Source of the DNA: an uncultured delta proteobacterium
GTDB taxonomy: Bacteria; Desulfobacterota; Syntrophia; Syntrophales; Smithellaceae
DNA length: 64,000 nt
NCBI GenBank assembly: GCA_963753975.1
Contig: CAVWEH010000006.1
Location: 10,703 to 74,702 of the forward strand
Direction: 5' to 3'
Part shown: one piece after another, positions 1-64,000 of the stretch
Layout of the letters: each line of letters begins with the position of its first letter
Numbering within the stretch: position 1 is the stretch's first letter
The notes under the pieces: generated by a model
The model's input: only the letters and a program-made list of their open reading frames with translations
Database searches by the model: none
What the model was told of the DNA's origin: nothing
Position numbers and translations under genes: made by a program

Positions 1-788
1 GCCAATCTCTGATTGTTGAAGAAAAATTTGACGGAGAAGAATTTTCCCTGCAGTGTTTATGCGACGGAAAAACGGTTGTAGCAACGCCGCTGGTACAGGA
101 TCATAAAAGACGATTCGATGGCGACCGCGGCCCTAATACCGGCGGCATGGGTTCGTATTCCATGGCTAATCATTCTTTACCTTTCTTAAAGCCGGAGGAT
201 ACTTTGACGGGCTTGGAAATAACACGTCAGGTGGCCGCGGCTCTGCTTCAAGAAACAGGCACCCCTTACAGAGGCGTTATGTACGGCGGATTTATCGCCA
301 CTAAAAATGGTGTAAAGCTTCTGGAATACAATGCGCGCTTGGGTGATCCCGAGGCCATGAATATCCTGCCACTTTTAAAAACGGATTTTGTGGATATATG
401 CCGCCACATTATTGCCGGAACTCTGGATAAATTAAAGATTGAATTTGAGACCAAGGCAACAGTCTGCAAATATGTTGTACCCAAAGGTTACGGCCTGCCT
501 GCAGATCATCCCGATGCAGCACCTTCACGCGCAAAAATCGAAGTAGGCAATGTGGGAAAAGCCCGGCTCTACTATTCATCCGTAGATAAAAGAGAAGACG
601 GATTGTACTTGAGTTCGTCGCGCGCCATCGGCATTGTGGGCATTGCCGATACATTAGAAAAAGCTAGAAAAATAAGCGAAGAAGGCGTTAAAGCAGTTAA
701 AGGCCCGGTTGCCTACCGTGAAGACATCGGCACGGAGACTTTAATTAAAAAGCGCATTGAACATATGAAAAAGTTGAGAAGTATTTAA
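1..788 (+). CDS. purD: Phosphoribosylamine--glycine ligase, 3' part (runs off window start)
   Basis: QDHKRRFDGDRGPNTGGMGSYS and LLEYNARLGDPE GARS motifs. Confidence 0.95.
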   Translation, partial: QSLIVEEKFDGEEFSLQCLCDGKTVVATPLVQDHKRRFDGDRGPNTGGMGSYSMANHSLPFLKPEDTLTGLEITRQVAAALLQETGTPYRGVMYGGFIATKNGVKLLEYNARLGDPEAMNILPLLKTDFVDICRHIIAGTLDKLKIEFETKATVCKYVVPKGYGLPADHPDAAPSRAKIEVGNVGKARLYYSSVDKREDGLYLSSSRAIGIVGIADTLEKARKISEEGVKAVKGPVAYREDIGTETLIKKRIEHMKKLRSI

Positions 789-862
789 TCAAAGATTCCC
801 CCTCAATGGCCCTTGTAAAAAAATAATTTTCATATCTAATATTAAAGAATAAATGATTTATA

Positions 863-1396
863 TTAAGCTTTCGGTAATTGCGGAAACCTCTGGTCGATTA
901 TTTTATTCCATACATCGACATTTTGCTTGTTTTGGGCAATCAACTCGGAAATATCGCCCTCGATTGTAACAGATTTTATTTTATCTCCCTGACTTATGGC
1001 ATTGACAACATTCTGGTCAGCATCACCCATCACCTCGCCGAATACAGTATGTTTGCCGTCGAGCCAGGGAGTGGGGACATGGGTGATGAAAAACTGGCTA
1101 CCGTTAGTGCCCGGACCGGCATTGGCCATGGAAAGAATACCCGGTTTACTGTGACGTAGTTCTTTCACAAATTCATCCTGAAATTTATAGCCCGGCCCGC
1201 CGCGGCCGCTGCCCTCCGGACAGCCGCCCTGAATCATAAAGTCGGGAATTACCCGGTGAAATTTTAAATTATTATAATAGCCGCGCCGCGCCAGATTGAC
1301 AAAATTACCCACGGTAACGGGCGTTTGTTCAGCAAATAATTCCAGCTTGATAGTCCCTTTATTCGTTTCGATAACCGCTTTCAATTCATTTTTCAT
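863..1396 (-). CDS. Cyclophilin-type peptidyl-prolyl cis-trans isomerase
   Basis: [42 protein letters not shown]; start set at MKNELK after AAGGAG RBS. Confidence 0.95.
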
Positions 1397-1518
1397 TTTA
1401 TTCTCCTTCAAAAAGGCAATAAACTCGCAGCGCTTCAAACTTCATTACACCAATTCTTAGCAAGTTTCATTAAGCAGTAAATATTGACTTTAAATAAGTC
1501 AATATAAAAAGTACTCTT

Positions 1519-1543
1519 GGATTCCCGCCTACGCGGGAATGAC
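1519..1543. repeat. Short REP-like palindrome GGATTCCCGCCTACGCGGGAATGAC
   Basis: ATTCCCGC/GCGGGAAT inverted repeat between co-oriented genes. Confidence 0.6.
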
Positions 1544-1604
1544 AACTTTTATTGTTTTGCCGCTTTCAGAGACGGCTCTCATCTTTTTTCATCAAGAATT
1601 ATTT

Positions 1605-2783
1605 TTAATGATGGAACAGCCTCAGACCGCAAAAGGCCATGACAATGCCGTATTTGTTGCAGGTGTCGATGACCTGCTGGTCGCGGATGGAACCTCCGGC
1701 CTCGACAATGGCGGTCACACCGCTGCGGTGGGCGCGTTCGATGTTATCACCGAAGGGGAAGAACGCGTCGCTGCCTAAGGCAACTCCTGTGACCTTGCAA
1801 AGCCACTTTTGTTTTTGAACCTTAGTTAAAGGTTTCGGCTGTTTCGTAAAAGTTTCGGCCCAGACATCGTCACCAATGACATCCTCTGGTGTGTCGCCCA
1901 AGTAAACGTCGATGGCATTATCGCGATTGGGTTTGGAAACATCATCGCGGAACGGCAAATTCAGCACCTTGGACATATGGCGCAGCTGCCAGTTATCGGC
2001 CTTCTGGCCGGCCAAACGGGTGCAGTGGATGCGGCTTTGCTGGCCCGCACCTACGCCAATGACCTGGCCGTCCTGCACGTAGCAGACGCTATTGGACTGC
2101 GTGTATTTGAGCGTGATGAGTGCTAACACCAGATCGCGCTCCTGCGCGTCGGTAAGCGTTTTGTTTTCGGTCACAATATTTTCCAGCATACGGGCATCTA
2201 TTTTCAAATCGTTTCTCCCCTGCTCGAAGGTGATGCCGTAAACCTGCTTGTGCTCCAGAGAAACCGGCACGTAATTAGGGTCGATAAAAACTACATTGTA
2301 AGCACCGCCTTTTTTGGATTTCAGAATTTCCAGAGCTTCCGGTTTATAGCCCGGCGCAATGATACCATCGGTAACTTCGTTTTTGATAATCTGCGCCGTG
2401 GGCACGTCACAGATATCGGAAAGCGCGATCCAATCGCCAAAGCTGCTCATACGGTCGGCACCACGGGCGCGCGCGTAAGCGCAGGCCAAGGGAGAGAGTT
2501 TCATTTTAGGATCGATGTGATACATCTTGCGCAATACTCTATCCAGAGGGAAACCCAGTGCGGCGCCAGCAGGAGAGACGTGTTTAAAAGATGCTGCGGC
2601 GACCATACCGGTATTTTCTTTGAGTTCTTTCACCAGCTGCCAGCTGTTGAACGCGTCCAGAAAATTGATGTAGCCGGGCTTGCCGTTTAACACCTCAACC
2701 GGCAGATTGCCGCCGTCCACCATAAAGATACGGGCGGGTTTCTGGTTGGGGTTGCAGCCGTATTTGAGTTGTATTTCGTTCAT
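1605..2783 (-). CDS. purH: AICAR transformylase, short monofunctional PurH-like form (no N-terminal IMP cyclohydrolase domain)
   Basis: LKYGCNPNQ start, SFKHVSPAG, KYTQSNSV, GAGQQSRIHCTRLA, SDAFFPFGD; 392 aa. Confidence 0.9.
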   Translation of the reverse strand: MNEIQLKYGCNPNQKPARIFMVDGGNLPVEVLNGKPGYINFLDAFNSWQLVKELKENTGMVAAASFKHVSPAGAALGFPLDRVLRKMYHIDPKMKLSPLACAYARARGADRMSSFGDWIALSDICDVPTAQIIKNEVTDGIIAPGYKPEALEILKSKKGGAYNVVFIDPNYVPVSLEHKQVYGITFEQGRNDLKIDARMLENIVTENKTLTDAQERDLVLALITLKYTQSNSVCYVQDGQVIGVGAGQQSRIHCTRLAGQKADNWQLRHMSKVLNLPFRDDVSKPNRDNAIDVYLGDTPEDVIGDDVWAETFTKQPKPLTKVQKQKWLCKVTGVALGSDAFFPFGDNIERAHRSGVTAIVEAGGSIRDQQVIDTCNKYGIVMAFCGLRLFHH

Positions 2784-2786
2784 GAA

Positions 2787-3518
2787 TTATCCCTCCACCG
2801 CTTGATATTTGTTGATAATAACGTCTTTGTAAACTTGGGTTTTAAGGTCTATGGCGCGCACAAAGAGGCTGACCTTATTGTCCTCGTTTAAGGCTTTCCA
2901 AACTTTGGCGGCGTAGGCATCCGGGTCTTCTTCGTCGACGGCCACGCGCAGAGGCTCGCCTTCAAAACTGGGAATCGGGCTACCGTTACACCTGTAGGTA
3001 CTGACGAAATGCCCCTCACCGGCAAGGGGCTGCGGATAATCAAAGGTAAAGCGTTGGACGCTGTTTTCGTTGCCGCCGCAGCGTTTCAAAATACTGAGTT
3101 TATTTACACCCGTACGCATATCCACAACGCCGGAGATACGGGGCGTCCAGTTAGGCTTGTCATCTTCAAAAGTACGAGTAGCAAGTGCGGCTTCAAAATT
3201 ATATCCCGGAAACTTGTTTCGGCTCATAAAATCATAAATTGTGTTGGTCTGGTCGCCGTTGGTAACAATCGTTGTTTTATCGAACGTCAGAACGGGATTG
3301 TAAATAATCAGATGCGGTTCGGTCATTTTGGAAGGGTCGGCCGCCATGGTACGGATGCCGCCGTCGATGGAGTCAAACACGCGGTTGCGACTGTTTACGC
3401 TACGGCCCATGATAAAGTAGGCAATCATGGCTTTTTGGCCACCCGGGGTTTTACCGATGCAGATTCCGCGGCCAGGATAATCGTTCCCGGCCAGATAATT
3501 GTATAAATTCTCTTTCAT
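2787..3518 (-). CDS. IMP cyclohydrolase, PurO-like
   Basis: YPGRGI, AYFIMGRSVNSRNR, VTNGDQT, TPRISG motifs; adjacent to short purH. Confidence 0.85.
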   Translation of the reverse strand: MKENLYNYLAGNDYPGRGICIGKTPGGQKAMIAYFIMGRSVNSRNRVFDSIDGGIRTMAADPSKMTEPHLIIYNPVLTFDKTTIVTNGDQTNTIYDFMSRNKFPGYNFEAALATRTFEDDKPNWTPRISGVVDMRTGVNKLSILKRCGGNENSVQRFTFDYPQPLAGEGHFVSTYRCNGSPIPSFEGEPLRVAVDEEDPDAYAAKVWKALNEDNKVSLFVRAIDLKTQVYKDVIINKYQAVEG

Positions 3519-3543
3519 TTTTTACTTCTCTCCTGAGATTATG

Positions 3544-3598
3544 GATAAGGGCTTTTCTTTTGCTGCGGAAGTATATGAAGAGAATTTTCGTATGTCAA
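3544..3598 (-). promoter_or_regulatory. Promoter-bearing repeat copy (TTGACA-17-TATACT) upstream of IMP cyclohydrolase
   Basis: -35 at 3593-3598, -10 at 3570-3575; closely similar to 34943-35011. Confidence 0.7.
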
Positions 3599-3707
3599 CT
3601 GGATTTGGGGAGGAATGTTAATTTTCAAATTGCAAATAATGGCCCAATGCGTTAGATACAGATAGATTTTTATACAATAATAATATCTCCATACACTAGG
3701 AGCTTTT

Positions 3708-4232
3708 ATGAAAACAAAAAGCCCCAAAAAAGAAAAAGTTTTAGTAAGCGTTGTCATGGGCAGTGACTCCGACTTGCCGATCATGACCGAAGCAGCTAAA
3801 ATTCTCGAAGAGTTTGCCATCGGGCATGAGCTTATCCTGACCTCGGCACACCGCACGCCCGAGCGAACGGCAAAGTTCGCCAAAGAAGCGGCGAAACGAG
3901 GAATCAAAGTAATCATCGTCGGAGCAGGTGCGGCAGCTCATCTGGCCGGTGTAATTGCCGCACAAACGTCTTTGCCGGTCATCGGCATTCCTATTGACGC
4001 TACCTCTCTGCACGGTCTCGACGCTCTTCTTTCCACTATACAAATGCCCGGCGGCGTGCCTGTAGGCGGTATGGCCATCGGCAAAGCCGGAGCCAAGAAC
4101 GCCGCCCTATTTGCCATCCGCATTCTTGCTCTTACCGACAAATCAATTGATTCTAAACTGTCAGCCCATATTCAGAAAATGGCGTTGGAAGTGGAAAAAA
4201 AACAGGAAAACCTTTCATGCCGGAAATCCTGA
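3708..4232 (+). CDS. purE: N5-CAIR mutase
   Basis: VMGSDSDL, SAHRTPER, GAGAAAHLAG, LPVIGIP motifs. Confidence 0.97.
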   Translation: MKTKSPKKEKVLVSVVMGSDSDLPIMTEAAKILEEFAIGHELILTSAHRTPERTAKFAKEAAKRGIKVIIVGAGAAAHLAGVIAAQTSLPVIGIPIDATSLHGLDALLSTIQMPGGVPVGGMAIGKAGAKNAALFAIRILALTDKSIDSKLSAHIQKMALEVEKKQENLSCRKS

Positions 4233-4852
4233 GGGTAAGTACAAACAAGTCAGAAGAAAGTGTTTTGACAAGCGCCGCCGCTATTGTCGCCCGCGGCGGC
4301 GTTATTGCTTATCCGACCGAAACTTTTTACGGATTAGGTGCCGATGCCACAAATGAGAAAGCCGTAAAAAAAATTTATAAAATTAAAGGCAGAAATCTTA
4401 TAAATCCCGTATCCCTAATTATCGGGCGAACTGAAAATCTTTATCCTCTGGTTCAGAGTGTCCCCCCGGCAGCTCAAAAGTTGATCCGGGCATTTTGGCC
4501 GGGAGCACTGACCATTATTTTTAAGGCTTCCGATGGAGTATTGCCGGTTTTAACGGCGGGTACGGGCAAAATTGGAGTGCGTGTTTCCGCAAGCTATACC
4601 GCTCAGGCAATCGCGCAAAAGTTGGGACATCCTCTTACCGCCACCAGCGCCAATTTATCCGGCAAGCCCGAATGTTCGGAAGCTTCAGAAGTTGCGCAGC
4701 AAATCGGAAACAAGATTGATGCTATTATCGATTTTGGTCCCACAACCGGCGGTAAAGTTTCCACCTTTATCGATGTTACCTGTGATCCCCCGGAAATTTT
4801 ACGCGAAGGAATAATAACCCGAAAATCAATTGAAAAAATTTTAGGAATATAG
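4217..4852 (+). CDS. tsaC: L-threonylcarbamoyladenylate synthase (Sua5/YrdC family)
   Basis: AYPTETFYGLG, KGR, FWPGALT, TATSANLSG. Confidence 0.93.
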   Translation: MPEILRVSTNKSEESVLTSAAAIVARGGVIAYPTETFYGLGADATNEKAVKKIYKIKGRNLINPVSLIIGRTENLYPLVQSVPPAAQKLIRAFWPGALTIIFKASDGVLPVLTAGTGKIGVRVSASYTAQAIAQKLGHPLTATSANLSGKPECSEASEVAQQIGNKIDAIIDFGPTTGGKVSTFIDVTCDPPEILREGIITRKSIEKILGI

Positions 4853-4900
4853 AAGGCTTCCAACAGCGATCAAGGCCAAATCAATTAACTTACTTGTTTT

Positions 4901-5893
4901 TTAAAGAAGCCGTTCCGCACCAATTGTAGTTACCGTGGTTTTAATGACACCAGGAGGTTCATGGGTAAAAACGATCATGAAAGGAATTTGTCCGTTAGGC
5001 ACAATTTTGTCATTGGAATTATTATTGCCTTCCGGCCTCGAAAGCTTTCTTAAAATCTCTTCTTCAGACAAATTCGTAAGTTCATCATCGGTCAGAACAT
5101 TCCCGGCATAACTTGTGCGTTCACCTAAAACCACGGCAAAGGCATCAACTATCGCCCCTTTAATGACTATCCTGGAAATAGGATAATCGGCCTGATTTAC
5201 CGCCGTGCCTTCCATAACTCGAATTTGTCCCAGAACATAATTATTCACCATTCGCTGCCGAATGTCTTGTAACTTGACTTGCCCGATAACAACTTCCGGC
5301 CGTACCGCTTCCTCTTCAACGCCTATATATTTATTGGCAATTTTGATGAAGCGGTCGCCCAGTCGCGGGAAAATAAAGAAATAAATTACAACGGGGATAA
5401 CTACAATTACTAAGAGAGCCCACACAATAACCTTCCATGTTTTACGTGAACTTTTTCCGGATAACGGCTTCTCTTGTTCAAAATCTTCAACTTTGCCCCT
5501 TAAATCACGAAACGCCGCGCTTCTTTCTGCGCTCATGAAATTTTCTTTACCAATGCTTTCCCTGTGTGTTTTTTCCATCTCCAAGTTTACTTTATCGTTT
5601 AGAGTCTTTTTTGCCTCCATTACATTATCGAGAAAACGAACAACATCTTCATCCCGGTCGGAGACCGGAGGAACTTCCTTAGTCAAATCAGTGCTTTCTT
5701 TTCCCGGCATGGGTTCCTCCGAAAAAACAGACCCGGGGACTAACGGTGTTTCTAATTCCTCTTTTACAATCAGCGGATTGTCCTGAAAAAAAACGTGTTG
5801 GCAGCGACTGCAGCGCATCCATATACCATCGCCTTGCATCAGAGCATCATCAAAATAAAATTTTGTCCGACATTGCCTGCACTGAATAATCAT
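4901..5893 (-). CDS. Zinc-ribbon / DUF3426-like single-pass membrane protein
   Basis: N-terminal CxxC...CxxC (MJ0042-type finger), one TM helix, C-terminal extracytoplasmic domain. Confidence 0.75.
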   Translation of the reverse strand: MIIQCRQCRTKFYFDDALMQGDGIWMRCSRCQHVFFQDNPLIVKEELETPLVPGSVFSEEPMPGKESTDLTKEVPPVSDRDEDVVRFLDNVMEAKKTLNDKVNLEMEKTHRESIGKENFMSAERSAAFRDLRGKVEDFEQEKPLSGKSSRKTWKVIVWALLVIVVIPVVIYFFIFPRLGDRFIKIANKYIGVEEEAVRPEVVIGQVKLQDIRQRMVNNYVLGQIRVMEGTAVNQADYPISRIVIKGAIVDAFAVVLGERTSYAGNVLTDDELTNLSEEEILRKLSRPEGNNNSNDKIVPNGQIPFMIVFTHEPPGVIKTTVTTIGAERLL

Positions 5894-5908
5894 TCTCTAT
5901 CCTCTTGG

Positions 5909-6433
5909 CTACTGCTTAATAACATAAATCTCGGGCAAAAAGCGGTAACGTTCAGAGAAATCTAAGCCATAACCGACTAAAAATCCATCATCTATTGTAA
6001 AGCCTACATAATCAGCTTCAAAAGATACTTTTCTTTTTTTGCGTTTATCTAACAGAGCACATACCTTAAGCGAATGGGGATTTCTTTCCTTAAGCCATTC
6101 GACCAGATATTTTAAGGTCAACCCTGTGTCAATTATGTCTTCGACAATCAGTATATCTCTGCCGTTAATGGAAGTTTCTATATCCTTGGTCATTACTGTT
6201 TTGCCCGAGGTTTCCGAACCTGAGCCATAACTGACCACGCGGACGAAATCGATCCTGCAGGGAATGCTCAGGGCCCGGACTAAATCAGCCATAAAAATGA
6301 ACGCCCCTTTAAGAATTCCGATGACGATCAATTCCCGGCCGGTGTAATCACCGGATATCTGGTCGGCTAATTCTTTTACGCGCTTTTGAATCATCTTATA
6401 AGGAAAAAGGATTTCCCTGGACATGTCGTTCAT
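5909..6433 (-). CDS. hpt: Hypoxanthine phosphoribosyltransferase
   Basis: GILKGAFIFMADL, ILIVEDIIDTGLTL, VGYGLD. Confidence 0.97.
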   Translation of the reverse strand: MNDMSREILFPYKMIQKRVKELADQISGDYTGRELIVIGILKGAFIFMADLVRALSIPCRIDFVRVVSYGSGSETSGKTVMTKDIETSINGRDILIVEDIIDTGLTLKYLVEWLKERNPHSLKVCALLDKRKKRKVSFEADYVGFTIDDGFLVGYGLDFSERYRFLPEIYVIKQ

Positions 6434-6502
6434 TATGTCGTTTCTCTTTTAATTATTTCAGGCCGTACACTACCCAATATGAGTATTATCTGTCAATAAA
6501 AA

Positions 6503-7321
6503 TCAAAAGACGCCCTGATAAGTGGAAATAAAATTTTCAATATTTGATGAAACCAGTTTTTCCGCCAATTCAATTTCCTGGACATTTTTAAAGGCTGAAG
6601 ACAAGCTCAAGAATATTCTATCAAATTTTGATATCTCCTTACCTAACCTTGCATAATCGATATAACTAATCATGTATTGCGATCCATCAAAATAATATTT
6701 ACCCAGCCTGTTTACTTCCGGAGAACGAAACGGCCAGGTTATTTTCCAATCAAAATATTGACGGGCAATACTTTTTAGCGCCGCGTTATCAAATACTTCC
6801 GGCTTCAACTCCCCGCCAATCTTATCGGCGAGTATTCGAAAATATGTTTTTACCAAGTCAATGTCTGTCAGACAAAGGCCGTAAAGATACCAATCATCAA
6901 TTATTTTTATCAGCACTTGAGCTTGAGACGTGGAGATAAAGTGATGGCTGGGACAAAGATGACCGGCACAAAGTTCCCGGCCATAAAACGAAACAGTGCG
7001 TAAATCAATGCCTGAGTTTTGCGCCGGATGCAAGAGACAGCCTACTTTCCTCTCTTCGCTATCCAGAAAACCAAGATATTCGCAGCAATAAATCACCTCA
7101 TATCTCTTTTTAAAATCTTCGTGGTTTAACGTTTCGCCGGCATAATATTCGATATCGCCCGGTTTTTTCACTAGTTTACGGAAGCGCTGTGTACGTGCGC
7201 GTAATCTTTTTTTAAGAGAAGAACGGGAGCTATCCGCATAATTATATAAACCGCAACAAGCACCGCATGATTTGTTATCATCAGGCTGACAAAAGATGCC
7301 TAAATTATTATCTGCTTTCAA
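6503..7321 (-). CDS. Cys-rich hypothetical protein (possible metal or Fe-S binding)
   Basis: SCGACCGLYN, YCCEYLG, GCLLHP, CAGHLC; 272 aa ORF. Confidence 0.7.
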   Translation of the reverse strand: MKADNNLGIFCQPDDNKSCGACCGLYNYADSSRSSLKKRLRARTQRFRKLVKKPGDIEYYAGETLNHEDFKKRYEVIYCCEYLGFLDSEERKVGCLLHPAQNSGIDLRTVSFYGRELCAGHLCPSHHFISTSQAQVLIKIIDDWYLYGLCLTDIDLVKTYFRILADKIGGELKPEVFDNAALKSIARQYFDWKITWPFRSPEVNRLGKYYFDGSQYMISYIDYARLGKEISKFDRIFLSLSSAFKNVQEIELAEKLVSSNIENFISTYQGVF

Positions 7322-7400
7322 TTAAACACCTTATTCTTTTCAGACAAGGAATAACCTGAAAAATAGCTAAATATCTTATATTACTTTTTTATTTAACGGC

Positions 7401-7562
7401 TCACTCCAATACAATAGTTTTTGATCCAGAAACAAGTATTTTGTTTTTCACGCGTACATGAACAATATTTCCGTCGTGATTAAAAATGAAATTGGAAATC
7501 TTCGCCGCGAGCCCTTTGCTATCGGAACAGGATAAAAGTAAAATGGCATTGGCATTATTCAT
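7401..7562 (-). pseudogene. purU: Remnant of formyltetrahydrofolate deformylase with large internal deletion
   Basis: Hand translation: MNNANAILLLSCSDSKGLAAKISNFIFNHDGNIVH (PurU ACT N-terminus) joined out of frame to KNKILVSGSKTIVLE* (PurU-like C-terminus). Confidence 0.7.
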
Positions 7563-7696
7563 ACGGCGGCTTCATTTTCATGAATTTTGAAACTTGCGGT
7601 TGTGCATTAAATATAGAAGGATTGGCGTTGCAGGTCAAGAGTAAAAATGGTAAGGACAGCACCCCTGTATGGAATCATGCTCGGAATATAAAACAA

Positions 7697-8090
7697 ATGA
7701 AATTAATTGAAGAAATAAACCTGGCTAACGGCCTGAAGTTGAATATTTTTGATTTATCGCGTCCCATAGCTGCCGACACGGTTAAGGTGGAAATTTCCAT
7801 TCAGTCCAAAATAGATTTAAAAAAATCTTATTTTTCCGACTCACGAGATTATCATCAGGTAAAAAGAATCTTTGGCGATAATTTTTCCTACGAATACAAA
7901 ATGGAAAGATCTTTTGTGGCTAAAGAAAATCAGGAGGCTATCCGCGAGGAATTACTCTGCACGTTCAAAAGCAATTCTTTGTCATTACCTTTCTTCGGCA
8001 AATTTTCCACAAAAGCTCGCACTGGCAACTCTCAGGGATATCAAAAACAATCCTTACAAATATAAACATAAGCGGGAAACCGAAGAATGA
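7697..8090 (+). CDS. Hypothetical protein split by a frameshift near 7985
   Basis: MKLIEEINL... frame continues as ...YLSSANFPQKLA... in the 7872 frame; stop overlaps next ATG. Confidence 0.6.
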
Positions 8091-10561
8091 CTGATTCTAA
8101 ATTCGACGGGCTTTTACTTAACGCCGAAAAGCCCAGCCGTTACCTGGGCAGCGAAGTAAATGCCGTGCATAAAGACAAAAAAGAAGTGCGCTTCCTTCTT
8201 GCCTTTCCGGATACATATGAAGTAGGCATGTCGCATCTCGGTTTACAGATTTTGTATTCCGTTTTGAACGAAATCCCGTATATGCAGGCGGAAAGATGTT
8301 TCGCGCCCTGGCCGGACAGGGAGAGTCAACTGCGCCAACTAAGAATACCGCTGACATCTTTAGAATCACAAACACCTATAGTAAATTTTGACGTTATCGG
8401 TTTTTCCCTTCAGTATGAACTGTCTTTTACCAATGTATTGAACATGCTGGATTTGGGAGGTATACCGCTTGCACGAAGCGAACGCAAAAATAACCATCCC
8501 CTGATAATTGCCGGAGGCCCTTGCTGTTTTAATCCCGCACCTCTGGCCGGCTTTATCGATGCTTTTGTCATCGGTGAAGGAGAAGAAATCGTTTTAGAAA
8601 TTGCAGCGGCAATCCGCACAGGCAAAAAGAAAAAAACCCCCCGGCATGATTTGCTCGAGCAACTGGCACAAATTTCCGGCATTTATGTTCCTGCCGTTCA
8701 TGGGAAAAATCAACTCATCAAAAAAAGAATTGTTGCCGACCTCAATTTATGGTCGCATCCTCTAAATCCCGTTGTTCCGCTTATGCAGACGATTCATGAC
8801 CGCATCATTTTGGAAATAGCGCGCGGCTGCACGCGAGGATGCAGATTCTGCCAGGCGGGAATGATTTGGCGTCCTTACCGGGAAAGAAACGCCTCTTTGC
8901 TCGTACAGATGGCCGAAAAATTATTGTCGGCAACCGGTCACGACGAAATATCTCTTTTATCCTTGAGTTCAGGGGACTATAGCTGCCTGGAATCCTTAAT
9001 AAAAACCCTGATGAAACAGCATTATTCCCAAAGAGTAGCTTTGGCTTTGCCCTCATTGCGCGTCGAGTCGCTGACCGGAATATTAATCGACGAGATCAAA
9101 AAAACCCGCAAAACCAGTTTTACGCTGGCGCCGGAAGCCGGAACGGATAAAATGCGCCGGGTAATAAATAAAGGCAACACCGCCCACGATTTGATCTCTA
9201 TAGTCGATAAAATATTCACCGCCGGTTGGAGATCAATCAAACTCTATTTCATGCTGGGGCTACCTTACGAAACTGAGGAAGATTTGGAAGGAATTATAGA
9301 GTTGAGCCAGCAGGTTCTGAAGGCGGCAAGAAAACGCGGGCAGGTTACCATTAGCCTTTCCACTTTTGTACCTAAACCGCATACGCCTTTTCAATGGCAA
9401 AGACAAATTTCTTTGGAAGAAACTTATATCAAACAGGATTTCTTTCGCCGACGGGCAAGAGACCGCAATCTCAGCTTGAAATGGCATGACGCAAAAATGA
9501 GCTTACTGGAAGGTATGTTTTCACGCGGCGATGAAAGATTGGGAGAGCTTTTGGAAAAAGTCTTTCTTAAAGGATGCCGTTTCGATGGTTGGACCGAGCT
9601 TTTACGTTTTGAGTTCTGGCAGGAAGTAATGGATGAACTGGGTGTTAATCCTCACGACTACCTGCGCGAACGCGAAATAAACGAAAATCTTCCGTGGGAT
9701 AACATTGACTGCGGCGTGAGCCGACAATTTTTATTGCAGGAAAGACAAAAATCGGCGCAAATGTCGGAAACGGAAGATTGCCGGTTTGCCACTTGTCAAA
9801 ACTGCGGGGTTTGTGATTTCTCGACAACAAAGAATATTTTTGCCGAGGCAGAGGGAACTCCAGAAATTACTCCATCACCGCCAACAGTCATTTCCGCTGC
9901 GCCGGAAAAAATTTACCGTTTTACCTTTAACAAACTTGGAAGGGCGCGGTTTTTATCTCATCGTGAACTTTCCACGGCTTTGATCCGCTCCTTACGCCGC
10001 AGCAGTCTTGCCCTTGTTCATTCTTCCGGCTATCATCCGCATCCTAAAATATCTTTTGCCACAGCTACCCCGGTAGGACTGGAAAGCAGAGAAGAATACA
10101 TGGACATAACCGCGCTGGAATATCCAGCCGATTTAAATTTATTAAAAAGTGAAGTCAATTCCGCCTTACCTCCGGGCATTGAAGTCCTTGAAATAAGGAT
10201 CCTTTCCGCCGGCGCAAAGGCGCTGGCACAAGCGCTGTACGGATTTATCTACGAACTATATCTACCGGCAGATACCGATGAGCGGCGGCTTAATATAATT
10301 AAAGAAAACATAGAAAAATTTCTGGCATCGGCATCATTTAAGATTCAAAGGATATCGAAGGGAAAAACCATAATTAAAGATATCCGTCCTTTTGTAGAAA
10401 GCATGAATCTTAATGCCGCTGAAAAAAGAATTGAATTCACAGTGCTATACACGCAGGAAGGATCGGCCAGGCCTTTTGATATCATTATCCATGTTCTGGG
10501 TTATAACAAAGAAGAAACCGGACAAATCTATTTTACTAAAATAAAAACTTTGTTTTTTTGA
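8087..10561 (+). CDS. B12-binding radical SAM protein (TIGR03960-like) fused to radical SAM-linked DUF2344 domain
   Basis: FPDTYEVGMSHLG, RGCTRGCRFCQAG; C-terminal RFLSHREL...GYHPHPKISF. Confidence 0.9.
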   Translation: MTDSKFDGLLLNAEKPSRYLGSEVNAVHKDKKEVRFLLAFPDTYEVGMSHLGLQILYSVLNEIPYMQAERCFAPWPDRESQLRQLRIPLTSLESQTPIVNFDVIGFSLQYELSFTNVLNMLDLGGIPLARSERKNNHPLIIAGGPCCFNPAPLAGFIDAFVIGEGEEIVLEIAAAIRTGKKKKTPRHDLLEQLAQISGIYVPAVHGKNQLIKKRIVADLNLWSHPLNPVVPLMQTIHDRIILEIARGCTRGCRFCQAGMIWRPYRERNASLLVQMAEKLLSATGHDEISLLSLSSGDYSCLESLIKTLMKQHYSQRVALALPSLRVESLTGILIDEIKKTRKTSFTLAPEAGTDKMRRVINKGNTAHDLISIVDKIFTAGWRSIKLYFMLGLPYETEEDLEGIIELSQQVLKAARKRGQVTISLSTFVPKPHTPFQWQRQISLEETYIKQDFFRRRARDRNLSLKWHDAKMSLLEGMFSRGDERLGELLEKVFLKGCRFDGWTELLRFEFWQEVMDELGVNPHDYLREREINENLPWDNIDCGVSRQFLLQERQKSAQMSETEDCRFATCQNCGVCDFSTTKNIFAEAEGTPEITPSPPTVISAAPEKIYRFTFNKLGRARFLSHRELSTALIRSLRRSSLALVHSSGYHPHPKISFATATPVGLESREEYMDITALEYPADLNLLKSEVNSALPPGIEVLEIRILSAGAKALAQALYGFIYELYLPADTDERRLNIIKENIEKFLASASFKIQRISKGKTIIKDIRPFVESMNLNAAEKRIEFTVLYTQEGSARPFDIIIHVLGYNKEETGQIYFTKIKTLFF

Positions 10562-10726
10562 CATTAACTTAGCAACTCGGCGATTCATTACCTTCTCCTT
10601 GAACCGTTTTTATTCAATAGGGAAGCAAACAGACTGGTGGAGCTAAACTCCGTGAATTGACCTTATTCCCCGGAGAAAGAGCGCTTTGATATTAACATGG
10701 CGCGGTCATAATATGCTTGGTTTATG

Positions 10727-11647
10727 TTAATAAAGTCGAAGTTCTATGTCCGATAAGTAAAACTGACTTTCTTCCTCGCGTTTGCCCAGCTCTTCGTAAA
10801 GCATCATGACGGTATTCACATACACCTCGCTGTGGTTATAATGCCACACTGCATCGCGTTTTTTCTCGGTGGAAGCATACTCAAGCCAGCCCGAGCTTTT
10901 CAGGTAATTGCCCATGGTTGCTGTTGCATCTTCCATGTTAAAGGGATCGATTATGCCGTCTCCGTCTCCGTCAACACCATAGTTCCGAAACGTAGAAGGG
11001 ATAAATTGTGCCGGCCCCAAAGCTCCGGCAAATGATCCCGTTATGTTCAAGGGATCTATTCCCAAGTTATTAGCTAGAAGAGTAAGGTGGTAGAGTTCAG
11101 ACAATGCCCACTGCGCCTTTTTGTGCGCCCTGGTAATGGTGGCTTGATCATGGAGCAGCGGATACTTATCGGCATATGCTTGCTGTATTTGACTGAAGTA
11201 GTCCGCGTCGAGCAACATACCCAGGTTCGCGTAAGCTGTAACAACATTATAACGCATGGGGTAGGTTCCCAGTTTCGATTCTACGATAAGAATTGCCGTG
11301 ATGATGCGGGGAGATGTTCCAAAACGTTTCTCCACGTAAGACAATGATTCGGCATGTTCCTTGATGAAAGCCCTGCCGTTTTCGATATATTTGGGGTCGA
11401 TACGCATTATCACCGGATCTTCTTCGGTTCCCTTGGGACTCGCGTAGAAAAGGTTCTGGATAACTATTTCCGGCTGGAGAGATATTCGGGGATCATATAT
11501 CATGCCCTGAACCTGTGATTTATCCAACCCCTCTTCCACCAGGCGATCTTCGATAAACTGCCTCGATAACTCGCTTGCTGCCCATGACGAGACAGAGAAT
11601 AACAAAAAAATCATTATGCTTATAAAAAACGCTATTGTTTTTTTCAC
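10727..11647 (-). CDS. Lytic murein transglycosylase, MltB family
   Basis: Signal peptide; ILIVES, GSFAGALGPAQFIPST, VDGDGDG, YNHS. Confidence 0.9.
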   Translation of the reverse strand: MKKTIAFFISIMIFLLFSVSSWAASELSRQFIEDRLVEEGLDKSQVQGMIYDPRISLQPEIVIQNLFYASPKGTEEDPVIMRIDPKYIENGRAFIKEHAESLSYVEKRFGTSPRIITAILIVESKLGTYPMRYNVVTAYANLGMLLDADYFSQIQQAYADKYPLLHDQATITRAHKKAQWALSELYHLTLLANNLGIDPLNITGSFAGALGPAQFIPSTFRNYGVDGDGDGIIDPFNMEDATATMGNYLKSSGWLEYASTEKKRDAVWHYNHSEVYVNTVMMLYEELGKREEESQFYLSDIELRLY

Positions 11648-11875
11648 GCCTCAACCATTTTTACCACAACCTTATTTTCACTCAATCATTTTTAATATTA
11701 CAGCTTTATTTTACATCGTCCAAGCTTTATACGCAAGATGATTTAATATTAATTCATGATGTCGGCCAAAAAATATCCTCCAATTTAAAATTGTCCGGTT
11801 AATTAAATTATATTGACAAACAGACGCAAATTATTTATAAGCTTCGCTCTTAATTACATGATCAAGGATAGTCTA

Positions 11876-12187
11876 ATGTATGCAGTAATAAAAACAGGAG
11901 CAAAGCAGCACAAAGTCAGCGAAGGTGATGTTTTATCCGTAGAAAAGCTCACAGGCGAGAAAGGCTCGGAAGTAGTTTTTAACGAAGTTCTAATGGTCTC
12001 CGGCGATCAGGGCGTAAAAATCGGCAAGCCTTTCGTGGCGGGAGCCAAGGTCATCGGAGAAATCATCACACAAAAGCAAGGCCCGAAAATTCACGTTTAT
12101 CACATGAAACGCCGCAAGGGTTTCCATAAGAAAACCGGGCATCGCCAGGAATTAACCAGCATGAAAATAAAGAAGATTTCGATATAA
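11876..12187 (+). CDS. rplU: 50S ribosomal protein L21
   Basis: [14 protein letters not shown]...GHRQ. Confidence 0.98.
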
Positions 12188-12199
12188 GCGGAGGAAGTA

Positions 12200-12454
12200 A
12201 TGGCACATAAAAAAGGTCAGGGAAGTTCCCGCAACGGTAGAGACAGTAATTCGCAGCGGCGCGGCGTCAAAGTATATAGCGGCCAGAATATCCATGCAGG
12301 ATCGATTATCGTGCGGCAGGTGGGAACAAAAATCCACCCGGGAAACAACGTGGGAATGGGTAAAGATTTCACTCTTTTCTCTCTGATTAACGGGATTGTA
12401 AAATTTGAGAGACTCGACAAAACGAGAAAGAAAGTAAGCGTTTACGCATCATAA
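12200..12454 (+). CDS. rpmA: 50S ribosomal protein L27
   Basis: [16 protein letters not shown]. Confidence 0.99.
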
Positions 12455-12480
12455 AAGATGGTCTAAATTTTTTTTATTTT

Positions 12481-12512
12481 AAAGGCGCTTGTAACAAAGC
12501 GCCTTTTTATTT
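12481..12512 (+). terminator. Intrinsic terminator after rpmA
   Basis: AAAGGCGCTT-loop-AAGCGCCTTTTT. Confidence 0.75.
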
Positions 12513-12539
12513 AATGAGACTCCAATTTCAAGAACGAAG

Positions 12540-12606
12540 TGTATTGAAATTGGCAAGCCGAATTATCCCGCGCATGCGGGATTGCGGTACGGCCACTTCA
12601 AATACA
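12540..12606. repeat. Long imperfect hairpin (REP/MITE-like) between rpmA and obgE
   Basis: TGTATTGAA...TGGC...ATCCCGC-GCAT-GCGGGAT...GCCA...TTCAAATACA nested inverted repeats. Confidence 0.55.
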
Positions 12607-12647
12607 GTTGATGTTATTTCTGAAGAAAATCTACCCGGATAATATTT

Positions 12648-13655
12648 ATGAAATTTGTTGATGAAGCAAAAATTTATATTAAAGCCGGGCATGGCGGCCG
12701 TGGCTGTGTAAGTTTTCGGCGGGAAAAGTTTGTGCCTCGCGGCGGTCCTGACGGCGGTGACGGAGGCAAAGGTGGAGATATCATTTTTCGCGCAGACCAA
12801 AGCCGCCGCACGCTCTTGGATCTGAAATATCAACAGCACCATGTTGCTAAAAACGGCGGCCATGGCTCAGGAAACAATCGCACCGGCAAGAGCTCCAGTG
12901 ATCTGGAGATTGTAGTGCCGGCAGGAACAATCCTTAAAGACGCTGAAACTCAAGAGGTACTTGCCGATTTATCCGAGGTTGGCCGGATTTATGTCGCTGC
13001 TCATGGGGGCATCGGCGGCAAGGGTAATGCTCATTTTGCCACTTCTACCCATCAAACGCCGCGCTTTGCCCAGGAAGGCATAGAAGGAGAAGAGCGCTGG
13101 ATCAAACTGGAGCTAAAGCTTCTGGCCGATGTAGGTATTATAGGTTTTCCCAACGCCGGCAAATCAACTTTTATTTCGCGCGTATCCGCCGCTAAACCAA
13201 AAATTGCCGACTATCCTTTTACTACGCTCACGCCGCACTTAGGTGTTGTCCAGTATGCCGACCATAAGAGCTTTGTTCTCGCCGATATTCCCGGCCTTAT
13301 CTCCGGCGCGCATCAGGGTTTAGGTATGGGCATACAATTTTTGAGGCATGTGGAAAGAACGTCACTACTGCTGCATATTATCGACATCTCCATTGAACCA
13401 AATACAGATGCCTGGCCTAACTATATGGCCATCAATAAGGAGTTAGGCCATTACAATCCGCAATTATTGGATAAGCCGCAAATAGTGGCCTTAAACAAGA
13501 TTGATCTTCCCTTTGTCCGAGAGAAAGCTAAAAAAGAAGTTGCGCTATTCAAAAAAAAGCGGATAATACTTCATCTTTTTTCCGCTGTCACCGGAGAAGG
13601 AATACAGGAAATATTAAAAAATATTATCACATTATTAAATCAAGCAAAAAACTGA
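12648..13655 (+). CDS. obgE: GTPase Obg
   Basis: FRREKFVPRGGPDGGDGG, GFPNAGKS, DYPFTT, DIPG, NKID. Confidence 0.98.
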   Translation: MKFVDEAKIYIKAGHGGRGCVSFRREKFVPRGGPDGGDGGKGGDIIFRADQSRRTLLDLKYQQHHVAKNGGHGSGNNRTGKSSSDLEIVVPAGTILKDAETQEVLADLSEVGRIYVAAHGGIGGKGNAHFATSTHQTPRFAQEGIEGEERWIKLELKLLADVGIIGFPNAGKSTFISRVSAAKPKIADYPFTTLTPHLGVVQYADHKSFVLADIPGLISGAHQGLGMGIQFLRHVERTSLLLHIIDISIEPNTDAWPNYMAINKELGHYNPQLLDKPQIVALNKIDLPFVREKAKKEVALFKKKRIILHLFSAVTGEGIQEILKNIITLLNQAKN

Positions 13656-13662
13656 TGTAACA

Positions 13663-14814
13663 ATGAAAAATATCCGTCAAAAAACCCTTTCCAGCGCAAA
13701 AAAAATACTGATCAAAGTAGGCTCGGCAGTACTTTCCGGCGCTGACGGACTCGACCTCAGGATTATTCATGCGCTGGTCAAAGAGATATCGTCTCTGGTG
13801 CGCCGGGGTTATTCCGTTGTGCTCGTAACCTCCGGCGCAATAGTTTCCGGAAAACATCGCCTGAACATAACAGGCAAACTCAAAAGCATTCCCGAAAAAC
13901 AGGCGGCGGCCGCCGTCGGGCAGGGAAGACTGATGCGCGTTTATTCCAAATCTTTTGAGAAAAACGGCCTGCATGTCGCGCAGCTTCTACTGACGCTTTC
14001 CGATCTCACCGATCGCCAGAGATACCTGAATATCCGCAATACTCTTTCCACTTTGATGGACTGGGGTGTTACTCCGATAATCAATGAAAACGACTCCGTC
14101 GCCGTGGACGAGATAAAATTCGGCGACAACGACAATCTTGCCGCAATGATCGCCAATATCGTCGAAGCCGATCTTTTTATCAATTTGACGAGTACCGCCG
14201 GTCTTTATGATTGCAATCCGGCGGAATTCAAAAAAGCCCGGCTTATTCCTCTGGTCACTGAATTCACCGACGAAATCGAAGCCGCCGCGACCGGAGAAAC
14301 TACAGCTGTGGGAGTGGGCGGCATGAAAAGCAAAGTCCTTGCCGCCAAAAAAGTTACGGCCATCGGCATTCCGTGTGTTATAGCCCCCGGCAAAAGAAAA
14401 AAGGTTTTGGCCGACATTCTGGCGGGAAAAGAAATAGGCACACTATTTTTGCCTATGGCTGATCGCCTCAACAGTAAGAAATATTGGATTGCCTTCACCC
14501 TAGATCCCCGCGGCAAATTAGTTATTGACGAAGGCGCCAAGAAGGCATTACTGGAAAAAGGCAAAAGTCTTCTCCCTTCAGGAATTGTTGATGTGGAGGG
14601 AGATTTTGATTTGGGCGATCCGGTAAGCTGCGTTGACGGCGAAGGAATACCTCTGGCCAAAGGTCTCGTCAATTATAATTCGGCTGAAATCCGCAAAATC
14701 AAGGGTTTAAAAACTTCGCAGATAAGCCAGGTTCTGGGGCACAAAGATTACGATGAGATCATCCACCGCGATAATCTGGCTATAACTAAACAAAATTTCG
14801 GAAACAAACTTTAA
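13663..14814 (+). CDS. proB: Glutamate 5-kinase
   Basis: IKVGS, AAAVGQ, INENDSV, FGDNDNLAA, C-terminal PUA domain. Confidence 0.97.
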   Translation: MKNIRQKTLSSAKKILIKVGSAVLSGADGLDLRIIHALVKEISSLVRRGYSVVLVTSGAIVSGKHRLNITGKLKSIPEKQAAAAVGQGRLMRVYSKSFEKNGLHVAQLLLTLSDLTDRQRYLNIRNTLSTLMDWGVTPIINENDSVAVDEIKFGDNDNLAAMIANIVEADLFINLTSTAGLYDCNPAEFKKARLIPLVTEFTDEIEAAATGETTAVGVGGMKSKVLAAKKVTAIGIPCVIAPGKRKKVLADILAGKEIGTLFLPMADRLNSKKYWIAFTLDPRGKLVIDEGAKKALLEKGKSLLPSGIVDVEGDFDLGDPVSCVDGEGIPLAKGLVNYNSAEIRKIKGLKTSQISQVLGHKDYDEIIHRDNLAITKQNFGNKL

Positions 14815-14874
14815 GCTTGAAAAATGATAATAATGTAATCCTTTATGCATGGCCTTTTAGAAGAGTGATTCGTC

Positions 14875-16851
14875 ATGGAGACTATTGATTCGCAACATAA
14901 AAATAGCCTAACGCACAGATTGTGGCACAAACTTGTCGGCCAACCGCGCAATGTAAATGAGCCATCACTCTTTCATAAAATATCCCTCATTCCCATCCTG
15001 GCCTGGATCGGCTTGGGCGCTGATGGGTTATCCTCTTCATCTTACGGCCCGGAAGAAGCATTCAAGGCTCTTGGCACTCATTCCTATATTGCAGTCCTTA
15101 TCGCTCTGGCCACGGCGTTTACCGTTTTTATTATTGCTTATGCCTACACGCGCATAATTGAGCATTTCCCGCAAGGCGGCGGCGGGTATATTGTCTCGAC
15201 ACAAACCATCAGCGCTAGCGCCGGTGTAATATCGGGAAGCGCATTGATTGTCGACTATATGCTGACAATCACGGTATCGCTCGTTTCCTGCGGCGATGCC
15301 ATTTTTAGTTTTCTGCCGGTTACTTATCAAAAATACAAACTGATATTCGTCGCTTTTCTTATTTTTGCACTCATCATCATGAATTTGCGGGGCGTCAAAG
15401 AATCCGTCATGATTCTTGCGCCTATATTCATTGTTTTTGTTCTGACCCATATTTTGTTGATTGGTTACGGGTTATTTACCCACGTCGATCAATTTGGGAC
15501 TGTCTTCACCCAGTTTGACAGCAGTTTCCATCAGGATATCGTCTCCATCGGCTTTATCGGCATACTGGCAATTTTTCTACGAGCTTTCTCTCTGGGGGGC
15601 GGTACATATACAGGAATAGAAGCGGCATCAAACGGAATGCAAATCATGCGGGAGCCAAAGGTTCAGACGGGAAAGAGGACGATGGCCTACATGGCCATAT
15701 CGCTTGCCTTCACCGCTGCCGGCTTATTGATTTGTTACGCGCTCTTTCAGATAAAACCGGTTGAAGGCAGAACATTAAATGCGATTCTTGCCGATGGAGT
15801 ATTCGGCAATTGGTCCACGGGAGCGTTGATTGCGCTGATAACGATCCTTTCCGAAGGCGCTTTGCTTTTGGTAGGCGCCCAAGCAGGTTTTGTTGATGGA
15901 CCGCGTGTTATGGCCAACATGGCAACGGATTATTGGCTGCCGCATCGCTTCGCCATGCTCTCGGAACGGCTCACAATGCAAAACGGCATTTTACTGATGG
16001 GAGGCGCATCAATTATACTTTTGTTTTATACACATGCCTCCATTTCCGCTCTTGTCGTTATGTATTCGATCAATGTTTTTCTAACATTTTCACTCTCTCA
16101 GTTCGGCATGATCCGTTTTTTTCTTCACGATAAAGAAAAAGACAAAAATTGGAGAAGACACATAATCATCCATATAATTGGTTTTATTCTCTGCGTTACG
16201 ATACTCTGCGTAACTGTTTACGAAAAATTCGGGGAAGGCGGCTGGGCGACGTTAGTAATAACTTCCTTTCTCATAGGTTCGTGTTATCTGATTAAACGCC
16301 ATTACCAGAAAGTCCGACAGGCCGCGCTCCAACTGGAAGATATTCTGCAAAAGATACGTCCGGGCAAAAATTTTAACAACGAACCATTGAATCCGAAGGA
16401 GCCCACAGCAATCATGCTGGTCAGCGGTTTCAACGGATTCGGTCTCCATACGTGGCTTTCGATCAACCGAAAATTCCCACATTTTTATAAAAACTTTATT
16501 TTTGTATCGATTGCCGAAGTTAATCAGGGATGTTTTAAGGGAACCGAAGAAATGCAGCAATTAAACACTTCGGTTGAAGACGGCCTTAAAAAATATGTGC
16601 ATCTCGTCCGCTCTTACGGGCTGGCCGCGGATTATAGAAGCGGTGTCTGCACGGATGTTGTGGAAAAAGCTACCGAGTTGTGTGAAGCGCTGGCCAAAGA
16701 ATTCCCTAAGTCAATGGTTTTCACGGGGAAATTGATCTTTCGCCAGGAACATTTATTTCAAAGACTGCTGCATAATGAGACGGCTTATGCAATTCAGCGC
16801 CGTTTACAATGGGATGGAATCGAAACCGTCATTCTGCCGATTCGTGTCTGA
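14875..16851 (+). CDS. APC-superfamily permease (KimA/YdaO-like amino acid or K+ transporter)
   Basis: GADGLSSSSYGPEE, GGGGY, YTGIEAASNG; about 12 TM segments plus cytoplasmic C-terminus. Confidence 0.85.
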   Translation: METIDSQHKNSLTHRLWHKLVGQPRNVNEPSLFHKISLIPILAWIGLGADGLSSSSYGPEEAFKALGTHSYIAVLIALATAFTVFIIAYAYTRIIEHFPQGGGGYIVSTQTISASAGVISGSALIVDYMLTITVSLVSCGDAIFSFLPVTYQKYKLIFVAFLIFALIIMNLRGVKESVMILAPIFIVFVLTHILLIGYGLFTHVDQFGTVFTQFDSSFHQDIVSIGFIGILAIFLRAFSLGGGTYTGIEAASNGMQIMREPKVQTGKRTMAYMAISLAFTAAGLLICYALFQIKPVEGRTLNAILADGVFGNWSTGALIALITILSEGALLLVGAQAGFVDGPRVMANMATDYWLPHRFAMLSERLTMQNGILLMGGASIILLFYTHASISALVVMYSINVFLTFSLSQFGMIRFFLHDKEKDKNWRRHIIIHIIGFILCVTILCVTVYEKFGEGGWATLVITSFLIGSCYLIKRHYQKVRQAALQLEDILQKIRPGKNFNNEPLNPKEPTAIMLVSGFNGFGLHTWLSINRKFPHFYKNFIFVSIAEVNQGCFKGTEEMQQLNTSVEDGLKKYVHLVRSYGLAADYRSGVCTDVVEKATELCEALAKEFPKSMVFTGKLIFRQEHLFQRLLHNETAYAIQRRLQWDGIETVILPIRV

Positions 16852-17129
16852 CAAGAATCGAATTACCATGCTATTTCGTTGCAGCCGTCCCTAGAGAATA
16901 TCCCGCCTTTCCGTCGTCATATTTCCAACATATTATGTTCCTCTCCCTTGACAAAAAAGACATTTTCATTATCTTAAACCAAGAGAATTATTCTATCCAA
17001 CGATTGTGCCGCATGCTGTTCATTATGCAATTCTCTTACCCGGTTAGGCGGCGGCACGCTCCTAAATTCTCTATTGTGACAGATAAATAACCTGCCGGAA
17101 GCAAAATTAAAGATATTAAGGAGGAAATC

Positions 17130-18467
17130 ATGTTACAGTTTGAATTAAGCCCCGAGCAAAAAGAGTTACAGGCAAAAGTTCGTGAATTTGCAGTCAAGGA
17201 AATCCTACCCGCAGTGTGGTATTACGATGAGAAGGATGAAATTCCACTTTTTTTGCTGCAAAAAGCCTTCAACGCCGGGTTTATGAACACCAACATTCCC
17301 GTAAAATACGGCGGCAAGGGATTTGGCCTTATCGAAAACGTTATCCTCACCGAAGAAATTTCTGCGGCCTGTCCGGGTCTTGCCACATCGATCTCCGATA
17401 ACTCCCTAGGCATGGCGCCACTTCTCCTTGGCGAGAACGAAAAACTCAGAGAAAAATATCTTCCGCTGATAGCCCGCGAATTCAAGCGCATTTGTTTCGC
17501 CACATCGGAACCTATTATGGGCTCCGATGTCGCCGGGATGCGCTGTCGTGCCGAAAAAAAAGGCGACGACTATATTCTGAACGGAACAAAGTACTGGATT
17601 ACCAATGCCGGCGTCGCCGATTACATGACGATTTTTGCCACAATTGACCCGGCTAAACAACATGCGGGCATCGGGGCGTTTCTCGTCGAAAGGAATTGGG
17701 ACGGCGTTTCCGTTGGTAAAACTATTCCCAAATTGGGGCAACGCTCTTCGAATACGGCGGGAATCAACTTTAAAAACGTTCGCGTGCCCAAGGAAAACGT
17801 AATTGCCGAACCCGGCAAAGGATTTGTCCTGGCTATGAAAACTTTCTCCCTGACCAGGTCAAGCATCGGCGCTTTTGCGGTAGGGGCTGCCCGCTCCGCA
17901 ATGGAATATGCTATTGACTATGCGAAGAAAAGAAGGGTTTTCGGGACAAATATTTCTAACTTCGAAGCTATCCAGTTCAAGATTGCGGAAATGTATCAAA
18001 AAGTGGAAACATCCCGTCTTTTAGTATGGAAAGCGGCGTGGGAAGCGGACAACGGCATAGACCCGACGATAAGCGCCTCCATTGCCAAATTCTATGCAAC
18101 GGAAACGGCCATGGAAGTGGTCAACGACGCCCTGCAAATTTTCGGCGGCTACGGATACACCAAAATGTATCCTATTGAAAAATTACTGCGTGATATCCGG
18201 TTATTCAGCATCTACGAAGGCACAAGCGAGGTACAGCGGCTGATTGTTTCCGGCTACGTTTTGAATAATTACAAACCGGCAATGCCGCCCCTGGAAGATC
18301 TTCCCCTGATCCGGGAACTTGATTTGAATGAACCTTCGGCAAAAGCCGTAACCGCCTGGCGCTGCCGCATCTGCGGGCACATCCACTACGGCGATCAGCC
18401 GCCTGATGAATGTCCGTCTTGCTTCTTCCCCAAAACAGCATTCAAAAAGATTTGGCCGATTGGTTAA
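17130..18467 (+). CDS. Acyl-CoA dehydrogenase with C-terminal rubredoxin-like domain
   Basis: FATSEP..GSD, LNGTKYWITN, QIFGGYGY, IYEGTSE; tail WRCRICGH...CPSC. Confidence 0.92.
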   Translation: MLQFELSPEQKELQAKVREFAVKEILPAVWYYDEKDEIPLFLLQKAFNAGFMNTNIPVKYGGKGFGLIENVILTEEISAACPGLATSISDNSLGMAPLLLGENEKLREKYLPLIAREFKRICFATSEPIMGSDVAGMRCRAEKKGDDYILNGTKYWITNAGVADYMTIFATIDPAKQHAGIGAFLVERNWDGVSVGKTIPKLGQRSSNTAGINFKNVRVPKENVIAEPGKGFVLAMKTFSLTRSSIGAFAVGAARSAMEYAIDYAKKRRVFGTNISNFEAIQFKIAEMYQKVETSRLLVWKAAWEADNGIDPTISASIAKFYATETAMEVVNDALQIFGGYGYTKMYPIEKLLRDIRLFSIYEGTSEVQRLIVSGYVLNNYKPAMPPLEDLPLIRELDLNEPSAKAVTAWRCRICGHIHYGDQPPDECPSCFFPKTAFKKIWPIG

Positions 18468-18485
18468 TTGGATTGTCAAATATTT

Positions 18486-18534
18486 AGCCGGGAGCTACCT
18501 GCGTATAACGAGTGCAGTTAGCTCCCGGCTTTTT
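18486..18534. terminator. Hairpin between convergent genes
   Basis: AGCCGGGAGCTA...TAGCTCCCGGCT followed by T run. Confidence 0.7.
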
Positions 18535-18574
18535 CCTTCATTGTTTTCTTCCCTCGCGGCTACCGCCGCCGCGT

Positions 18575-19819
18575 TCATCTCCCTCTGTCGCTTTCTCCCT
18601 TTTCGCCTTTACCTTTCTCGGTGACACCCGTTCTTTCCGGATGGGGTTTAACTTGACCGGGTGACCGGACTTCTACATTTCTGTTTTTTGGCGCCATCTT
18701 CCTATCCAGTTGTTCCCGTTTCACGCCTTTACCTTTCTCCATAACACCTTTTCTTTCCGGACGGGGTTTAACTTGAGCAAACGGTTTAACTTGCCCGGGC
18801 GGCCGGCCTCCTATATTTCTATCCACTTGCTCCCGTTTTACGCCTTTATCTTTCTCCACAAAAGGCTTTCTTTCTTTGCTCTGATCAATTTTACGCGGAG
18901 TCTCAATTTTACGTTCAGGCCTTCTTGCGGAAACCGGGGCGACAGGCCTTGCCGGAGGCCGGTAACGGGGAATTTCTCGGGCGCGTTCTTCGCGTACAAA
19001 TCTTTTTTCACGGTCGGGACGCCAATGAGTGCGTTCCATGCTCCTGTAAACATCTACGTGCCTGTTGAATCTTCTTGTTCTGTCAATATTTATGATCGTC
19101 ACATTGTGAGCATGCCAATTGAACGCACACCAGCCGAAGACTCCGACGCCGACAAATACCCGAGGAGCAAAAACTACTCGCGGACCAATAACCGCCACTC
19201 CGGGATAAAGTATGGGAAAAGGCGGGTACGCCGGATACCACCACGGCCCATAAACCACATAAGGATCATAAACCGGCACATAAATATAGTTGGGACTTAC
19301 CGTTTCAATGCTAATAGCACGTTCCTCGACTATCACCTTCTGCTCTGGAGTTGTCGAAATATTTCCCTGGGCGTATGCTTTGGCGCGTAAATCTTGAACT
19401 GTATCCATGACCTCCTGCTCCTGATTAACGAAAGCATCACCCAGCCGCGCCGTCCAGCTCAGGTTATCAGTCATCATGGAAAGGACTTTGGGATAATAGC
19501 AAAGCGAAAGAACACTGACATCCCAATCCTTTTCTTTTAGGGCATTGTCCAAGGCATTACCCGTGAGACCGGGGTTTTTAGCCAGAAACTTATCAGCTTC
19601 AGCCACTTCTAAAGGATAGGATGCCGCCATCAATACCTGCGATAAAAGAGCATCGGGATAAAGGGCAATAGGCGCCAGCATCTGCGTTAATTCTTCTTTG
19701 CTGAAATTTTGGGTTGCCGAAGATTCGCTATTGTTCTGGGATTGGGCCCAAACCGGCGCTAAAATTACCATCAGCATTACCGCTGATGCTATAATTCTAT
19801 TGATACATTTACCATTCAT
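18575..19819 (-). CDS. DUF3300 domain secreted protein with basic, repetitive C-terminus
   Basis: Signal peptide; LAPIALYPDALLSQVLMAASYPLEV, WDVSV, IYVPVYDP. Confidence 0.88.
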   Translation of the reverse strand: MNGKCINRIIASAVMLMVILAPVWAQSQNNSESSATQNFSKEELTQMLAPIALYPDALLSQVLMAASYPLEVAEADKFLAKNPGLTGNALDNALKEKDWDVSVLSLCYYPKVLSMMTDNLSWTARLGDAFVNQEQEVMDTVQDLRAKAYAQGNISTTPEQKVIVEERAISIETVSPNYIYVPVYDPYVVYGPWWYPAYPPFPILYPGVAVIGPRVVFAPRVFVGVGVFGWCAFNWHAHNVTIINIDRTRRFNRHVDVYRSMERTHWRPDREKRFVREERAREIPRYRPPARPVAPVSARRPERKIETPRKIDQSKERKPFVEKDKGVKREQVDRNIGGRPPGQVKPFAQVKPRPERKGVMEKGKGVKREQLDRKMAPKNRNVEVRSPGQVKPHPERTGVTEKGKGEKGESDRGR

Positions 19820-20106
19820 GGTTTAATCTCCTTAATGCTGGATTTTTTTATCGTCAATCTTCTTACTAACCGCTTTTTCTTAGTTTCACAGAACTGATTA
19901 AAAAGCAAGGCCTGTGCCATTACAGTTATTCTTCTCTAACTTACCGTAATGAATGATTAATATCGATATCGAAAAACTATTGTTTAAATTCATCAGCAAT
20001 TTAATGGAGAAAATATACCCGGTATAAATATCCAGGTGGATACAATTTACCCGCAAGCTATTGGAGTGTCGCCTTTCCGAATAAAATCGAAAAACCAATT
20101 ATTTAG

Positions 20107-20655
20107 CTATGGACGAAGAAATTCCGCATTCACCCGGTCTTCGGCATTCAGCGCAACACCTTCCCTATGGAGCAATTCTTTTTTCATCTTCAGGCCGCCG
20201 CCAAAACCGCCCAACGACCTGTCGGCACGAACCACGCGATGACATGGAACAATTAAAGGAAAAGGATTATTCGCCAGCGCTGTGCCGACGGCCCTCGCCG
20301 CGCGAGGAGCGCCCAATCTGGCCGCCAATCCGGAATATGTGGCCACTTTGCCGCGCGGTATTTTGCAGGTTTGTTTTAATACCTGGGCCGAGAAATCCGT
20401 GAGCTGGGATAGATTCAGGAACGAAAGATTCGCATTTTCTTTCTTACCCAAAAATAATTTTGCAATCCGGCCATCGATACCGCCCGGAATCCTGCGTGCA
20501 GCTTTATTTATTTGCGGATAATCTTTAAAGATTCGTTCTTTCAATTTCCTTTTCCGATTAGGCAAATAAATATATTCAATTCGCGGCTTCTTTCCGGCAT
20601 AATCCCAGACCAGCCCTATTTCTTCTTTCCCGACTTTGATAATTTGATAGTTCAT
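20107..20655 (-). CDS. ogt: Methylated-DNA--protein-cysteine methyltransferase
   Basis: IPRGKVATYS, AARAVGTALANNP, VPCHRVV. Confidence 0.93.
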   Translation of the reverse strand: MNYQIIKVGKEEIGLVWDYAGKKPRIEYIYLPNRKRKLKERIFKDYPQINKAARRIPGGIDGRIAKLFLGKKENANLSFLNLSQLTDFSAQVLKQTCKIPRGKVATYSGLAARLGAPRAARAVGTALANNPFPLIVPCHRVVRADRSLGGFGGGLKMKKELLHREGVALNAEDRVNAEFLRP

Positions 20656-20774
20656 AGCTTCCTCTTTTCTTCATCCTTCAATTTTCAGTCTAATAGCCTT
20701 CAGTTATTTTCTTTCCCTTTACTCCTTACTTTTTATTATTTGCTTTGTCTTCAACTTGCAACCCCTGATTGAAA

Positions 20775-20902
20775 GCGACTTCGTAAAACGCCCCGGAGGC
20801 AAGGCGCGCAAATAGCGAGGAATGCGGCGTACATTAGCATACGCCGGATAAATTCCGCATATGCACAGCCCGGCGAATGCCGGGGCCTTTTTTCGGAGGC
20901 GC
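20775..20902. mobile_element. MITE-like element, family A
   Basis: Terminal inverted repeats GCGACTTCGTAAAA / TTTTCGGAGGCGC; internal CGCCGGATAAA..TCCGCA..ATGC shared with 23537-23678. Confidence 0.65.
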
Positions 20903-20906
20903 CCGC

Positions 20907-21620
20907 TCACATATGATCAATTAGAATCTTAACACCAATGGCTATCAAAACGATACCGCCGAATATTCCCACTTTTTTGCCGAAAATTCCGGCGAGCCCC
21001 TTGCCGAATATCATCCCCACCACCGTCATGAGAAAACAAACGATGCCGATAATGACCGCGGGAAACATTATCTCCGTCTTTAACAAAGAGAAGCTGAATC
21101 CCACTGCCAGCGCATCAATACTCGTGGCAATGGAGAGGAATAACAGCGGCAGCCCTTTGGTCTGATCGTTTATTTCCTTTTCTTCTCCCTTCCTCAATGC
21201 CTCCCAGATCATCCTACAGCCGACGTAAGCCAGAAGCGCAAACGCCACCCAATGATCATAATGGGCAATAATTCCCACGACGGTTAAACCGGCGAGCCAT
21301 CCGATAATCGGCATCACAAACTGAAAAGCTCCGAAAGATGAGGCCAGACGCAAAACAGGCTGCCATGATTTGTTTGTGAAACTCCGATTCCAAAAGCGAA
21401 GACCGGCGGATGCAGGGCGAAGCGCATTGGAATTGGTTAGTTGAACAATCCCGCCAAGCGGAGGGTATGATACCCCGCTGCCTGCTGCGGAATCGGTTTC
21501 TAAATCTTTTCTTGAAGGTTCATACCCGTGCTGATTATTTGCCGCGCCAATACCAATAGCTACAGAAAACGCATCCACACCCAGAGCAACAGCCAAAAGA
21601 AAAATTGTAATTAAATCCAT
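20907..21620 (-). CDS. mntP: Manganese efflux pump MntP with about 53-aa in-frame insertion
   Basis: ALGVDAFSVA, FQFVMPIIGW, DHWVAF, ATSIDALAVG; extra hydrophilic segment at aa 30-82. Confidence 0.9.
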   Translation of the reverse strand: MDLITIFLLAVALGVDAFSVAIGIGAANNQHGYEPSRKDLETDSAAGSGVSYPPLGGIVQLTNSNALRPASAGLRFWNRSFTNKSWQPVLRLASSFGAFQFVMPIIGWLAGLTVVGIIAHYDHWVAFALLAYVGCRMIWEALRKGEEKEINDQTKGLPLLFLSIATSIDALAVGFSFSLLKTEIMFPAVIIGIVCFLMTVVGMIFGKGLAGIFGKKVGIFGGIVLIAIGVKILIDHM

Positions 21621-21629
21621 ACCGGATAA

Positions 21630-23480
21630 TTATTCCCGCTTTTCACTTCTCAAATGAGAATAAATTTTTTCCGCCAGTTCCTTACCAATTCCCGGCACTT
21701 TTTGCAATTCTTCCAGAGTTGCGTTTTCAACTTGTTTAGCGGAACCGAAATGTTTCAGCAGTATCTTCCGACGCGCCTCGCCGATATCAGGAATCTCATC
21801 AAGAATCGAAGAGAGATCGCTCTTTTCTTTTAGTTGATGATGATAGCTTAAAGCAAAACGGTGCGCTTCATCCCGCACACGTTGCAACAGCGCCAAAGCC
21901 TGAGGCCAGGCCTTAAGGTAAACAGGGTCTTTACGCCGCGGCAGATAAACACGATCTTCGGATTTTCCGGTTTTCTTTCTTATGATGCCTTTGCTGGAAA
22001 ATATAGTACGCTCTTCCTTGGCCAAGCCGCTGACATCGACTTTTATTTTCAAATCCCTCAGTACGGAAAGAGCGACATTCAGTTGGCCTTTGCCGCCGTC
22101 AACAACGACTAAATCCGGCAGATTTTCGTCATGGGCAAACCGGCGCGAGAGCACCTCATGCATCATTGCATAATCGTCCGCTTCCGCTATCGTTTTGATC
22201 TGAAAGCGGCGATAACCCGCTTTATCCGGCTCGCCATCCTGAAAGACAACCATTGAGCCCACGGCGTGCTTGCCGCTGATATTGGAGATATCGTAGCATT
22301 CGATTCTTTGCGGTAATTTTGTAAGCGACAATTTCTCGTGCAGAATATGCAGTATTGCCGATTTTTCTTCTTCCTTCTTTTGTCCGGTTTCCCAGAGACT
22401 CTCGGCATTGGCACAGGCCATGTCCAACAAGTTTTTCTTTGAGCCGCGAATAGGAACAGTGAGAATAACCTTCTTCCCCTTTTTATCCGTCAGCCACTCG
22501 GCAATCACGGCTTCATCCGGCAAATGACAGGGAATGATAATTTCTTCCGGCAGAGTTACTTCGGCATCGTAATATTGAGTGAGACTGGAAGAAATAATTT
22601 CCGTTATATCCGCCTTAATTTTCAGCGGCGTAAACGATTTACTGCCCAATAATTTTCCGCCGCGGATAAATAAAATGCATATCTGAAAATAATCCTTGCC
22701 GGCGTAAGCACCCAGCACATCTATATCGTGGCTTTCCGTCCAATCCACGTTTTGTTTTTCCAGAGTTTGTTCGACAGCGCCGATGCGGTCGCGCAAACGC
22801 GCGGCTTCTTCATAATTTAATTTTTGCGAGGCTTCCTGCATTTGCCCTTTGAGATTGGCGATCAATGATTTTCTGCGCCCCTGCAAAAAGGAAACGGAGT
22901 TTTCCACCAATCGGCGGTAAGATTCCTCATCAATTAAATCTTTGCAGGGAGCAAGGCAGCGGCCTATTTGATGTTCGAGGCACGGTCTTTTCCGCAGTTG
23001 GAAATCGTGATCGCGGCAACTGCGCAAAGGAAATATCTGCTGCACGAACTTCAGAGTTTCCTTAGCCGCCGCGCTCGACGGATAGGGGCCGAAATAAAGC
23101 ACGGCCTTATTAAGCCTACGGCGGACAAGCTGCAGCCGGGGAAATTTTTCCACGGGATCAAGGGATAAATGATAATAAGTTTTATCGTCGCGCAAATTGA
23201 CGTTATAACGCGGATGGTGGCGCTTGATTAAATTGTTTTCCAGAATCAGCGCTTCTTTTTCCGTGGCGGTCGTAATGAACTCAATGTCACTTATGCGCGA
23301 CATCAAAAAAGGCGCCATAGGACGAGTATCCTTGCCGGTAAAATAAGAACTGATGCGGCTTTTTAAATTGCCGGCCTTACCGATGTAGATAATCTTCTGC
23401 GCCGAATCCTTCATCAAATAAACGCCGGGACTACGCGGAGCAGTATGTACTTTTTCTTTTAAACAATTATTTTCTTCCAT
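21630..23480 (-). CDS. uvrC: Excinuclease ABC subunit C
   Basis: PGVYLMKD..IYIGKA, EALILE, RIECYDISN, VDGGKGQ, VRDEAHRFA, HhH tail. Confidence 0.98.
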   Translation of the reverse strand: MEENNCLKEKVHTAPRSPGVYLMKDSAQKIIYIGKAGNLKSRISSYFTGKDTRPMAPFLMSRISDIEFITTATEKEALILENNLIKRHHPRYNVNLRDDKTYYHLSLDPVEKFPRLQLVRRRLNKAVLYFGPYPSSAAAKETLKFVQQIFPLRSCRDHDFQLRKRPCLEHQIGRCLAPCKDLIDEESYRRLVENSVSFLQGRRKSLIANLKGQMQEASQKLNYEEAARLRDRIGAVEQTLEKQNVDWTESHDIDVLGAYAGKDYFQICILFIRGGKLLGSKSFTPLKIKADITEIISSSLTQYYDAEVTLPEEIIIPCHLPDEAVIAEWLTDKKGKKVILTVPIRGSKKNLLDMACANAESLWETGQKKEEEKSAILHILHEKLSLTKLPQRIECYDISNISGKHAVGSMVVFQDGEPDKAGYRRFQIKTIAEADDYAMMHEVLSRRFAHDENLPDLVVVDGGKGQLNVALSVLRDLKIKVDVSGLAKEERTIFSSKGIIRKKTGKSEDRVYLPRRKDPVYLKAWPQALALLQRVRDEAHRFALSYHHQLKEKSDLSSILDEIPDIGEARRKILLKHFGSAKQVENATLEELQKVPGIGKELAEKIYSHLRSEKRE

Positions 23481-23536
23481 GTTTATATTTTCCAAAGACT
23501 GATAAATCGTAAAAACCAAATGAGCAAGCAATTTCA

Positions 23537-23678
23537 GACGGCTTTGTAAAAAGTTCCAAAGGCAAAGCACACGAATCTTAAAGTGTAATCCGGTATTCGC
23601 CGGATAAACTCCGCAGATGCTTGCCCGGTCATGATGACCTTCAGGTTACGTATGCCGGGGACTTTTTACGATGTCGTC
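23537..23678. mobile_element. MITE-like element, family A
   Basis: TIRs GACGGCTTTGTAAAAAGT / ACTTTTTACGATGTCGTC. Confidence 0.7.
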
Positions 23679-23713
23679 ATGCTGCTTATAATTGATTTGA
23701 CGACATTATTCAA

Positions 23714-23965
23714 TCAAGTTCTTGTCGGACTATCAGATGGTTGCTTTGGAAAAAAATGACCATTGTCAAAATAAGCCGCGACTTGGCTTATCCATTTTAA
23801 AGCATAATTAACATTATTCTTTTCAAATGCCAATTTAGCATCTGCTACAAGCGGACCATCCATAGTGTCACAATGTGCGGCAGCAAAGCTGCAAATTTCG
23901 AGGGTCAGTACTGTCGCGATAGCGACTGCCAAAAGTATTCGAGTTAACCCTGATTTCTTTTTCAT
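23714..23965 (-). pseudogene. Truncated secreted protein (DUF6448-like N-terminus)
   Basis: Signal peptide then AHCDTMDGPLV...YALKWI; ends abruptly next to the MITE. Confidence 0.55.
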
Positions 23966-24113
23966 TGTGATGTTCCTCATTTGCGTCAAGTTGTTTTGGT
24001 TATTTTTCCTTGTCGCATTTCTTCCAGAACTCATTTATTGATTAACAATGAAGAGCTTTTATATCTGAAGTGATATAATCTCTATGAATAAATGGTAATC
24101 CCTTGATCAAAGC

Positions 24114-24404
24114 TTACCCAGCAATTACCTCGTAAAAATGAGGAGTCGGTAAACCTTCAAACAATTGTTTAACCCGATTGCCTGCTTCTTCATGAATAGC
24201 ACTGCTGTGCAAAGCCATAAATGACTCATAACTCTCGTGTTCTACAACAGCGGCGTAATTACCTTCTTTTAAGGGCTTCAATAGCCGCCTTTTGATAAGG
24301 CCTTCTTGCTTAGCAAATACTTCATTAGACCAGGTAAACCACTTCCTAAACTCATCATCCTTCCCTGCTTTGATCGGTGGAAAATTTATAATAACCACAA
24401 ACAT
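24114..24404 (-). CDS. Antibiotic biosynthesis monooxygenase (ABM)-like protein
   Basis: 96 aa, MFVVIINF...GLIKRRLL...HES.ESF..H; GGAGG RBS. Confidence 0.75.
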   Translation of the reverse strand: MFVVIINFPPIKAGKDDEFRKWFTWSNEVFAKQEGLIKRRLLKPLKEGNYAAVVEHESYESFMALHSSAIHEEAGNRVKQLFEGLPTPHFYEVIAG

Positions 24405-24526
24405 GATAGACACCTCCTTTTTTAGTTTTTCTGATACATTGATATGTTTCACATGCCTTTGAGAAGTGCTTGCTGAAAATACCTACAAGTCAACGAGCAT
24501 GGTGAATATTTTGATGATTTGCGTCA

Positions 24527-25381
24527 TTAAAGCGTTGCATAGGCAATGGCGGAACGTTTGGGGATGTGCAGGTCTGTGGGACGCTGACGGAAGTATCTCT
24601 CTTCGGCTTCTTCGGCGGAGAAAAACACAATGGTCTTGAAACCTGTCTGACGCAGTTTTGTTTCGATTGCCGCGGGGGTAAAGAAGCTGACAAATGGTTC
24701 TCCAACACCGGAGACAATTTTAGACAAGGAAAAATGAAAGCTGCTTTCCGGGCCGGATAATGAATCCGGGGGCTGGGCGAAAGTGAATGTGATTTCGCTC
24801 TCCAACGGAAATTGAGCAATAGTCCGCAGCACTGCGTCAATAGCATCTTCTTGAAGATACATGGTAACGCCCAGCCAGGAAAAAAAAGACGTCTCCGAAA
24901 GCGATACGCCATTGCGCAGGAGTCCATCGCGTAACGATTCATGCTCAAAGTCGATACCGGCAAAGCTCAGATTCGGCGGGATCGCCATGCCGGCTTGCTC
25001 CAAGCGCAGTCGTTTTTGAGCCTGGGTTGCCGGCTGATCCACTTCAAATATCTTCAGCGCTTTTGCCCACGCTGGTTGTCTGTAGGCAAAGGTGTCGAAA
25101 CCCGCTCCCAGGATTACATATTGTGTGATTCCCCGGCCGGCTGCTTCCGCCAGGCGGTCTTCAGCAAAACGCGACCGCAGAACAACGTGCGCGCGCAACG
25201 CGCGCGCTTCCAACGTTTGATGGTGATCCCTGCTGTTATTAATCTGACGGCAGGCATCCTCTCCCAGCAGTGTCAGTGCGGTGGGATCATCCAGAATCAA
25301 AGGCTTGGCGTCCAGCAATTGATGTACCCCCCGCATGAATAATGTTCCTAAGGCTGTGTTGCTGGCATTGCGATCCGCCAT
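24527..25381 (-). CDS. SAM-dependent methyltransferase (LCM/YktD family)
   Basis: QYVILGAGFDTFAYR, FEVDQP, WLGVTMYL. Confidence 0.9.
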   Translation of the reverse strand: MADRNASNTALGTLFMRGVHQLLDAKPLILDDPTALTLLGEDACRQINNSRDHHQTLEARALRAHVVLRSRFAEDRLAEAAGRGITQYVILGAGFDTFAYRQPAWAKALKIFEVDQPATQAQKRLRLEQAGMAIPPNLSFAGIDFEHESLRDGLLRNGVSLSETSFFSWLGVTMYLQEDAIDAVLRTIAQFPLESEITFTFAQPPDSLSGPESSFHFSLSKIVSGVGEPFVSFFTPAAIETKLRQTGFKTIVFFSAEEAEERYFRQRPTDLHIPKRSAIAYATL

Positions 25382-25433
25382 CGTGTAAATGTCCTTTCCC
25401 GTTACAACTTGAAGGTGTGTTATTCGTTGGATG

Positions 25434-25486
25434 GATATGGGGACGGCGCCCGCTTTAAAGAAAACAGGACGCTATCCCTAATTATC
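25434..25486. repeat. REP-like GGGAC/GTCCC-type palindrome, family B
   Basis: ATATGGGGACGGCGCCCGCTTT...AAAACAGGACGCTATCCCTAATTATC; related sites at 26495, 27141, 31546. Confidence 0.6.
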
Positions 25487-25491
25487 GAATG

Positions 25492-26460
25492 TCAATCCTC
25501 AAAGAAGAGACTGTTCTTGACTGGATTCTTGCCGTCAAAGAAAATAGGTATTCCGTCCCACCCCCAAAATGAGCCAGTCGATACTTTCATCGCTTGTATA
25601 TGAAGATGTGGTTGACTCGTCCACCCGGAATTACCCGCTTCTGCAATTGGCTGTCCCTTCTTAACCATATCCCCTACCTTCACCAATATGCTTCCCTTTT
25701 GCAGATGACCCATGAGAACACCGAAGCCGTTTGACTTGATCAAAACATGGTTGCCAACATTGTACGGAGGATTGCCGCTCCACGGAGTCTCATTAGGCCA
25801 TTTGTCTTCGACGTAAGAGACCTCACCATCACAGGGGCTATAGACGTTTTGATTGAATATGGCGTACTTGTCATTTTGCAGGGACAGAAACCCATCGGCG
25901 TCATTACCCCACCGTGTAACTTTCGCGATGTCCACGGCGTATCTCATAGAAAGATTTATACGGGAGCCCTGGTGAATCGATGCACCGTAGTGATAGTTCA
26001 TGAGAGAGCTCACTCTGCCGTTGCCGCCTTCAAAGACCGCGTACGTGCCATGCTTGAATGGAAATGCAAGGTTGACGGGCATCTCATCGTAGAAGTGCGA
26101 CCGGACTGCGCCTACCACGAAATAAACCAGCACTACTGAGATAATAAGTCCGGCACCGTATCCAACCCATCCTGAGAAATCAGGTGTGACGAACAGTGGC
26201 AGACTTTTTACGCGCATGAAGGACTGTATGGTGACCACTACGGTGAGAATGAGAATCGCGTACCGCAGATAGAAGCTTGCGTACACCCACGATCCCAGAA
26301 GGAAGCAAAATGCTGTGTAAGAAATGAGGACCAGTATCTGGAAACCCCATGTCGTTAGACTGGCGTAGCTTCTCGCCCCTGTCCATAGGATCAAAGCAAG
26401 CGGAACGATCAGATGAAGCATTACGATAAGGGTCATCGCAGTAAAATGGCTAAAGCGCAT
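25492..26460 (-). CDS. Membrane-anchored M23 family metallopeptidase
   Basis: N-terminal TM helices; YAVD, GNHV, MGHL, GNSGWTSQPHLHIQ. Confidence 0.88.
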   Translation of the reverse strand: MRFSHFTAMTLIVMLHLIVPLALILWTGARSYASLTTWGFQILVLISYTAFCFLLGSWVYASFYLRYAILILTVVVTIQSFMRVKSLPLFVTPDFSGWVGYGAGLIISVVLVYFVVGAVRSHFYDEMPVNLAFPFKHGTYAVFEGGNGRVSSLMNYHYGASIHQGSRINLSMRYAVDIAKVTRWGNDADGFLSLQNDKYAIFNQNVYSPCDGEVSYVEDKWPNETPWSGNPPYNVGNHVLIKSNGFGVLMGHLQKGSILVKVGDMVKKGQPIAEAGNSGWTSQPHLHIQAMKVSTGSFWGWDGIPIFFDGKNPVKNSLFFED

Positions 26461-26501
26461 ATTATTCCCTCCTTTATTTCCCTGAGCATTAACGGCTATC
26501 C

Positions 26502-27068
26502 TTAATTATCCCTTTCCATATCGAGCATCTTTTTGAACCTTTCCACAAGCGGACCATCCTTGCGCCAGGCATGGCAAGTATTGATAAGAAATTCTAAGAT
26601 CATCCTGGCACGATCAGGATCGAAAACTGCCGGCTTCTTTGATTGATATGCCGCATATCCCTGGACGGCAGCCGGGGCCATTGCCTGGAGGAGCTCCACC
26701 AAATGGGCGCATCCCTTTTTGCCTCCGGCCAAATTTTTTACTTTCGCCGTAAAGCCTTTGGTAATAGTCAATCCCCTTACGGGTGCGAGGCACCCGCTAG
26801 TTTCCCGGCAATCGTCCCTTGGCACAGATATCATGTCCACATCAATATCTTCAATCAAAAGATTAGAACAATTAACCAGCAGTCGTATGGCCATGTGATG
26901 AATGACGCCGCGGGGAAACGTTTCCCCGGTTATCACACGAGATTCCTGAAAACGATCATCTTTGAGGAAACCTTCGACAATTATTTTTTGTCCGTCATAA
27001 TCGTATGTCGTTACTTCTATATTTCGTGTGTGCAGTTTTTCCCCTTTTGATTTCCAAATGGATTGCAT
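26502..27068 (-). CDS. DUF2889 family protein
   Basis: LHTRNIEV, IHHMAIRL, GGKKGCAHLVEL, NTCHAW. Confidence 0.85.
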   Translation of the reverse strand: MQSIWKSKGEKLHTRNIEVTTYDYDGQKIIVEGFLKDDRFQESRVITGETFPRGVIHHMAIRLLVNCSNLLIEDIDVDMISVPRDDCRETSGCLAPVRGLTITKGFTAKVKNLAGGKKGCAHLVELLQAMAPAAVQGYAAYQSKKPAVFDPDRARMILEFLINTCHAWRKDGPLVERFKKMLDMERDN

Positions 27069-27181
27069 TTTATTTTGATTCTCCTATAATATTTTAATCA
27101 GCTAATATCGTCACGGGGTAAATCCGGAAATATTTGATAGGCACTGTCCCAATTATTTCCAGGGGAGCATGATGGGTGTAC

Positions 27182-28291
27182 CTATAGAATCGCCTTTTCC
27201 TCTTTTTCAGTAACGCAGTAAACGCCCTTCCCTTCTCGTCCGGCAAGGAGGCAACGACTGTCGGAGATGCACCGCGCTTTGCTGTGATCTCCGGATTTCC
27301 AGCGGTTGATGAGGCCCGGCTCGCGGATGAACGGGCGCGACATGGAAATATAATCCGCCGTTCCTTCCGCCAAAAGTTTTTCAGTTAATTCAAAGGATCG
27401 AATCCCACCCAGAAGAATCAATGGAATATTAATTTTCTTGCGGAAGGCGCGCGCCTCTTCCTGAAAATAAGCTTCTTTTTCTATACAATCAATTCCTGCG
27501 CGGACCGGTGAAAGTTTTCTTTCTGTGAGCATGCCGCCGCTTACTTCAACGGCGTCCAGACCCGCATCGGCCAGGAGACTTGTTGCTTTGATGGAATCAG
27601 CGAGTGTTAATCCGTTCTCGATGAAATCCTGGCAGTTAATCTTCGCCAGAATGGGGTAATCCAAGCCTACCGCATCTCTCATCGCCTTGTAGACTTCCAG
27701 AATAAACCGCGCCCGATTTTCGATGGAGCCACCGTAAGCATCTTGCCGTCGGTTATAGAAAGGCGATAAAAATTGGCTCAAGAGAAAGCCATGCGCGCCG
27801 TGTATCTGGACACCGTCAAAGCCTGCCGATTTTGCCCGCAAGGCGGCCTTCGCAAAAGCGGAAACAGTTTCCTGAATGTCTTGCAGTGTCATTTCTCGGC
27901 GCGGTGTAGCAGTAAGACCTGCAAAATTAGATGCCACGAAAGGAGGCTTGCCTGTTAACTTCTCGGCGGCAAAGTTTCCGGCGTGAGATAGCTGGGCCAC
28001 AATCTTTCCGCCTGCGCCGTGAACCGCCGTCGTCATCTTCCGTAGACTTTCGATCAATTCATCTTTATACATGCCGATCTGTCCGCCTGAGGCCCGTCCC
28101 TCGGTGCTCACGAAGCAGTGACTGGTGATGATCAGGCCTACGCCGCCTTCGGCAAATGCCTTCATCAGCTTGATTAGTTTTTCGGTGGGAGCGCCTGCGT
28201 CATCGGCCATTCCCTCCCACGTTGCCGCCCGGACAAAGCGATTGGATAATCTCATCCCATTGATGGCGCTCTCTTCAAATAATTCTTTCAT
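27182..28291 (-). CDS. NADH:flavin oxidoreductase (Old Yellow Enzyme family)
   Basis: LSNRFVRAAT, QLSHAG, GFDGVQIHGAHGFLLSQFLSP, YGGSIENRAR. Confidence 0.93.
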   Translation of the reverse strand: MKELFEESAINGMRLSNRFVRAATWEGMADDAGAPTEKLIKLMKAFAEGGVGLIITSHCFVSTEGRASGGQIGMYKDELIESLRKMTTAVHGAGGKIVAQLSHAGNFAAEKLTGKPPFVASNFAGLTATPRREMTLQDIQETVSAFAKAALRAKSAGFDGVQIHGAHGFLLSQFLSPFYNRRQDAYGGSIENRARFILEVYKAMRDAVGLDYPILAKINCQDFIENGLTLADSIKATSLLADAGLDAVEVSGGMLTERKLSPVRAGIDCIEKEAYFQEEARAFRKKINIPLILLGGIRSFELTEKLLAEGTADYISMSRPFIREPGLINRWKSGDHSKARCISDSRCLLAGREGKGVYCVTEKEEKAIL

Positions 28292-28300
28292 TTTATCTCC

Positions 28301-28738
28301 CTATTTCAATTGAGCTGCGATTACATTGTTTAAAGCTTTTTGCGCGGCAATGAGTTTTTCATATTTGGATTTTATTTTTTTCACATCCCCTGATTGAATC
28401 GCCTTCAAGAGATCGCCCTCAATTTCGGCAATATCCAGCCTTTCATAGTAATCCATCGTTTCTTTGAGGTGGGCGAGGACAATTTTGCCCGTAAGAATCG
28501 GATGATTATTGGTGACATTGGCATCGCTGAATCTCGTCCCGTGCTCCAGTTCGACTTCCAGGCCTACGCGGAATTCCTCAAGCGGAATAGGCATATTCTC
28601 TACATTGACAATCGCAAGAATCTTTTTCGCCTCGTCAGCGGAAACGACCGCGTCTTTCTTTTTTGACCAATCATCCAACCCGATCTCCGCACACACCCTT
28701 CCGACTTCTTTGGCTGTTACATATTCCGGCAATATCAT
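28301..28738 (-). CDS. DUF5661-like protein
   Basis: GLEVELEHG...NVT...GKIVLAHLKE..DYYERL. Confidence 0.75.
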   Translation of the reverse strand: MILPEYVTAKEVGRVCAEIGLDDWSKKKDAVVSADEAKKILAIVNVENMPIPLEEFRVGLEVELEHGTRFSDANVTNNHPILTGKIVLAHLKETMDYYERLDIAEIEGDLLKAIQSGDVKKIKSKYEKLIAAQKALNNVIAAQLK

Positions 28739-28851
28739 GATTTTCTCCTTTCTTAATAAACATGGGACTGCTTCACCTGCAACTCAACAACAATGGTGAA
28801 TAAAATATTTTGAGGATTTGTGTTTGAAATGTTTGATCAAAAACGTTCTAC

Positions 28852-31338
28852 TTAAGCTAAACGCGTAGTCGACAATCCGAACCTTGCTTCCTCTCTTATT
28901 CTATAATCTTCTTCTTTATGTGAAGAAATACTTTTCAAAACTGGATGAATTAATTCTACAGCCATCCCTTTTCTCAATAATGAACCCAATGCGGCAACTA
29001 TGGCTTTTCTCGAAGAAATACTACATTCTTTTTTGAGTCTTTCAATTAATGGCGCTACGGACTTCTCATTTACTAGGATGTATGACAAACAATCTGCTGC
29101 TTGCTTTCGAACTTGGGTCATTGGATCATTTAATGCCTCGAATAATACATTCATCTCTTTATCCACGATATTGTTATCAGATTTTGATAGCTCCTTTATA
29201 TTATTGGCAAAAGCGTACACCGCTGTTTTTCTTAATTTGTAACTTTTTTCATTTTTAATAATGTGTTTTAAGATATCAATAATTCTTACATCTATTATAT
29301 TAAATGAAAACTGATTGATCGCTGCATCCTTAACGGGAATAGTTGAGTGAGGAGATTGAATAATTTTGATGAGGACGGGGCTTATTTCTCTACTCTTTGT
29401 TCTTCCCAGCGTGCTAATTGAGTTTTCAATTATTCGTTCTTCTTTGTCATTAATTAAGTTTAAACAAATGTTTATCAGTTTCTCGGGTTTAACAATTTTT
29501 GTCCATTTATTCTCAAAGTACCAATAAATACTAAAACTACTTTTGATCAGGAAAGTCCATTCTTCATTGTTTAAAATAAGTTGTTTGATATTGGGATATA
29601 GAATTTCTAATCTGTCTTTGCTGGCCAATACCCCGTGTTGTTTCCATTCTCTAAAGGCCTTCCTGAATATATCGATTGCCGTTTTCGCTTTTTGTGCTTC
29701 AGGCCCTAATTTTTCAAAAAACTTTTTTGATAAGAAATCATGTACCAATTCATAGCCCACAGCATTCGTGCCTTCAATTACTGGGTGAACAATTTTCTTT
29801 TTTATTAAATGTTCAATGACGTGTTTAGCATTCTGCTTGGTTGTTAATATATACCGGCTGATTTCTTCGATATTAAGAAAAGTTCTCAGTCCCTCGGGAC
29901 CAGTTAATAAATCTAATATATTCTGAGCATAAAGTTTTTCTTCCTCAGTTAATCCTTCCAGCATTGATTCGCTTAAATAATCAGCAATAATAGATTCAGC
30001 GCAGTCGGTTCCCTTATATAGATTTTGCCCAAACTCAATTAATGGTTTTGAACCAGAATTTTGATTTTTGAACTCTTCGAATAATTTTGAGCAAACTATT
30101 TGCAGGTAAGGGGGATATATTAAGCCATCGCCAATTTTCTTTAACTCCGCAATTAGTTGAAGTATAAACTTATCACCTACCTTAATATCAAGTTTATTAA
30201 GAGGTTCAACTATTGCTACAAGAGCCTTTTCTTCATTTAATCTTTTTATTCTATATTGATGAATCCATGCATCTTCAAGGTTATATAAATGCGCCCAATC
30301 CCATAGTTCCCCAATATAATCTTCTCTCAATGAAAGCAGAAAATATATCTTTCCTTTTATTGGCGGTACAGTCAATGATTCTATAATACCCTTTGACAAA
30401 TGTTCTCTTTCCGATTCCCTTGCTCTCGTGAATATTTCCTCAAACTGGTCAATTACGATTATGAGATTCCTGTTCTCAGTATCAACAAATGACTTAAGTT
30501 GTAAAATTAAATGAGGAAAGGTATCGATTGCAGCTAGTTCTTCAATTACGTGGCTAGGTATTCTATTTTCGTTCAGTGTTTTAAAAAGCGCTTCTCTTAT
30601 TCTTTTGATTGGCTCGTCAAGACATCTGACCGAAATAGTAATAATACCATCGTTCTTAAAATGGGGAATCAATCCTGCATTCACAAGAGACGTTTTACCA
30701 GTCCCAGATTCACCAAAGAGCCCAACAATATTATGTCTATATATCCTAGTTAATAATTCTTCTGTTTCTTGTTCGCGACCAAAAAAATATTCTTTGTCGC
30801 TTTCAGTATACGATTGTAGTTCTTTGTATGGATTTGCTTTTTTCCAATCATTAATGCTTCCTTTAGTTGATTTATTTAACGCCTTATTTTTATTTTCTTT
30901 TATTACTTGCTTCTCCCACTTTTCTTTTGCCGTCCGGATATTATCAAGCGTTATTTTATTTGTTAAGGATTTCCCCTGCTTATGTGCTTCGTCATGATCG
31001 TTCGGACACAATACAGCAAGGTTACAATAAGAGTTATTTTGTGATTTTGAATATTCCTCAATGTGATGTATGATGTATGCATCGCTTTTGGTCCCTTTAC
31101 ACAAACAACATGTAAAGTTGCTCCGCTCTAACAATGTTTGCAATATATCTTCTTCTATCGGCTCTCTTGTCAAACAATCCTTAACAAAATCGACTTGTAT
31201 CGGGGGTATCTTATACTTATTAATAAGATTGTTTTTTGATGTTTGTTTAAAGGTAGTTGTTGAAATTCCAATAAGGTCGTATTCACGAGCCCAATTACTT
31301 GGTACGCCATATTGAATGTAGGTTTTTTCTAACGACAT
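28852..31338 (-). CDS. HNH endonuclease - STAND (nSTAND1-like) NTPase - HEAT repeat protein; putative antiviral effector
   Basis: CCLC...IHHI...NLAVLCPNDH (HNH); NPYKEL..Y...FFGRE, GESGTGKTS (Walker A), IVIDQFEEIF (Walker B), LSLREDY; C-terminal HEAT repeats (ALNDPMTQVRKQAA); visibly AT-rich. Confidence 0.85.
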   Translation of the reverse strand: MSLEKTYIQYGVPSNWAREYDLIGISTTTFKQTSKNNLINKYKIPPIQVDFVKDCLTREPIEEDILQTLLERSNFTCCLCKGTKSDAYIIHHIEEYSKSQNNSYCNLAVLCPNDHDEAHKQGKSLTNKITLDNIRTAKEKWEKQVIKENKNKALNKSTKGSINDWKKANPYKELQSYTESDKEYFFGREQETEELLTRIYRHNIVGLFGESGTGKTSLVNAGLIPHFKNDGIITISVRCLDEPIKRIREALFKTLNENRIPSHVIEELAAIDTFPHLILQLKSFVDTENRNLIIVIDQFEEIFTRARESEREHLSKGIIESLTVPPIKGKIYFLLSLREDYIGELWDWAHLYNLEDAWIHQYRIKRLNEEKALVAIVEPLNKLDIKVGDKFILQLIAELKKIGDGLIYPPYLQIVCSKLFEEFKNQNSGSKPLIEFGQNLYKGTDCAESIIADYLSESMLEGLTEEEKLYAQNILDLLTGPEGLRTFLNIEEISRYILTTKQNAKHVIEHLIKKKIVHPVIEGTNAVGYELVHDFLSKKFFEKLGPEAQKAKTAIDIFRKAFREWKQHGVLASKDRLEILYPNIKQLILNNEEWTFLIKSSFSIYWYFENKWTKIVKPEKLINICLNLINDKEERIIENSISTLGRTKSREISPVLIKIIQSPHSTIPVKDAAINQFSFNIIDVRIIDILKHIIKNEKSYKLRKTAVYAFANNIKELSKSDNNIVDKEMNVLFEALNDPMTQVRKQAADCLSYILVNEKSVAPLIERLKKECSISSRKAIVAALGSLLRKGMAVELIHPVLKSISSHKEEDYRIREEARFGLSTTRLA

Positions 31339-31397
31339 TGTATTATTTATTCAGGAAATTTTAAGTCTCTTGAGTTAAAGTCGTCAGCGTTAGTTTT

Positions 31398-31488
31398 TAA
31401 CAAGACGTTGCTTGTTCTTGAACGAACTATAAAACTGTCATTATCGTATGTCAATTGAATATTGGCCGCAAAATTTGAGGGGTCGAAG
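31398..31488 (-). mobile_element. Promoter-bearing repeat (oriIS-like end) upstream of STAND gene
   Basis: TTGACA(31449-54)-17-TATAGT(31426-31); ATTTTGCGGCCAATATT upstream. Confidence 0.7.
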
Positions 31489-31545
31489 ATCGAAATTCGC
31501 CATGACCGCCTAACGCGTTTTGTCAATAAGCTCGTCAACGGTACC

Positions 31546-31622
31546 GAAATATTAGGGACAGCGCTCTGTTTTCGGACAAGATTATTTCAACATTGGATAT
31601 GAGGGAACATCGTCCCTAACTA
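31546..31622. repeat. REP-like palindrome, family B
   Basis: ATTAGGGACAGCGCTCTGTTT ... CGTCCCTAAC. Confidence 0.55.
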
Positions 31623-31737
31623 CCCGATTTCGTCACGCAGTTATATTCATCCAGCCGTTTAAGCATAGCCGCTATACTGCTTTCAACCATGGCAATGCTT
31701 GTATCAGCCGCGCGAGACACTCACACAGAGAGAAAAA

Positions 31738-31989
31738 TTAGGCTTTCTTGATCAACCTCAATAGAAACAGCAATACCATCGCTCCGATCAGTGCCATCAC
31801 CAGTGTACCGAGGATGCCGCCCAGTGAGATACCGAGTAGACTGAATAACCAGCCTCCCAACAGAGCGCCGATCACCCCGACAACCAAATCCCCCACCAGG
31901 CCAAACCCACCGCCCTTCATGATGCGACCGGCAAGCCAACCTGCCGCAAGTCCAATTACCAGAAACAGTATCAAGCTTTGTGTATCCAT
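31738..31989 (-). CDS. GlsB/YeaQ/YmgE transglycosylase-associated small membrane protein
   Basis: IGLAAGWLAG...GVIGALLGGWLF...GAMVLLFLLR. Confidence 0.9.
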   Translation of the reverse strand: MDTQSLILFLVIGLAAGWLAGRIMKGGGFGLVGDLVVGVIGALLGGWLFSLLGISLGGILGTLVMALIGAMVLLFLLRLIKKA

Positions 31990-32093
31990 CTTTTTGTCTC
32001 CTTATCGAAGTTTAGATTCCGTGTCATTATGCACGGTTAATCTTCGTGGTCGAATTGCTTGCACCCAACAACTGGTATCCTATTCCCTGCCGC

Positions 32094-33638
32094 TTAGCGG
32101 AAAACCGGCGGTAGGTGTTGCAGATAATCCTTGCCGCTTACGGCACCCGCACACATAAATGCAGAGTGGGCAGCTCCCTCAATGCCGCCTTCGTTGATGC
32201 GCTTCCCGTAGGTATCACCGGCGAAATACAATCCTTCAATAGTGGGGCATTTCACATCCACCCATTCATCTTCCGGGTGCCGCCAAAGGATGCAGGTATC
32301 TCCCACGGTAAACAGCATCCATTCCACCGATTTTCGCCAGCCTTTAAAGGCGCTATCGACAAATTTCAACATCCGGTCAATCACGATATTCACCTTCTTC
32401 TTATCGTGGGCTTCGCTATCCAGAATACTGCTGGCCATTCCCATCAGGTGTTTGCCTTCCGGCGCGGAAGTCGGCGCGATAGCCGACATAGCAATAATGT
32501 CCAGCGGCACATTGCCCCGGAAAAGCCCTTCGCTCTCGGGAATCAGCATGGAAGTATGGTAGAAAGACCGGGGGTCTACTTTGAGTTCGCAGAATTCATG
32601 CAGAGGTTTGGTCATGCCTATCTGGGCGGCAACCATCGATGTATGAATTATCTTTTTAGTTAAGCTGACGAAATCCGGCGGCAGTAAATTCTCCGGAATG
32701 AGTTTCAGCAAAACTTTTGGCGGCAGAGTGCAGATTACAGTCGGGGATTTTATTTCCACCGTTTTGCCTTCGATTTCAGCTACCACACCAACCGCCTTGC
32801 CGTTCTGAATCATAACCTCTTTCACCGGAGCATTGGTAACAACGTCTCCGCCGTTATCTTTGACCACTGTCGCAAAACCTTCGGTAATGAAACGATGCCC
32901 GGGCGATCCGGCGAAGGCCCAGGAGCCATTGGTTATATGCACCCTCGTATCCTGAACCTGCAGAAATACTTTCATGTTCTCGCCTGCGGAATTCAGCGCC
33001 GGATCGTTAATGATTGTCTGGAAAGTCCCCATGGCATAGTGGAATTCCTGCGCCAGTTCATTTTTCGTTATCCCTTCCACCCAATCTTTCAAGGTCACAT
33101 GATCTAATTTTTCCGCATCCGCTATTGTGTGCAGTTGCAGTTTGCGTTTATGGACTTTCACCATCTCCGCGTAATCTTCATCGCTCATCCAGCCGTATTT
33201 GTCCCTCCGGCCGAGGATGTAAGGTTTCCAATCGTGGTCGTACCAGACAAAGCCTTCATTGGGATAGAAAATCGAAGCCTTGTTAAACACCGCCAGGGCC
33301 TGGCTTACGCGCCCCCGGTTGGTAAACCAGGCGCCGCGCCCGCCGGCTTCGAGAACGTAACCATCCAGCATTTTCTTTTTTATCAGGGTCTCAAGGTTCG
33401 GCTCTGTCTTATCGCTGACCCAGGAATGGGCCGATTGCGCCAGCGTCTTGCGAAATTGGTCGGCGTCTGTAATAGCTTCGCCGCGGAATGATGTTGCCCT
33501 TCCCCCAATCTGCGATGAAGCCTCGAGGATGAGAACCTTCTTACGATCCATTTTTGATAATAGAGCTCCGACAGCTGAACCGGCTATCCCGCAGCCGATT
33601 ATAATAACATCGTAGTTACTGGAAATTCTTGCAGTCAT
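32094..33638 (-). CDS. FAD-dependent oxidoreductase (phytoene dehydrogenase-like)
   Basis: DVIIIGCGIAG, ILEASSQIGGR, GLYFAGD. Confidence 0.85.
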   Translation of the reverse strand: MTARISSNYDVIIIGCGIAGSAVGALLSKMDRKKVLILEASSQIGGRATSFRGEAITDADQFRKTLAQSAHSWVSDKTEPNLETLIKKKMLDGYVLEAGGRGAWFTNRGRVSQALAVFNKASIFYPNEGFVWYDHDWKPYILGRRDKYGWMSDEDYAEMVKVHKRKLQLHTIADAEKLDHVTLKDWVEGITKNELAQEFHYAMGTFQTIINDPALNSAGENMKVFLQVQDTRVHITNGSWAFAGSPGHRFITEGFATVVKDNGGDVVTNAPVKEVMIQNGKAVGVVAEIEGKTVEIKSPTVICTLPPKVLLKLIPENLLPPDFVSLTKKIIHTSMVAAQIGMTKPLHEFCELKVDPRSFYHTSMLIPESEGLFRGNVPLDIIAMSAIAPTSAPEGKHLMGMASSILDSEAHDKKKVNIVIDRMLKFVDSAFKGWRKSVEWMLFTVGDTCILWRHPEDEWVDVKCPTIEGLYFAGDTYGKRINEGGIEGAAHSAFMCAGAVSGKDYLQHLPPVFR

Positions 33639-33687
33639 CTTTCCTCCAAATTTTTTGTCCGGCCTTTTGGCCCAATTTCATTGGCCT

Positions 33688-33765
33688 TTGATAAGACTTT
33701 GCCTGTCCCTAAAGAAACTATAAAATTGTCGGTCTTGTATGTCAATGAAATATAGACCGCAAAAT
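33688..33765 (-). mobile_element. Promoter-bearing repeat (oriIS-like end) upstream of FAD oxidoreductase
   Basis: TTGACA-17-TATAGT; 33716-33746 identical to 52648-52678. Confidence 0.75.
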
Positions 33766-33850
33766 GTGAGAGGTATGGTGTCGATGAAAAAGAAAGGGAG
33801 ATGTCGCGACATCCATTTTTATGAGAAATTCGCGTGAAAGGGGAAAACAA

Positions 33851-33875
33851 ATAGGCGGGTGTAATTCCCGCCTAT
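33851..33875 (-). terminator. Terminator after SWIB gene
   Basis: ATAGGCGGG-loop-CCCGCCTAT with T-rich tail on minus strand. Confidence 0.65.
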
Positions 33876-33898
33876 CTGGAAAAAACAATTATACTTTT

Positions 33899-34228
33899 TT
33901 AGGACTCGATATTGGCGCTGATAACACATGCCATTTGCATCATATCGATGGTCTGGCCCTCTTGTAACTTTGTGAAATCAGTCACTTTGCCGGTCTTACT
34001 TTTGATTTTGGTGTTGTTGAATATTTTAATCAATTTGGCATCAGCCACGATGTTCTTACCGGCGTTTTCCGGTTTACCATTGACCGTTTTTGTTTGCAGT
34101 TTGTTCTTTTTGATATAATCCCATATTTTTTTGGTTATCTCCGTGCGCGGAAGAGCGCCGGCACCCAATAATGCCGCCAAGTCCGCTTTCAATTTTACCG
34201 GTTTGTCCAATCCTTTTGCTTCTGCCAT
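33899..34228 (-). CDS. SWIB/MDM2 domain protein
   Basis: LAALLG...PRTEITKKIWDYIKKNKLQ...IVADAKL. Confidence 0.9.
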   Translation of the reverse strand: MAEAKGLDKPVKLKADLAALLGAGALPRTEITKKIWDYIKKNKLQTKTVNGKPENAGKNIVADAKLIKIFNNTKIKSKTGKVTDFTKLQEGQTIDMMQMACVISANIES

Positions 34229-34272
34229 GGCTTATGCCTCCATTCTTTAATTTAAATTGATTTAGTATTTTT

Positions 34273-34391
34273 TGATCAGATATTGCGGGGGGAGTATAAG
34301 AACTTTCCGTTTTGTATGTCAAGGAAATATTGACCGCAAAATACGGGGTGCGAAGGGAATACCCGAGAGCTTGCCCATTGGCTCCGACCCC
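34273..34391 (-). mobile_element. Promoter-bearing repeat plus GGGGT/ACCCC hairpin upstream of SWIB gene
   Basis: TTGACA-18-TATACT; GTCAA-N7-TTGACCGCAAAAT; hairpin 34345-34391. Confidence 0.7.
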
Positions 34392-34446
34392 TCGCAAAAC
34401 AGCTCACATACATCAAAAACCAATTGGCGTAAAAAAACTATTGCGA

Positions 34447-34896
34447 TCAACCCCTCACAATAAGTATGGGAATCTTTGTATCATTGTGAATAACACCATA
34501 GGAAACACTACCGAGGACTGTGGCTGATAAGGCACTCCTTCCATGGGAGCCCATAACAATAAGATTTGCCTTCGACCTCTTTGCTTCTTTCACAATCTCC
34601 TCCACGGGATGCCCCATCTTTATAGAAATCTTCGATGCGACACCGCTTTTATCGCAGAGTTTCTTTATTTCTTCGGCATATCCATCGGCAGCCTCTCTCA
34701 GATAATCCTCAATCGGCTCTATTGCGTGCCTTGCTGTCTCCGCTGCGGGAACTGTCCGGGCTACCAGTGAGCGCTTATCAATAACGCTCAGGGCAATAAT
34801 TGAGGCCTTCAACTGTTTGGCGAGGTCAACCGCATACGCGGCTGCTCTTTGAGCTGTTTTGGAGCCGTCTGACGGCACAAGAATATTGGAAATCAC
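34447..34896 (-). CDS. Universal stress protein
   Basis: ILVPSDGS, GHPVEEI, LIVMGSHGRS...LGSVS; GTG start after GGAGG. Confidence 0.92.
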   Translation of the reverse strand: MISNILVPSDGSKTAQRAAAYAVDLAKQLKASIIALSVIDKRSLVARTVPAAETARHAIEPIEDYLREAADGYAEEIKKLCDKSGVASKISIKMGHPVEEIVKEAKRSKANLIVMGSHGRSALSATVLGSVSYGVIHNDTKIPILIVRG

Positions 34897-34942
34897 ACAT
34901 CCTCCTTTAATCATGAAAAAAGGGTAAAGCAGTATGCTCTGA

Positions 34943-35035
34943 TTGACAAGAACTTTCTTTTTCGCTGCGAGTATATGAAGAAGGATTTTGTGTGTCAAGA
35001 TGATTTTGACCACCTCCAGATATGGGGTTCGGGAG
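34943..35035 (-). mobile_element. Promoter-bearing repeat upstream of usp
   Basis: TTGACA(34993-98)-17-TATACT(34970-75); GTCAA-N7-TTGAC. Confidence 0.65.
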
Positions 35036-35606
35036 TTTTTCCTTTTAAAAAATAATTGCGCCCATCTGAACTGACAAGTAGGTTTAAGTAACTATTTTGT
35101 CATTTGAAAAACATTTTAATTGTCATATAGTAAGCCATGGCATGTAAAAGATAAATGATAAAAAGATAAGTTTACACCTAATAACACAAAAGCATCAACC
35201 GATTGAATAATTAATTACAGAGATATTATGATGTTTTATGAATTAATGATTGTTAACTTTATCCGGAAATTAGCTGGTTGCTGCAATTTATAGAAAATTA
35301 TCAAAAAACGTTCTATCGAAAATGTTATATTGAAAGAGCTTAAATTTGCATTGGATGCATTTGTATTTGCATTAATTGGTCAATTACTTATAATTATTTT
35401 AATGACTATTGGTGAAATATTTCTTAGATAGAGAAATAAAATATTAACAATGGGGCGCTGTCTCTAATCGCAGATCAATTTCATTTTGCTTCGCATTTTC
35501 TGCGTATATTAGGTCAGGCGAACCAGACAAAGAAAACGCATCCGGCAAATGAACAATTACCGGCTATAGCTCCGGCTTGCCATATGTAGTAAGGAGACCC
35601 GAAAGA

Positions 35607-38600
35607 GTGAAGTTAATCGACAAGACAGTTTTGGAACCATTGCTGAGATTGAAGAAACAAACGCTCGGCGGAGCTTTCGGAAGAAAGTACTCCTACGATG
35701 AATTACCTCTGCGATCGGAATTGCTCAGCTCCGACCAGATGAAGCAGCACGGCAAAGCACTGGCGAATGTACATAAATTGACCCGCGTCAAGAGTTTCTG
35801 AACAGCTTCTGGCGCGTCTTCATGAGAATGAAGATGTGCTGATTGAAACATGCAACCAGCTGACAGATGTGGTCAAAGATAACAGCACGATAGCACCTGC
35901 CGAAGAATGGCTTCTCGATAACTTCTATTTAATTGAAGAACATATTCGCATGGCTAAAAGACACTTGTCCAAAGGCTATAGCCGGGAATTGCCGCGTCTA
36001 CAAAATGGGCCATCGGCCGGACTCCCCCGTGTCTATGATATTGCGATCGAGACCATCTCCCACGGCGATGGCCGGGTGGATATGGAAAGTCTCATTAGTT
36101 TTGTTACATCCTACCAAACGGTAACCCATCTGAAATTGGGCGAGTTGTGGGCAATTCCGATTATGCTGCGTCTGGCGCTGATCGAAAATCTGCGACGCAT
36201 TGGAACGCGAATTATTGCCGGTATTGCCGACAGGGAACGAGCCGATTACTGGGCGGACCAGATGGCCGATATTGCACGGAGAGACCCCAAAAGTCTCGTT
36301 CTGGTCATCGCGGATATGGCACGGTCCGATCAACCGATGGCCAGTTCATTTGTCGCGGAATTTGCGCGTCGTTTGCAAGGACAGAGTCCGGCCCTGGCGT
36401 TGCCTCTGACCTGGATTGAGCAGCGGCTTTCCGAGTCCCATTTGACGATTGAACAGTTGGTCCGATCCGAGAATCAGCAACAGGCCGCCGACCAGGTATC
36501 TGTAAGTAACAGCATCGGCAGCCTCCGGTTTCTGACGGCGATGAACTGGCGTGAGTTTGTGGAGACCATGAGCGTTGTCGAACAGATACTGCGTGAGGAT
36601 CCCAGTGATATCTATATCAAAATGGATTTTACAACCAGAGACCGTTATCGTCATGCCGTTGAAAAGATAGCAAAATACAGCCCCCTATCCGAAAGTGAAG
36701 TGGCGCGCCTGGCAATCGATTTATCCCGGGAAGGCTCATCAAAGCATAGCAATGGTGATCGAGAGACACATGTTGGTTTTTATCTGATCGACAAAGGATT
36801 GCCCGAACTTGAACAAAGGGCTCAGATGCGTCAAGCCCTTCTCTGAGTTTATTCGTCGAATTATCTGCAAATTTCCGTTGTTTATCTATCTTGGGACAAT
36901 AATGGTGATCACATTAATCACGGCCTTCGGCTTACTGCTAAAAGTTCAAACCGATAGTTTGCACGGTTGGATACTTGTGCCTATCGCTATTATTTTTATT
37001 CTGGGCGCAAGTAGTCTGGCCGTAGCGCTGACGAACTGGTTGGCTACGCTTCTGGCCCATCCGCATCCGCTGCCGCGTATGGACTTTTCCCTGGAAATTC
37101 CACCGGAATCAAGCACTCTGGTGGTAATCCCGACTATGCTTACGAGTGCTCAAAACGTAGAAGACCTGGTCGAATCACTGGAGATCAGATTTTTGGCTAA
37201 TCGGGATAATAACCTGCACTTTGGCTTACTTACCGATTTTTGTGATGCCCATGAAGAAACGACTTCCGAGGACGATGCGCTCCTGCGATTGGCCGAGATG
37301 CGGATTGAAGAACTCAATGATAAGTATAGAGGCACAAAAGGAGGAACTTTCTTTCTCTTCCATCGTCCACGCCGCTTGCAATCCAGAGGAACAACTTTGG
37401 ATGGGTTATGAGCGTAAACGAGGAAAGATAGCTGAGTTGAATGCTTTTCTGCGCGGTGGCGCAAAAGATAGTTTCTCTCTTATCGTCGGTATCACTGAAA
37501 TATTATCCAATGTGAAGTATGTAATTACTCTGGATACGGATACTCAACTTCCTCGCGATTCCGCACAGCAATTTGTGGGGGCTATGGCCCATCCGCTGAA
37601 TCGTCCACGTTATGATGAAGCACGGCAACGTATTTGTGACGGTTATGGCATTCTTCAGCCGCGCGTCGCAGAGAGCTTTATCGGGCGACGGCAAGTCATG
37701 GTATGCGCGACTCTGGGGAGGTGAAACCGGCATTGATCCTTATACACGCGTTGTTTCCAATATCTACCAGGATGTATTTGCTGAAGGTTCCTATATCGGC
37801 AAAGGTATTTATGATGTCGATGCGTTTGAGAAGGCCCTCGCCGGCCGCCTTCCCGAAAACCGGATACTTAGTCACGACCTCATAGAAGGTTGCTATGCGC
37901 GTTCGGGTTTGCTCTCCGATGTTCAATTATATGAGGAATATCCGTCTCAATACAGCATGGATGTGAGCCGAAGGCATCGCTGGATTCGCGGAGATTGGCA
38001 AATTGCCAGTTGGCTCCGGTCGGTCGTTCCGACCGCAGGCGGCAGTCATCAGAAAAATAAAATATCCTGGCTTTCCCAGTGGAAGATTTTCGACAACCTT
38101 AGGCGCTCTCTGGTTCCCGCGGCTCTGACCTTGATGTTAATTATGGGATGGACCATCATGTCTCCGGTTTGGCTGTGGACGATCATGGTGATCGGAATTC
38201 TTCTCATTCCTTCCGCGTGCGCAATACTTCTGGAGCTCTTCCGCAAGCCGGGAGATGTGCTATTGCGCCAGCATTTTGTCACTGCCCTGCGTCAGGCCGG
38301 AAGGAACTTTTTTCAGACTTTGTATACGCTGATTTGTCTTCCCTATGAAGCATTTTTTAGTCTGGATGCGATTGCCCGTACTCTCTGGCGAATGCTCGTT
38401 TCACACAAGCGACTGCTGGAGTGGAATCCTTCCGGAAACCAGACGAGCCATAGCAGCAATAGCCTTGCCGCTTCCTGCCGGTCGATGTGGATAGCCCCTT
38501 TTCTTTCCGCCGTGCTATTTATTTATCTCACTGCTGTCAAGACCTGGCGCTCTGAGCGCTGCTTTGCTTGTGCTGGTTCTTTGGTTTCTATCTCCCGTAA

Positions 38601-41600
38601 TTACCTGGTGGGTCAGCAGGCCTATTGTTCGTGGCGATATAAAACTGAAAGATGGGCAAATCATTTTTCTAAGAAAAATGGCCCGCAAAACCTGGGCATT
38701 CTTCGAAACATTCGTCGGGCCGGACGATCATTGGCTGCCACCTGATAACTATCAGGAGCATCCCGTTGCCGTAATTGCGCATCGCACATCGCCGACAAAC
38801 ATGGGACTGGCACTTGCTGGCAAATTTATCTGCGTATGATTTCGGTTACATTTCGGCTGGAGAATTAATCGAACGCACAGCCGATGCCTTCCAGACGATG
38901 GGGAAAATGGAACGCTATCGCGGCCACTTTTATAATTGGTACGACACTCAAAGCTTGGCCACACTCCGGCCTCATTACATATCCACTGTGGACAGCGGAA
39001 ATCTGAGCGGTCACTTATTAACATTGCGACGGGGATTTATTGATCTTCCCGATCAGAAGATTTGTGGATCTCAATTGTTTGAAGGCATCAACGACACTGC
39101 CACTGTGCCTCCTGGAGGTTGCGGGAGCGGGAGCGCCAAAACAACTTGCCGATTTTCAAAAATATCTGGTCTCATTGCCGGATCCCGGCAAAATGATGCT
39201 TACGCCTTTGCGGCAGCGCCTCGATCATCTCGCGAAGTTTTCTATTGATCTTGCCGGCGCCTTTAACGCAAACACGGAGAGTCATATCATAACGTGGGTG
39301 AAAGTTCTGGTGCATCAATGTGCCGATGCCTTAGAGGAATTTACCTTTTTTTGTCCCTGGATTACGCCTAAATACCCTTCGGCGAGGCTAAGCGAGTTTT
39401 TCGAAACTATGGAAATTCCCTCGCTATGTAAATTGATAACATTCGAAACAGAGCTGCCCCAGGTAATCGAAAATATAATCGGCACAAATACAACTGCCGA
39501 GGAGGCAGCGTGGTTTTCTGATTTTCACAGGAGAATCAAGGAAGTCTCTCAGCGGGCAAGGGAAAGAATAGCGGCAATCAACCGCCTGGTAGCACAGGCA
39601 AATGACTTTGCAGAAATGGATTACAGCTTCCTTTATGACAAAGGTCGTCAGTTGTTGACTATTGGCTATAGCACCACTGAGCGCCGCTGGGACGCAAGTT
39701 ACTATGATCTCTTGGCTTCGGAGGCCAGACTTTGCAGTTTCATAGGAATCGCACAGGGGCAGCTGCCCCAGGAGAACTGGTTTGCCCTGGGACGCCTGCT
39801 GACAAATCCGGGAAGATACCCCGTTCTTCTTTCCTGGGACGGTTCAATGTTCGAGTATCTCATGCCGCTTCTGGTGATGCCCAACTATGAAAACACACTG
39901 TTGGATCAGACGTACACGGCAGCTGTACGCAGGCAGATTGACTATGGAAAATACCGAAGGGTGCCCTGGGGCATTTCAGAATCCGGTTATAGTACAATCG
40001 ATGTCCATCTTAACTACCAGTATCGCGGCTTTGGTGTCCCGGGACTCGGTCTCAAACGAGGGCTTTCCGACGATTTGGTTGTCGCGCCATATGCTTCAGC
40101 ACTGGCGCTGATGGTCGCACCGGAAGAGGCCTGCCTGAATTTGCAGCAGCTTGCCCGGAACGGTATGGAAGGATCATATGGTTTCTATGAAGCGATAGAT
40201 TACACATCTTCACGTCTGCCTCGCGGTCAAGCGAGTGTTGTGGTCAGGTCATTTATGGCTCATCACCAGGGAATGAGTTTACTGGCTTTGGCTTATCTGT
40301 TGCTTGATCGTCCGATGCAGAAACGTTTCGAGTCGGATCCGATGTTTCAATCGACAATGCTGCTGCTGCAGGAACGCATTCCCAGGGCTGTGGCGTTCTA
40401 TCGGCAAATCGCCGAGGATACTACCATTCGCAAGACTGCGTTAGGTGAGAAGGCCCCGGCTCGCATATTTAAAACTCCGAATACACCCGTACCGGAGGTA
40501 CAATTATTGTCCAATGGAAGATACCATGTGATGCTCACCAATGCCGGAGGTGGATATAGCCGCTTTCAGGATTTGGCCGTTACGCGCTGGCGCGAAGACT
40601 CTACCCGCGACAATTGGGGAACATTTTGTTACATTCGTGACGTGATCAGCGGAGAGTTCTGGTCAACAGCATATCAGCCGACACTAAAACAGCCGGAAAG
40701 ATATGAAGCTATTTTCTCTCGACGCCAGGGTTGAGTTTCGGCGTCGGGATAATGAAATCAACACACACACGGAGATAGCCGTATCTCCTGAGGATGATAT
40801 TGAACTACGACGCATACGTATTACCAACCGTTCACGAAGGCTCAGAGAGATAGATATAACCAGTTATGCGGAAATTGTTCTGGCGGCACCTGCGGCCGAC
40901 GCGTTGCATCCGGCGTTTTCCAATCTTTTTGTTCAAACGGAAATCATCCGCGAGCGCCAGACGATTCTCTGCACCAGAAGGCCCCGTTCAAAAGGTGAAC
41001 CTGCGCACTGGATGTTTCACCTGATGGCATTGCACGGGACGGAGAATAAGGAAGTATCCTATGAAACGGATCGTTTAAAGTTTATCGGTCGTGGAAATAC
41101 TTTGGCTAATCCGCAGGCGATGAATTGTCTCCGCGGCTATTTCAGAAGCACTTTCGAATACTGAAGGTTCCGTTCTAGATCCCATTGTGGCTATACGTTG
41201 CCGCGTTAAGTTGGATGCGGGAGAATCGGTCACGATTGATATTGTTTCCGGTATCAGTGAAACACGAGATCATGCGCTTAGTCTTGCCGAAAAATATTCC
41301 GATCAACGTCTTGCCGATCGTGTTTTTAATCTGGCCTGGACCCATAGCCAGGTGGTTCTTGCGGCAAATCAATGCCACGGAAGCCGACGCCCAACTTTAT
41401 GGGCGCCTGGCAGGTTCTGTAATTTACAGCAATTCATCGCTGCGCGCTGATCCGAAGATCATTCATAAAAAACCGTCGCGGACAATCGGGTTTATGGGGT
41501 TACGCCATTTCCGGAGATTTGCCCATTGTACTGCTTCAGATCGGCGACCATGCCAATATCGAACTTGTGCGCCAACTCGAACAGGCCCACGCGTACTGGC

Positions 41601-44366
41601 GCTTAAAAGGTCTGGCAGTTGATCTGGTGATCTGGAATGAAGATAATGCCATCTACAGACAATTCCTCAACGACCAGATAAAGGGCATGATTACAGCAGG
41701 AACGGAAGCAAAATGTTATTGACAAACCGGGCGGCATATTTGTCAGGCCCGGTGATCAGATATCCAATGAGGACAGGATTCTTCTGCAAACGGTTGCCCG
41801 TATAGTAATTAAGGACAACTGGGGAACTCTGACGGAACAAATCAACCGTCGTTCTCTTATCGAAGCAGTTGTTCCGCGTTTCAAGCCGACTCGGGCTCAA
41901 CATACCGGAATCCGGAAGACAAAGGAAATAACTCACCCCAATAATCTGATCTTTTTAAACGGACTGGGTGGATTTACACCAGACGGACGCGAATATGTCA
42001 TTACGACAAAACCCGGCAGTGTGACGCCGGCTCCCTGGGTTAATGTATTGGCTAATCCTCACTTCGGATCATTAATTTCAGAGAGCGGCTCTGCTTCAAC
42101 CTGGAGTGAGAATGCCCATGAGTTCCGCCTTACACCCTGGTACAACGATCCCGTAAGCGATCTGAGCGGAGAAGCCTTCTATATCCGTGATGAAGAAACG
42201 GGACATTTCTGGTCTCCAACGCCATTGCCCTGCCGCACGGCAACACCCTATATCAGCCGGCACGGATTTGGTTATAGTGTTTTTGAACATAGGGAAGAGG
42301 GAATCTGCTCAGAGTTGTGGATTTATGTGGCCATAGACGCGCCGATCAAGTTTACAGTATTAAAGTTGCGCAATGAATCAGGCCGTTCCCGCAGTCTATC
42401 GGTTACAGGTTACGTGGAGTGGGTGCTCGGTGATTTGCGGTCAAAAACGATGATGCATGTTACAACCGAAGTCGATACGGGAAGCGGGGCGCTTTTCGCC
42501 CGGAATCAATACAATACGGAATTTGCCGACCGCGTGGTTTTCTTTGATGTGGACGATAAAAATCGGACTCATCACCGGAGATAGAACTGAGTTTATCGGA
42601 CGCAATGGTGATCTTATCACAGCCGGCGGCCATGACGCATACGCAACTCTCCGGCAAAGTTGGCGCAGCCCTGGATCCCTGCGCCGCCATCCAGGTGAAC
42701 GTTGAATTGGATGATGGACAGGAACAGGAAACCATCTTCCGGCTGGGTGTTACCGGAAGAAGAGGTGCCGATGACGCCAGTAACACGGTCAAAAGCTTTA
42801 GAGGGTCAACCATTGCTCAAAGCGTTCTTGATGACGTGCAGAAATACTGGAAAAAGACACTGGGTACTATACAGGTAGAAACTCCGGACCCCTCTCTTAA
42901 TGTGTTAACCAATGGCTGGCTATTATACCAAACGATATCCTGCCGTCTTTGGGCTCGTAACGGTTATTACCAGTCAGGCGGCGCCTTCGGTTTCCGTGAC
43001 CAGTTACAGGATACGATGGCGCTTGTTTATGCTCAACCGGTTCTTGTCCGTCAACACTTGCTTTTATGCGCGAGCCGTCAATTTCAGGAGGGAGACGTCC
43101 AGCATTGGTGGCATCCGCCTTCGGGAAGGGGTGTGCGCACACAATGTTCTGATGATTATCTGTGGCTGCCTTTAGCCGTGAGTCGCTATATTATCAGCTA
43201 CCGGTGATTTGAGCATCTTGAATGAAATCGTCAGATTTATCGAAGGTCGCCCGGTAAGAGCAGATGAGGATTCCTATTACGACCTGCCCGGCGTAACTGA
43301 TGAAGCAACCAGTTTATACGATCACTGTACACGAGCCATTAAAAGGGGACTAAGATTCGGCAGTCATGGTCTGCCGCTTATGGGCTCAGGCGATTGGAAT
43401 GATGGCATGAACAAGGTGGGAGCGGGAGGTAAAGGCGAAAGTGTCTGGATGGGATTTTTCCTGTATGACGTGCTAATTAAGTTCGCCGAAATTGCCCGGA
43501 TGAAAGGCGATATATCTTTTGCCGAATTATGCAAAAAAGAGGCAGGTAAGTTACAGCGAAGCATTGAGCGCGATGGTTGGGATGGCGAGTGGTACCGCCG
43601 TGCATACTTCGATGACGGATCATTATTGGGATCAGCAACGAACACGGAATGCCGGATTGATTCGATTGCGCAAAGCTGGTCTGTTCTATCAGGAGCCGGT
43701 GCACCTCTCCGCGCAAGGCAAGCTATGGAAGCCGTAGATCGGCTCCTGGTTCACCGGGATCAAAAACTGATCCAATTGCTTGACCCGCCCTTTGATAAGT
43801 CTGAAATGGAACCAGGCTATATTAAAGGTTATGTGCCCGGGGTAAGAGAAAATGGCGGCCAGTACACTCATGCGGCAATCTGGGCGGCCATGGCTTTTGC
43901 CGCTTTACGCGACAATCGGCGCCTATGGGATCTATTGTCTATAATAAATCCGATAAATCATGCCAGATCCCCTGAAGAGGTAGATATCTATAAAGTCGAG
44001 CCTTATGTTGTTGCTTCCGATGTCTATGCTCTGGCTCCGCATGTCGGCCGTGGCGGCTGGACATGGTTTACCGGTTCTGCTGCCTGGATGTACCGGCTTA
44101 TCCTGGAATCACTGCTGGGAATGTCGATGAACATGGACAAAATTACTTTTGAGCCCTGCATCCCCCTGGATTGGGAAGAGTTCAAAATTCGTTATGTGTT
44201 CCGGGAGACCACCTATAAGATCGCTGTGCGGCAAACTCATGACGCAATTGAAGAAGTGAGTGTCACCCTGGATGGTTTCGCCAGACCAGACCGGACGATA
44301 CAACTGGTTAATGATCGTCAGGAACATTTAGTCGAGGTGAGAATAACGGCCTCGAGATCATCATGA
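35607..44366 (+). CDS. Cyclic beta-1,2-glucan synthase (Cgs/NdvB/ChvB; GT84 plus GH94 domains), broken by many frameshifts
   Basis: Consecutive fragments with PLRSEL, EWLLDNFY, GYERKRGK, TLDTDTQLP, LSHDLIEG, RRHRWIRGDWQ, YYDLLASEAR, SWDGSMFEYLMP, PWGISES, GFRDQLQD, GDWNDGMN, ENGGQYTH. Confidence 0.9.
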
Positions 44367-44401
44367 AGGTGATCAAATATTTACGACCTGGAGCGGTTCC
44401 T

Positions 44402-44526
44402 ATGCCAGTTCTAAATCAAAGATGATATCGCGGCGGTAAGGAGGAGGCGACGAGACGTATTTTACATACGTTGAGGAAGCCGACGACGAAGCCAACAAAG
44501 ATAGCGCTTTGATTTCGAATTGGCAT
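44402..44526. mobile_element. MITE-like element between convergent cgs and pfkA
   Basis: 20-bp TIRs ATGCCAGTTCTAAATCAAAG / CTTTGATTTCGAATTGGCAT (18/20 match). Confidence 0.7.
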
Positions 44527-45629
44527 TATAGGATGGTTCTGCGTCCGTTATACCTTTCCGTATCGTAATACTTTTCTACATCCACCAAGTTTAATTTATT
44601 GATAACTTCTTTCAGGGGTACGCCGGTAATTTCTCCGCGCGAAAGAGAAACCATGCGTCCGAAATCCTCTTTGATAATCATGTCCACAGCGGCAATGCCG
44701 AACCATCTGGCCATCAGGCGATCGTGGGCGGAAGGTGATCCGCCGCGCTGGAGATGGCTCAGGATTATGTGGCGTGATTCAAACCCGGTTTTGCGTTCAA
44801 TTTCAGTGGCGACGTAACTGGCAATTCCGCCAATCGACTCATGCCCGAAATCGTCTAAATGACTATCCTTGGTAAATTCCCGCCCTCCTGCGGGCCTGGC
44901 CGCTTCGGCAACCACAATAATGGAATAGTTGATTTCACGACCGTGCCTCTGGCGCAAAAGTTCACATACACGTTCCATCTCGAAAGGACATTCCGGTATC
45001 AAAATAATATACGCTCCGCTGCATTCTCCACCGTGGAGAGCAAGCCAGCCGGCATGGCGTCCCATTGTTTCCACAACAAAAATACGGCCATGGGAACCGG
45101 CGGTTGTTCTCAGCCGGTCGATTTCTTCCATAATGACGTTAACCGCAGTATCAAAGCCGAGCGAATATTCAGTTCCCATAAGATCGTTGTCGATTGTCTT
45201 GGGGATACCCACTGTTTTGATACCCAGCTTATGTAATTTATAAGCGACACCCAGAGTATCTTCGCCGCCGATGACAACAAGCGCGTCAATTCCTAACTTT
45301 TTGATGTTATCAATTAGCTTCGCCGAACGGTCATTTTGGGGATTAAACGGATTTGTCCGTGATGTTCCCAGGTTTGTTCCTCCGTAACGATCCCATGTCC
45401 GGACGACCTCTTCGTCTAAATGTTTGATATACTTCTCGCAGCTTTTCGGATCGTCGGGATCAACCTCGATGATGCCCTTCCAGCCCTGAGTAATGCCAAG
45501 AACTTCAAATGAAATAGTACGATTTCCCGCAATTCTTGGATCAACTGCGCTTTTCGTTATCCACTTGATCGCGCCATTGAGTCCCGGGCAATCTCCTCCG
45601 CCTGTTAATATGGCTATTTTCATTTTCAT
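44526..45629 (-). CDS. pfkA: 6-phosphofructokinase (PfkA family)
   Basis: ILTGGGDCPGLNG, GGTNLGTSR, IGGEDT, PKTIDND, ETMGRHAGW. Confidence 0.93.
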   Translation of the reverse strand: MKMKIAILTGGGDCPGLNGAIKWITKSAVDPRIAGNRTISFEVLGITQGWKGIIEVDPDDPKSCEKYIKHLDEEVVRTWDRYGGTNLGTSRTNPFNPQNDRSAKLIDNIKKLGIDALVVIGGEDTLGVAYKLHKLGIKTVGIPKTIDNDLMGTEYSLGFDTAVNVIMEEIDRLRTTAGSHGRIFVVETMGRHAGWLALHGGECSGAYIILIPECPFEMERVCELLRQRHGREINYSIIVVAEAARPAGGREFTKDSHLDDFGHESIGGIASYVATEIERKTGFESRHIILSHLQRGGSPSAHDRLMARWFGIAAVDMIIKEDFGRMVSLSRGEITGVPLKEVINKLNLVDVEKYYDTERYNGRRTIL

Positions 45630-45842
45630 AATTTTCTTCCCTCCCTGCGTTCTGGGAATTTGGGTCTCATTACAATATCGTCCCACTTAGCTTCGCACGT
45701 GGGATAATTTCCGATAGCCACCGGCTATTGATACCACTGTATGCTTTGCATACAGGATAATTCCATTTGCGCTTCAAATTTCGTTTCACTCATTTTCAGC
45801 GAATGTCATTAATTCGGCTAACAAACTTCTATTCGCTTCGCT

Positions 45843-45970
45843 TTGCTGTGTTTTTTGCCTTGTCAGGTCAATGCTGACGTCATCGAAAAACTGAACGTTC
45901 AAGATGTAGCTCTGACCTTTGATACCTGTGAAACCACAACTCCTTCGCACTTCGATGATAAGATCCTGTC
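45843..45970 (+). pseudogene. Fragment resembling a polysaccharide deacetylase N-terminus
   Basis: DVALTFDTCETTTPSHFDDKIL, then abrupt switch to unrelated sequence. Confidence 0.45.
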
Positions 45971-46087
45971 ATGTATTTCAGCTTTCAGAGCCCCGGACGC
46001 TTTAATGCTTCCCCCGGGCAAAGTGTGGTGTCGATTTCAAGCTGCCGGGTTCAGCATTTCTCCTTCGACCAGAGGCATATCGAAAGG

Positions 46088-47119
46088 TTAAAAATCATTG
46101 ATCGAATCAATAAGATTTCTGAGCCTGCCGAAATCCCTGCGGTTAAAATCTATCACCAGTCGCGGCAGATGAATAAGATCCTCATCATCCATTTCAGCTT
46201 TCAAAGCCCCGGACGCTGTGATACTTCCCCCGGGCAAAAGGATGTCATGAAACTGATCTGTCAGCTTCCCGATATCATCGGGGCTGAGCTCAGATGTGAG
46301 CCGGATCACCAGTTGGCCATGCACATACCGGATGCTGTGATAGCGGCGATAGAAATGCTGAATCTTCTCCACCGCATCATCCACGGAGCATACTCTTTCA
46401 AAGAGCGCAAAGTCCGACGGGCAAATATAGTTGCGAGCCAGTAGCTCTTCCTCGAAGAGCTTGATCATGTGGGACCAGTATGAACATTCCGGATCATCCA
46501 CGAGCACAAGCGGCATGGGATTGCGTTTGCCGGTTTGCAGCAGGGTGAGCGTCTCCATCGCCTCATCGAGCGTGCCGAAACCGCCCGGAAAGAGCGCCAC
46601 GGCGTCAGCTTCTTTAAGGAAGGCAACTTTGCGGTTGAAAAAATATTTGTACGTGATGAACCGCGGGTTGCCCTCGATCACGGCATTCGGCTTCTGCTCG
46701 AACGGCAAGCGGATGTTCACACCGAAGGAATGCTCGGAACCGGCTCCCTCGTTGACGGCCTGCATGATGCCTTCTCCCCCGCCGGTGATGACCATGTAAC
46801 CCGCCTCAGCGAGCTTTTTCCCGAAGAGCTTTGCCATCTCGTATAGCGGATCGCCCGGCTGGGTACGCGCCGAGCCGAAGACCGTGACCTTGCGAACGTT
46901 CTGGTAGGGGCCGAAGACCTTGGAAGTAAATCGCATCTCCTTGAGCGTCGTGTTCATGAGCTTGAGGTCCGCGCTCTCGTCATCCTCCTGCCCGGCTTTG
47001 AGCGAGGCGATAATCATTTCGCGGACGTATTTTGGCCTCCGGATTCCCTCGGCGGTCTCCATCAATTGGTCGATAATCTCGTCGATGGGGCCGTTATCTT
47101 TGTCGAAATAAATTTTCAT
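46088..47119 (-). CDS. LOG family protein (TIGR00730-like nucleotide phosphoribohydrolase)
   Basis: VTVFGSART, ITGGGEGIMQA, FKYFFNRK-like, PGGFGTLDE. Confidence 0.92.
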   Translation of the reverse strand: MKIYFDKDNGPIDEIIDQLMETAEGIRRPKYVREMIIASLKAGQEDDESADLKLMNTTLKEMRFTSKVFGPYQNVRKVTVFGSARTQPGDPLYEMAKLFGKKLAEAGYMVITGGGEGIMQAVNEGAGSEHSFGVNIRLPFEQKPNAVIEGNPRFITYKYFFNRKVAFLKEADAVALFPGGFGTLDEAMETLTLLQTGKRNPMPLVLVDDPECSYWSHMIKLFEEELLARNYICPSDFALFERVCSVDDAVEKIQHFYRRYHSIRYVHGQLVIRLTSELSPDDIGKLTDQFHDILLPGGSITASGALKAEMDDEDLIHLPRLVIDFNRRDFGRLRNLIDSINDF

Positions 47120-47443
47120 AACTTCTCTCCGTTTTCCTACCTGCACTGCTGAAATGATTGTTATAAAGTAAGCATTCTATTGTTCATTGTCGAGAAAGAT
47201 GAAGGATTTTGTCTTACGCTGGCAGTTCACTTTCTTCATGTTAATTTCATCATCCGGTAATAATAATGTAACAATAAAAGAGATAATATCAATCCCTGCC
47301 GGACGATGTTATTTCCCTCATCCATTGTCATTATAAGTGAGTATCGTTCGACAGCGTCCGCCGAACCATCAGGACCGTTGACTGCATAACTGCCTTAGGT
47401 CTGACAGTACGACGGTATAAGTAAGAAAAAATGGAGGTTATTT

Positions 47444-48310
47444 ATGAATGCACTGGCATTACAGGAGATGCCGCAGATACAAAAAGAGCGTGTAATCGGC
47501 GAGATATTAGTGAGCCCCTATCGTCTGTTGCTCGACGAATTCGAACCCAAAATAAGGATTAATATTGAGCGGGATGATTATATTATCAAAACTGCCGAAA
47601 CCGGCGCCGAACTGGAAGAAACGCTCCGCCTCCGGCACGATGTTTTTTATAAGGAGCTCATCGGGAAGAAACTTCCCTATGAAATTGACATTGACCGCTT
47701 CGATACCCGTTGTGACCACCTGATTCTTGTCGATCGGAAGACGGAGGACATCGTCGGCACCTACCGGCTGATCGCCAGCACCTTTTCCCCGGATTTCTAC
47801 TCCGAAGGCGAATTCGATCTTTATGACATCAAACGTCTGGACGGCGTCAAGCTCGAATTGGGAAGAGCCTGTATCGAAAAGGGCTACCGGAACGGACAGA
47901 CCATCGTGCTGCTCTGGCAGGGATTGAATGAATATATGAATAAAATCCAGGCGAAATATCTCTTCGGCTGTGCGAGCGTTAAAACCACTGATTCCATAAA
48001 AATCGCGGTATTGCAGCGCTACGTCCAACAATACCACTATACCCAACCGCACATCCGTGTGACGCCAAATAAGAAATATCGTATAAAGGATCTCGCACAT
48101 ATCGTCAGCGTTCTCGAGCAGAACACCGCAAACGAAAAAAAGACGGCGAGGCTTATCCCGAACCTCCTCAACTCCTATCTGGCGCTCGGCGCTCTGATAT
48201 GCGGAGAGCCGGCCTACGATCCTGAGTTCAAGTGTATGGATTACCTGACCATCCTCGATGTAGAGGCGATGAACCAGCGCTATCTCAACAAACTGTTAAG
48301 TACTTGTTAA
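47444..48310 (+). CDS. GNAT N-acyltransferase, OlsB (ornithine lipid) family
   Basis: LRLRHDVFY, DIDRFD..CDHL, VGTYRL, FYSEGEFD, LELGRAC, YLFGCAS, PAYDPEF. Confidence 0.8.
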   Translation: MNALALQEMPQIQKERVIGEILVSPYRLLLDEFEPKIRINIERDDYIIKTAETGAELEETLRLRHDVFYKELIGKKLPYEIDIDRFDTRCDHLILVDRKTEDIVGTYRLIASTFSPDFYSEGEFDLYDIKRLDGVKLELGRACIEKGYRNGQTIVLLWQGLNEYMNKIQAKYLFGCASVKTTDSIKIAVLQRYVQQYHYTQPHIRVTPNKKYRIKDLAHIVSVLEQNTANEKKTARLIPNLLNSYLALGALICGEPAYDPEFKCMDYLTILDVEAMNQRYLNKLLSTC

Positions 48311-48349
48311 TGCACGGCAATCACGAGCACCAGGAAAAAGGTACTGATC

Positions 48350-49375
48350 ATGCGCAATTTTTTTAATGCCTTGCGCTTTATTATCGGTTGTCGGTTTCCT
48401 TGCGATGAGAATATCGACGTGTTCAATATCGTGCTGCCGATAGGCGGGGATTTCCTGAATGCCTTTGTTTATCAAAAGGCGGACGGCAAGTCCCGAGGGG
48501 CCATCCTGGCCATTCACGGCATGTCAGCGCAGGGAAATCGTGATCCCCGGTTTGTAACAGTTTGTAAAGCTCTGGCACATTGCGGGTATATAATCGTCTC
48601 TCCCTTATACCCCGATATCGAGGGATTCCTGATTAAAGAGGAAACTGTGTACGTGATCGCCAAAACTATTCAGAGTCTCGCGGAAAATGCAACCCTCTGC
48701 CCTTCAGGAAAGATTTCCATCTTTGCTCCTTCCTTTTCGGCCGGCCTCGCTATCATTGCCGCTTCCAGACCGGAAACAAGGGAACTGGTGAGAGCCATCT
48801 GTGCGATTGGAACCTACAGCAATGTAGAAACGTCGGTGGAATTTCTCCTGTCCGAGCAGGATAATGACGAATATGCGCGACTTATTATCCTGCGCAATTT
48901 TATGCATCATTCGATTGGCCCAAGCAACGATCTCTCTCACGCTTTGCGTGTTGCCATCCTCGACAATGGGAATTGTCGAGAGAACCCGGAACTCCCTCAA
49001 CTCCTCCGCACACTACCGCGCAACGTGCGACGAATATTTACCCGACTGCAGAGAGAATCTTCCTATCGCTGGTATCACTGGAAGAGGATTTGCTCCCCAG
49101 CGAAGGGTGTTAACGACATGTTGAAACGACTATCAACAGTGTCAACAATCGATTCGTTGAAAGCGGCAGTCGCCCTGGTTCATGGAGCCGACGACCGGGT
49201 AATCCCGCCCACAGAATCGGTTATCCTGCACCGCCGTTTGCAGGAGGAAAATAAGCTCTCCAGACTTTCACTCACCCCGGCGATCTCCCACGGAGATACC
49301 ACCCTGACTGCAAGCATGATCCCCGCACTCTTCGACTTGGCCGGCACTTTCGCGTTTTTCTTCAAACACGCCTGA
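48350..49375 (+). CDS. Alpha/beta hydrolase fold protein
   Basis: LAIHG, nucleophile elbow APSFSAG, LVHGADDRVIP, late His (ISHGD). Confidence 0.7.
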   Translation: MRNFFNALRFIIGCRFPCDENIDVFNIVLPIGGDFLNAFVYQKADGKSRGAILAIHGMSAQGNRDPRFVTVCKALAHCGYIIVSPLYPDIEGFLIKEETVYVIAKTIQSLAENATLCPSGKISIFAPSFSAGLAIIAASRPETRELVRAICAIGTYSNVETSVEFLLSEQDNDEYARLIILRNFMHHSIGPSNDLSHALRVAILDNGNCRENPELPQLLRTLPRNVRRIFTRLQRESSYRWYHWKRICSPAKGVNDMLKRLSTVSTIDSLKAAVALVHGADDRVIPPTESVILHRRLQEENKLSRLSLTPAISHGDTTLTASMIPALFDLAGTFAFFFKHA

Positions 49376-49498
49376 TTGTTCCATAGCCGTCGCGGGTATA
49401 TCCGCGAGCTCACTTTTTTCGCGATATTTTTGCCGGATTGTAACAGTGACTTAACAAAAAAATGCTAACACGAGACACCGTTTTTTGTATAAGAATAT

Positions 49499-51241
49499 AT
49501 GTTCTCTGAAAGGAATAAATATATTATGATAAGAAAACCAGTTCGCTTCAAAAAGATATATGCGGCAACTGCTATTTTAGCGTTGCTATTAGCATCTTCT
49601 GTGGGAATCTGCGGCAGTTCATCGTCTTATGCCGCGTCTGATGTCCATGCGTCATCTACAGCCTGGAGCTTTGGCGTTATGGGCGATACCCAGTGGACAC
49701 TCGCTACCGACCCTGCCGGCAATAATCCCAACGGCGTTTCCGCATCGATTATTGACCAGATAAACCAACAGTTCATCAGCAAAGGCGTGAAGTTCGTCAT
49801 TCAGGTTGGTGATTTAACCGAGAACGGCAATGATGCCGCCATCGCCTCGCGCGCCGTCGCCGCGCAGGTGCTCTACAATGCAGGCATAGGATTTTTTCCC
49901 ATGCGCGGCAACCACGAAACGTCCGCCAAACCAGCCAACGGCTATGCCATTGCGGCATTCCGAACCAACTTCCCACAAACGCAGTGCTTGAGCAAAACGT
50001 TCGGAGCCACCAACTGCAGCAGTCCTTCCTCGGTCAGCAGTGATCTTACCGGCATGAGCTACTCTTTCGATTACGGTTCGACGGGCAATAATGCCCGTTT
50101 CGTCATTATCGATGATTGGGCGACGCCGAGCAAAAGAGTTGACGCCGCCGACTATCCATACGGTTATTCCATCTCCGATCAGCAGTCTTGGATTAGCAGT
50201 CGCCTGGACAAGAACACTCGCAACGTCCGGCATGCCTTTGTCTTCTCCCACCAACCCTTTATAGCCGAGAACCACCAGGATTCTCTTTTTAGCGGCTATA
50301 CGAACGCGAACCCGGACATGCAAAACGTCTTCTTCGCCAGCTTGCAGAATAATAACGTCAGGTATTACATCAGCGGTCACGACCACATTCACCAGCGGTC
50401 CATCATCGTAAGCCCCGACGGCATTTCGAGAATTCAGGAACTCATCAGCGCCTCCGCCAGCAGTAAGTTCTACACGCCCAAGGATCTGATTGACACCAAA
50501 TGGTATGGGCAGAAGTCGCGTGAGACTTCCGTGTCCCAGGAATTGTATACGGTCGGTTACTATATATTCACTATCGATGGCCCTCGCGTGACTGTCGATT
50601 ACTACTCCGACGACCACGGCGGCTGGCTGTCAGACGAAAACTATCCGGCTGCGACCAATAACGGCTTCACTAATAAGGTCACACCTGCCTTCAATTTCGT
50701 AAAGAAGGCGACCTGGGGTTATAGCCTGAATGGCAGGGAATTTCTTGTCGGCGGAACCAATGGTACTTCCTATACTGTGGTTCGGGACAACTGCGGTAAT
50801 ACATCGGCAAATATTCTTGCCGGTACTTACAGCAACAACGTCAAGGACTACAACGGCCGCGTTCTCGCTCAGACCGTGGACACCGGCTGGTCACCCGGGC
50901 CGGCGGGCACACTAAGTAACATCCTTACACTCTGGGGCATGACCAGCGCCATGGGCAGCAATCAGAGCGACATGTATACGCTCTCCATGAGTTATGACCC
51001 CAAGAGTGTGAATACTACGAAGGCAAAAAAAGGGTTTATCGGTTTAGCCACCCTAAGTGCCAATGGCAAGTGGGTTAACGCCGTATCCAAGAATATCGGC
51101 GGCACCCCGAGGTTCGTTTACGGCAAATGGAAATCCGGCTATGGTTTGGGCACATACGGCATCGACACCGGCACGAACACCGTTTGGGCGGTCCTAAATT
51201 ATAACGGTAATTTTGTCGTCGCTCCCGGATATGAACATTAG
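49499..51241 (+). CDS. Secreted calcineurin-like metallophosphoesterase
   Basis: Signal peptide; GDTQ, QVGDL, RGNHE, FSHQP, SGHDH. Confidence 0.88.
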   Translation: MFSERNKYIMIRKPVRFKKIYAATAILALLLASSVGICGSSSSYAASDVHASSTAWSFGVMGDTQWTLATDPAGNNPNGVSASIIDQINQQFISKGVKFVIQVGDLTENGNDAAIASRAVAAQVLYNAGIGFFPMRGNHETSAKPANGYAIAAFRTNFPQTQCLSKTFGATNCSSPSSVSSDLTGMSYSFDYGSTGNNARFVIIDDWATPSKRVDAADYPYGYSISDQQSWISSRLDKNTRNVRHAFVFSHQPFIAENHQDSLFSGYTNANPDMQNVFFASLQNNNVRYYISGHDHIHQRSIIVSPDGISRIQELISASASSKFYTPKDLIDTKWYGQKSRETSVSQELYTVGYYIFTIDGPRVTVDYYSDDHGGWLSDENYPAATNNGFTNKVTPAFNFVKKATWGYSLNGREFLVGGTNGTSYTVVRDNCGNTSANILAGTYSNNVKDYNGRVLAQTVDTGWSPGPAGTLSNILTLWGMTSAMGSNQSDMYTLSMSYDPKSVNTTKAKKGFIGLATLSANGKWVNAVSKNIGGTPRFVYGKWKSGYGLGTYGIDTGTNTVWAVLNYNGNFVVAPGYEH

Positions 51242-51280
51242 GCAACAATGGTTCTGATCCTCAGGCAAAGAGAAGCCTAA

Positions 51281-51359
51281 TGATAAAGTATTGCTTTTTC
51301 CACGATTGAACTCTTGAGGAATATCGGTCCTGTAAGCAATTAAATATTAGCCGCAAAAT
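51281..51359 (-). mobile_element. Degenerate promoter-bearing repeat copy
   Basis: TCGGTCCTGTAAGCAATTAAATATTAGCCGCAAAAT aligns with the family; -35 and -10 both mutated. Confidence 0.6.
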
Positions 51360-51404
51360 ATAAGCTGAGGTATAGATGAGGCAGAAAGGGAATGTAACCA
51401 GCGG

Positions 51405-51794
51405 TCATTCCCTGTTTTCACTATGGTCGTCAGATTCTAAGATGAATGGCAAGCGATTGGCAACAAAGAAAAGTACAAAGGATATAAAAAAGCTAATACC
51501 GGCTACCGTGAAGGCGAGTGATTTTCCATGCCATAATCCCACAAACCAGCGACTGAAATCATCCGCAAAGAGCGCCGCCTTTCCGCCATATAGTTCCAAA
51601 TCGCGCCTGTACGTCCGGGAATCTTCAGGCCTAAGCGGATAAGCAGATCCATTTATTATTTCGTAACCCAAAACACTGCCCGAATCGTCCCCGGCTGACT
51701 GATAAATCAAGATAGCAATACCCAAACCAGCCACCATGATAATGGCGCCTATGAAGATAAGGCTTTCTTGCAGATCTGCGACTTTCCGTTTCAT
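51405..51794 (-). CDS. Small two-TM membrane protein
   Basis: Two hydrophobic segments flanking Y.R.LELYGGK...WHGKSLA. Confidence 0.7.
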   Translation of the reverse strand: MKRKVADLQESLIFIGAIIMVAGLGIAILIYQSAGDDSGSVLGYEIINGSAYPLRPEDSRTYRRDLELYGGKAALFADDFSRWFVGLWHGKSLAFTVAGISFFISFVLFFVANRLPFILESDDHSENRE

Positions 51795-51804
51795 AGCAGT
51801 TTTG

Positions 51805-52554
51805 TTAATTTGCGGCGTGGGCCTTCCCGACGTACCCGGGATCAAAGTTCGCCATGATCGCCCGACGCGTTTTGTCGATTAGCTCTTGAACGGTTTCGGC
51901 GGTATAGCCGCTGGTATCGATGGGGTCCCCGATGACGACCTGGATCTTTCCCGGTTTCACCACGAGGCTTCCCTTGGGCAAAACGCGCCTACTTCCATTG
52001 ACGGTAACCGGCAGGATAGGGATCTTGCGCGCGATGGCTGCCATGAATCCCCCTTTTTTGAATTCGTGAATCTGCCCGTCGGGCGATCTGGTCCCTTCGG
52101 CAAACACCATTACGCCCGCATCTTTGGGCAGCCGATCCATGCCCTTGTTAATGCTCTCGATTGCCCTGGCGGTATTCACGCGGTCGATAAAGATGTTCCT
52201 GGAGGCGTAGAGCGCGTATCCGAAAATCGGGATTTTGAGAACTTCCTTTTTAATGAACCAGCGAAATTGAATGCCCAGCGTGGTGACCACCGCCAGGATG
52301 TCGAAGAGCGACTGGTGGTTGGAAATAATGATATAGGATCTACCCTTCAGAATCTTCGCTCTGTTTTTTATTTCCGTACGGACAAAGGATACGGCCAGCA
52401 TGGTGTAGGCCCAGAGCTTCGAAATGGAGAACGCTAGATTGCCGGTACGGCTCATGAGGCCCGCAACCATGACGGGAATGCCCAGGATAATGGTCGCCAC
52501 TGCCGCCCATAAAGCAAGCCACGCAACACGGATTGCCCTGAATAGTGATCTCAT
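51805..52554 (-). CDS. Lysophospholipid acyltransferase (PlsC family)
   Basis: NHQSLFD, FIDR, FAEGTRS. Confidence 0.93.
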   Translation of the reverse strand: MRSLFRAIRVAWLALWAAVATIILGIPVMVAGLMSRTGNLAFSISKLWAYTMLAVSFVRTEIKNRAKILKGRSYIIISNHQSLFDILAVVTTLGIQFRWFIKKEVLKIPIFGYALYASRNIFIDRVNTARAIESINKGMDRLPKDAGVMVFAEGTRSPDGQIHEFKKGGFMAAIARKIPILPVTVNGSRRVLPKGSLVVKPGKIQVVIGDPIDTSGYTAETVQELIDKTRRAIMANFDPGYVGKAHAAN

Positions 52555-52623
52555 AGCATAGCTTCCTTTTATTATTTTATTCCATCACAAAAAATAGGTT
52601 CGTGTTACCTTGAGGTGCTCCCT

Positions 52624-52697
52624 TAAGAGATTGCTTGTTCATGATGGAACTATAAAATTGTCGGTCTTGTATGTCAATTAAATATTGACCGCAAATT
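52624..52697 (-). mobile_element. Promoter-bearing repeat (oriIS-like end) upstream of plsC
   Basis: TTGACA(52672-77)-17-TATAGT(52649-54); GTCAA-TTAAATA-TTGAC. Confidence 0.75.
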
Positions 52698-52943
52698 TTA
52701 ATTAAATGCTTTGAACAATATTTACTTTAGAAACACCTCTTTAAGTCCCTCCTCTCGCCAATCACAATATCAATAGATAACGGCTACCAATATCCGCCTA
52801 TTAAATTATCATTGCCCGCTTGGTTCTTATGTAGTAATCAACGCATAAGACTATGGCATTCTTCTGCAAGTGATAAAAATGCTTATTCTTTCCATTGTTT
52901 ATTTTTTATGGGTGTATCAATATCTGATTATGAGGTAAAAGAA

Positions 52944-54155
52944 ATGAAAATCAAATATTGTTCAAAAGCAATAATAGGGCTGCTCGCGTTGTCTCTGGCG
53001 TTGCCGATGTCGCTTCCAGCGCAGGAACCGGGAGGGGACGCGGTCACACAGCAGCAGCTGATCTATTCACAGGAAGAGCTCGATAGGCTTCTTGCGCCAA
53101 TAGCCCTGTATCCGGATACACTGCTTTCGCAGGTTCTTATGGCATCAACCTATCCTCTGGAAGTGGTCGAGGCGGACCGCTGGCTTAACAAGAATCAAAG
53201 TCTGACCGGGGATTCGCTGGATACGGCTCTTAAGGAAAAGTCTTGGGACGTCAGTGTAAAATCATTATGCCACTTTCCCAAGGTGCTGGCCATGATGAGT
53301 GACAAACTTGATCTGACCAATGATCTGGGGAATGCCTTTCTTGACCAACAGGATCAGGTGATGAATACAATCCAGAATCTGCGCGCCAAAGCGCAAGCTC
53401 AGGGCAACCTTTTCTCCACAGATAAGCAGAAAATAACTTCCGAGGAAGGGGCAATATCGATCGAGCCTGTTACTCCCGAGGTTATTTATGTTCCTTTCTA
53501 TGATCCCTGCTGGGTTTACGGCCCCTGGTGGTATCCTGCCTGCGGGCCTTCGTGGTTTTGGTATCCGGGAGTTTTTGTCGGCGCCGGTTTCTTTTTCGGC
53601 CCCGCCATATTTATCGGCCCTCTGGATTTCTGGTGCGGTTTCCGCTGGCATCGGCATGAGATATTTGTCAATGTAGATAAAACATTTGTCGTCCACAGAC
53701 CTTCGATTACCAGAATGCATGGCGGCACAGAGGTCTGGGCGCACAATCCTGTTCATCGCCGCGGCATAGCCTATCATAATCCGGAAACTGCCCGCAGGTT
53801 CGGCCAGATGCCGCGTCCCGGTGTAGCGGCCCGCAGGTCTTTTAGAGGCTTTGCTCCTGAAAGCAGAGGTACGGGCATGGGTATTAGTCCATCGGCAAGG
53901 CCTGATACCGGCCGCCAGATGATGCAGCCTCGCAGTATAAGTCCCGGTTCAAAGTTGCAGCAGCCAATGAGAACCCAACAGGGACGAGCCGCAATACAGC
54001 CGCAGAGAGGCAATGCCTTTGAAAGCTTCGGATCAAGCGGCCGAGAAGTTACTCAGCACAGTGAACGCGGCCAAAGCAGCCTTGGCGCGAGCCCAGGAGG
54101 TGGAGGTGGTTTTCGTGGCGGCGGCGGATCTTATGGCGGAGGCCGGATGCGCTGA
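52944..54155 (+). CDS. DUF3300 domain secreted protein
   Basis: LAPIALYPDTLLSQVLMASTYPLEV; Gly/Arg-rich tail. Confidence 0.88.
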   Translation: MKIKYCSKAIIGLLALSLALPMSLPAQEPGGDAVTQQQLIYSQEELDRLLAPIALYPDTLLSQVLMASTYPLEVVEADRWLNKNQSLTGDSLDTALKEKSWDVSVKSLCHFPKVLAMMSDKLDLTNDLGNAFLDQQDQVMNTIQNLRAKAQAQGNLFSTDKQKITSEEGAISIEPVTPEVIYVPFYDPCWVYGPWWYPACGPSWFWYPGVFVGAGFFFGPAIFIGPLDFWCGFRWHRHEIFVNVDKTFVVHRPSITRMHGGTEVWAHNPVHRRGIAYHNPETARRFGQMPRPGVAARRSFRGFAPESRGTGMGISPSARPDTGRQMMQPRSISPGSKLQQPMRTQQGRAAIQPQRGNAFESFGSSGREVTQHSERGQSSLGASPGGGGGFRGGGGSYGGGRMR

Positions 54156-54196
54156 ACAACGCGTGCAAGATTCAACATCTACAAGATGGAGGAATA

Positions 54197-55150
54197 GTGA
54201 TGAGCATATTTGTGCATAAAAGAAAAAATAGTTTAATTAAACCTATAGGTTATTGTATCATTATTACGGCCATGTTTATTTTCATCCTCGACAGCGAAAG
54301 CTATGCAGCCAAAATGACCCAGCGGACATTCACTTCTCCGGATAAGGCATTCGACATGCTGCTGGCGGCGGTTAAGAGCGATGACGCCGGGAAATTAGCG
54401 GCCTTGTTCGGCCCCCAATGGAAAGATATTTTCCCGGCAGACAAGGTGGCCAATGCCAAGGCACGGGAAAGATTTGCCAAGGCCTATGATGAAAAACGCA
54501 GACTGGAGAATGTAGGAACAAATAAAGTAGTATTGCACGTTGGTGATAATGACTGGCCATGGCCTGTTCCGGTTGTCAAAACGGGCAATCACTGGCGTTT
54601 TGATACCCGGGCAGGAATAAAAGAAATCATTGCCCGCAGGATCGGCAAGAATGAAGTTTCGGCCGTCCAGGTCTGCCTTGCGTATGTGGATTCACAACTG
54701 GAATATGCCCGTGAGCACCGTTTTGAGGGCATGGGTGAATATGCGCAAAAGTTGACCAGCGATCCGGGCAAGAAAAACGGACTTTGCTGGTCTTCAAAGG
54801 ATGGAGAAAAACCAAGCCTGCTTGGGCCTCTGATTGCCGCCGCCTGTAAGACGGAACCAACGCAGCCGGGAACGGAGATCTCTCCTTATCACGGCTTCTA
54901 CTACAAGATACTCAAAAGCCAGGGTAAAGACGCGCCGGGTGGAGCTTACGCTTATGTTGTGGATGGGAAAATGATCGGCGGATTTGCTCTGGTTGCCTAT
55001 CCCGCCGAGTATGGCTCTTCGGGGATAACAACATTTATAGTGAATCAGGACGGAATCGTTTATCAGAAAGATCTGGGTAAGGATACGGAAAAGATTGCCG
55101 AATCGATGGAGAGCTATAATCCTGACTCTACCTGGAAAAAAGTGGATTGA
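54197..55150 (+). CDS. DUF2950 family protein
   Basis: DWPWPVP, RRIGKNE, PYHGFYYKIL, GFALVAYPAEYGSSG; typical DUF3300 partner. Confidence 0.9.
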   Translation: MMSIFVHKRKNSLIKPIGYCIIITAMFIFILDSESYAAKMTQRTFTSPDKAFDMLLAAVKSDDAGKLAALFGPQWKDIFPADKVANAKARERFAKAYDEKRRLENVGTNKVVLHVGDNDWPWPVPVVKTGNHWRFDTRAGIKEIIARRIGKNEVSAVQVCLAYVDSQLEYAREHRFEGMGEYAQKLTSDPGKKNGLCWSSKDGEKPSLLGPLIAAACKTEPTQPGTEISPYHGFYYKILKSQGKDAPGGAYAYVVDGKMIGGFALVAYPAEYGSSGITTFIVNQDGIVYQKDLGKDTEKIAESMESYNPDSTWKKVD

Positions 55151-55282
55151 TGCATCCCGACCAATAATCCAAAATTCGAAGCGGGAATATAGTTAAAGAA
55201 AATAGCCGCAAGCTTTTTGCAAAACGAAAGAGAAAGATTTGGCAGGTGCCCTTGATGGCCGGCACCGTAAGTGGTCTTCTTT

Positions 55283-56483
55283 CTACTTATGCAGCTTCTT
55301 TTTAAATTGTTCCGTCAATGCCGGGACAATCTGAAACAAATCACCCACAATGCCGTAATTGGCAATATTGAAAATCGGCGCGTCTGGATTCTTATTGATG
55401 GCAACAATCACCCTGGATGTCTTCATGCCGGCCAGATGCTGTATTTGTCCGGAAATGCCGCAGGCAATATACAGGTCGGGACGCACCGTGCGGCCGGTTT
55501 GTCCCACCTGATGAGCATAAGATATCCATCCTGCATCCACAGCGGAGCGCGATGATCCCACCGCACCGCCTAATACCTCGGCCAATTTACGGATCGTCTC
55601 GAAACCAGCCGGACCACCAACACCGCGTCCACCGGACACGATTATGCGGGCATCAGCCAGATTAACTTCATCTTTTTCCAGGATGGAATCCACTACATGC
55701 GTCGTAATTTGATCTGTTCTCATGGCAGCGTTGATTGGAATGACCTGTCCCTGACGGCGGTAATCGGCAACGGGCATTTCAAATACACGATGGCGCACAG
55801 TGGCCATCTGCGGGCGATGATCGGGACAAATGATGGTAGCCATGATGTTGCCGCCAAAAGCCGGACGGGTCTGCAGTAATAAACCTTTCTCCGGATCAAT
55901 ATCAAGACCGGTGCAATCAGCGGTGAGCCCCGTGTAGAGAATAGAAGCTACTGAACCGGCAAGATCACGGCCACGCGAACTGGCACCCAGCAGGAATATC
56001 TCCGGTTTGTACTCGCGAACCAGGTTAATCAGCGTACTTGCATAGGGTGCTGTGCTGTATGCGGCAAGACTTTGGTCATCCGCCAAAAAAACACGATCTG
56101 CTCCGAAAGAAATGGCTTCTTTGGCAATGTGTCCCACATTGTGCCCCAACACGCACGCAGTGAGGAGAACTTTGCGCTGGTCGGCCAGCTTTCGGCCCTG
56201 ACCCAGCATCTCCACAGAAATGCTTCCGATCTTACCATTGAACTGTTCCACCCAGACCCACACTCCGCTGTATGCTGCAAGGTTTTCCGCAGTTTCCTGC
56301 GGACTGCGCCTCCGGCAGATTGAGCGCATGCACCGGACACGCAAGCAGGCATGCTCCGCAGGCCGTACATTTATCGTTAACCACGGCCAGATTATCCACC
56401 AGACTAAGCGCTCCTAATGGGCAGGCTTCAACACAGCCGCCGCAGCCGATGCACTTATCTTTATCTATTTCCAAAAGAGGCAT
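55283..56483 (-). CDS. etfA: Electron transfer flavoprotein alpha subunit with N-terminal 2x[4Fe-4S] ferredoxin domain (frameshift near 56310)
   Basis: [24 protein letters not shown] in one frame; [21 protein letters not shown] in the next. Confidence 0.9.
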
Positions 56484-56492
56484 GGCTTCTCC

Positions 56493-57294
56493 TTAAAGAA
56501 TCTTTTCCGCAATAATTTTATCGGCGAGTATTGCCGCAGATTGCTCAACACTATCTGTCTTAATCAAATCCAAAACGCCCTCGCGTTTGGGCGGGCTGAA
56601 AATCTTTATTACTTGTGTCGGGCTGCCCTGGAGACCTAATTTAGACGGATCCGCTCCGGGTAAATCGGCAGCAGTCCATGTGGGAATCAGGAGTTTGGAA
56701 GCGCGGCGAATGTGAAAAAGCGTAGTTGAGCGCGGCTGATTGATATCCTTCACCACGGTGAGTAGAGCGGGCAATCTGGCTTCCACGATCTCCCGGCCCT
56801 CTTCCAGCAGGCGTTCCACTGTAATCGCACCGATCTCCGGTTCCAGTTTGATAATCTTAAAAACATAGGTGAGCTGAGTAATGCCGAGCTGGCTCGCTAT
56901 GCCCGGACCTACCTGTCCGGTATCGCCGTCAATGGCTTGCTTGCCGCACAGAATAATATCGAATTTACCCAATTTTTTTATGGCCAGAGCCAGAGTATAT
57001 GATGTCGCCCAGGAGTCCGAACCGGCAAAAGCGCGGTCGGAAAGCTGGATAGCCTCATCCGCCCCCATTCCGACGGCTTCCTTGAGCGCATTAATGGCTT
57101 GCGGCGGCCCCAGCGAAATAACTAAAACCTTGCCCCCGAATTTTTCCTTCAGACAGGAGAGCTTCTTCAATAGCGTACATGTCAAAAGGATTGATAATGC
57201 TGGTTATGCCTTCACGAATTAACGTATTGGTCTCCGGATTAATTTTAACTTCCGTTATGCCCGGCACTTGTTTAATGCAAACGATTATATTCAA
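56493..57294 (-). CDS. etfB: Electron transfer flavoprotein beta subunit (frameshift near 57160)
   Basis: IIVCIKQVP, NPFDMYAIEEAL; GKQAIDGDTGQVGP. Confidence 0.92.
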
Positions 57295-57445
57295 TTAAAA
57301 ACCTCGTCTTCTTTATTCAAAATAAAACTATCCCTGACGTTTCGCTGATAATATAGTAATAAAATAGGCGATGTCCAGATTATCCGTATTTTTTTCTTGG
57401 CCGGGTCGATTGAAAGATAAGAACGGCGAATGACAGAGGACAGAG

Positions 57446-59440
57446 CTAGCCCATCTCCAGCAAAATCTTGTTTAACTCTTTTAGCTCGTCACGTAGTTCG
57501 GCGGCTCTTTCGAATTCCATATTTTTTGCCGCCTGCTTCATTTCTTTAGTCAACTTGGCAATCAACGCCGGCAAATCTTCTTCTGTCCGGGAGCAATTCC
57601 GGTTTTCCGCTCGATCGGCACGGTCATGTAATCAGCTTCATAAATTGAACTTAAAACATTGCTGATCGACTTTTTAATCGATTCCGGTGTTATATTATTT
57701 TCTTCGTTATATTTACGCTGGATAATCCGGCGCCTTTTTGTTTCATCAAGACAAGCCTGGATGGATTTGGTGGCTACATCGGCATACATTATAACTTTTC
57801 CGGCAACATTTCGCGCGGCACGTCCGCTCGTCTGAATAAGGGAGCGCTCCGAGCGCAAGAAATCCTTCCTTGTCGGCATCCAGAATCGCTACCAGCGATA
57901 CTTCGGGAATGTCCAATCCTTCACGCAAGAGGTTTACGCCGATAAGGACATCGAATTCCCCCAGGCGCAAGTCCCGGATGATTTCCACCCTCTCCAATGT
58001 ATGTATATCGGAATGGAGATAGCGGACTCGGATATCCAGGCCTGCGTAGTAATCGGTTAAATTTTCCGCCATCCTTTTGGTTAGAGTTGTTACCAGCACC
58101 CGTTCGCTGTTCTTAATTCTCAGCCTGATTTCTTCCAGTAAATCGTCAACCTGATGCTTTGCCGGTTTTACTTCAATTTCGGGATCCATCAATCCGGTCG
58201 GACGGATAATTTGCTCGACACGTTTACCCTGCGTTTTTTGCAATTCGTAGGCAGCGGGGGTTGCGGAAATATATAGTCTCTGGTTGTTTAATGCCTCATA
58301 TTCGTCAAAACGCAAGGGGCGGTTATCCAAAGCGGAAGGCAGACGGAAGCCGTATTTAACCAGAGTTTCTTTGCGGGATCTGTCGCCTCGATACATACCG
58401 GTCAATTGCGGTAAAGTAGCGTGGCTCTCATCGATAATGATGAGGGCGTCTTGCGGCAGATATTCCATGAGAGTCGGCGGCGGCTCGCCGGGTTTGCGTC
58501 CGGTTAAATGGCGGGAATAGTTTTCGATGCCCTGGCAATAACCCATCTCTTCCATCATTTCCAAGTCAAAATTAGTCCGCTGTTCGAGGCGCTGAACTTC
58601 CAGTAATTTATTTTGCGCTTTATATTCGGCAAGTGTAAGTGCCAACTCCGTCCGGATATCGGCAATCGCCCTTTTCAGATTATCGCGAGTCGTAACATAA
58701 TGGCTGCCCGGGTACACTGCCGCTTTGTTAACGGCTGACAATTTCTTGCCGCGCAAGGGATCAATAAGTGTCATTGATTCTATCGTATCGCCGAAAAATT
58801 CCACCCGCAGCGCCTGTTCACTTTCATAAGGAGGAAATATTTCCACTACATCGCCGCGCACGCGAAAAGTGCCGCGGTGAAAATCAATATCGTTACGCTC
58901 ATATTGAATTTCCACGAGCCTTTTTAAAACTTCTTCCCGCGGAAATTCCATACCCGCTTCCAAATGCACCAACATTCCCAAATACGCTTCGGGCGAGCCC
59001 AAACCGTAAATGCAGGAAACGCTGGCCACGATAATTACATCAGGCCGGGTCAAAAGTGAATGAGTGGCTGAGTGACGCAGCTTATCAATTTCTTCATTGA
59101 TGGCTGAATCTTTTTCAATATATGTATCCGTTCTGGGCAGATATGCTTCCGGCTGATAGTAATCGTAATAGCTGACAAAATATTCCACGGCATTTTCGGG
59201 AAAAAGGCCTTTGAATTCCTCATACAGTTGGGCGGCTAAGGTTTTGTTATGCGCAATAATCAGCGCCGGCCGCTGCACGGAACAAATAACATTGGCAATG
59301 GTAAAAGTTTTACCCGAACCGGTAACTCCCAAAAGAACCTGATGTTCTTTTCCCTTTTCCAAACCCTTTACTAAGTTGGAAATTGCCTGCGGCTGATCTC
59401 CTGCCGGGACAAAATCAGTGACCATTGAAAATTTTTCCAT
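57446..59440 (-). CDS. uvrB: Excinuclease ABC subunit B (two frameshifts in 3' part)
   Basis: [32 protein letters not shown] / [16 protein letters not shown]-terminal UVR coil. Confidence 0.96.
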
Positions 59441-59628
59441 AGAACCTTTTAACAAACATATATTTTACTGCGATAAAAATCTATCATGTCCCGGCCAAAT
59501 TGACGATAAAAGAAAGAGAGAAGTAAAAAGCAATAAGACGCGAGCAGGGTTATTAATAAACCTGCATCCTTTAAGTGATATATTACTTTTAATTTTGTGT
59601 TTGTCTATATCGCCTTTGAACTTGCCTT

Positions 59629-61690
59629 TTATTTAGCAGTCTTGTTTTTTGATGCAGATTTTATAGACGGAGCGTGTCCAAAAGTCCTGATTTCCTTTCC
59701 TGTGGCAACATCCCATAACCTCAAGGTTGCATCGTCACTTCCAGATAGAACATCATGACCATCCGGAGAAAAGGCTACGGACTCTACCTTGTCTGAATGT
59801 CCTGTAAAAGTCCTGATCTCCTTTCCCGTTGCAATATCCCATAATTTGATGGTCTTGTCCCAACTTCCAGAAAGGGCATAGCGACTATCCGGAGAAATGG
59901 CTACAGAAAGAACTGCAGCTGAATGTCCACTAAAAGTTCTGATTTCCTTTCCCGTGGCAACGTCCCATAATCTTAATAAATTATCATAACCGCCTGAGAG
60001 AATATAACGGCCATCTGAAGAAAAGACAGCTGAAGTTACCCTTGTCATCACTTTAAATGTCTTGATTTCTTTACCTGTTGCAATATCATAAATTATCACT
60101 CTGCCATCAAAAGTTCCAGCTAGGGCAATGCGACCGTCCGGGGAAAAGACCACCGAATGCACATCACCTAAGTGTAGGGTAAACGTAATGACGTCACTAT
60201 TACCATTTGTAACAACAACTGGACCCTTACGATTGACTGGCTCGGTAATTTTTTTTGCAGATTCAAAAACTCTGATCTTTTCTCCGGAAGCAACATCCGA
60301 GAGAATTAATCCGTTATTATCAGATAAAGATCCTCCGGAAAGAATATAACGACCATCAGGAGAAAAGGCTACTGCGCTTTCAATGCCCCCGTGTCCCTCC
60401 TTAAAAGACCTAATTTTTTCCCCAGTCGCAATATCCCAGAGCTTTAGTTTATTGTCACTTCCTGAGAGCGCATATCGACCATCCGGGGAAATAGCGGAAG
60501 CATATACAGATACATCATCAGATTCCCTGAAAGTCCTAATCTCGTCTCCGGTAGCAACATCCCAGAGTTTCATGCTTCCATCCCAACTTCCAGAGAGCGC
60601 ATAGCGACCATCCGTGGAAAAGGTCACAGAGACTACCCAAGAATGAGTGCCCAATACGAGGGCTAAATGCTGGTAGTTCAATAGAGCTATTTTCTTCTTT
60701 CTTTTCTATAAAAGGTTCTTTGGGAAGGAAGTAATACGTTTCCTTAATGGAGATGCGTTTATTGGCTGCACAATCGATTTGTTCAATATGAAATACCATG
60801 TCATTGATGCCATCTCCTCTGAGATCCTTAACATCATATCCTTTCAATGCGTAAAATGAATTTTCGGCATCTTCTTCGGAATTGGTTAGGCAAATGCATG
60901 GATTAGTTTTATCGCAATCTGTTTCGCTAGAATCTGAGGTAGAAATTGACGCTAAGTCGAATACTTGATATGGCCTCTCGCCAGATTTTTTATCCTTGAT
61001 CATAATAGCATTATAGCCCTCACTCATAATGCCGTGAATTAAATCTGAACGATATGTTATTAGCCAAGTAATGCCTTTGCCTTGGATAGCCCCTACAATT
61101 GAAGAACCCCCACCCGTAATCTGATTAAATAAATCTTTTTTTGTATCGACATAATACATGCCGAATTGCACTCGCCCCTGTACATTATTTATTGGAAGGA
61201 TATATTCATGATCACTTAAACGGTAGTAGTATTCACGGTAAGGCGGTATTCCATCCGGTTCAAGTATGCCGATAGATTCACCGGATTTGAGAAATGTCTT
61301 TTTTAAATCTTTAGGCGGGTTGAGATCAAGTCTCGACAGCTTAGGAATTTTTAAATCTAATGCATCTATTCTTTCCTGATACATTTTTTTTAGACAGTCT
61401 TTATTTATTGCGCCTCCATCCGTGTTACAACTTTTATCCCTCTTCGCAAGCCATTCTTTCTGTTCCGATTTAAGCTTAATTCTTTCTTCGGGCGATCGAA
61501 ACTTCATACGTGTATTGTATTCACCGGTCAATTCACGATCAGCACTGGATAAATCGGAATCACTGCAGATAAACTTTTCAATAGCAGTGCTTGCCATTTT
61601 GCAATCGAAACCGGCTAGATTTGTCGTATAGCCAACAGAAGTAAACAGAAGCAAAAAAATAGACGACAGGAATAGAATATACCCTTTCAT
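59629..61690 (-). CDS. Secreted LprI-domain / WD40 repeat protein (frameshift near 60644 joins the two ORFs)
   Basis: Signal peptide, FDC..A....EK.IC....L...D..L, QKEWL..RD..C; then repeats GHS..V.SVAFSPDGRY.LSGS.D.TIKLWD.ATGKEIRTF. Confidence 0.75.
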
Positions 61691-62061
61691 TCGAACCTCC
61701 TCCTGCAATTAACAGCTGATACTGGTTCTTCTTTTTTACATGTGATTAAATTTTATAATATCATAGTCTTATTCTTTTTTCAAAAGCTGAATATGCAAAA
61801 TCTTTTAAGGATTACCAGCTAAAATCGAGCATTATTTTCAATCGCAACTTTTTATTGATAACAGGAAGAAGCAAATCTCCAGATGCAACGCGCCCGAAAC
61901 GTATATACAATTTTGATTGGAAGATGCCGCCTGTTCGGCGTTACTTCCCGGTAAGGAAAAATCCGTTTTAATTGTGCGCCATTTTGGCGCACCACCAGTC
62001 ATCGGACTACCGCGATAGCGGCAAGGAGATTCCGGAGGTGTACCAGATCACCTTTCTTTCG

Positions 62062-62182
62062 GGTTGTTCAAAACGGCTCAGATACGCGGCGCGCAAGGCC
62101 TTCAGAGCGAGGCGTATTTTTTATACGTCGCAGCGACAAAAGGGCGAAACGCAACGCAGCAGATGGGCGTTTTTCAACAGCC
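62062..62182. mobile_element. MITE-like element related to family A
   Basis: TIRs GGTTGTTCAAAA / TTTTCAACAGCC; internal GGCGCGCAA..GAGGCGTA..TACG shared with 20775. Confidence 0.65.
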
Positions 62183-62190
62183 TTTTTGTA

Positions 62191-64000
62191 TCACAAAAAC
62201 AGGACTGGTTCTCGCAATATTGCGTCTCTTGCTTTATAAGCACAAGCGGCGGCTTCCGGATGCGTATCTTTCAACGCCGTTATTTGCCGCAGATTATCCG
62301 CGGTGCGCAGAACCAGCGTAGCCATATCGCCTTCGGTGATTCCCGTTGCTTTTATCACATTTTCCCAACTGCGTCCCTGCGCCCAGTAATACATGGCCAC
62401 TCCTGCCGCCGGATAGAGTTTTGCCGTCATAAACGAGGCTGCCTGCAAACGGCGGGAAAGCGGCCGGACGGCCAGCATTACCTTTTTCAATGCCGGCATT
62501 AGTTTTGGCGGCAAATCTTTTGCCATCAATCCGATTTCGGCATCACGATCATAGGCAAAAACAGCCACAATAGCCGCCATAATCTTTTCGTCGTCTTCAG
62601 GAAGAGCCCGCTCGCGCAAACACTGTGCTACCAACAGAGGATAGTCAAGACGTAAACGCGCCGCCCATTGGCCGTCTTCCGTGAGACGGCTTGCTTCATT
62701 AACAAAGCCTTCCGCCTGTAAAAATTTCAGATGACGGCAAAAATCTTCCCAGAGGGAGTTGGCTGCCGAAAAAGTCGATTGTCTGCTTCTTTTATTTTGC
62801 TGATAAGCGGCCAGAGACCTTTCAAAGATTCCGCGGATATCGGCAGGCGTCTGGGATAATAACAAATTTAACACCATCGCAAAATCGTTTTTCAGCCGGC
62901 TTAAGATATCTTCCGGCATACCGAATAGCAAGCGGCGGATGTGTCTTAAATCCATGAATTTGCCGCTCACGGGCAGCATAAAACCGATTTTATCCTGACC
63001 GCGGCGGCCGGCCCTGCCGGTCATTTGCCGGAATTCAGTGGCCGAAAGAGGATGAAAATCATGGCCGTCAAACAAATCCGAATTGAAAAGTACTATCGTG
63101 CGGGCGGGAAAATTTACCCCGGCGGCTATCGTGGTCGTGGCAAAAATAACCCGCAGGTGTCCGCGGTTCATCATCTCTTCCACCAGCAGTTTCCAGGCGG
63201 GCAACTGTCCGCCGTGATGGGCGGCAATACCGAAAGACCGGAGAGTTTTTAATTGCCGATGGTTCTGCAATGCAGGAAAACGCTCCAGCAGTTCCCGCAA
63301 CGTATCGATAAACTCCGTCGAATAAGGCATTGGCAAAATTGACGCGCGTGCGGTTAACGCGGCATCGCATTCCGCTCGTGATTTCAAAAAAAAGATAGCG
63401 GGCAAAAGATCAAAGCGCTCCAATATTCTGATAATGCCGCCGTAATCAGGCGTTCGCCTTCGGGCAAAGCCGCCGGCATCATTTTTTTTTATAAATTCCG
63501 TAACCGGGGTGGAAATCCTTTTTCCTTCCAAAAAAGGCAACAGCCTGCCGGAGGGATGCAGAAACAGCGGATACAGCGGAACGGGACGTTTTTCTTCGGT
63601 TATTACGACACATTTTTTTCGGCGAATGGTTTCCAGCCACTGCGCGATTTCTTCTCCATTGCCGATTGTTGCCGACAAAAGCAATAAATTGATCCGCACC
63701 GGCAGATAAGTCATTACTTCTTCCCAAACGACACCGCGATCAGGATCACCCAGAAAATGAGCTTCATCCAGTATAACTAAATCACAATCTAAGTCATACC
63801 CATGATGCATGGCATCGTAAAGCTGGTTGCGCAGTATTTCCGTAGTGCCGACGATAATCGGCGCCTCGGTATTTTCTTTGGTATCGCCCGTAATGATACC
63901 AACGTTTTCATAATCGAAATGCAGACTGAACTCCACCCATTTGGAATTGGAAAGCGCTTTCAGGGGCGAGGCGTACCAGGCACGGCCTCCGTTTTTCAGC
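62191..64000 (-). CDS. Ski2-like DEAD/DEAH helicase (HelY-type), 5' end outside window
   Basis: YASPLKALSN, TTEILRN, LDEAH, LLSAT, HHGG, AAGVNFPART, QMTGRAGRRG. Confidence 0.92.
   Translation of the reverse strand, partial: LKNGGRAWYASPLKALSNSKWVEFSLHFDYENVGIITGDTKENTEAPIIVGTTEILRNQLYDAMHHGYDLDCDLVILDEAHFLGDPDRGVVWEEVMTYLPVRINLLLLSATIGNGEEIAQWLETIRRKKCVVITEEKRPVPLYPLFLHPSGRLLPFLEGKRISTPVTEFIKKNDAGGFARRRTPDYGGIIRILERFDLLPAIFFLKSRAECDAALTARASILPMPYSTEFIDTLRELLERFPALQNHRQLKTLRSFGIAAHHGGQLPAWKLLVEEMMNRGHLRVIFATTTIAAGVNFPARTIVLFNSDLFDGHDFHPLSATEFRQMTGRAGRRGQDKIGFMLPVSGKFMDLRHIRRLLFGMPEDILSRLKNDFAMVLNLLLSQTPADIRGIFERSLAAYQQNKRSRQSTFSAANSLWEDFCRHLKFLQAEGFVNEASRLTEDGQWAARLRLDYPLLVAQCLRERALPEDDEKIMAAIVAVFAYDRDAEIGLMAKDLPPKLMPALKKVMLAVRPLSRRLQAASFMTAKLYPAAGVAMYYWAQGRSWENVIKATGITEGDMATLVLRTADNLRQITALKDTHPEAAACAYKARDAILREPVLFL

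Follow-up and report, generated by a model that had tools for sequence, protein, structure and literature searches.

The question raised by this locus is why copies of one short sequence stand in front of genes that have nothing else in common. Within the window, which is the whole 64,000-nucleotide stretch of DNA analysed here, an earlier note had described seven related elements on the minus strand and had read them as orphan oriIS ends of IS91/ISCR-like transposons, acting as portable promoters in an integron-like system of gene capture and expression. All seven are present, with the refinement that the copies are unequal, and the six genes named downstream have the identities proposed, starting about 25-70 bp past the repeat end. 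Comparison of the source genome (G000, 95% complete) with its relatives (among them G002, G005, G006, G010, G011 and G013) makes it probable that the repeats are oriIS ends, that they have been domesticated as promoters, and that genes have been shuffled at them mainly by recombination between copies.

The repeat family is large. Identity over 31 bp between positions 33716-33746 and 52648-52678 was confirmed, and a third copy, at C2:714433 of G000, has 30 of the same 31 bases. The four top sigma70-like sites in positions 28000-36000 (11/12 matches) are exactly the four copies located there. A genome-wide search with model R1, for the training of which the seven window copies served in part, detected 44 copies in G000 at a threshold of E<=1e-3, rising to 50 when this was relaxed to E<=0.01. 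In the reversed genome, a profile built from 21 of the genome's copies had zero matches at E<=5. The wider search proposed in the earlier note revealed copies throughout G000 and its family, in 116 of 116 family genomes searched; 110 of the 141 phylum genomes searched were without a match, and the viral contigs searched yielded a single one, at a contig end. The window itself had no Rfam match and no tRNA.

The proposed oriIS identity was a guess which has since gained direct support. A model built from G000 copies only matches sequence directly 3' of Y2 transposase genes in relatives, with E values of 5e-16, 4e-12 and 8e-11 at the first three transposase-linked loci found, and it matches 27 of 47 transposase loci, those with at least 330 bp of flank being testable. 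The parent element encodes a 450-aa Y2 HUH transposase exceeding the cut-offs of NF033538 (180 bits, cut-off 125), PF04986 and PF14319, followed by about 230 bp to the element end. This region closes with a palindrome, an outward predicted promoter (TTGACA-17/18-TATA(C/G)T) and the terminal motif TCTTATCAA, the last being present in 48 of 64 transposase loci, 168-277 bp past the stop codon. Ends identical to those of loci L040, L042 and L071 have unrelated 3' flanks, which indicates a sharp, invariant end. The subterminal palindrome, similar to CCACA-(3 nt)-TGTGG, was detected at 10/13 matches or better in 26 of 43 transposase-linked ends (parents) and 15 of 35 orphans. As judged from sequence comparison, the repeats almost certainly derive from a rolling-circle element of Smithella/Syntrophales that belongs to the IS91 family (ISCR type), and represent its right (oriIS) ends. 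They are non-autonomous in G000, as the earlier note had supposed: this genome has no PF04986 match, no transposase was found in it by protein search, and a search of it for Y1/RAYT transposases was negative. Two transposase scraps of about 70 bp are left there, and the family carries many broken transposase genes. The window copies have the right end only, whereas a MITE has both parent ends and terminal inverted repeats. They are interpreted as follows, the parent-only model being one built from transposase-linked ends:

3541..3598, minus strand: promoter and end only, before the IMP cyclohydrolase gene; 14.8 bits (weak) on the parent-only model.
31396..31481, minus strand: orphan oriIS end before a low-GC HNH-STAND-HEAT gene; 61/85 bases match transposase-linked end L075; terminal motif decayed.
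33687..33820, minus strand: orphan oriIS end with a long parent-like arm, before the FAD oxidoreductase gene; 62/81 bases match L075; -35 at 33745-33740, -10 at 33722-33717, terminal motif intact.
34271..34351, minus strand: orphan oriIS end, putative SWIB promoter; 65/80 bases match L075; 8-bp deletion ahead of the end, terminal motif mutated.
34942..35026, minus strand: orphan oriIS end before usp; 67/82 bases match L104.
51281..51377, minus strand: dead copy facing a convergent metallophosphoesterase gene; -35 broken (TTGCTT), -10 absent.
52624..52700, minus strand: orphan oriIS end before plsC; 61/77 bases match L075; terminal motif decayed; the 31 identical bp shared with the copy at 33688.

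Some copies reach further upstream than had been reported, and at the 33688 copy parent-like DNA can be followed by eye to about 33820; the arm of this copy goes with the SWIB 3' region and its promoter half with the FAD oxidoreductase gene. Portability, as first proposed, applies in that genes have been shuffled at these sites; some copies are nevertheless old and fixed before orthologues family-wide. Judged by score, 25 of 30 SWIB orthologues are preceded by such an end, beyond which the DNA differs, so that the predicted promoter end appears to be retained across the family. Before IMP cyclohydrolase, a score of at least 12 on the parent-only model is reached at 11 of the 23 orthologue loci that could be tested, G000 included; the 3541..3598 copy is the least certain member of the family and, being conserved in place, could be an end domesticated long ago or else a native promoter resembling one. 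Fixed positions before orthologues were to be taken, according to the earlier note, as the mark of a regulon operator. The SWIB and IMP cyclohydrolase copies behave in this way, but plsC orthologues have an end upstream in only 7 of 29 cases, as different variants. A paralogous end-plus-usp unit occurs at C5:275287 of G000. In two DNA sequencing runs, loose ends fall inside the elements at 33731 and 34969, with one weak joint (26 letters); these were not counted as evidence.

The manner in which such ends arise is seen in a finished Trichlorobacter lovleyi plasmid (NZ_CP058410.1), which holds 11 identical copies of a relative (55% identity). These share a single 3' end, have 5' extents ranging from 462 to more than 3400 bp, and in three cases bear terminal duplications of 22-37 bp. 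Of 166 ends, 51 are followed by exact repeats of their own suffix, compared with 1.2 (maximum 7) in 500 shuffles. The terminal duplications include the final 3-4 bases, which are passed on in variant forms (TCCT in seven plasmid copies, TGAC in four), and the first base past the end is T in 59, A in 48, C in 33 and G in 26 cases. The CTTG/GTTC-type target tetranucleotide found outside oriIS in IS91 sensu stricto (IS91, IS801, IS1294) is absent here, as is a defined terIS with a palindrome, the DNA upstream of the transposase promoter differing among elements. Three pairs of loci (L056/L058, L372/L373, L374/L375) have common 5' junctions and upstream cargo with different downstream DNA, a pattern matching one-ended mobilisation of upstream DNA as in ISCR elements. 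IS91-family ends make no target-site duplication; the comparisons of relatives yielded no clean empty site. Comparison of copies shows that the element has a fixed 3' end and lacks a fixed terIS, so that individual copies extend upstream by anything between a few bases and kilobases; short products together with trimmed remnants would leave transposase-less ends of about 60-240 bp. Short orphans could instead be deletion remnants, and for IS801 an excerpted report takes the deletion-remnant view of most genomic fragments (PMC3189936).

Once separated from the transposase, the ends seem to have been selected as promoters. The -35 and -10 boxes are kept in 33/35 and 31/35 orphans, a conservation partly built into the sample by search models that weight promoter boxes; TTGAC occurs in 33/35 orphans and in 37/43 parents. 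The terminal motif CTTATC is retained in just 9 of 35 orphans, versus 37 of 43 parents (p 6e-8), and for 32 of 35 orphans the gene that they face is co-oriented, against a background of 0.57 (p 9e-6), both p-values being overstated by the kinship of the genomes; the other three have broken promoters. In metagenomes, a co-oriented ORF lies ahead of 25/30 orphans, 11/17 transposase-linked ends and 9/20 ends near contig starts. Domestication of the ends as promoters is therefore likely on these sequence grounds. Ends landing before a co-oriented gene would have persisted on account of their promoter as the nick motif degenerated, a step with statistical support in these counts, and the transposase would have been lost from G000.

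Shuffling of genes at the ends is evident in two features of the window:

21630..59455, no strand assigned: uvrB-uvrC plasticity zone; the order of shared genes varies in G000, G002, G005, G006, G010, G011 and G013.
33760..34345, minus strand: SWIB cassette, made up of the promoter half of the upstream end, a SWIB/MDM2-domain gene (33899-34228), its 3' region and the arm of the next end; its neighbours differ from one close relative to another.

Gene order in the zone is scrambled among the seven genomes, and almost all of its ends have the same orientation. Of the 88 broken junctions 26 contain an end, as against none of the 38 conserved ones, the latter count having missed two conserved junctions with an end (G005/G010) owing to contig ends; 57 broken junctions hold neither an oriIS end nor a second repeat, considered below. 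Counted from the -35 box, the SWIB cassette starts at about -21 to -30 in each of the seven genomes compared, and the downstream arms usually run out at +10 to +30 and occasionally at +59. The majority of mapped crossovers lie within the shared core close to the -35 box, a position more in keeping with recombination between copies than with capture at the end. In G013, the upstream arm of the 51281..51377 copy is fused to a SWIB-type promoter, placing breakpoints inside the element relative to G000, and the 30-31-bp identity of three G000 copies before different genes suggests recent exchange. The idea of integron-like capture is partly borne out in that genes are shuffled at these sites, but not as to what is captured: rolling-circle copying carries upstream DNA, and the gene downstream of an oriIS is for that reason an insertion neighbour instead of cargo. 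In plasticity zones, single genes are seen to be separated by ends of uniform orientation, at which gene order changes. Most swaps would be recombination between copies in a shared 40-bp core, from palindrome to -35, so that a gene would move with its own promoter half; a minority would be one-ended transposition events breaking at the very end. Homology-driven shuffling is slightly favoured as the main route, a point against RecA-type recombination being that the core is short and about 80-90% alike between copies (by eye). Presence of the promoter on the SWIB gene tree is unclustered beyond chance (3 changes versus 3.9 shuffled), and no claim on horizontal transfer is therefore made.

Three other explanations have been weighed. 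In one, the Y2 transposase or another enzyme cuts or exchanges DNA at the subterminal palindrome, the ends being dedicated recombination sites with a built-in promoter in an integrase-free, site-specific cassette system. Such a system would account for the single orientation of ends between single genes and for crossover positions: by eye, 6/6 SWIB cassettes of close relatives keep SWIB-type letters up to the palindrome, the FAD oxidoreductase cassette keeps its own to at least -11, and seven crossovers are narrowed to about -30..-11. Subterminal palindromes are also described for the oriIS of IS91 and IS801 in a partial source (PMC13181058). This crossover interval, however, belongs to the best-conserved homology as well, promoter selection could look alike, and the SWIB events are not independent; together with the lower conservation of the palindrome in orphans than in parents and the lack of a Y2 transposase in G000, this renders the explanation unlikely. 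A bolder version can be viewed as possible but doubtful: Smithella-type bacteria may run an integrase-free cassette system of domesticated rolling-circle ends, each cassette with its own promoter, exchanged at the palindrome possibly by the Y2 transposase, with the second repeat as companion junction and abortive rolling-circle starts that seed ends and grow telomere-like arrays.

The ends might otherwise be inert, full elements having decayed by deletion to promoter ends that mark regions unstable for other reasons, such as horizontal transfer hot spots. Transposase scraps in G000, broken transposase genes across the family, the many broken junctions without an element and the continuum of orphan lengths (median 72 bp) agree with decay. 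Breakpoints inside the element that join arm and promoter of different copies do not, nor does the suggestion of recent exchange among the three near-identical copies, and the 100%-identical 5'-truncated copies with terminal duplications in the finished plasmid point to short products arising directly; this account is accordingly considered improbable. A host regulon, in which a common operator-promoter unconnected with mobile DNA serves co-regulated genes, would explain copies fixed before SWIB and IMP cyclohydrolase orthologues, and the palindrome resembles an NrdR box, of which two precede nrdD. As an origin it is largely refuted and very improbable, given that the same sequence is the terminus of active transposons, that the downstream genes have no common function, that plsC has variable ends in few genomes and that most phylum genomes searched have no match.

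Integrons invite separate comparison. Their attC sites combine a GTTRRRY core with a stable single-strand hairpin. This core is absent from both the oriIS end and the second repeat; folding z-scores run from +1.5 to -2.5 over 15 strands, inconsistently between copies, and the second repeat was rejected as an attC-like hairpin for want of a consistent fold. One of five PF00589 matches was scanned and reached 55.6 bits against an IntI cut-off of 265 (TIGR02249). A role as target of a nearby integrase was likewise rejected for the second repeat, since the enzyme tested is phage-type and not IntI. The scan of its neighbouring proteins covered 45 of 82 and revealed a single phage integrase, a single relaxase-domain protein and no enzyme in common. 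As a candidate terIS, the second repeat lies upstream of only 4/45 transposase genes, and it was found upstream in 8/61 metagenome orphans; its likeness to dif/XerCD sites, judged by eye against the consensus, is weak, and this reading was dropped.

These results suggest that one transposon end has supplied dozens of putative promoters to a whole bacterial family, in the manner of eukaryotic LTRs, and that leftover ends let genes relocate with their promoter and no integrase. The role of ISCR-type elements in the spread of resistance genes was termed elusive in 2026, in the portion of PMC13181058 drawn upon; suffix duplications and variable 5' ends offer a direct, testable readout of ISCR-type start and stop, for which the finished Trichlorobacter lovleyi plasmid is a tractable model.

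Each part of the system has precedent, in the outward promoters of ISCR1 and the miniatures of IS801; no published report was found that describes terminal arrays, shuffling of cassettes or a genome-wide scale of this kind. The likenesses that follow rest on excerpts of the cited sources. ISCR1 has an IS91-type Y2 transposase, an oriIS region of about 230 bp after the gene, outward promoters PCR1-1/PCR1-2, variable co-oriented genes downstream and no working terIS, its promoters being on full elements beside class 1 integrons (PMC6218425). Here, by contrast, each chromosome has 40-50 orphan ends with an outward predicted promoter, placed ahead of both housekeeping and accessory genes, and the transposase falls outside ISCR clade Ia (NF052416, 144.7 bits, cut-off 925). 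IS801 forms transposase-less right-end miniatures of 229, 360 and 679 nt by premature rolling-circle termination, and its fragments have been proposed as recombination regions, but the miniatures begin at fixed tetranucleotides and account for few of the genomic fragments (2 of 17) (PMC3189936), whereas the present 5' ends have no shared motif, come down to a few bases, and occur in dozens with conserved promoters. An ISAba125 end before aphA-6 is likewise a transposon end kept for driving the next gene, in single resistance-gene cases (PMC9330008) as opposed to a family-wide putative promoter source for at least 32 genes of a single genome. In the ISCR28 'sandwich' a gene between two oriIS ends is movable (cited in PMC12772301); here many breakpoints lie in the shared core and not at the end, and neither flank has a transposase. 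Integrons and chromosomal cassette arrays resemble the present arrays in their single genes, one orientation, separating repeats and variable order between relatives, and differ from them in that each unit here has its own predicted promoter, the repeat is a transposon end without an attC-type hairpin, and the one enzyme tested lies below the integrase cut-off.

All seven minus-strand repeats were found in the window where the earlier note had placed them, and the 31-bp identity that it had claimed between the copies at 33716-33746 and 52648-52678 is real. The copies, together with an eighth nearby, are as follows.

3544-3598, minus strand: promoter and end only, the least certain family member
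31398-31488, minus strand: repeat copy
33688-33765, minus strand: repeat copy
34273-34342, minus strand: repeat copy
34943-35011, minus strand: repeat copy
51281-51359, minus strand: repeat copy with both promoter boxes lost
52624-52697, minus strand: repeat copy
C6:9898 of the source genome, plus strand, some 800 bp outside the window's left edge: copy with intact end, preceding a gene that runs into the window with its 3' portion

A whole-genome search with a profile of 21 genome copies, of the kind that the note had suggested, revealed further members in the source genome (G000) and gave zero matches at E<=5 on the reversed genome. R1, a model built from 32 transposase-linked ends and the seven window copies, gave 44 matches at E<=1e-3 across the 2.43 Mb of G000.

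From sequence comparison, the seven stretches can be firmly identified as oriIS ends, the right (3') ends of IS91/ISCR-type elements, as had been proposed, because transposase loci of relatives carry them and the window copies match such ends (72-82% across 77-101 aligned bases). Of the seven Y2 loci checked first in relatives, three had the element 3' of the gene. With one such transposase as query 79 loci were fetched, of which 64 extend to the C-terminus, and a CTTATC-like terminal motif occurs 168-277 bp past the stop in 48 of these. A profile made solely from G000 copies matches 27 of the 47 transposase loci having enough flank, placing copies directly 3' of an IS91/Y2 transposase, and unrelated DNA lies downstream of identical ends. 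The protein exceeds the curated cut-offs for the IS91 family, and its closest relatives come mostly from Smithella and Syntrophaceae; membership of ISCR clade Ia was rejected, as curated models place it outside that clade. The absence of a transposase, claimed for the window, extends to all of G000, where domain and protein searches detected no Y2 transposase and the remains amount to two scraps of ~70 bp each, making the ends non-autonomous there.

Every one of the 116 family genomes searched has R1 matches, at least 3137 altogether, the per-genome counts being lower bounds for many genomes (at least 34 each). The transposase query gave 191 matches, fragments for the most part, across 72 genomes. 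Only 31 of 141 genomes of the phylum match R1 at E<=1e-5, so the model is not a mere promoter detector. An exact-pattern metagenome scan returned at least 129 matches (128 metagenome, one viral); among the 129 listed, 61 are orphans (transposase-less ends), 31 are transposase-linked and 37 lie too near a contig end.

Orphan ends are likely to act as promoters, judging from what they have retained. Among 35 G000 copies from the R1 matches (15 weak promoter-only matches excluded), 33 keep TTGAC and 31 keep the -10 pattern, against 37 and 36 of 43 transposase-linked parents, a comparison inflated by search models that favour intact promoters; terminal CTTATC is kept in nine of the 35 copies against 37 of the 43 parents. 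Of the 35, 32 point towards a co-oriented gene (background 0.57), and the remaining three have broken promoters. In metagenomes this bias is seen in 25/30 orphans, compared with 11/17 transposase-linked ends and 9/20 near contig starts, and it should not arise from the models. Some copies are old, because the promoter copies of SWIB (scored as present at 25 of the 30 orthologue loci) and IMP cyclohydrolase (same place family-wide) sit before orthologues across the family. Such fixed positions, which the earlier note had considered contrary to its reading, thus occur at these two genes; at plsC an end lies upstream in only 7/29 loci, as differing variants. The IMP cyclohydrolase gene (2787-3518, minus strand), used as query, was found in 97/116 family genomes, with no match in the six closest relatives, G002, G005, G006, G010, G011 and G013 (58-98% complete). 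A palindrome upstream of the -35 box, at 33755-33770 and in the same place in other copies, is similar to an NrdR box; two such boxes, 31 bp apart, occur upstream of nrdD (G000 C2:677884). Behind one end lies an HNH-nSTAND1-HEAT gene (28852-31338, minus strand, ~33% GC), a candidate acquired defence gene.

Gene order changes at these ends. The uvrB-uvrC interval holds overlapping gene sets in differing order among seven close relatives, with nearly all ends in the same orientation. Broken gene junctions carry an end in 26/88 cases, a second repeat in 5/88 and neither in 57/88, compared with 0/38 for either at conserved junctions, a count which concerns kindred genomes and missed two conserved junctions with an end at contig edges. 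DNA upstream of SWIB differs in each of seven genomes, homology beginning ~21-30 bp before the -35 box; at the end 3' of SWIB the upstream arm is retained while the promoter half and next gene are swapped, and G013 has the SWIB promoter fused to the arm of the copy that is dead at 51281 in the window. Most crossovers are thus placed within the shared core (palindrome to -35), a few lying at +58 to +61 from the -35 box, the true end. The shuffling is tentatively read as recombination of direct copies with one another, together with a minority of one-ended transpositions; site-specific cutting at the palindrome, itself part of that core, is a possible driver of the exchange. In the same window, a cyclic beta-glucan synthase-like GH94/glycoamylase gene (35577-44366, plus strand) is broken into about ten frames, its G013 counterpart being a single 2876-aa ORF, and represents either a pseudogene or indel errors; uvrB (57562-59455) has an apparent frameshift as well.

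The origin of orphans is illustrated by the finished Trichlorobacter lovleyi plasmid pIAE1 (NZ_CP058410.1), on which a 55%-identical relative, likewise laid out as promoter followed by terminal motif, is present in 11 copies identical to one another. These share a single 3' end; in the 5' direction, leaving aside the reference copy, they reach 462, 1677 (in three copies), 1678 and 1806 (two copies each), 2838 and 3422 bp. Copying would begin at a fixed nick and halt at a variable distance upstream, which would in turn yield very short products. Full-element deletion may be a second source, and for the old window copies either route would fit. A shared terIS upstream of the transposase promoter was not found among the transposase loci compared. 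Three pIAE1 copies have their own last 22-37 bases duplicated immediately after the end, and exact own-suffix repeats follow 51/166 Smithella-type ends, against 1.2 in shuffles. These repeats form telomere-like arrays of variable-length own-3'-end suffixes (4-37 bp units), as at the following loci.

L040, L055, L056, L083, L084, L105, L119: suffix arrays
L370, L374, L382: suffix arrays, plasmid loci

The terminal 3-4 bases are copied together with the end, whereas the IS91 target tetranucleotide is external according to PMC13181058. On pIAE1 (L384:32793-41523), copies of the related IS91-family element flank a reductive dehalogenase cluster, and also numerous individual genes.

A second repeat of ~90 bp has two 15-bp palindromes at a fixed spacing of 47 bp, frequently encloses an extended -10 promoter and ends in a TAATCAAT-like motif resembling the oriIS end. 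Its G000 places include the following.

C1:80162-85151: second repeat
C2:435315-441224: second repeat
C2:714501-716564: second repeat
About 25 other places: second repeat

It counts ~36 copies in G000, mostly between tandem genes, with one weak trace in the window near 61870 (E 0.19), and occurs in 98/116 family genomes (0 to at least 36 each). It is fused ahead of oriIS ends in 8/61 metagenome orphans and lies upstream of 4/45 transposase genes; searches around its copies, covering 45 of 82 neighbouring proteins, found no cognate enzyme. In several relatives (L148, L210, L211 and L323) a different palindromic repeat is inserted between it and the oriIS arm. A GAAC-N4-GTTC palindrome, presumably an SOS box, occupies the spacer of 29/46 transposase promoters (L039-L117) and overlaps the promoter of a LexA-like S24 peptidase gene (G000 C4:154326, L410), which suggests that the transposase may be under SOS control; none of its 10 genome matches lies upstream of recA.

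Outward promoters are described for ISCR1 (PMC6218425) and right-end miniatures for IS801 (PMC3189936), as are promoter fixation through IS remnants (PMC9330008), one-ended transposition accompanied by tandem duplication (PMC5737581, PMC13023784) and capture between two oriIS (as cited in PMC12772301). In literature searches, with most subscription papers outside reach, neither orphan oriIS promoters on a genome-wide scale, nor shuffling of cassettes within oriIS ends, nor terminal suffix arrays turned up. The feature is real, and of the proposed integron-like capture the array-like layout stands, but integron identity does not: attC sites were not found, and the one enzyme tested was not an IntI. 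The system is integron-like in layout, yet not an integron; its parts have precedents, and what is apparently unreported is the genome-wide scale, the shuffling inside ends and the suffix arrays.
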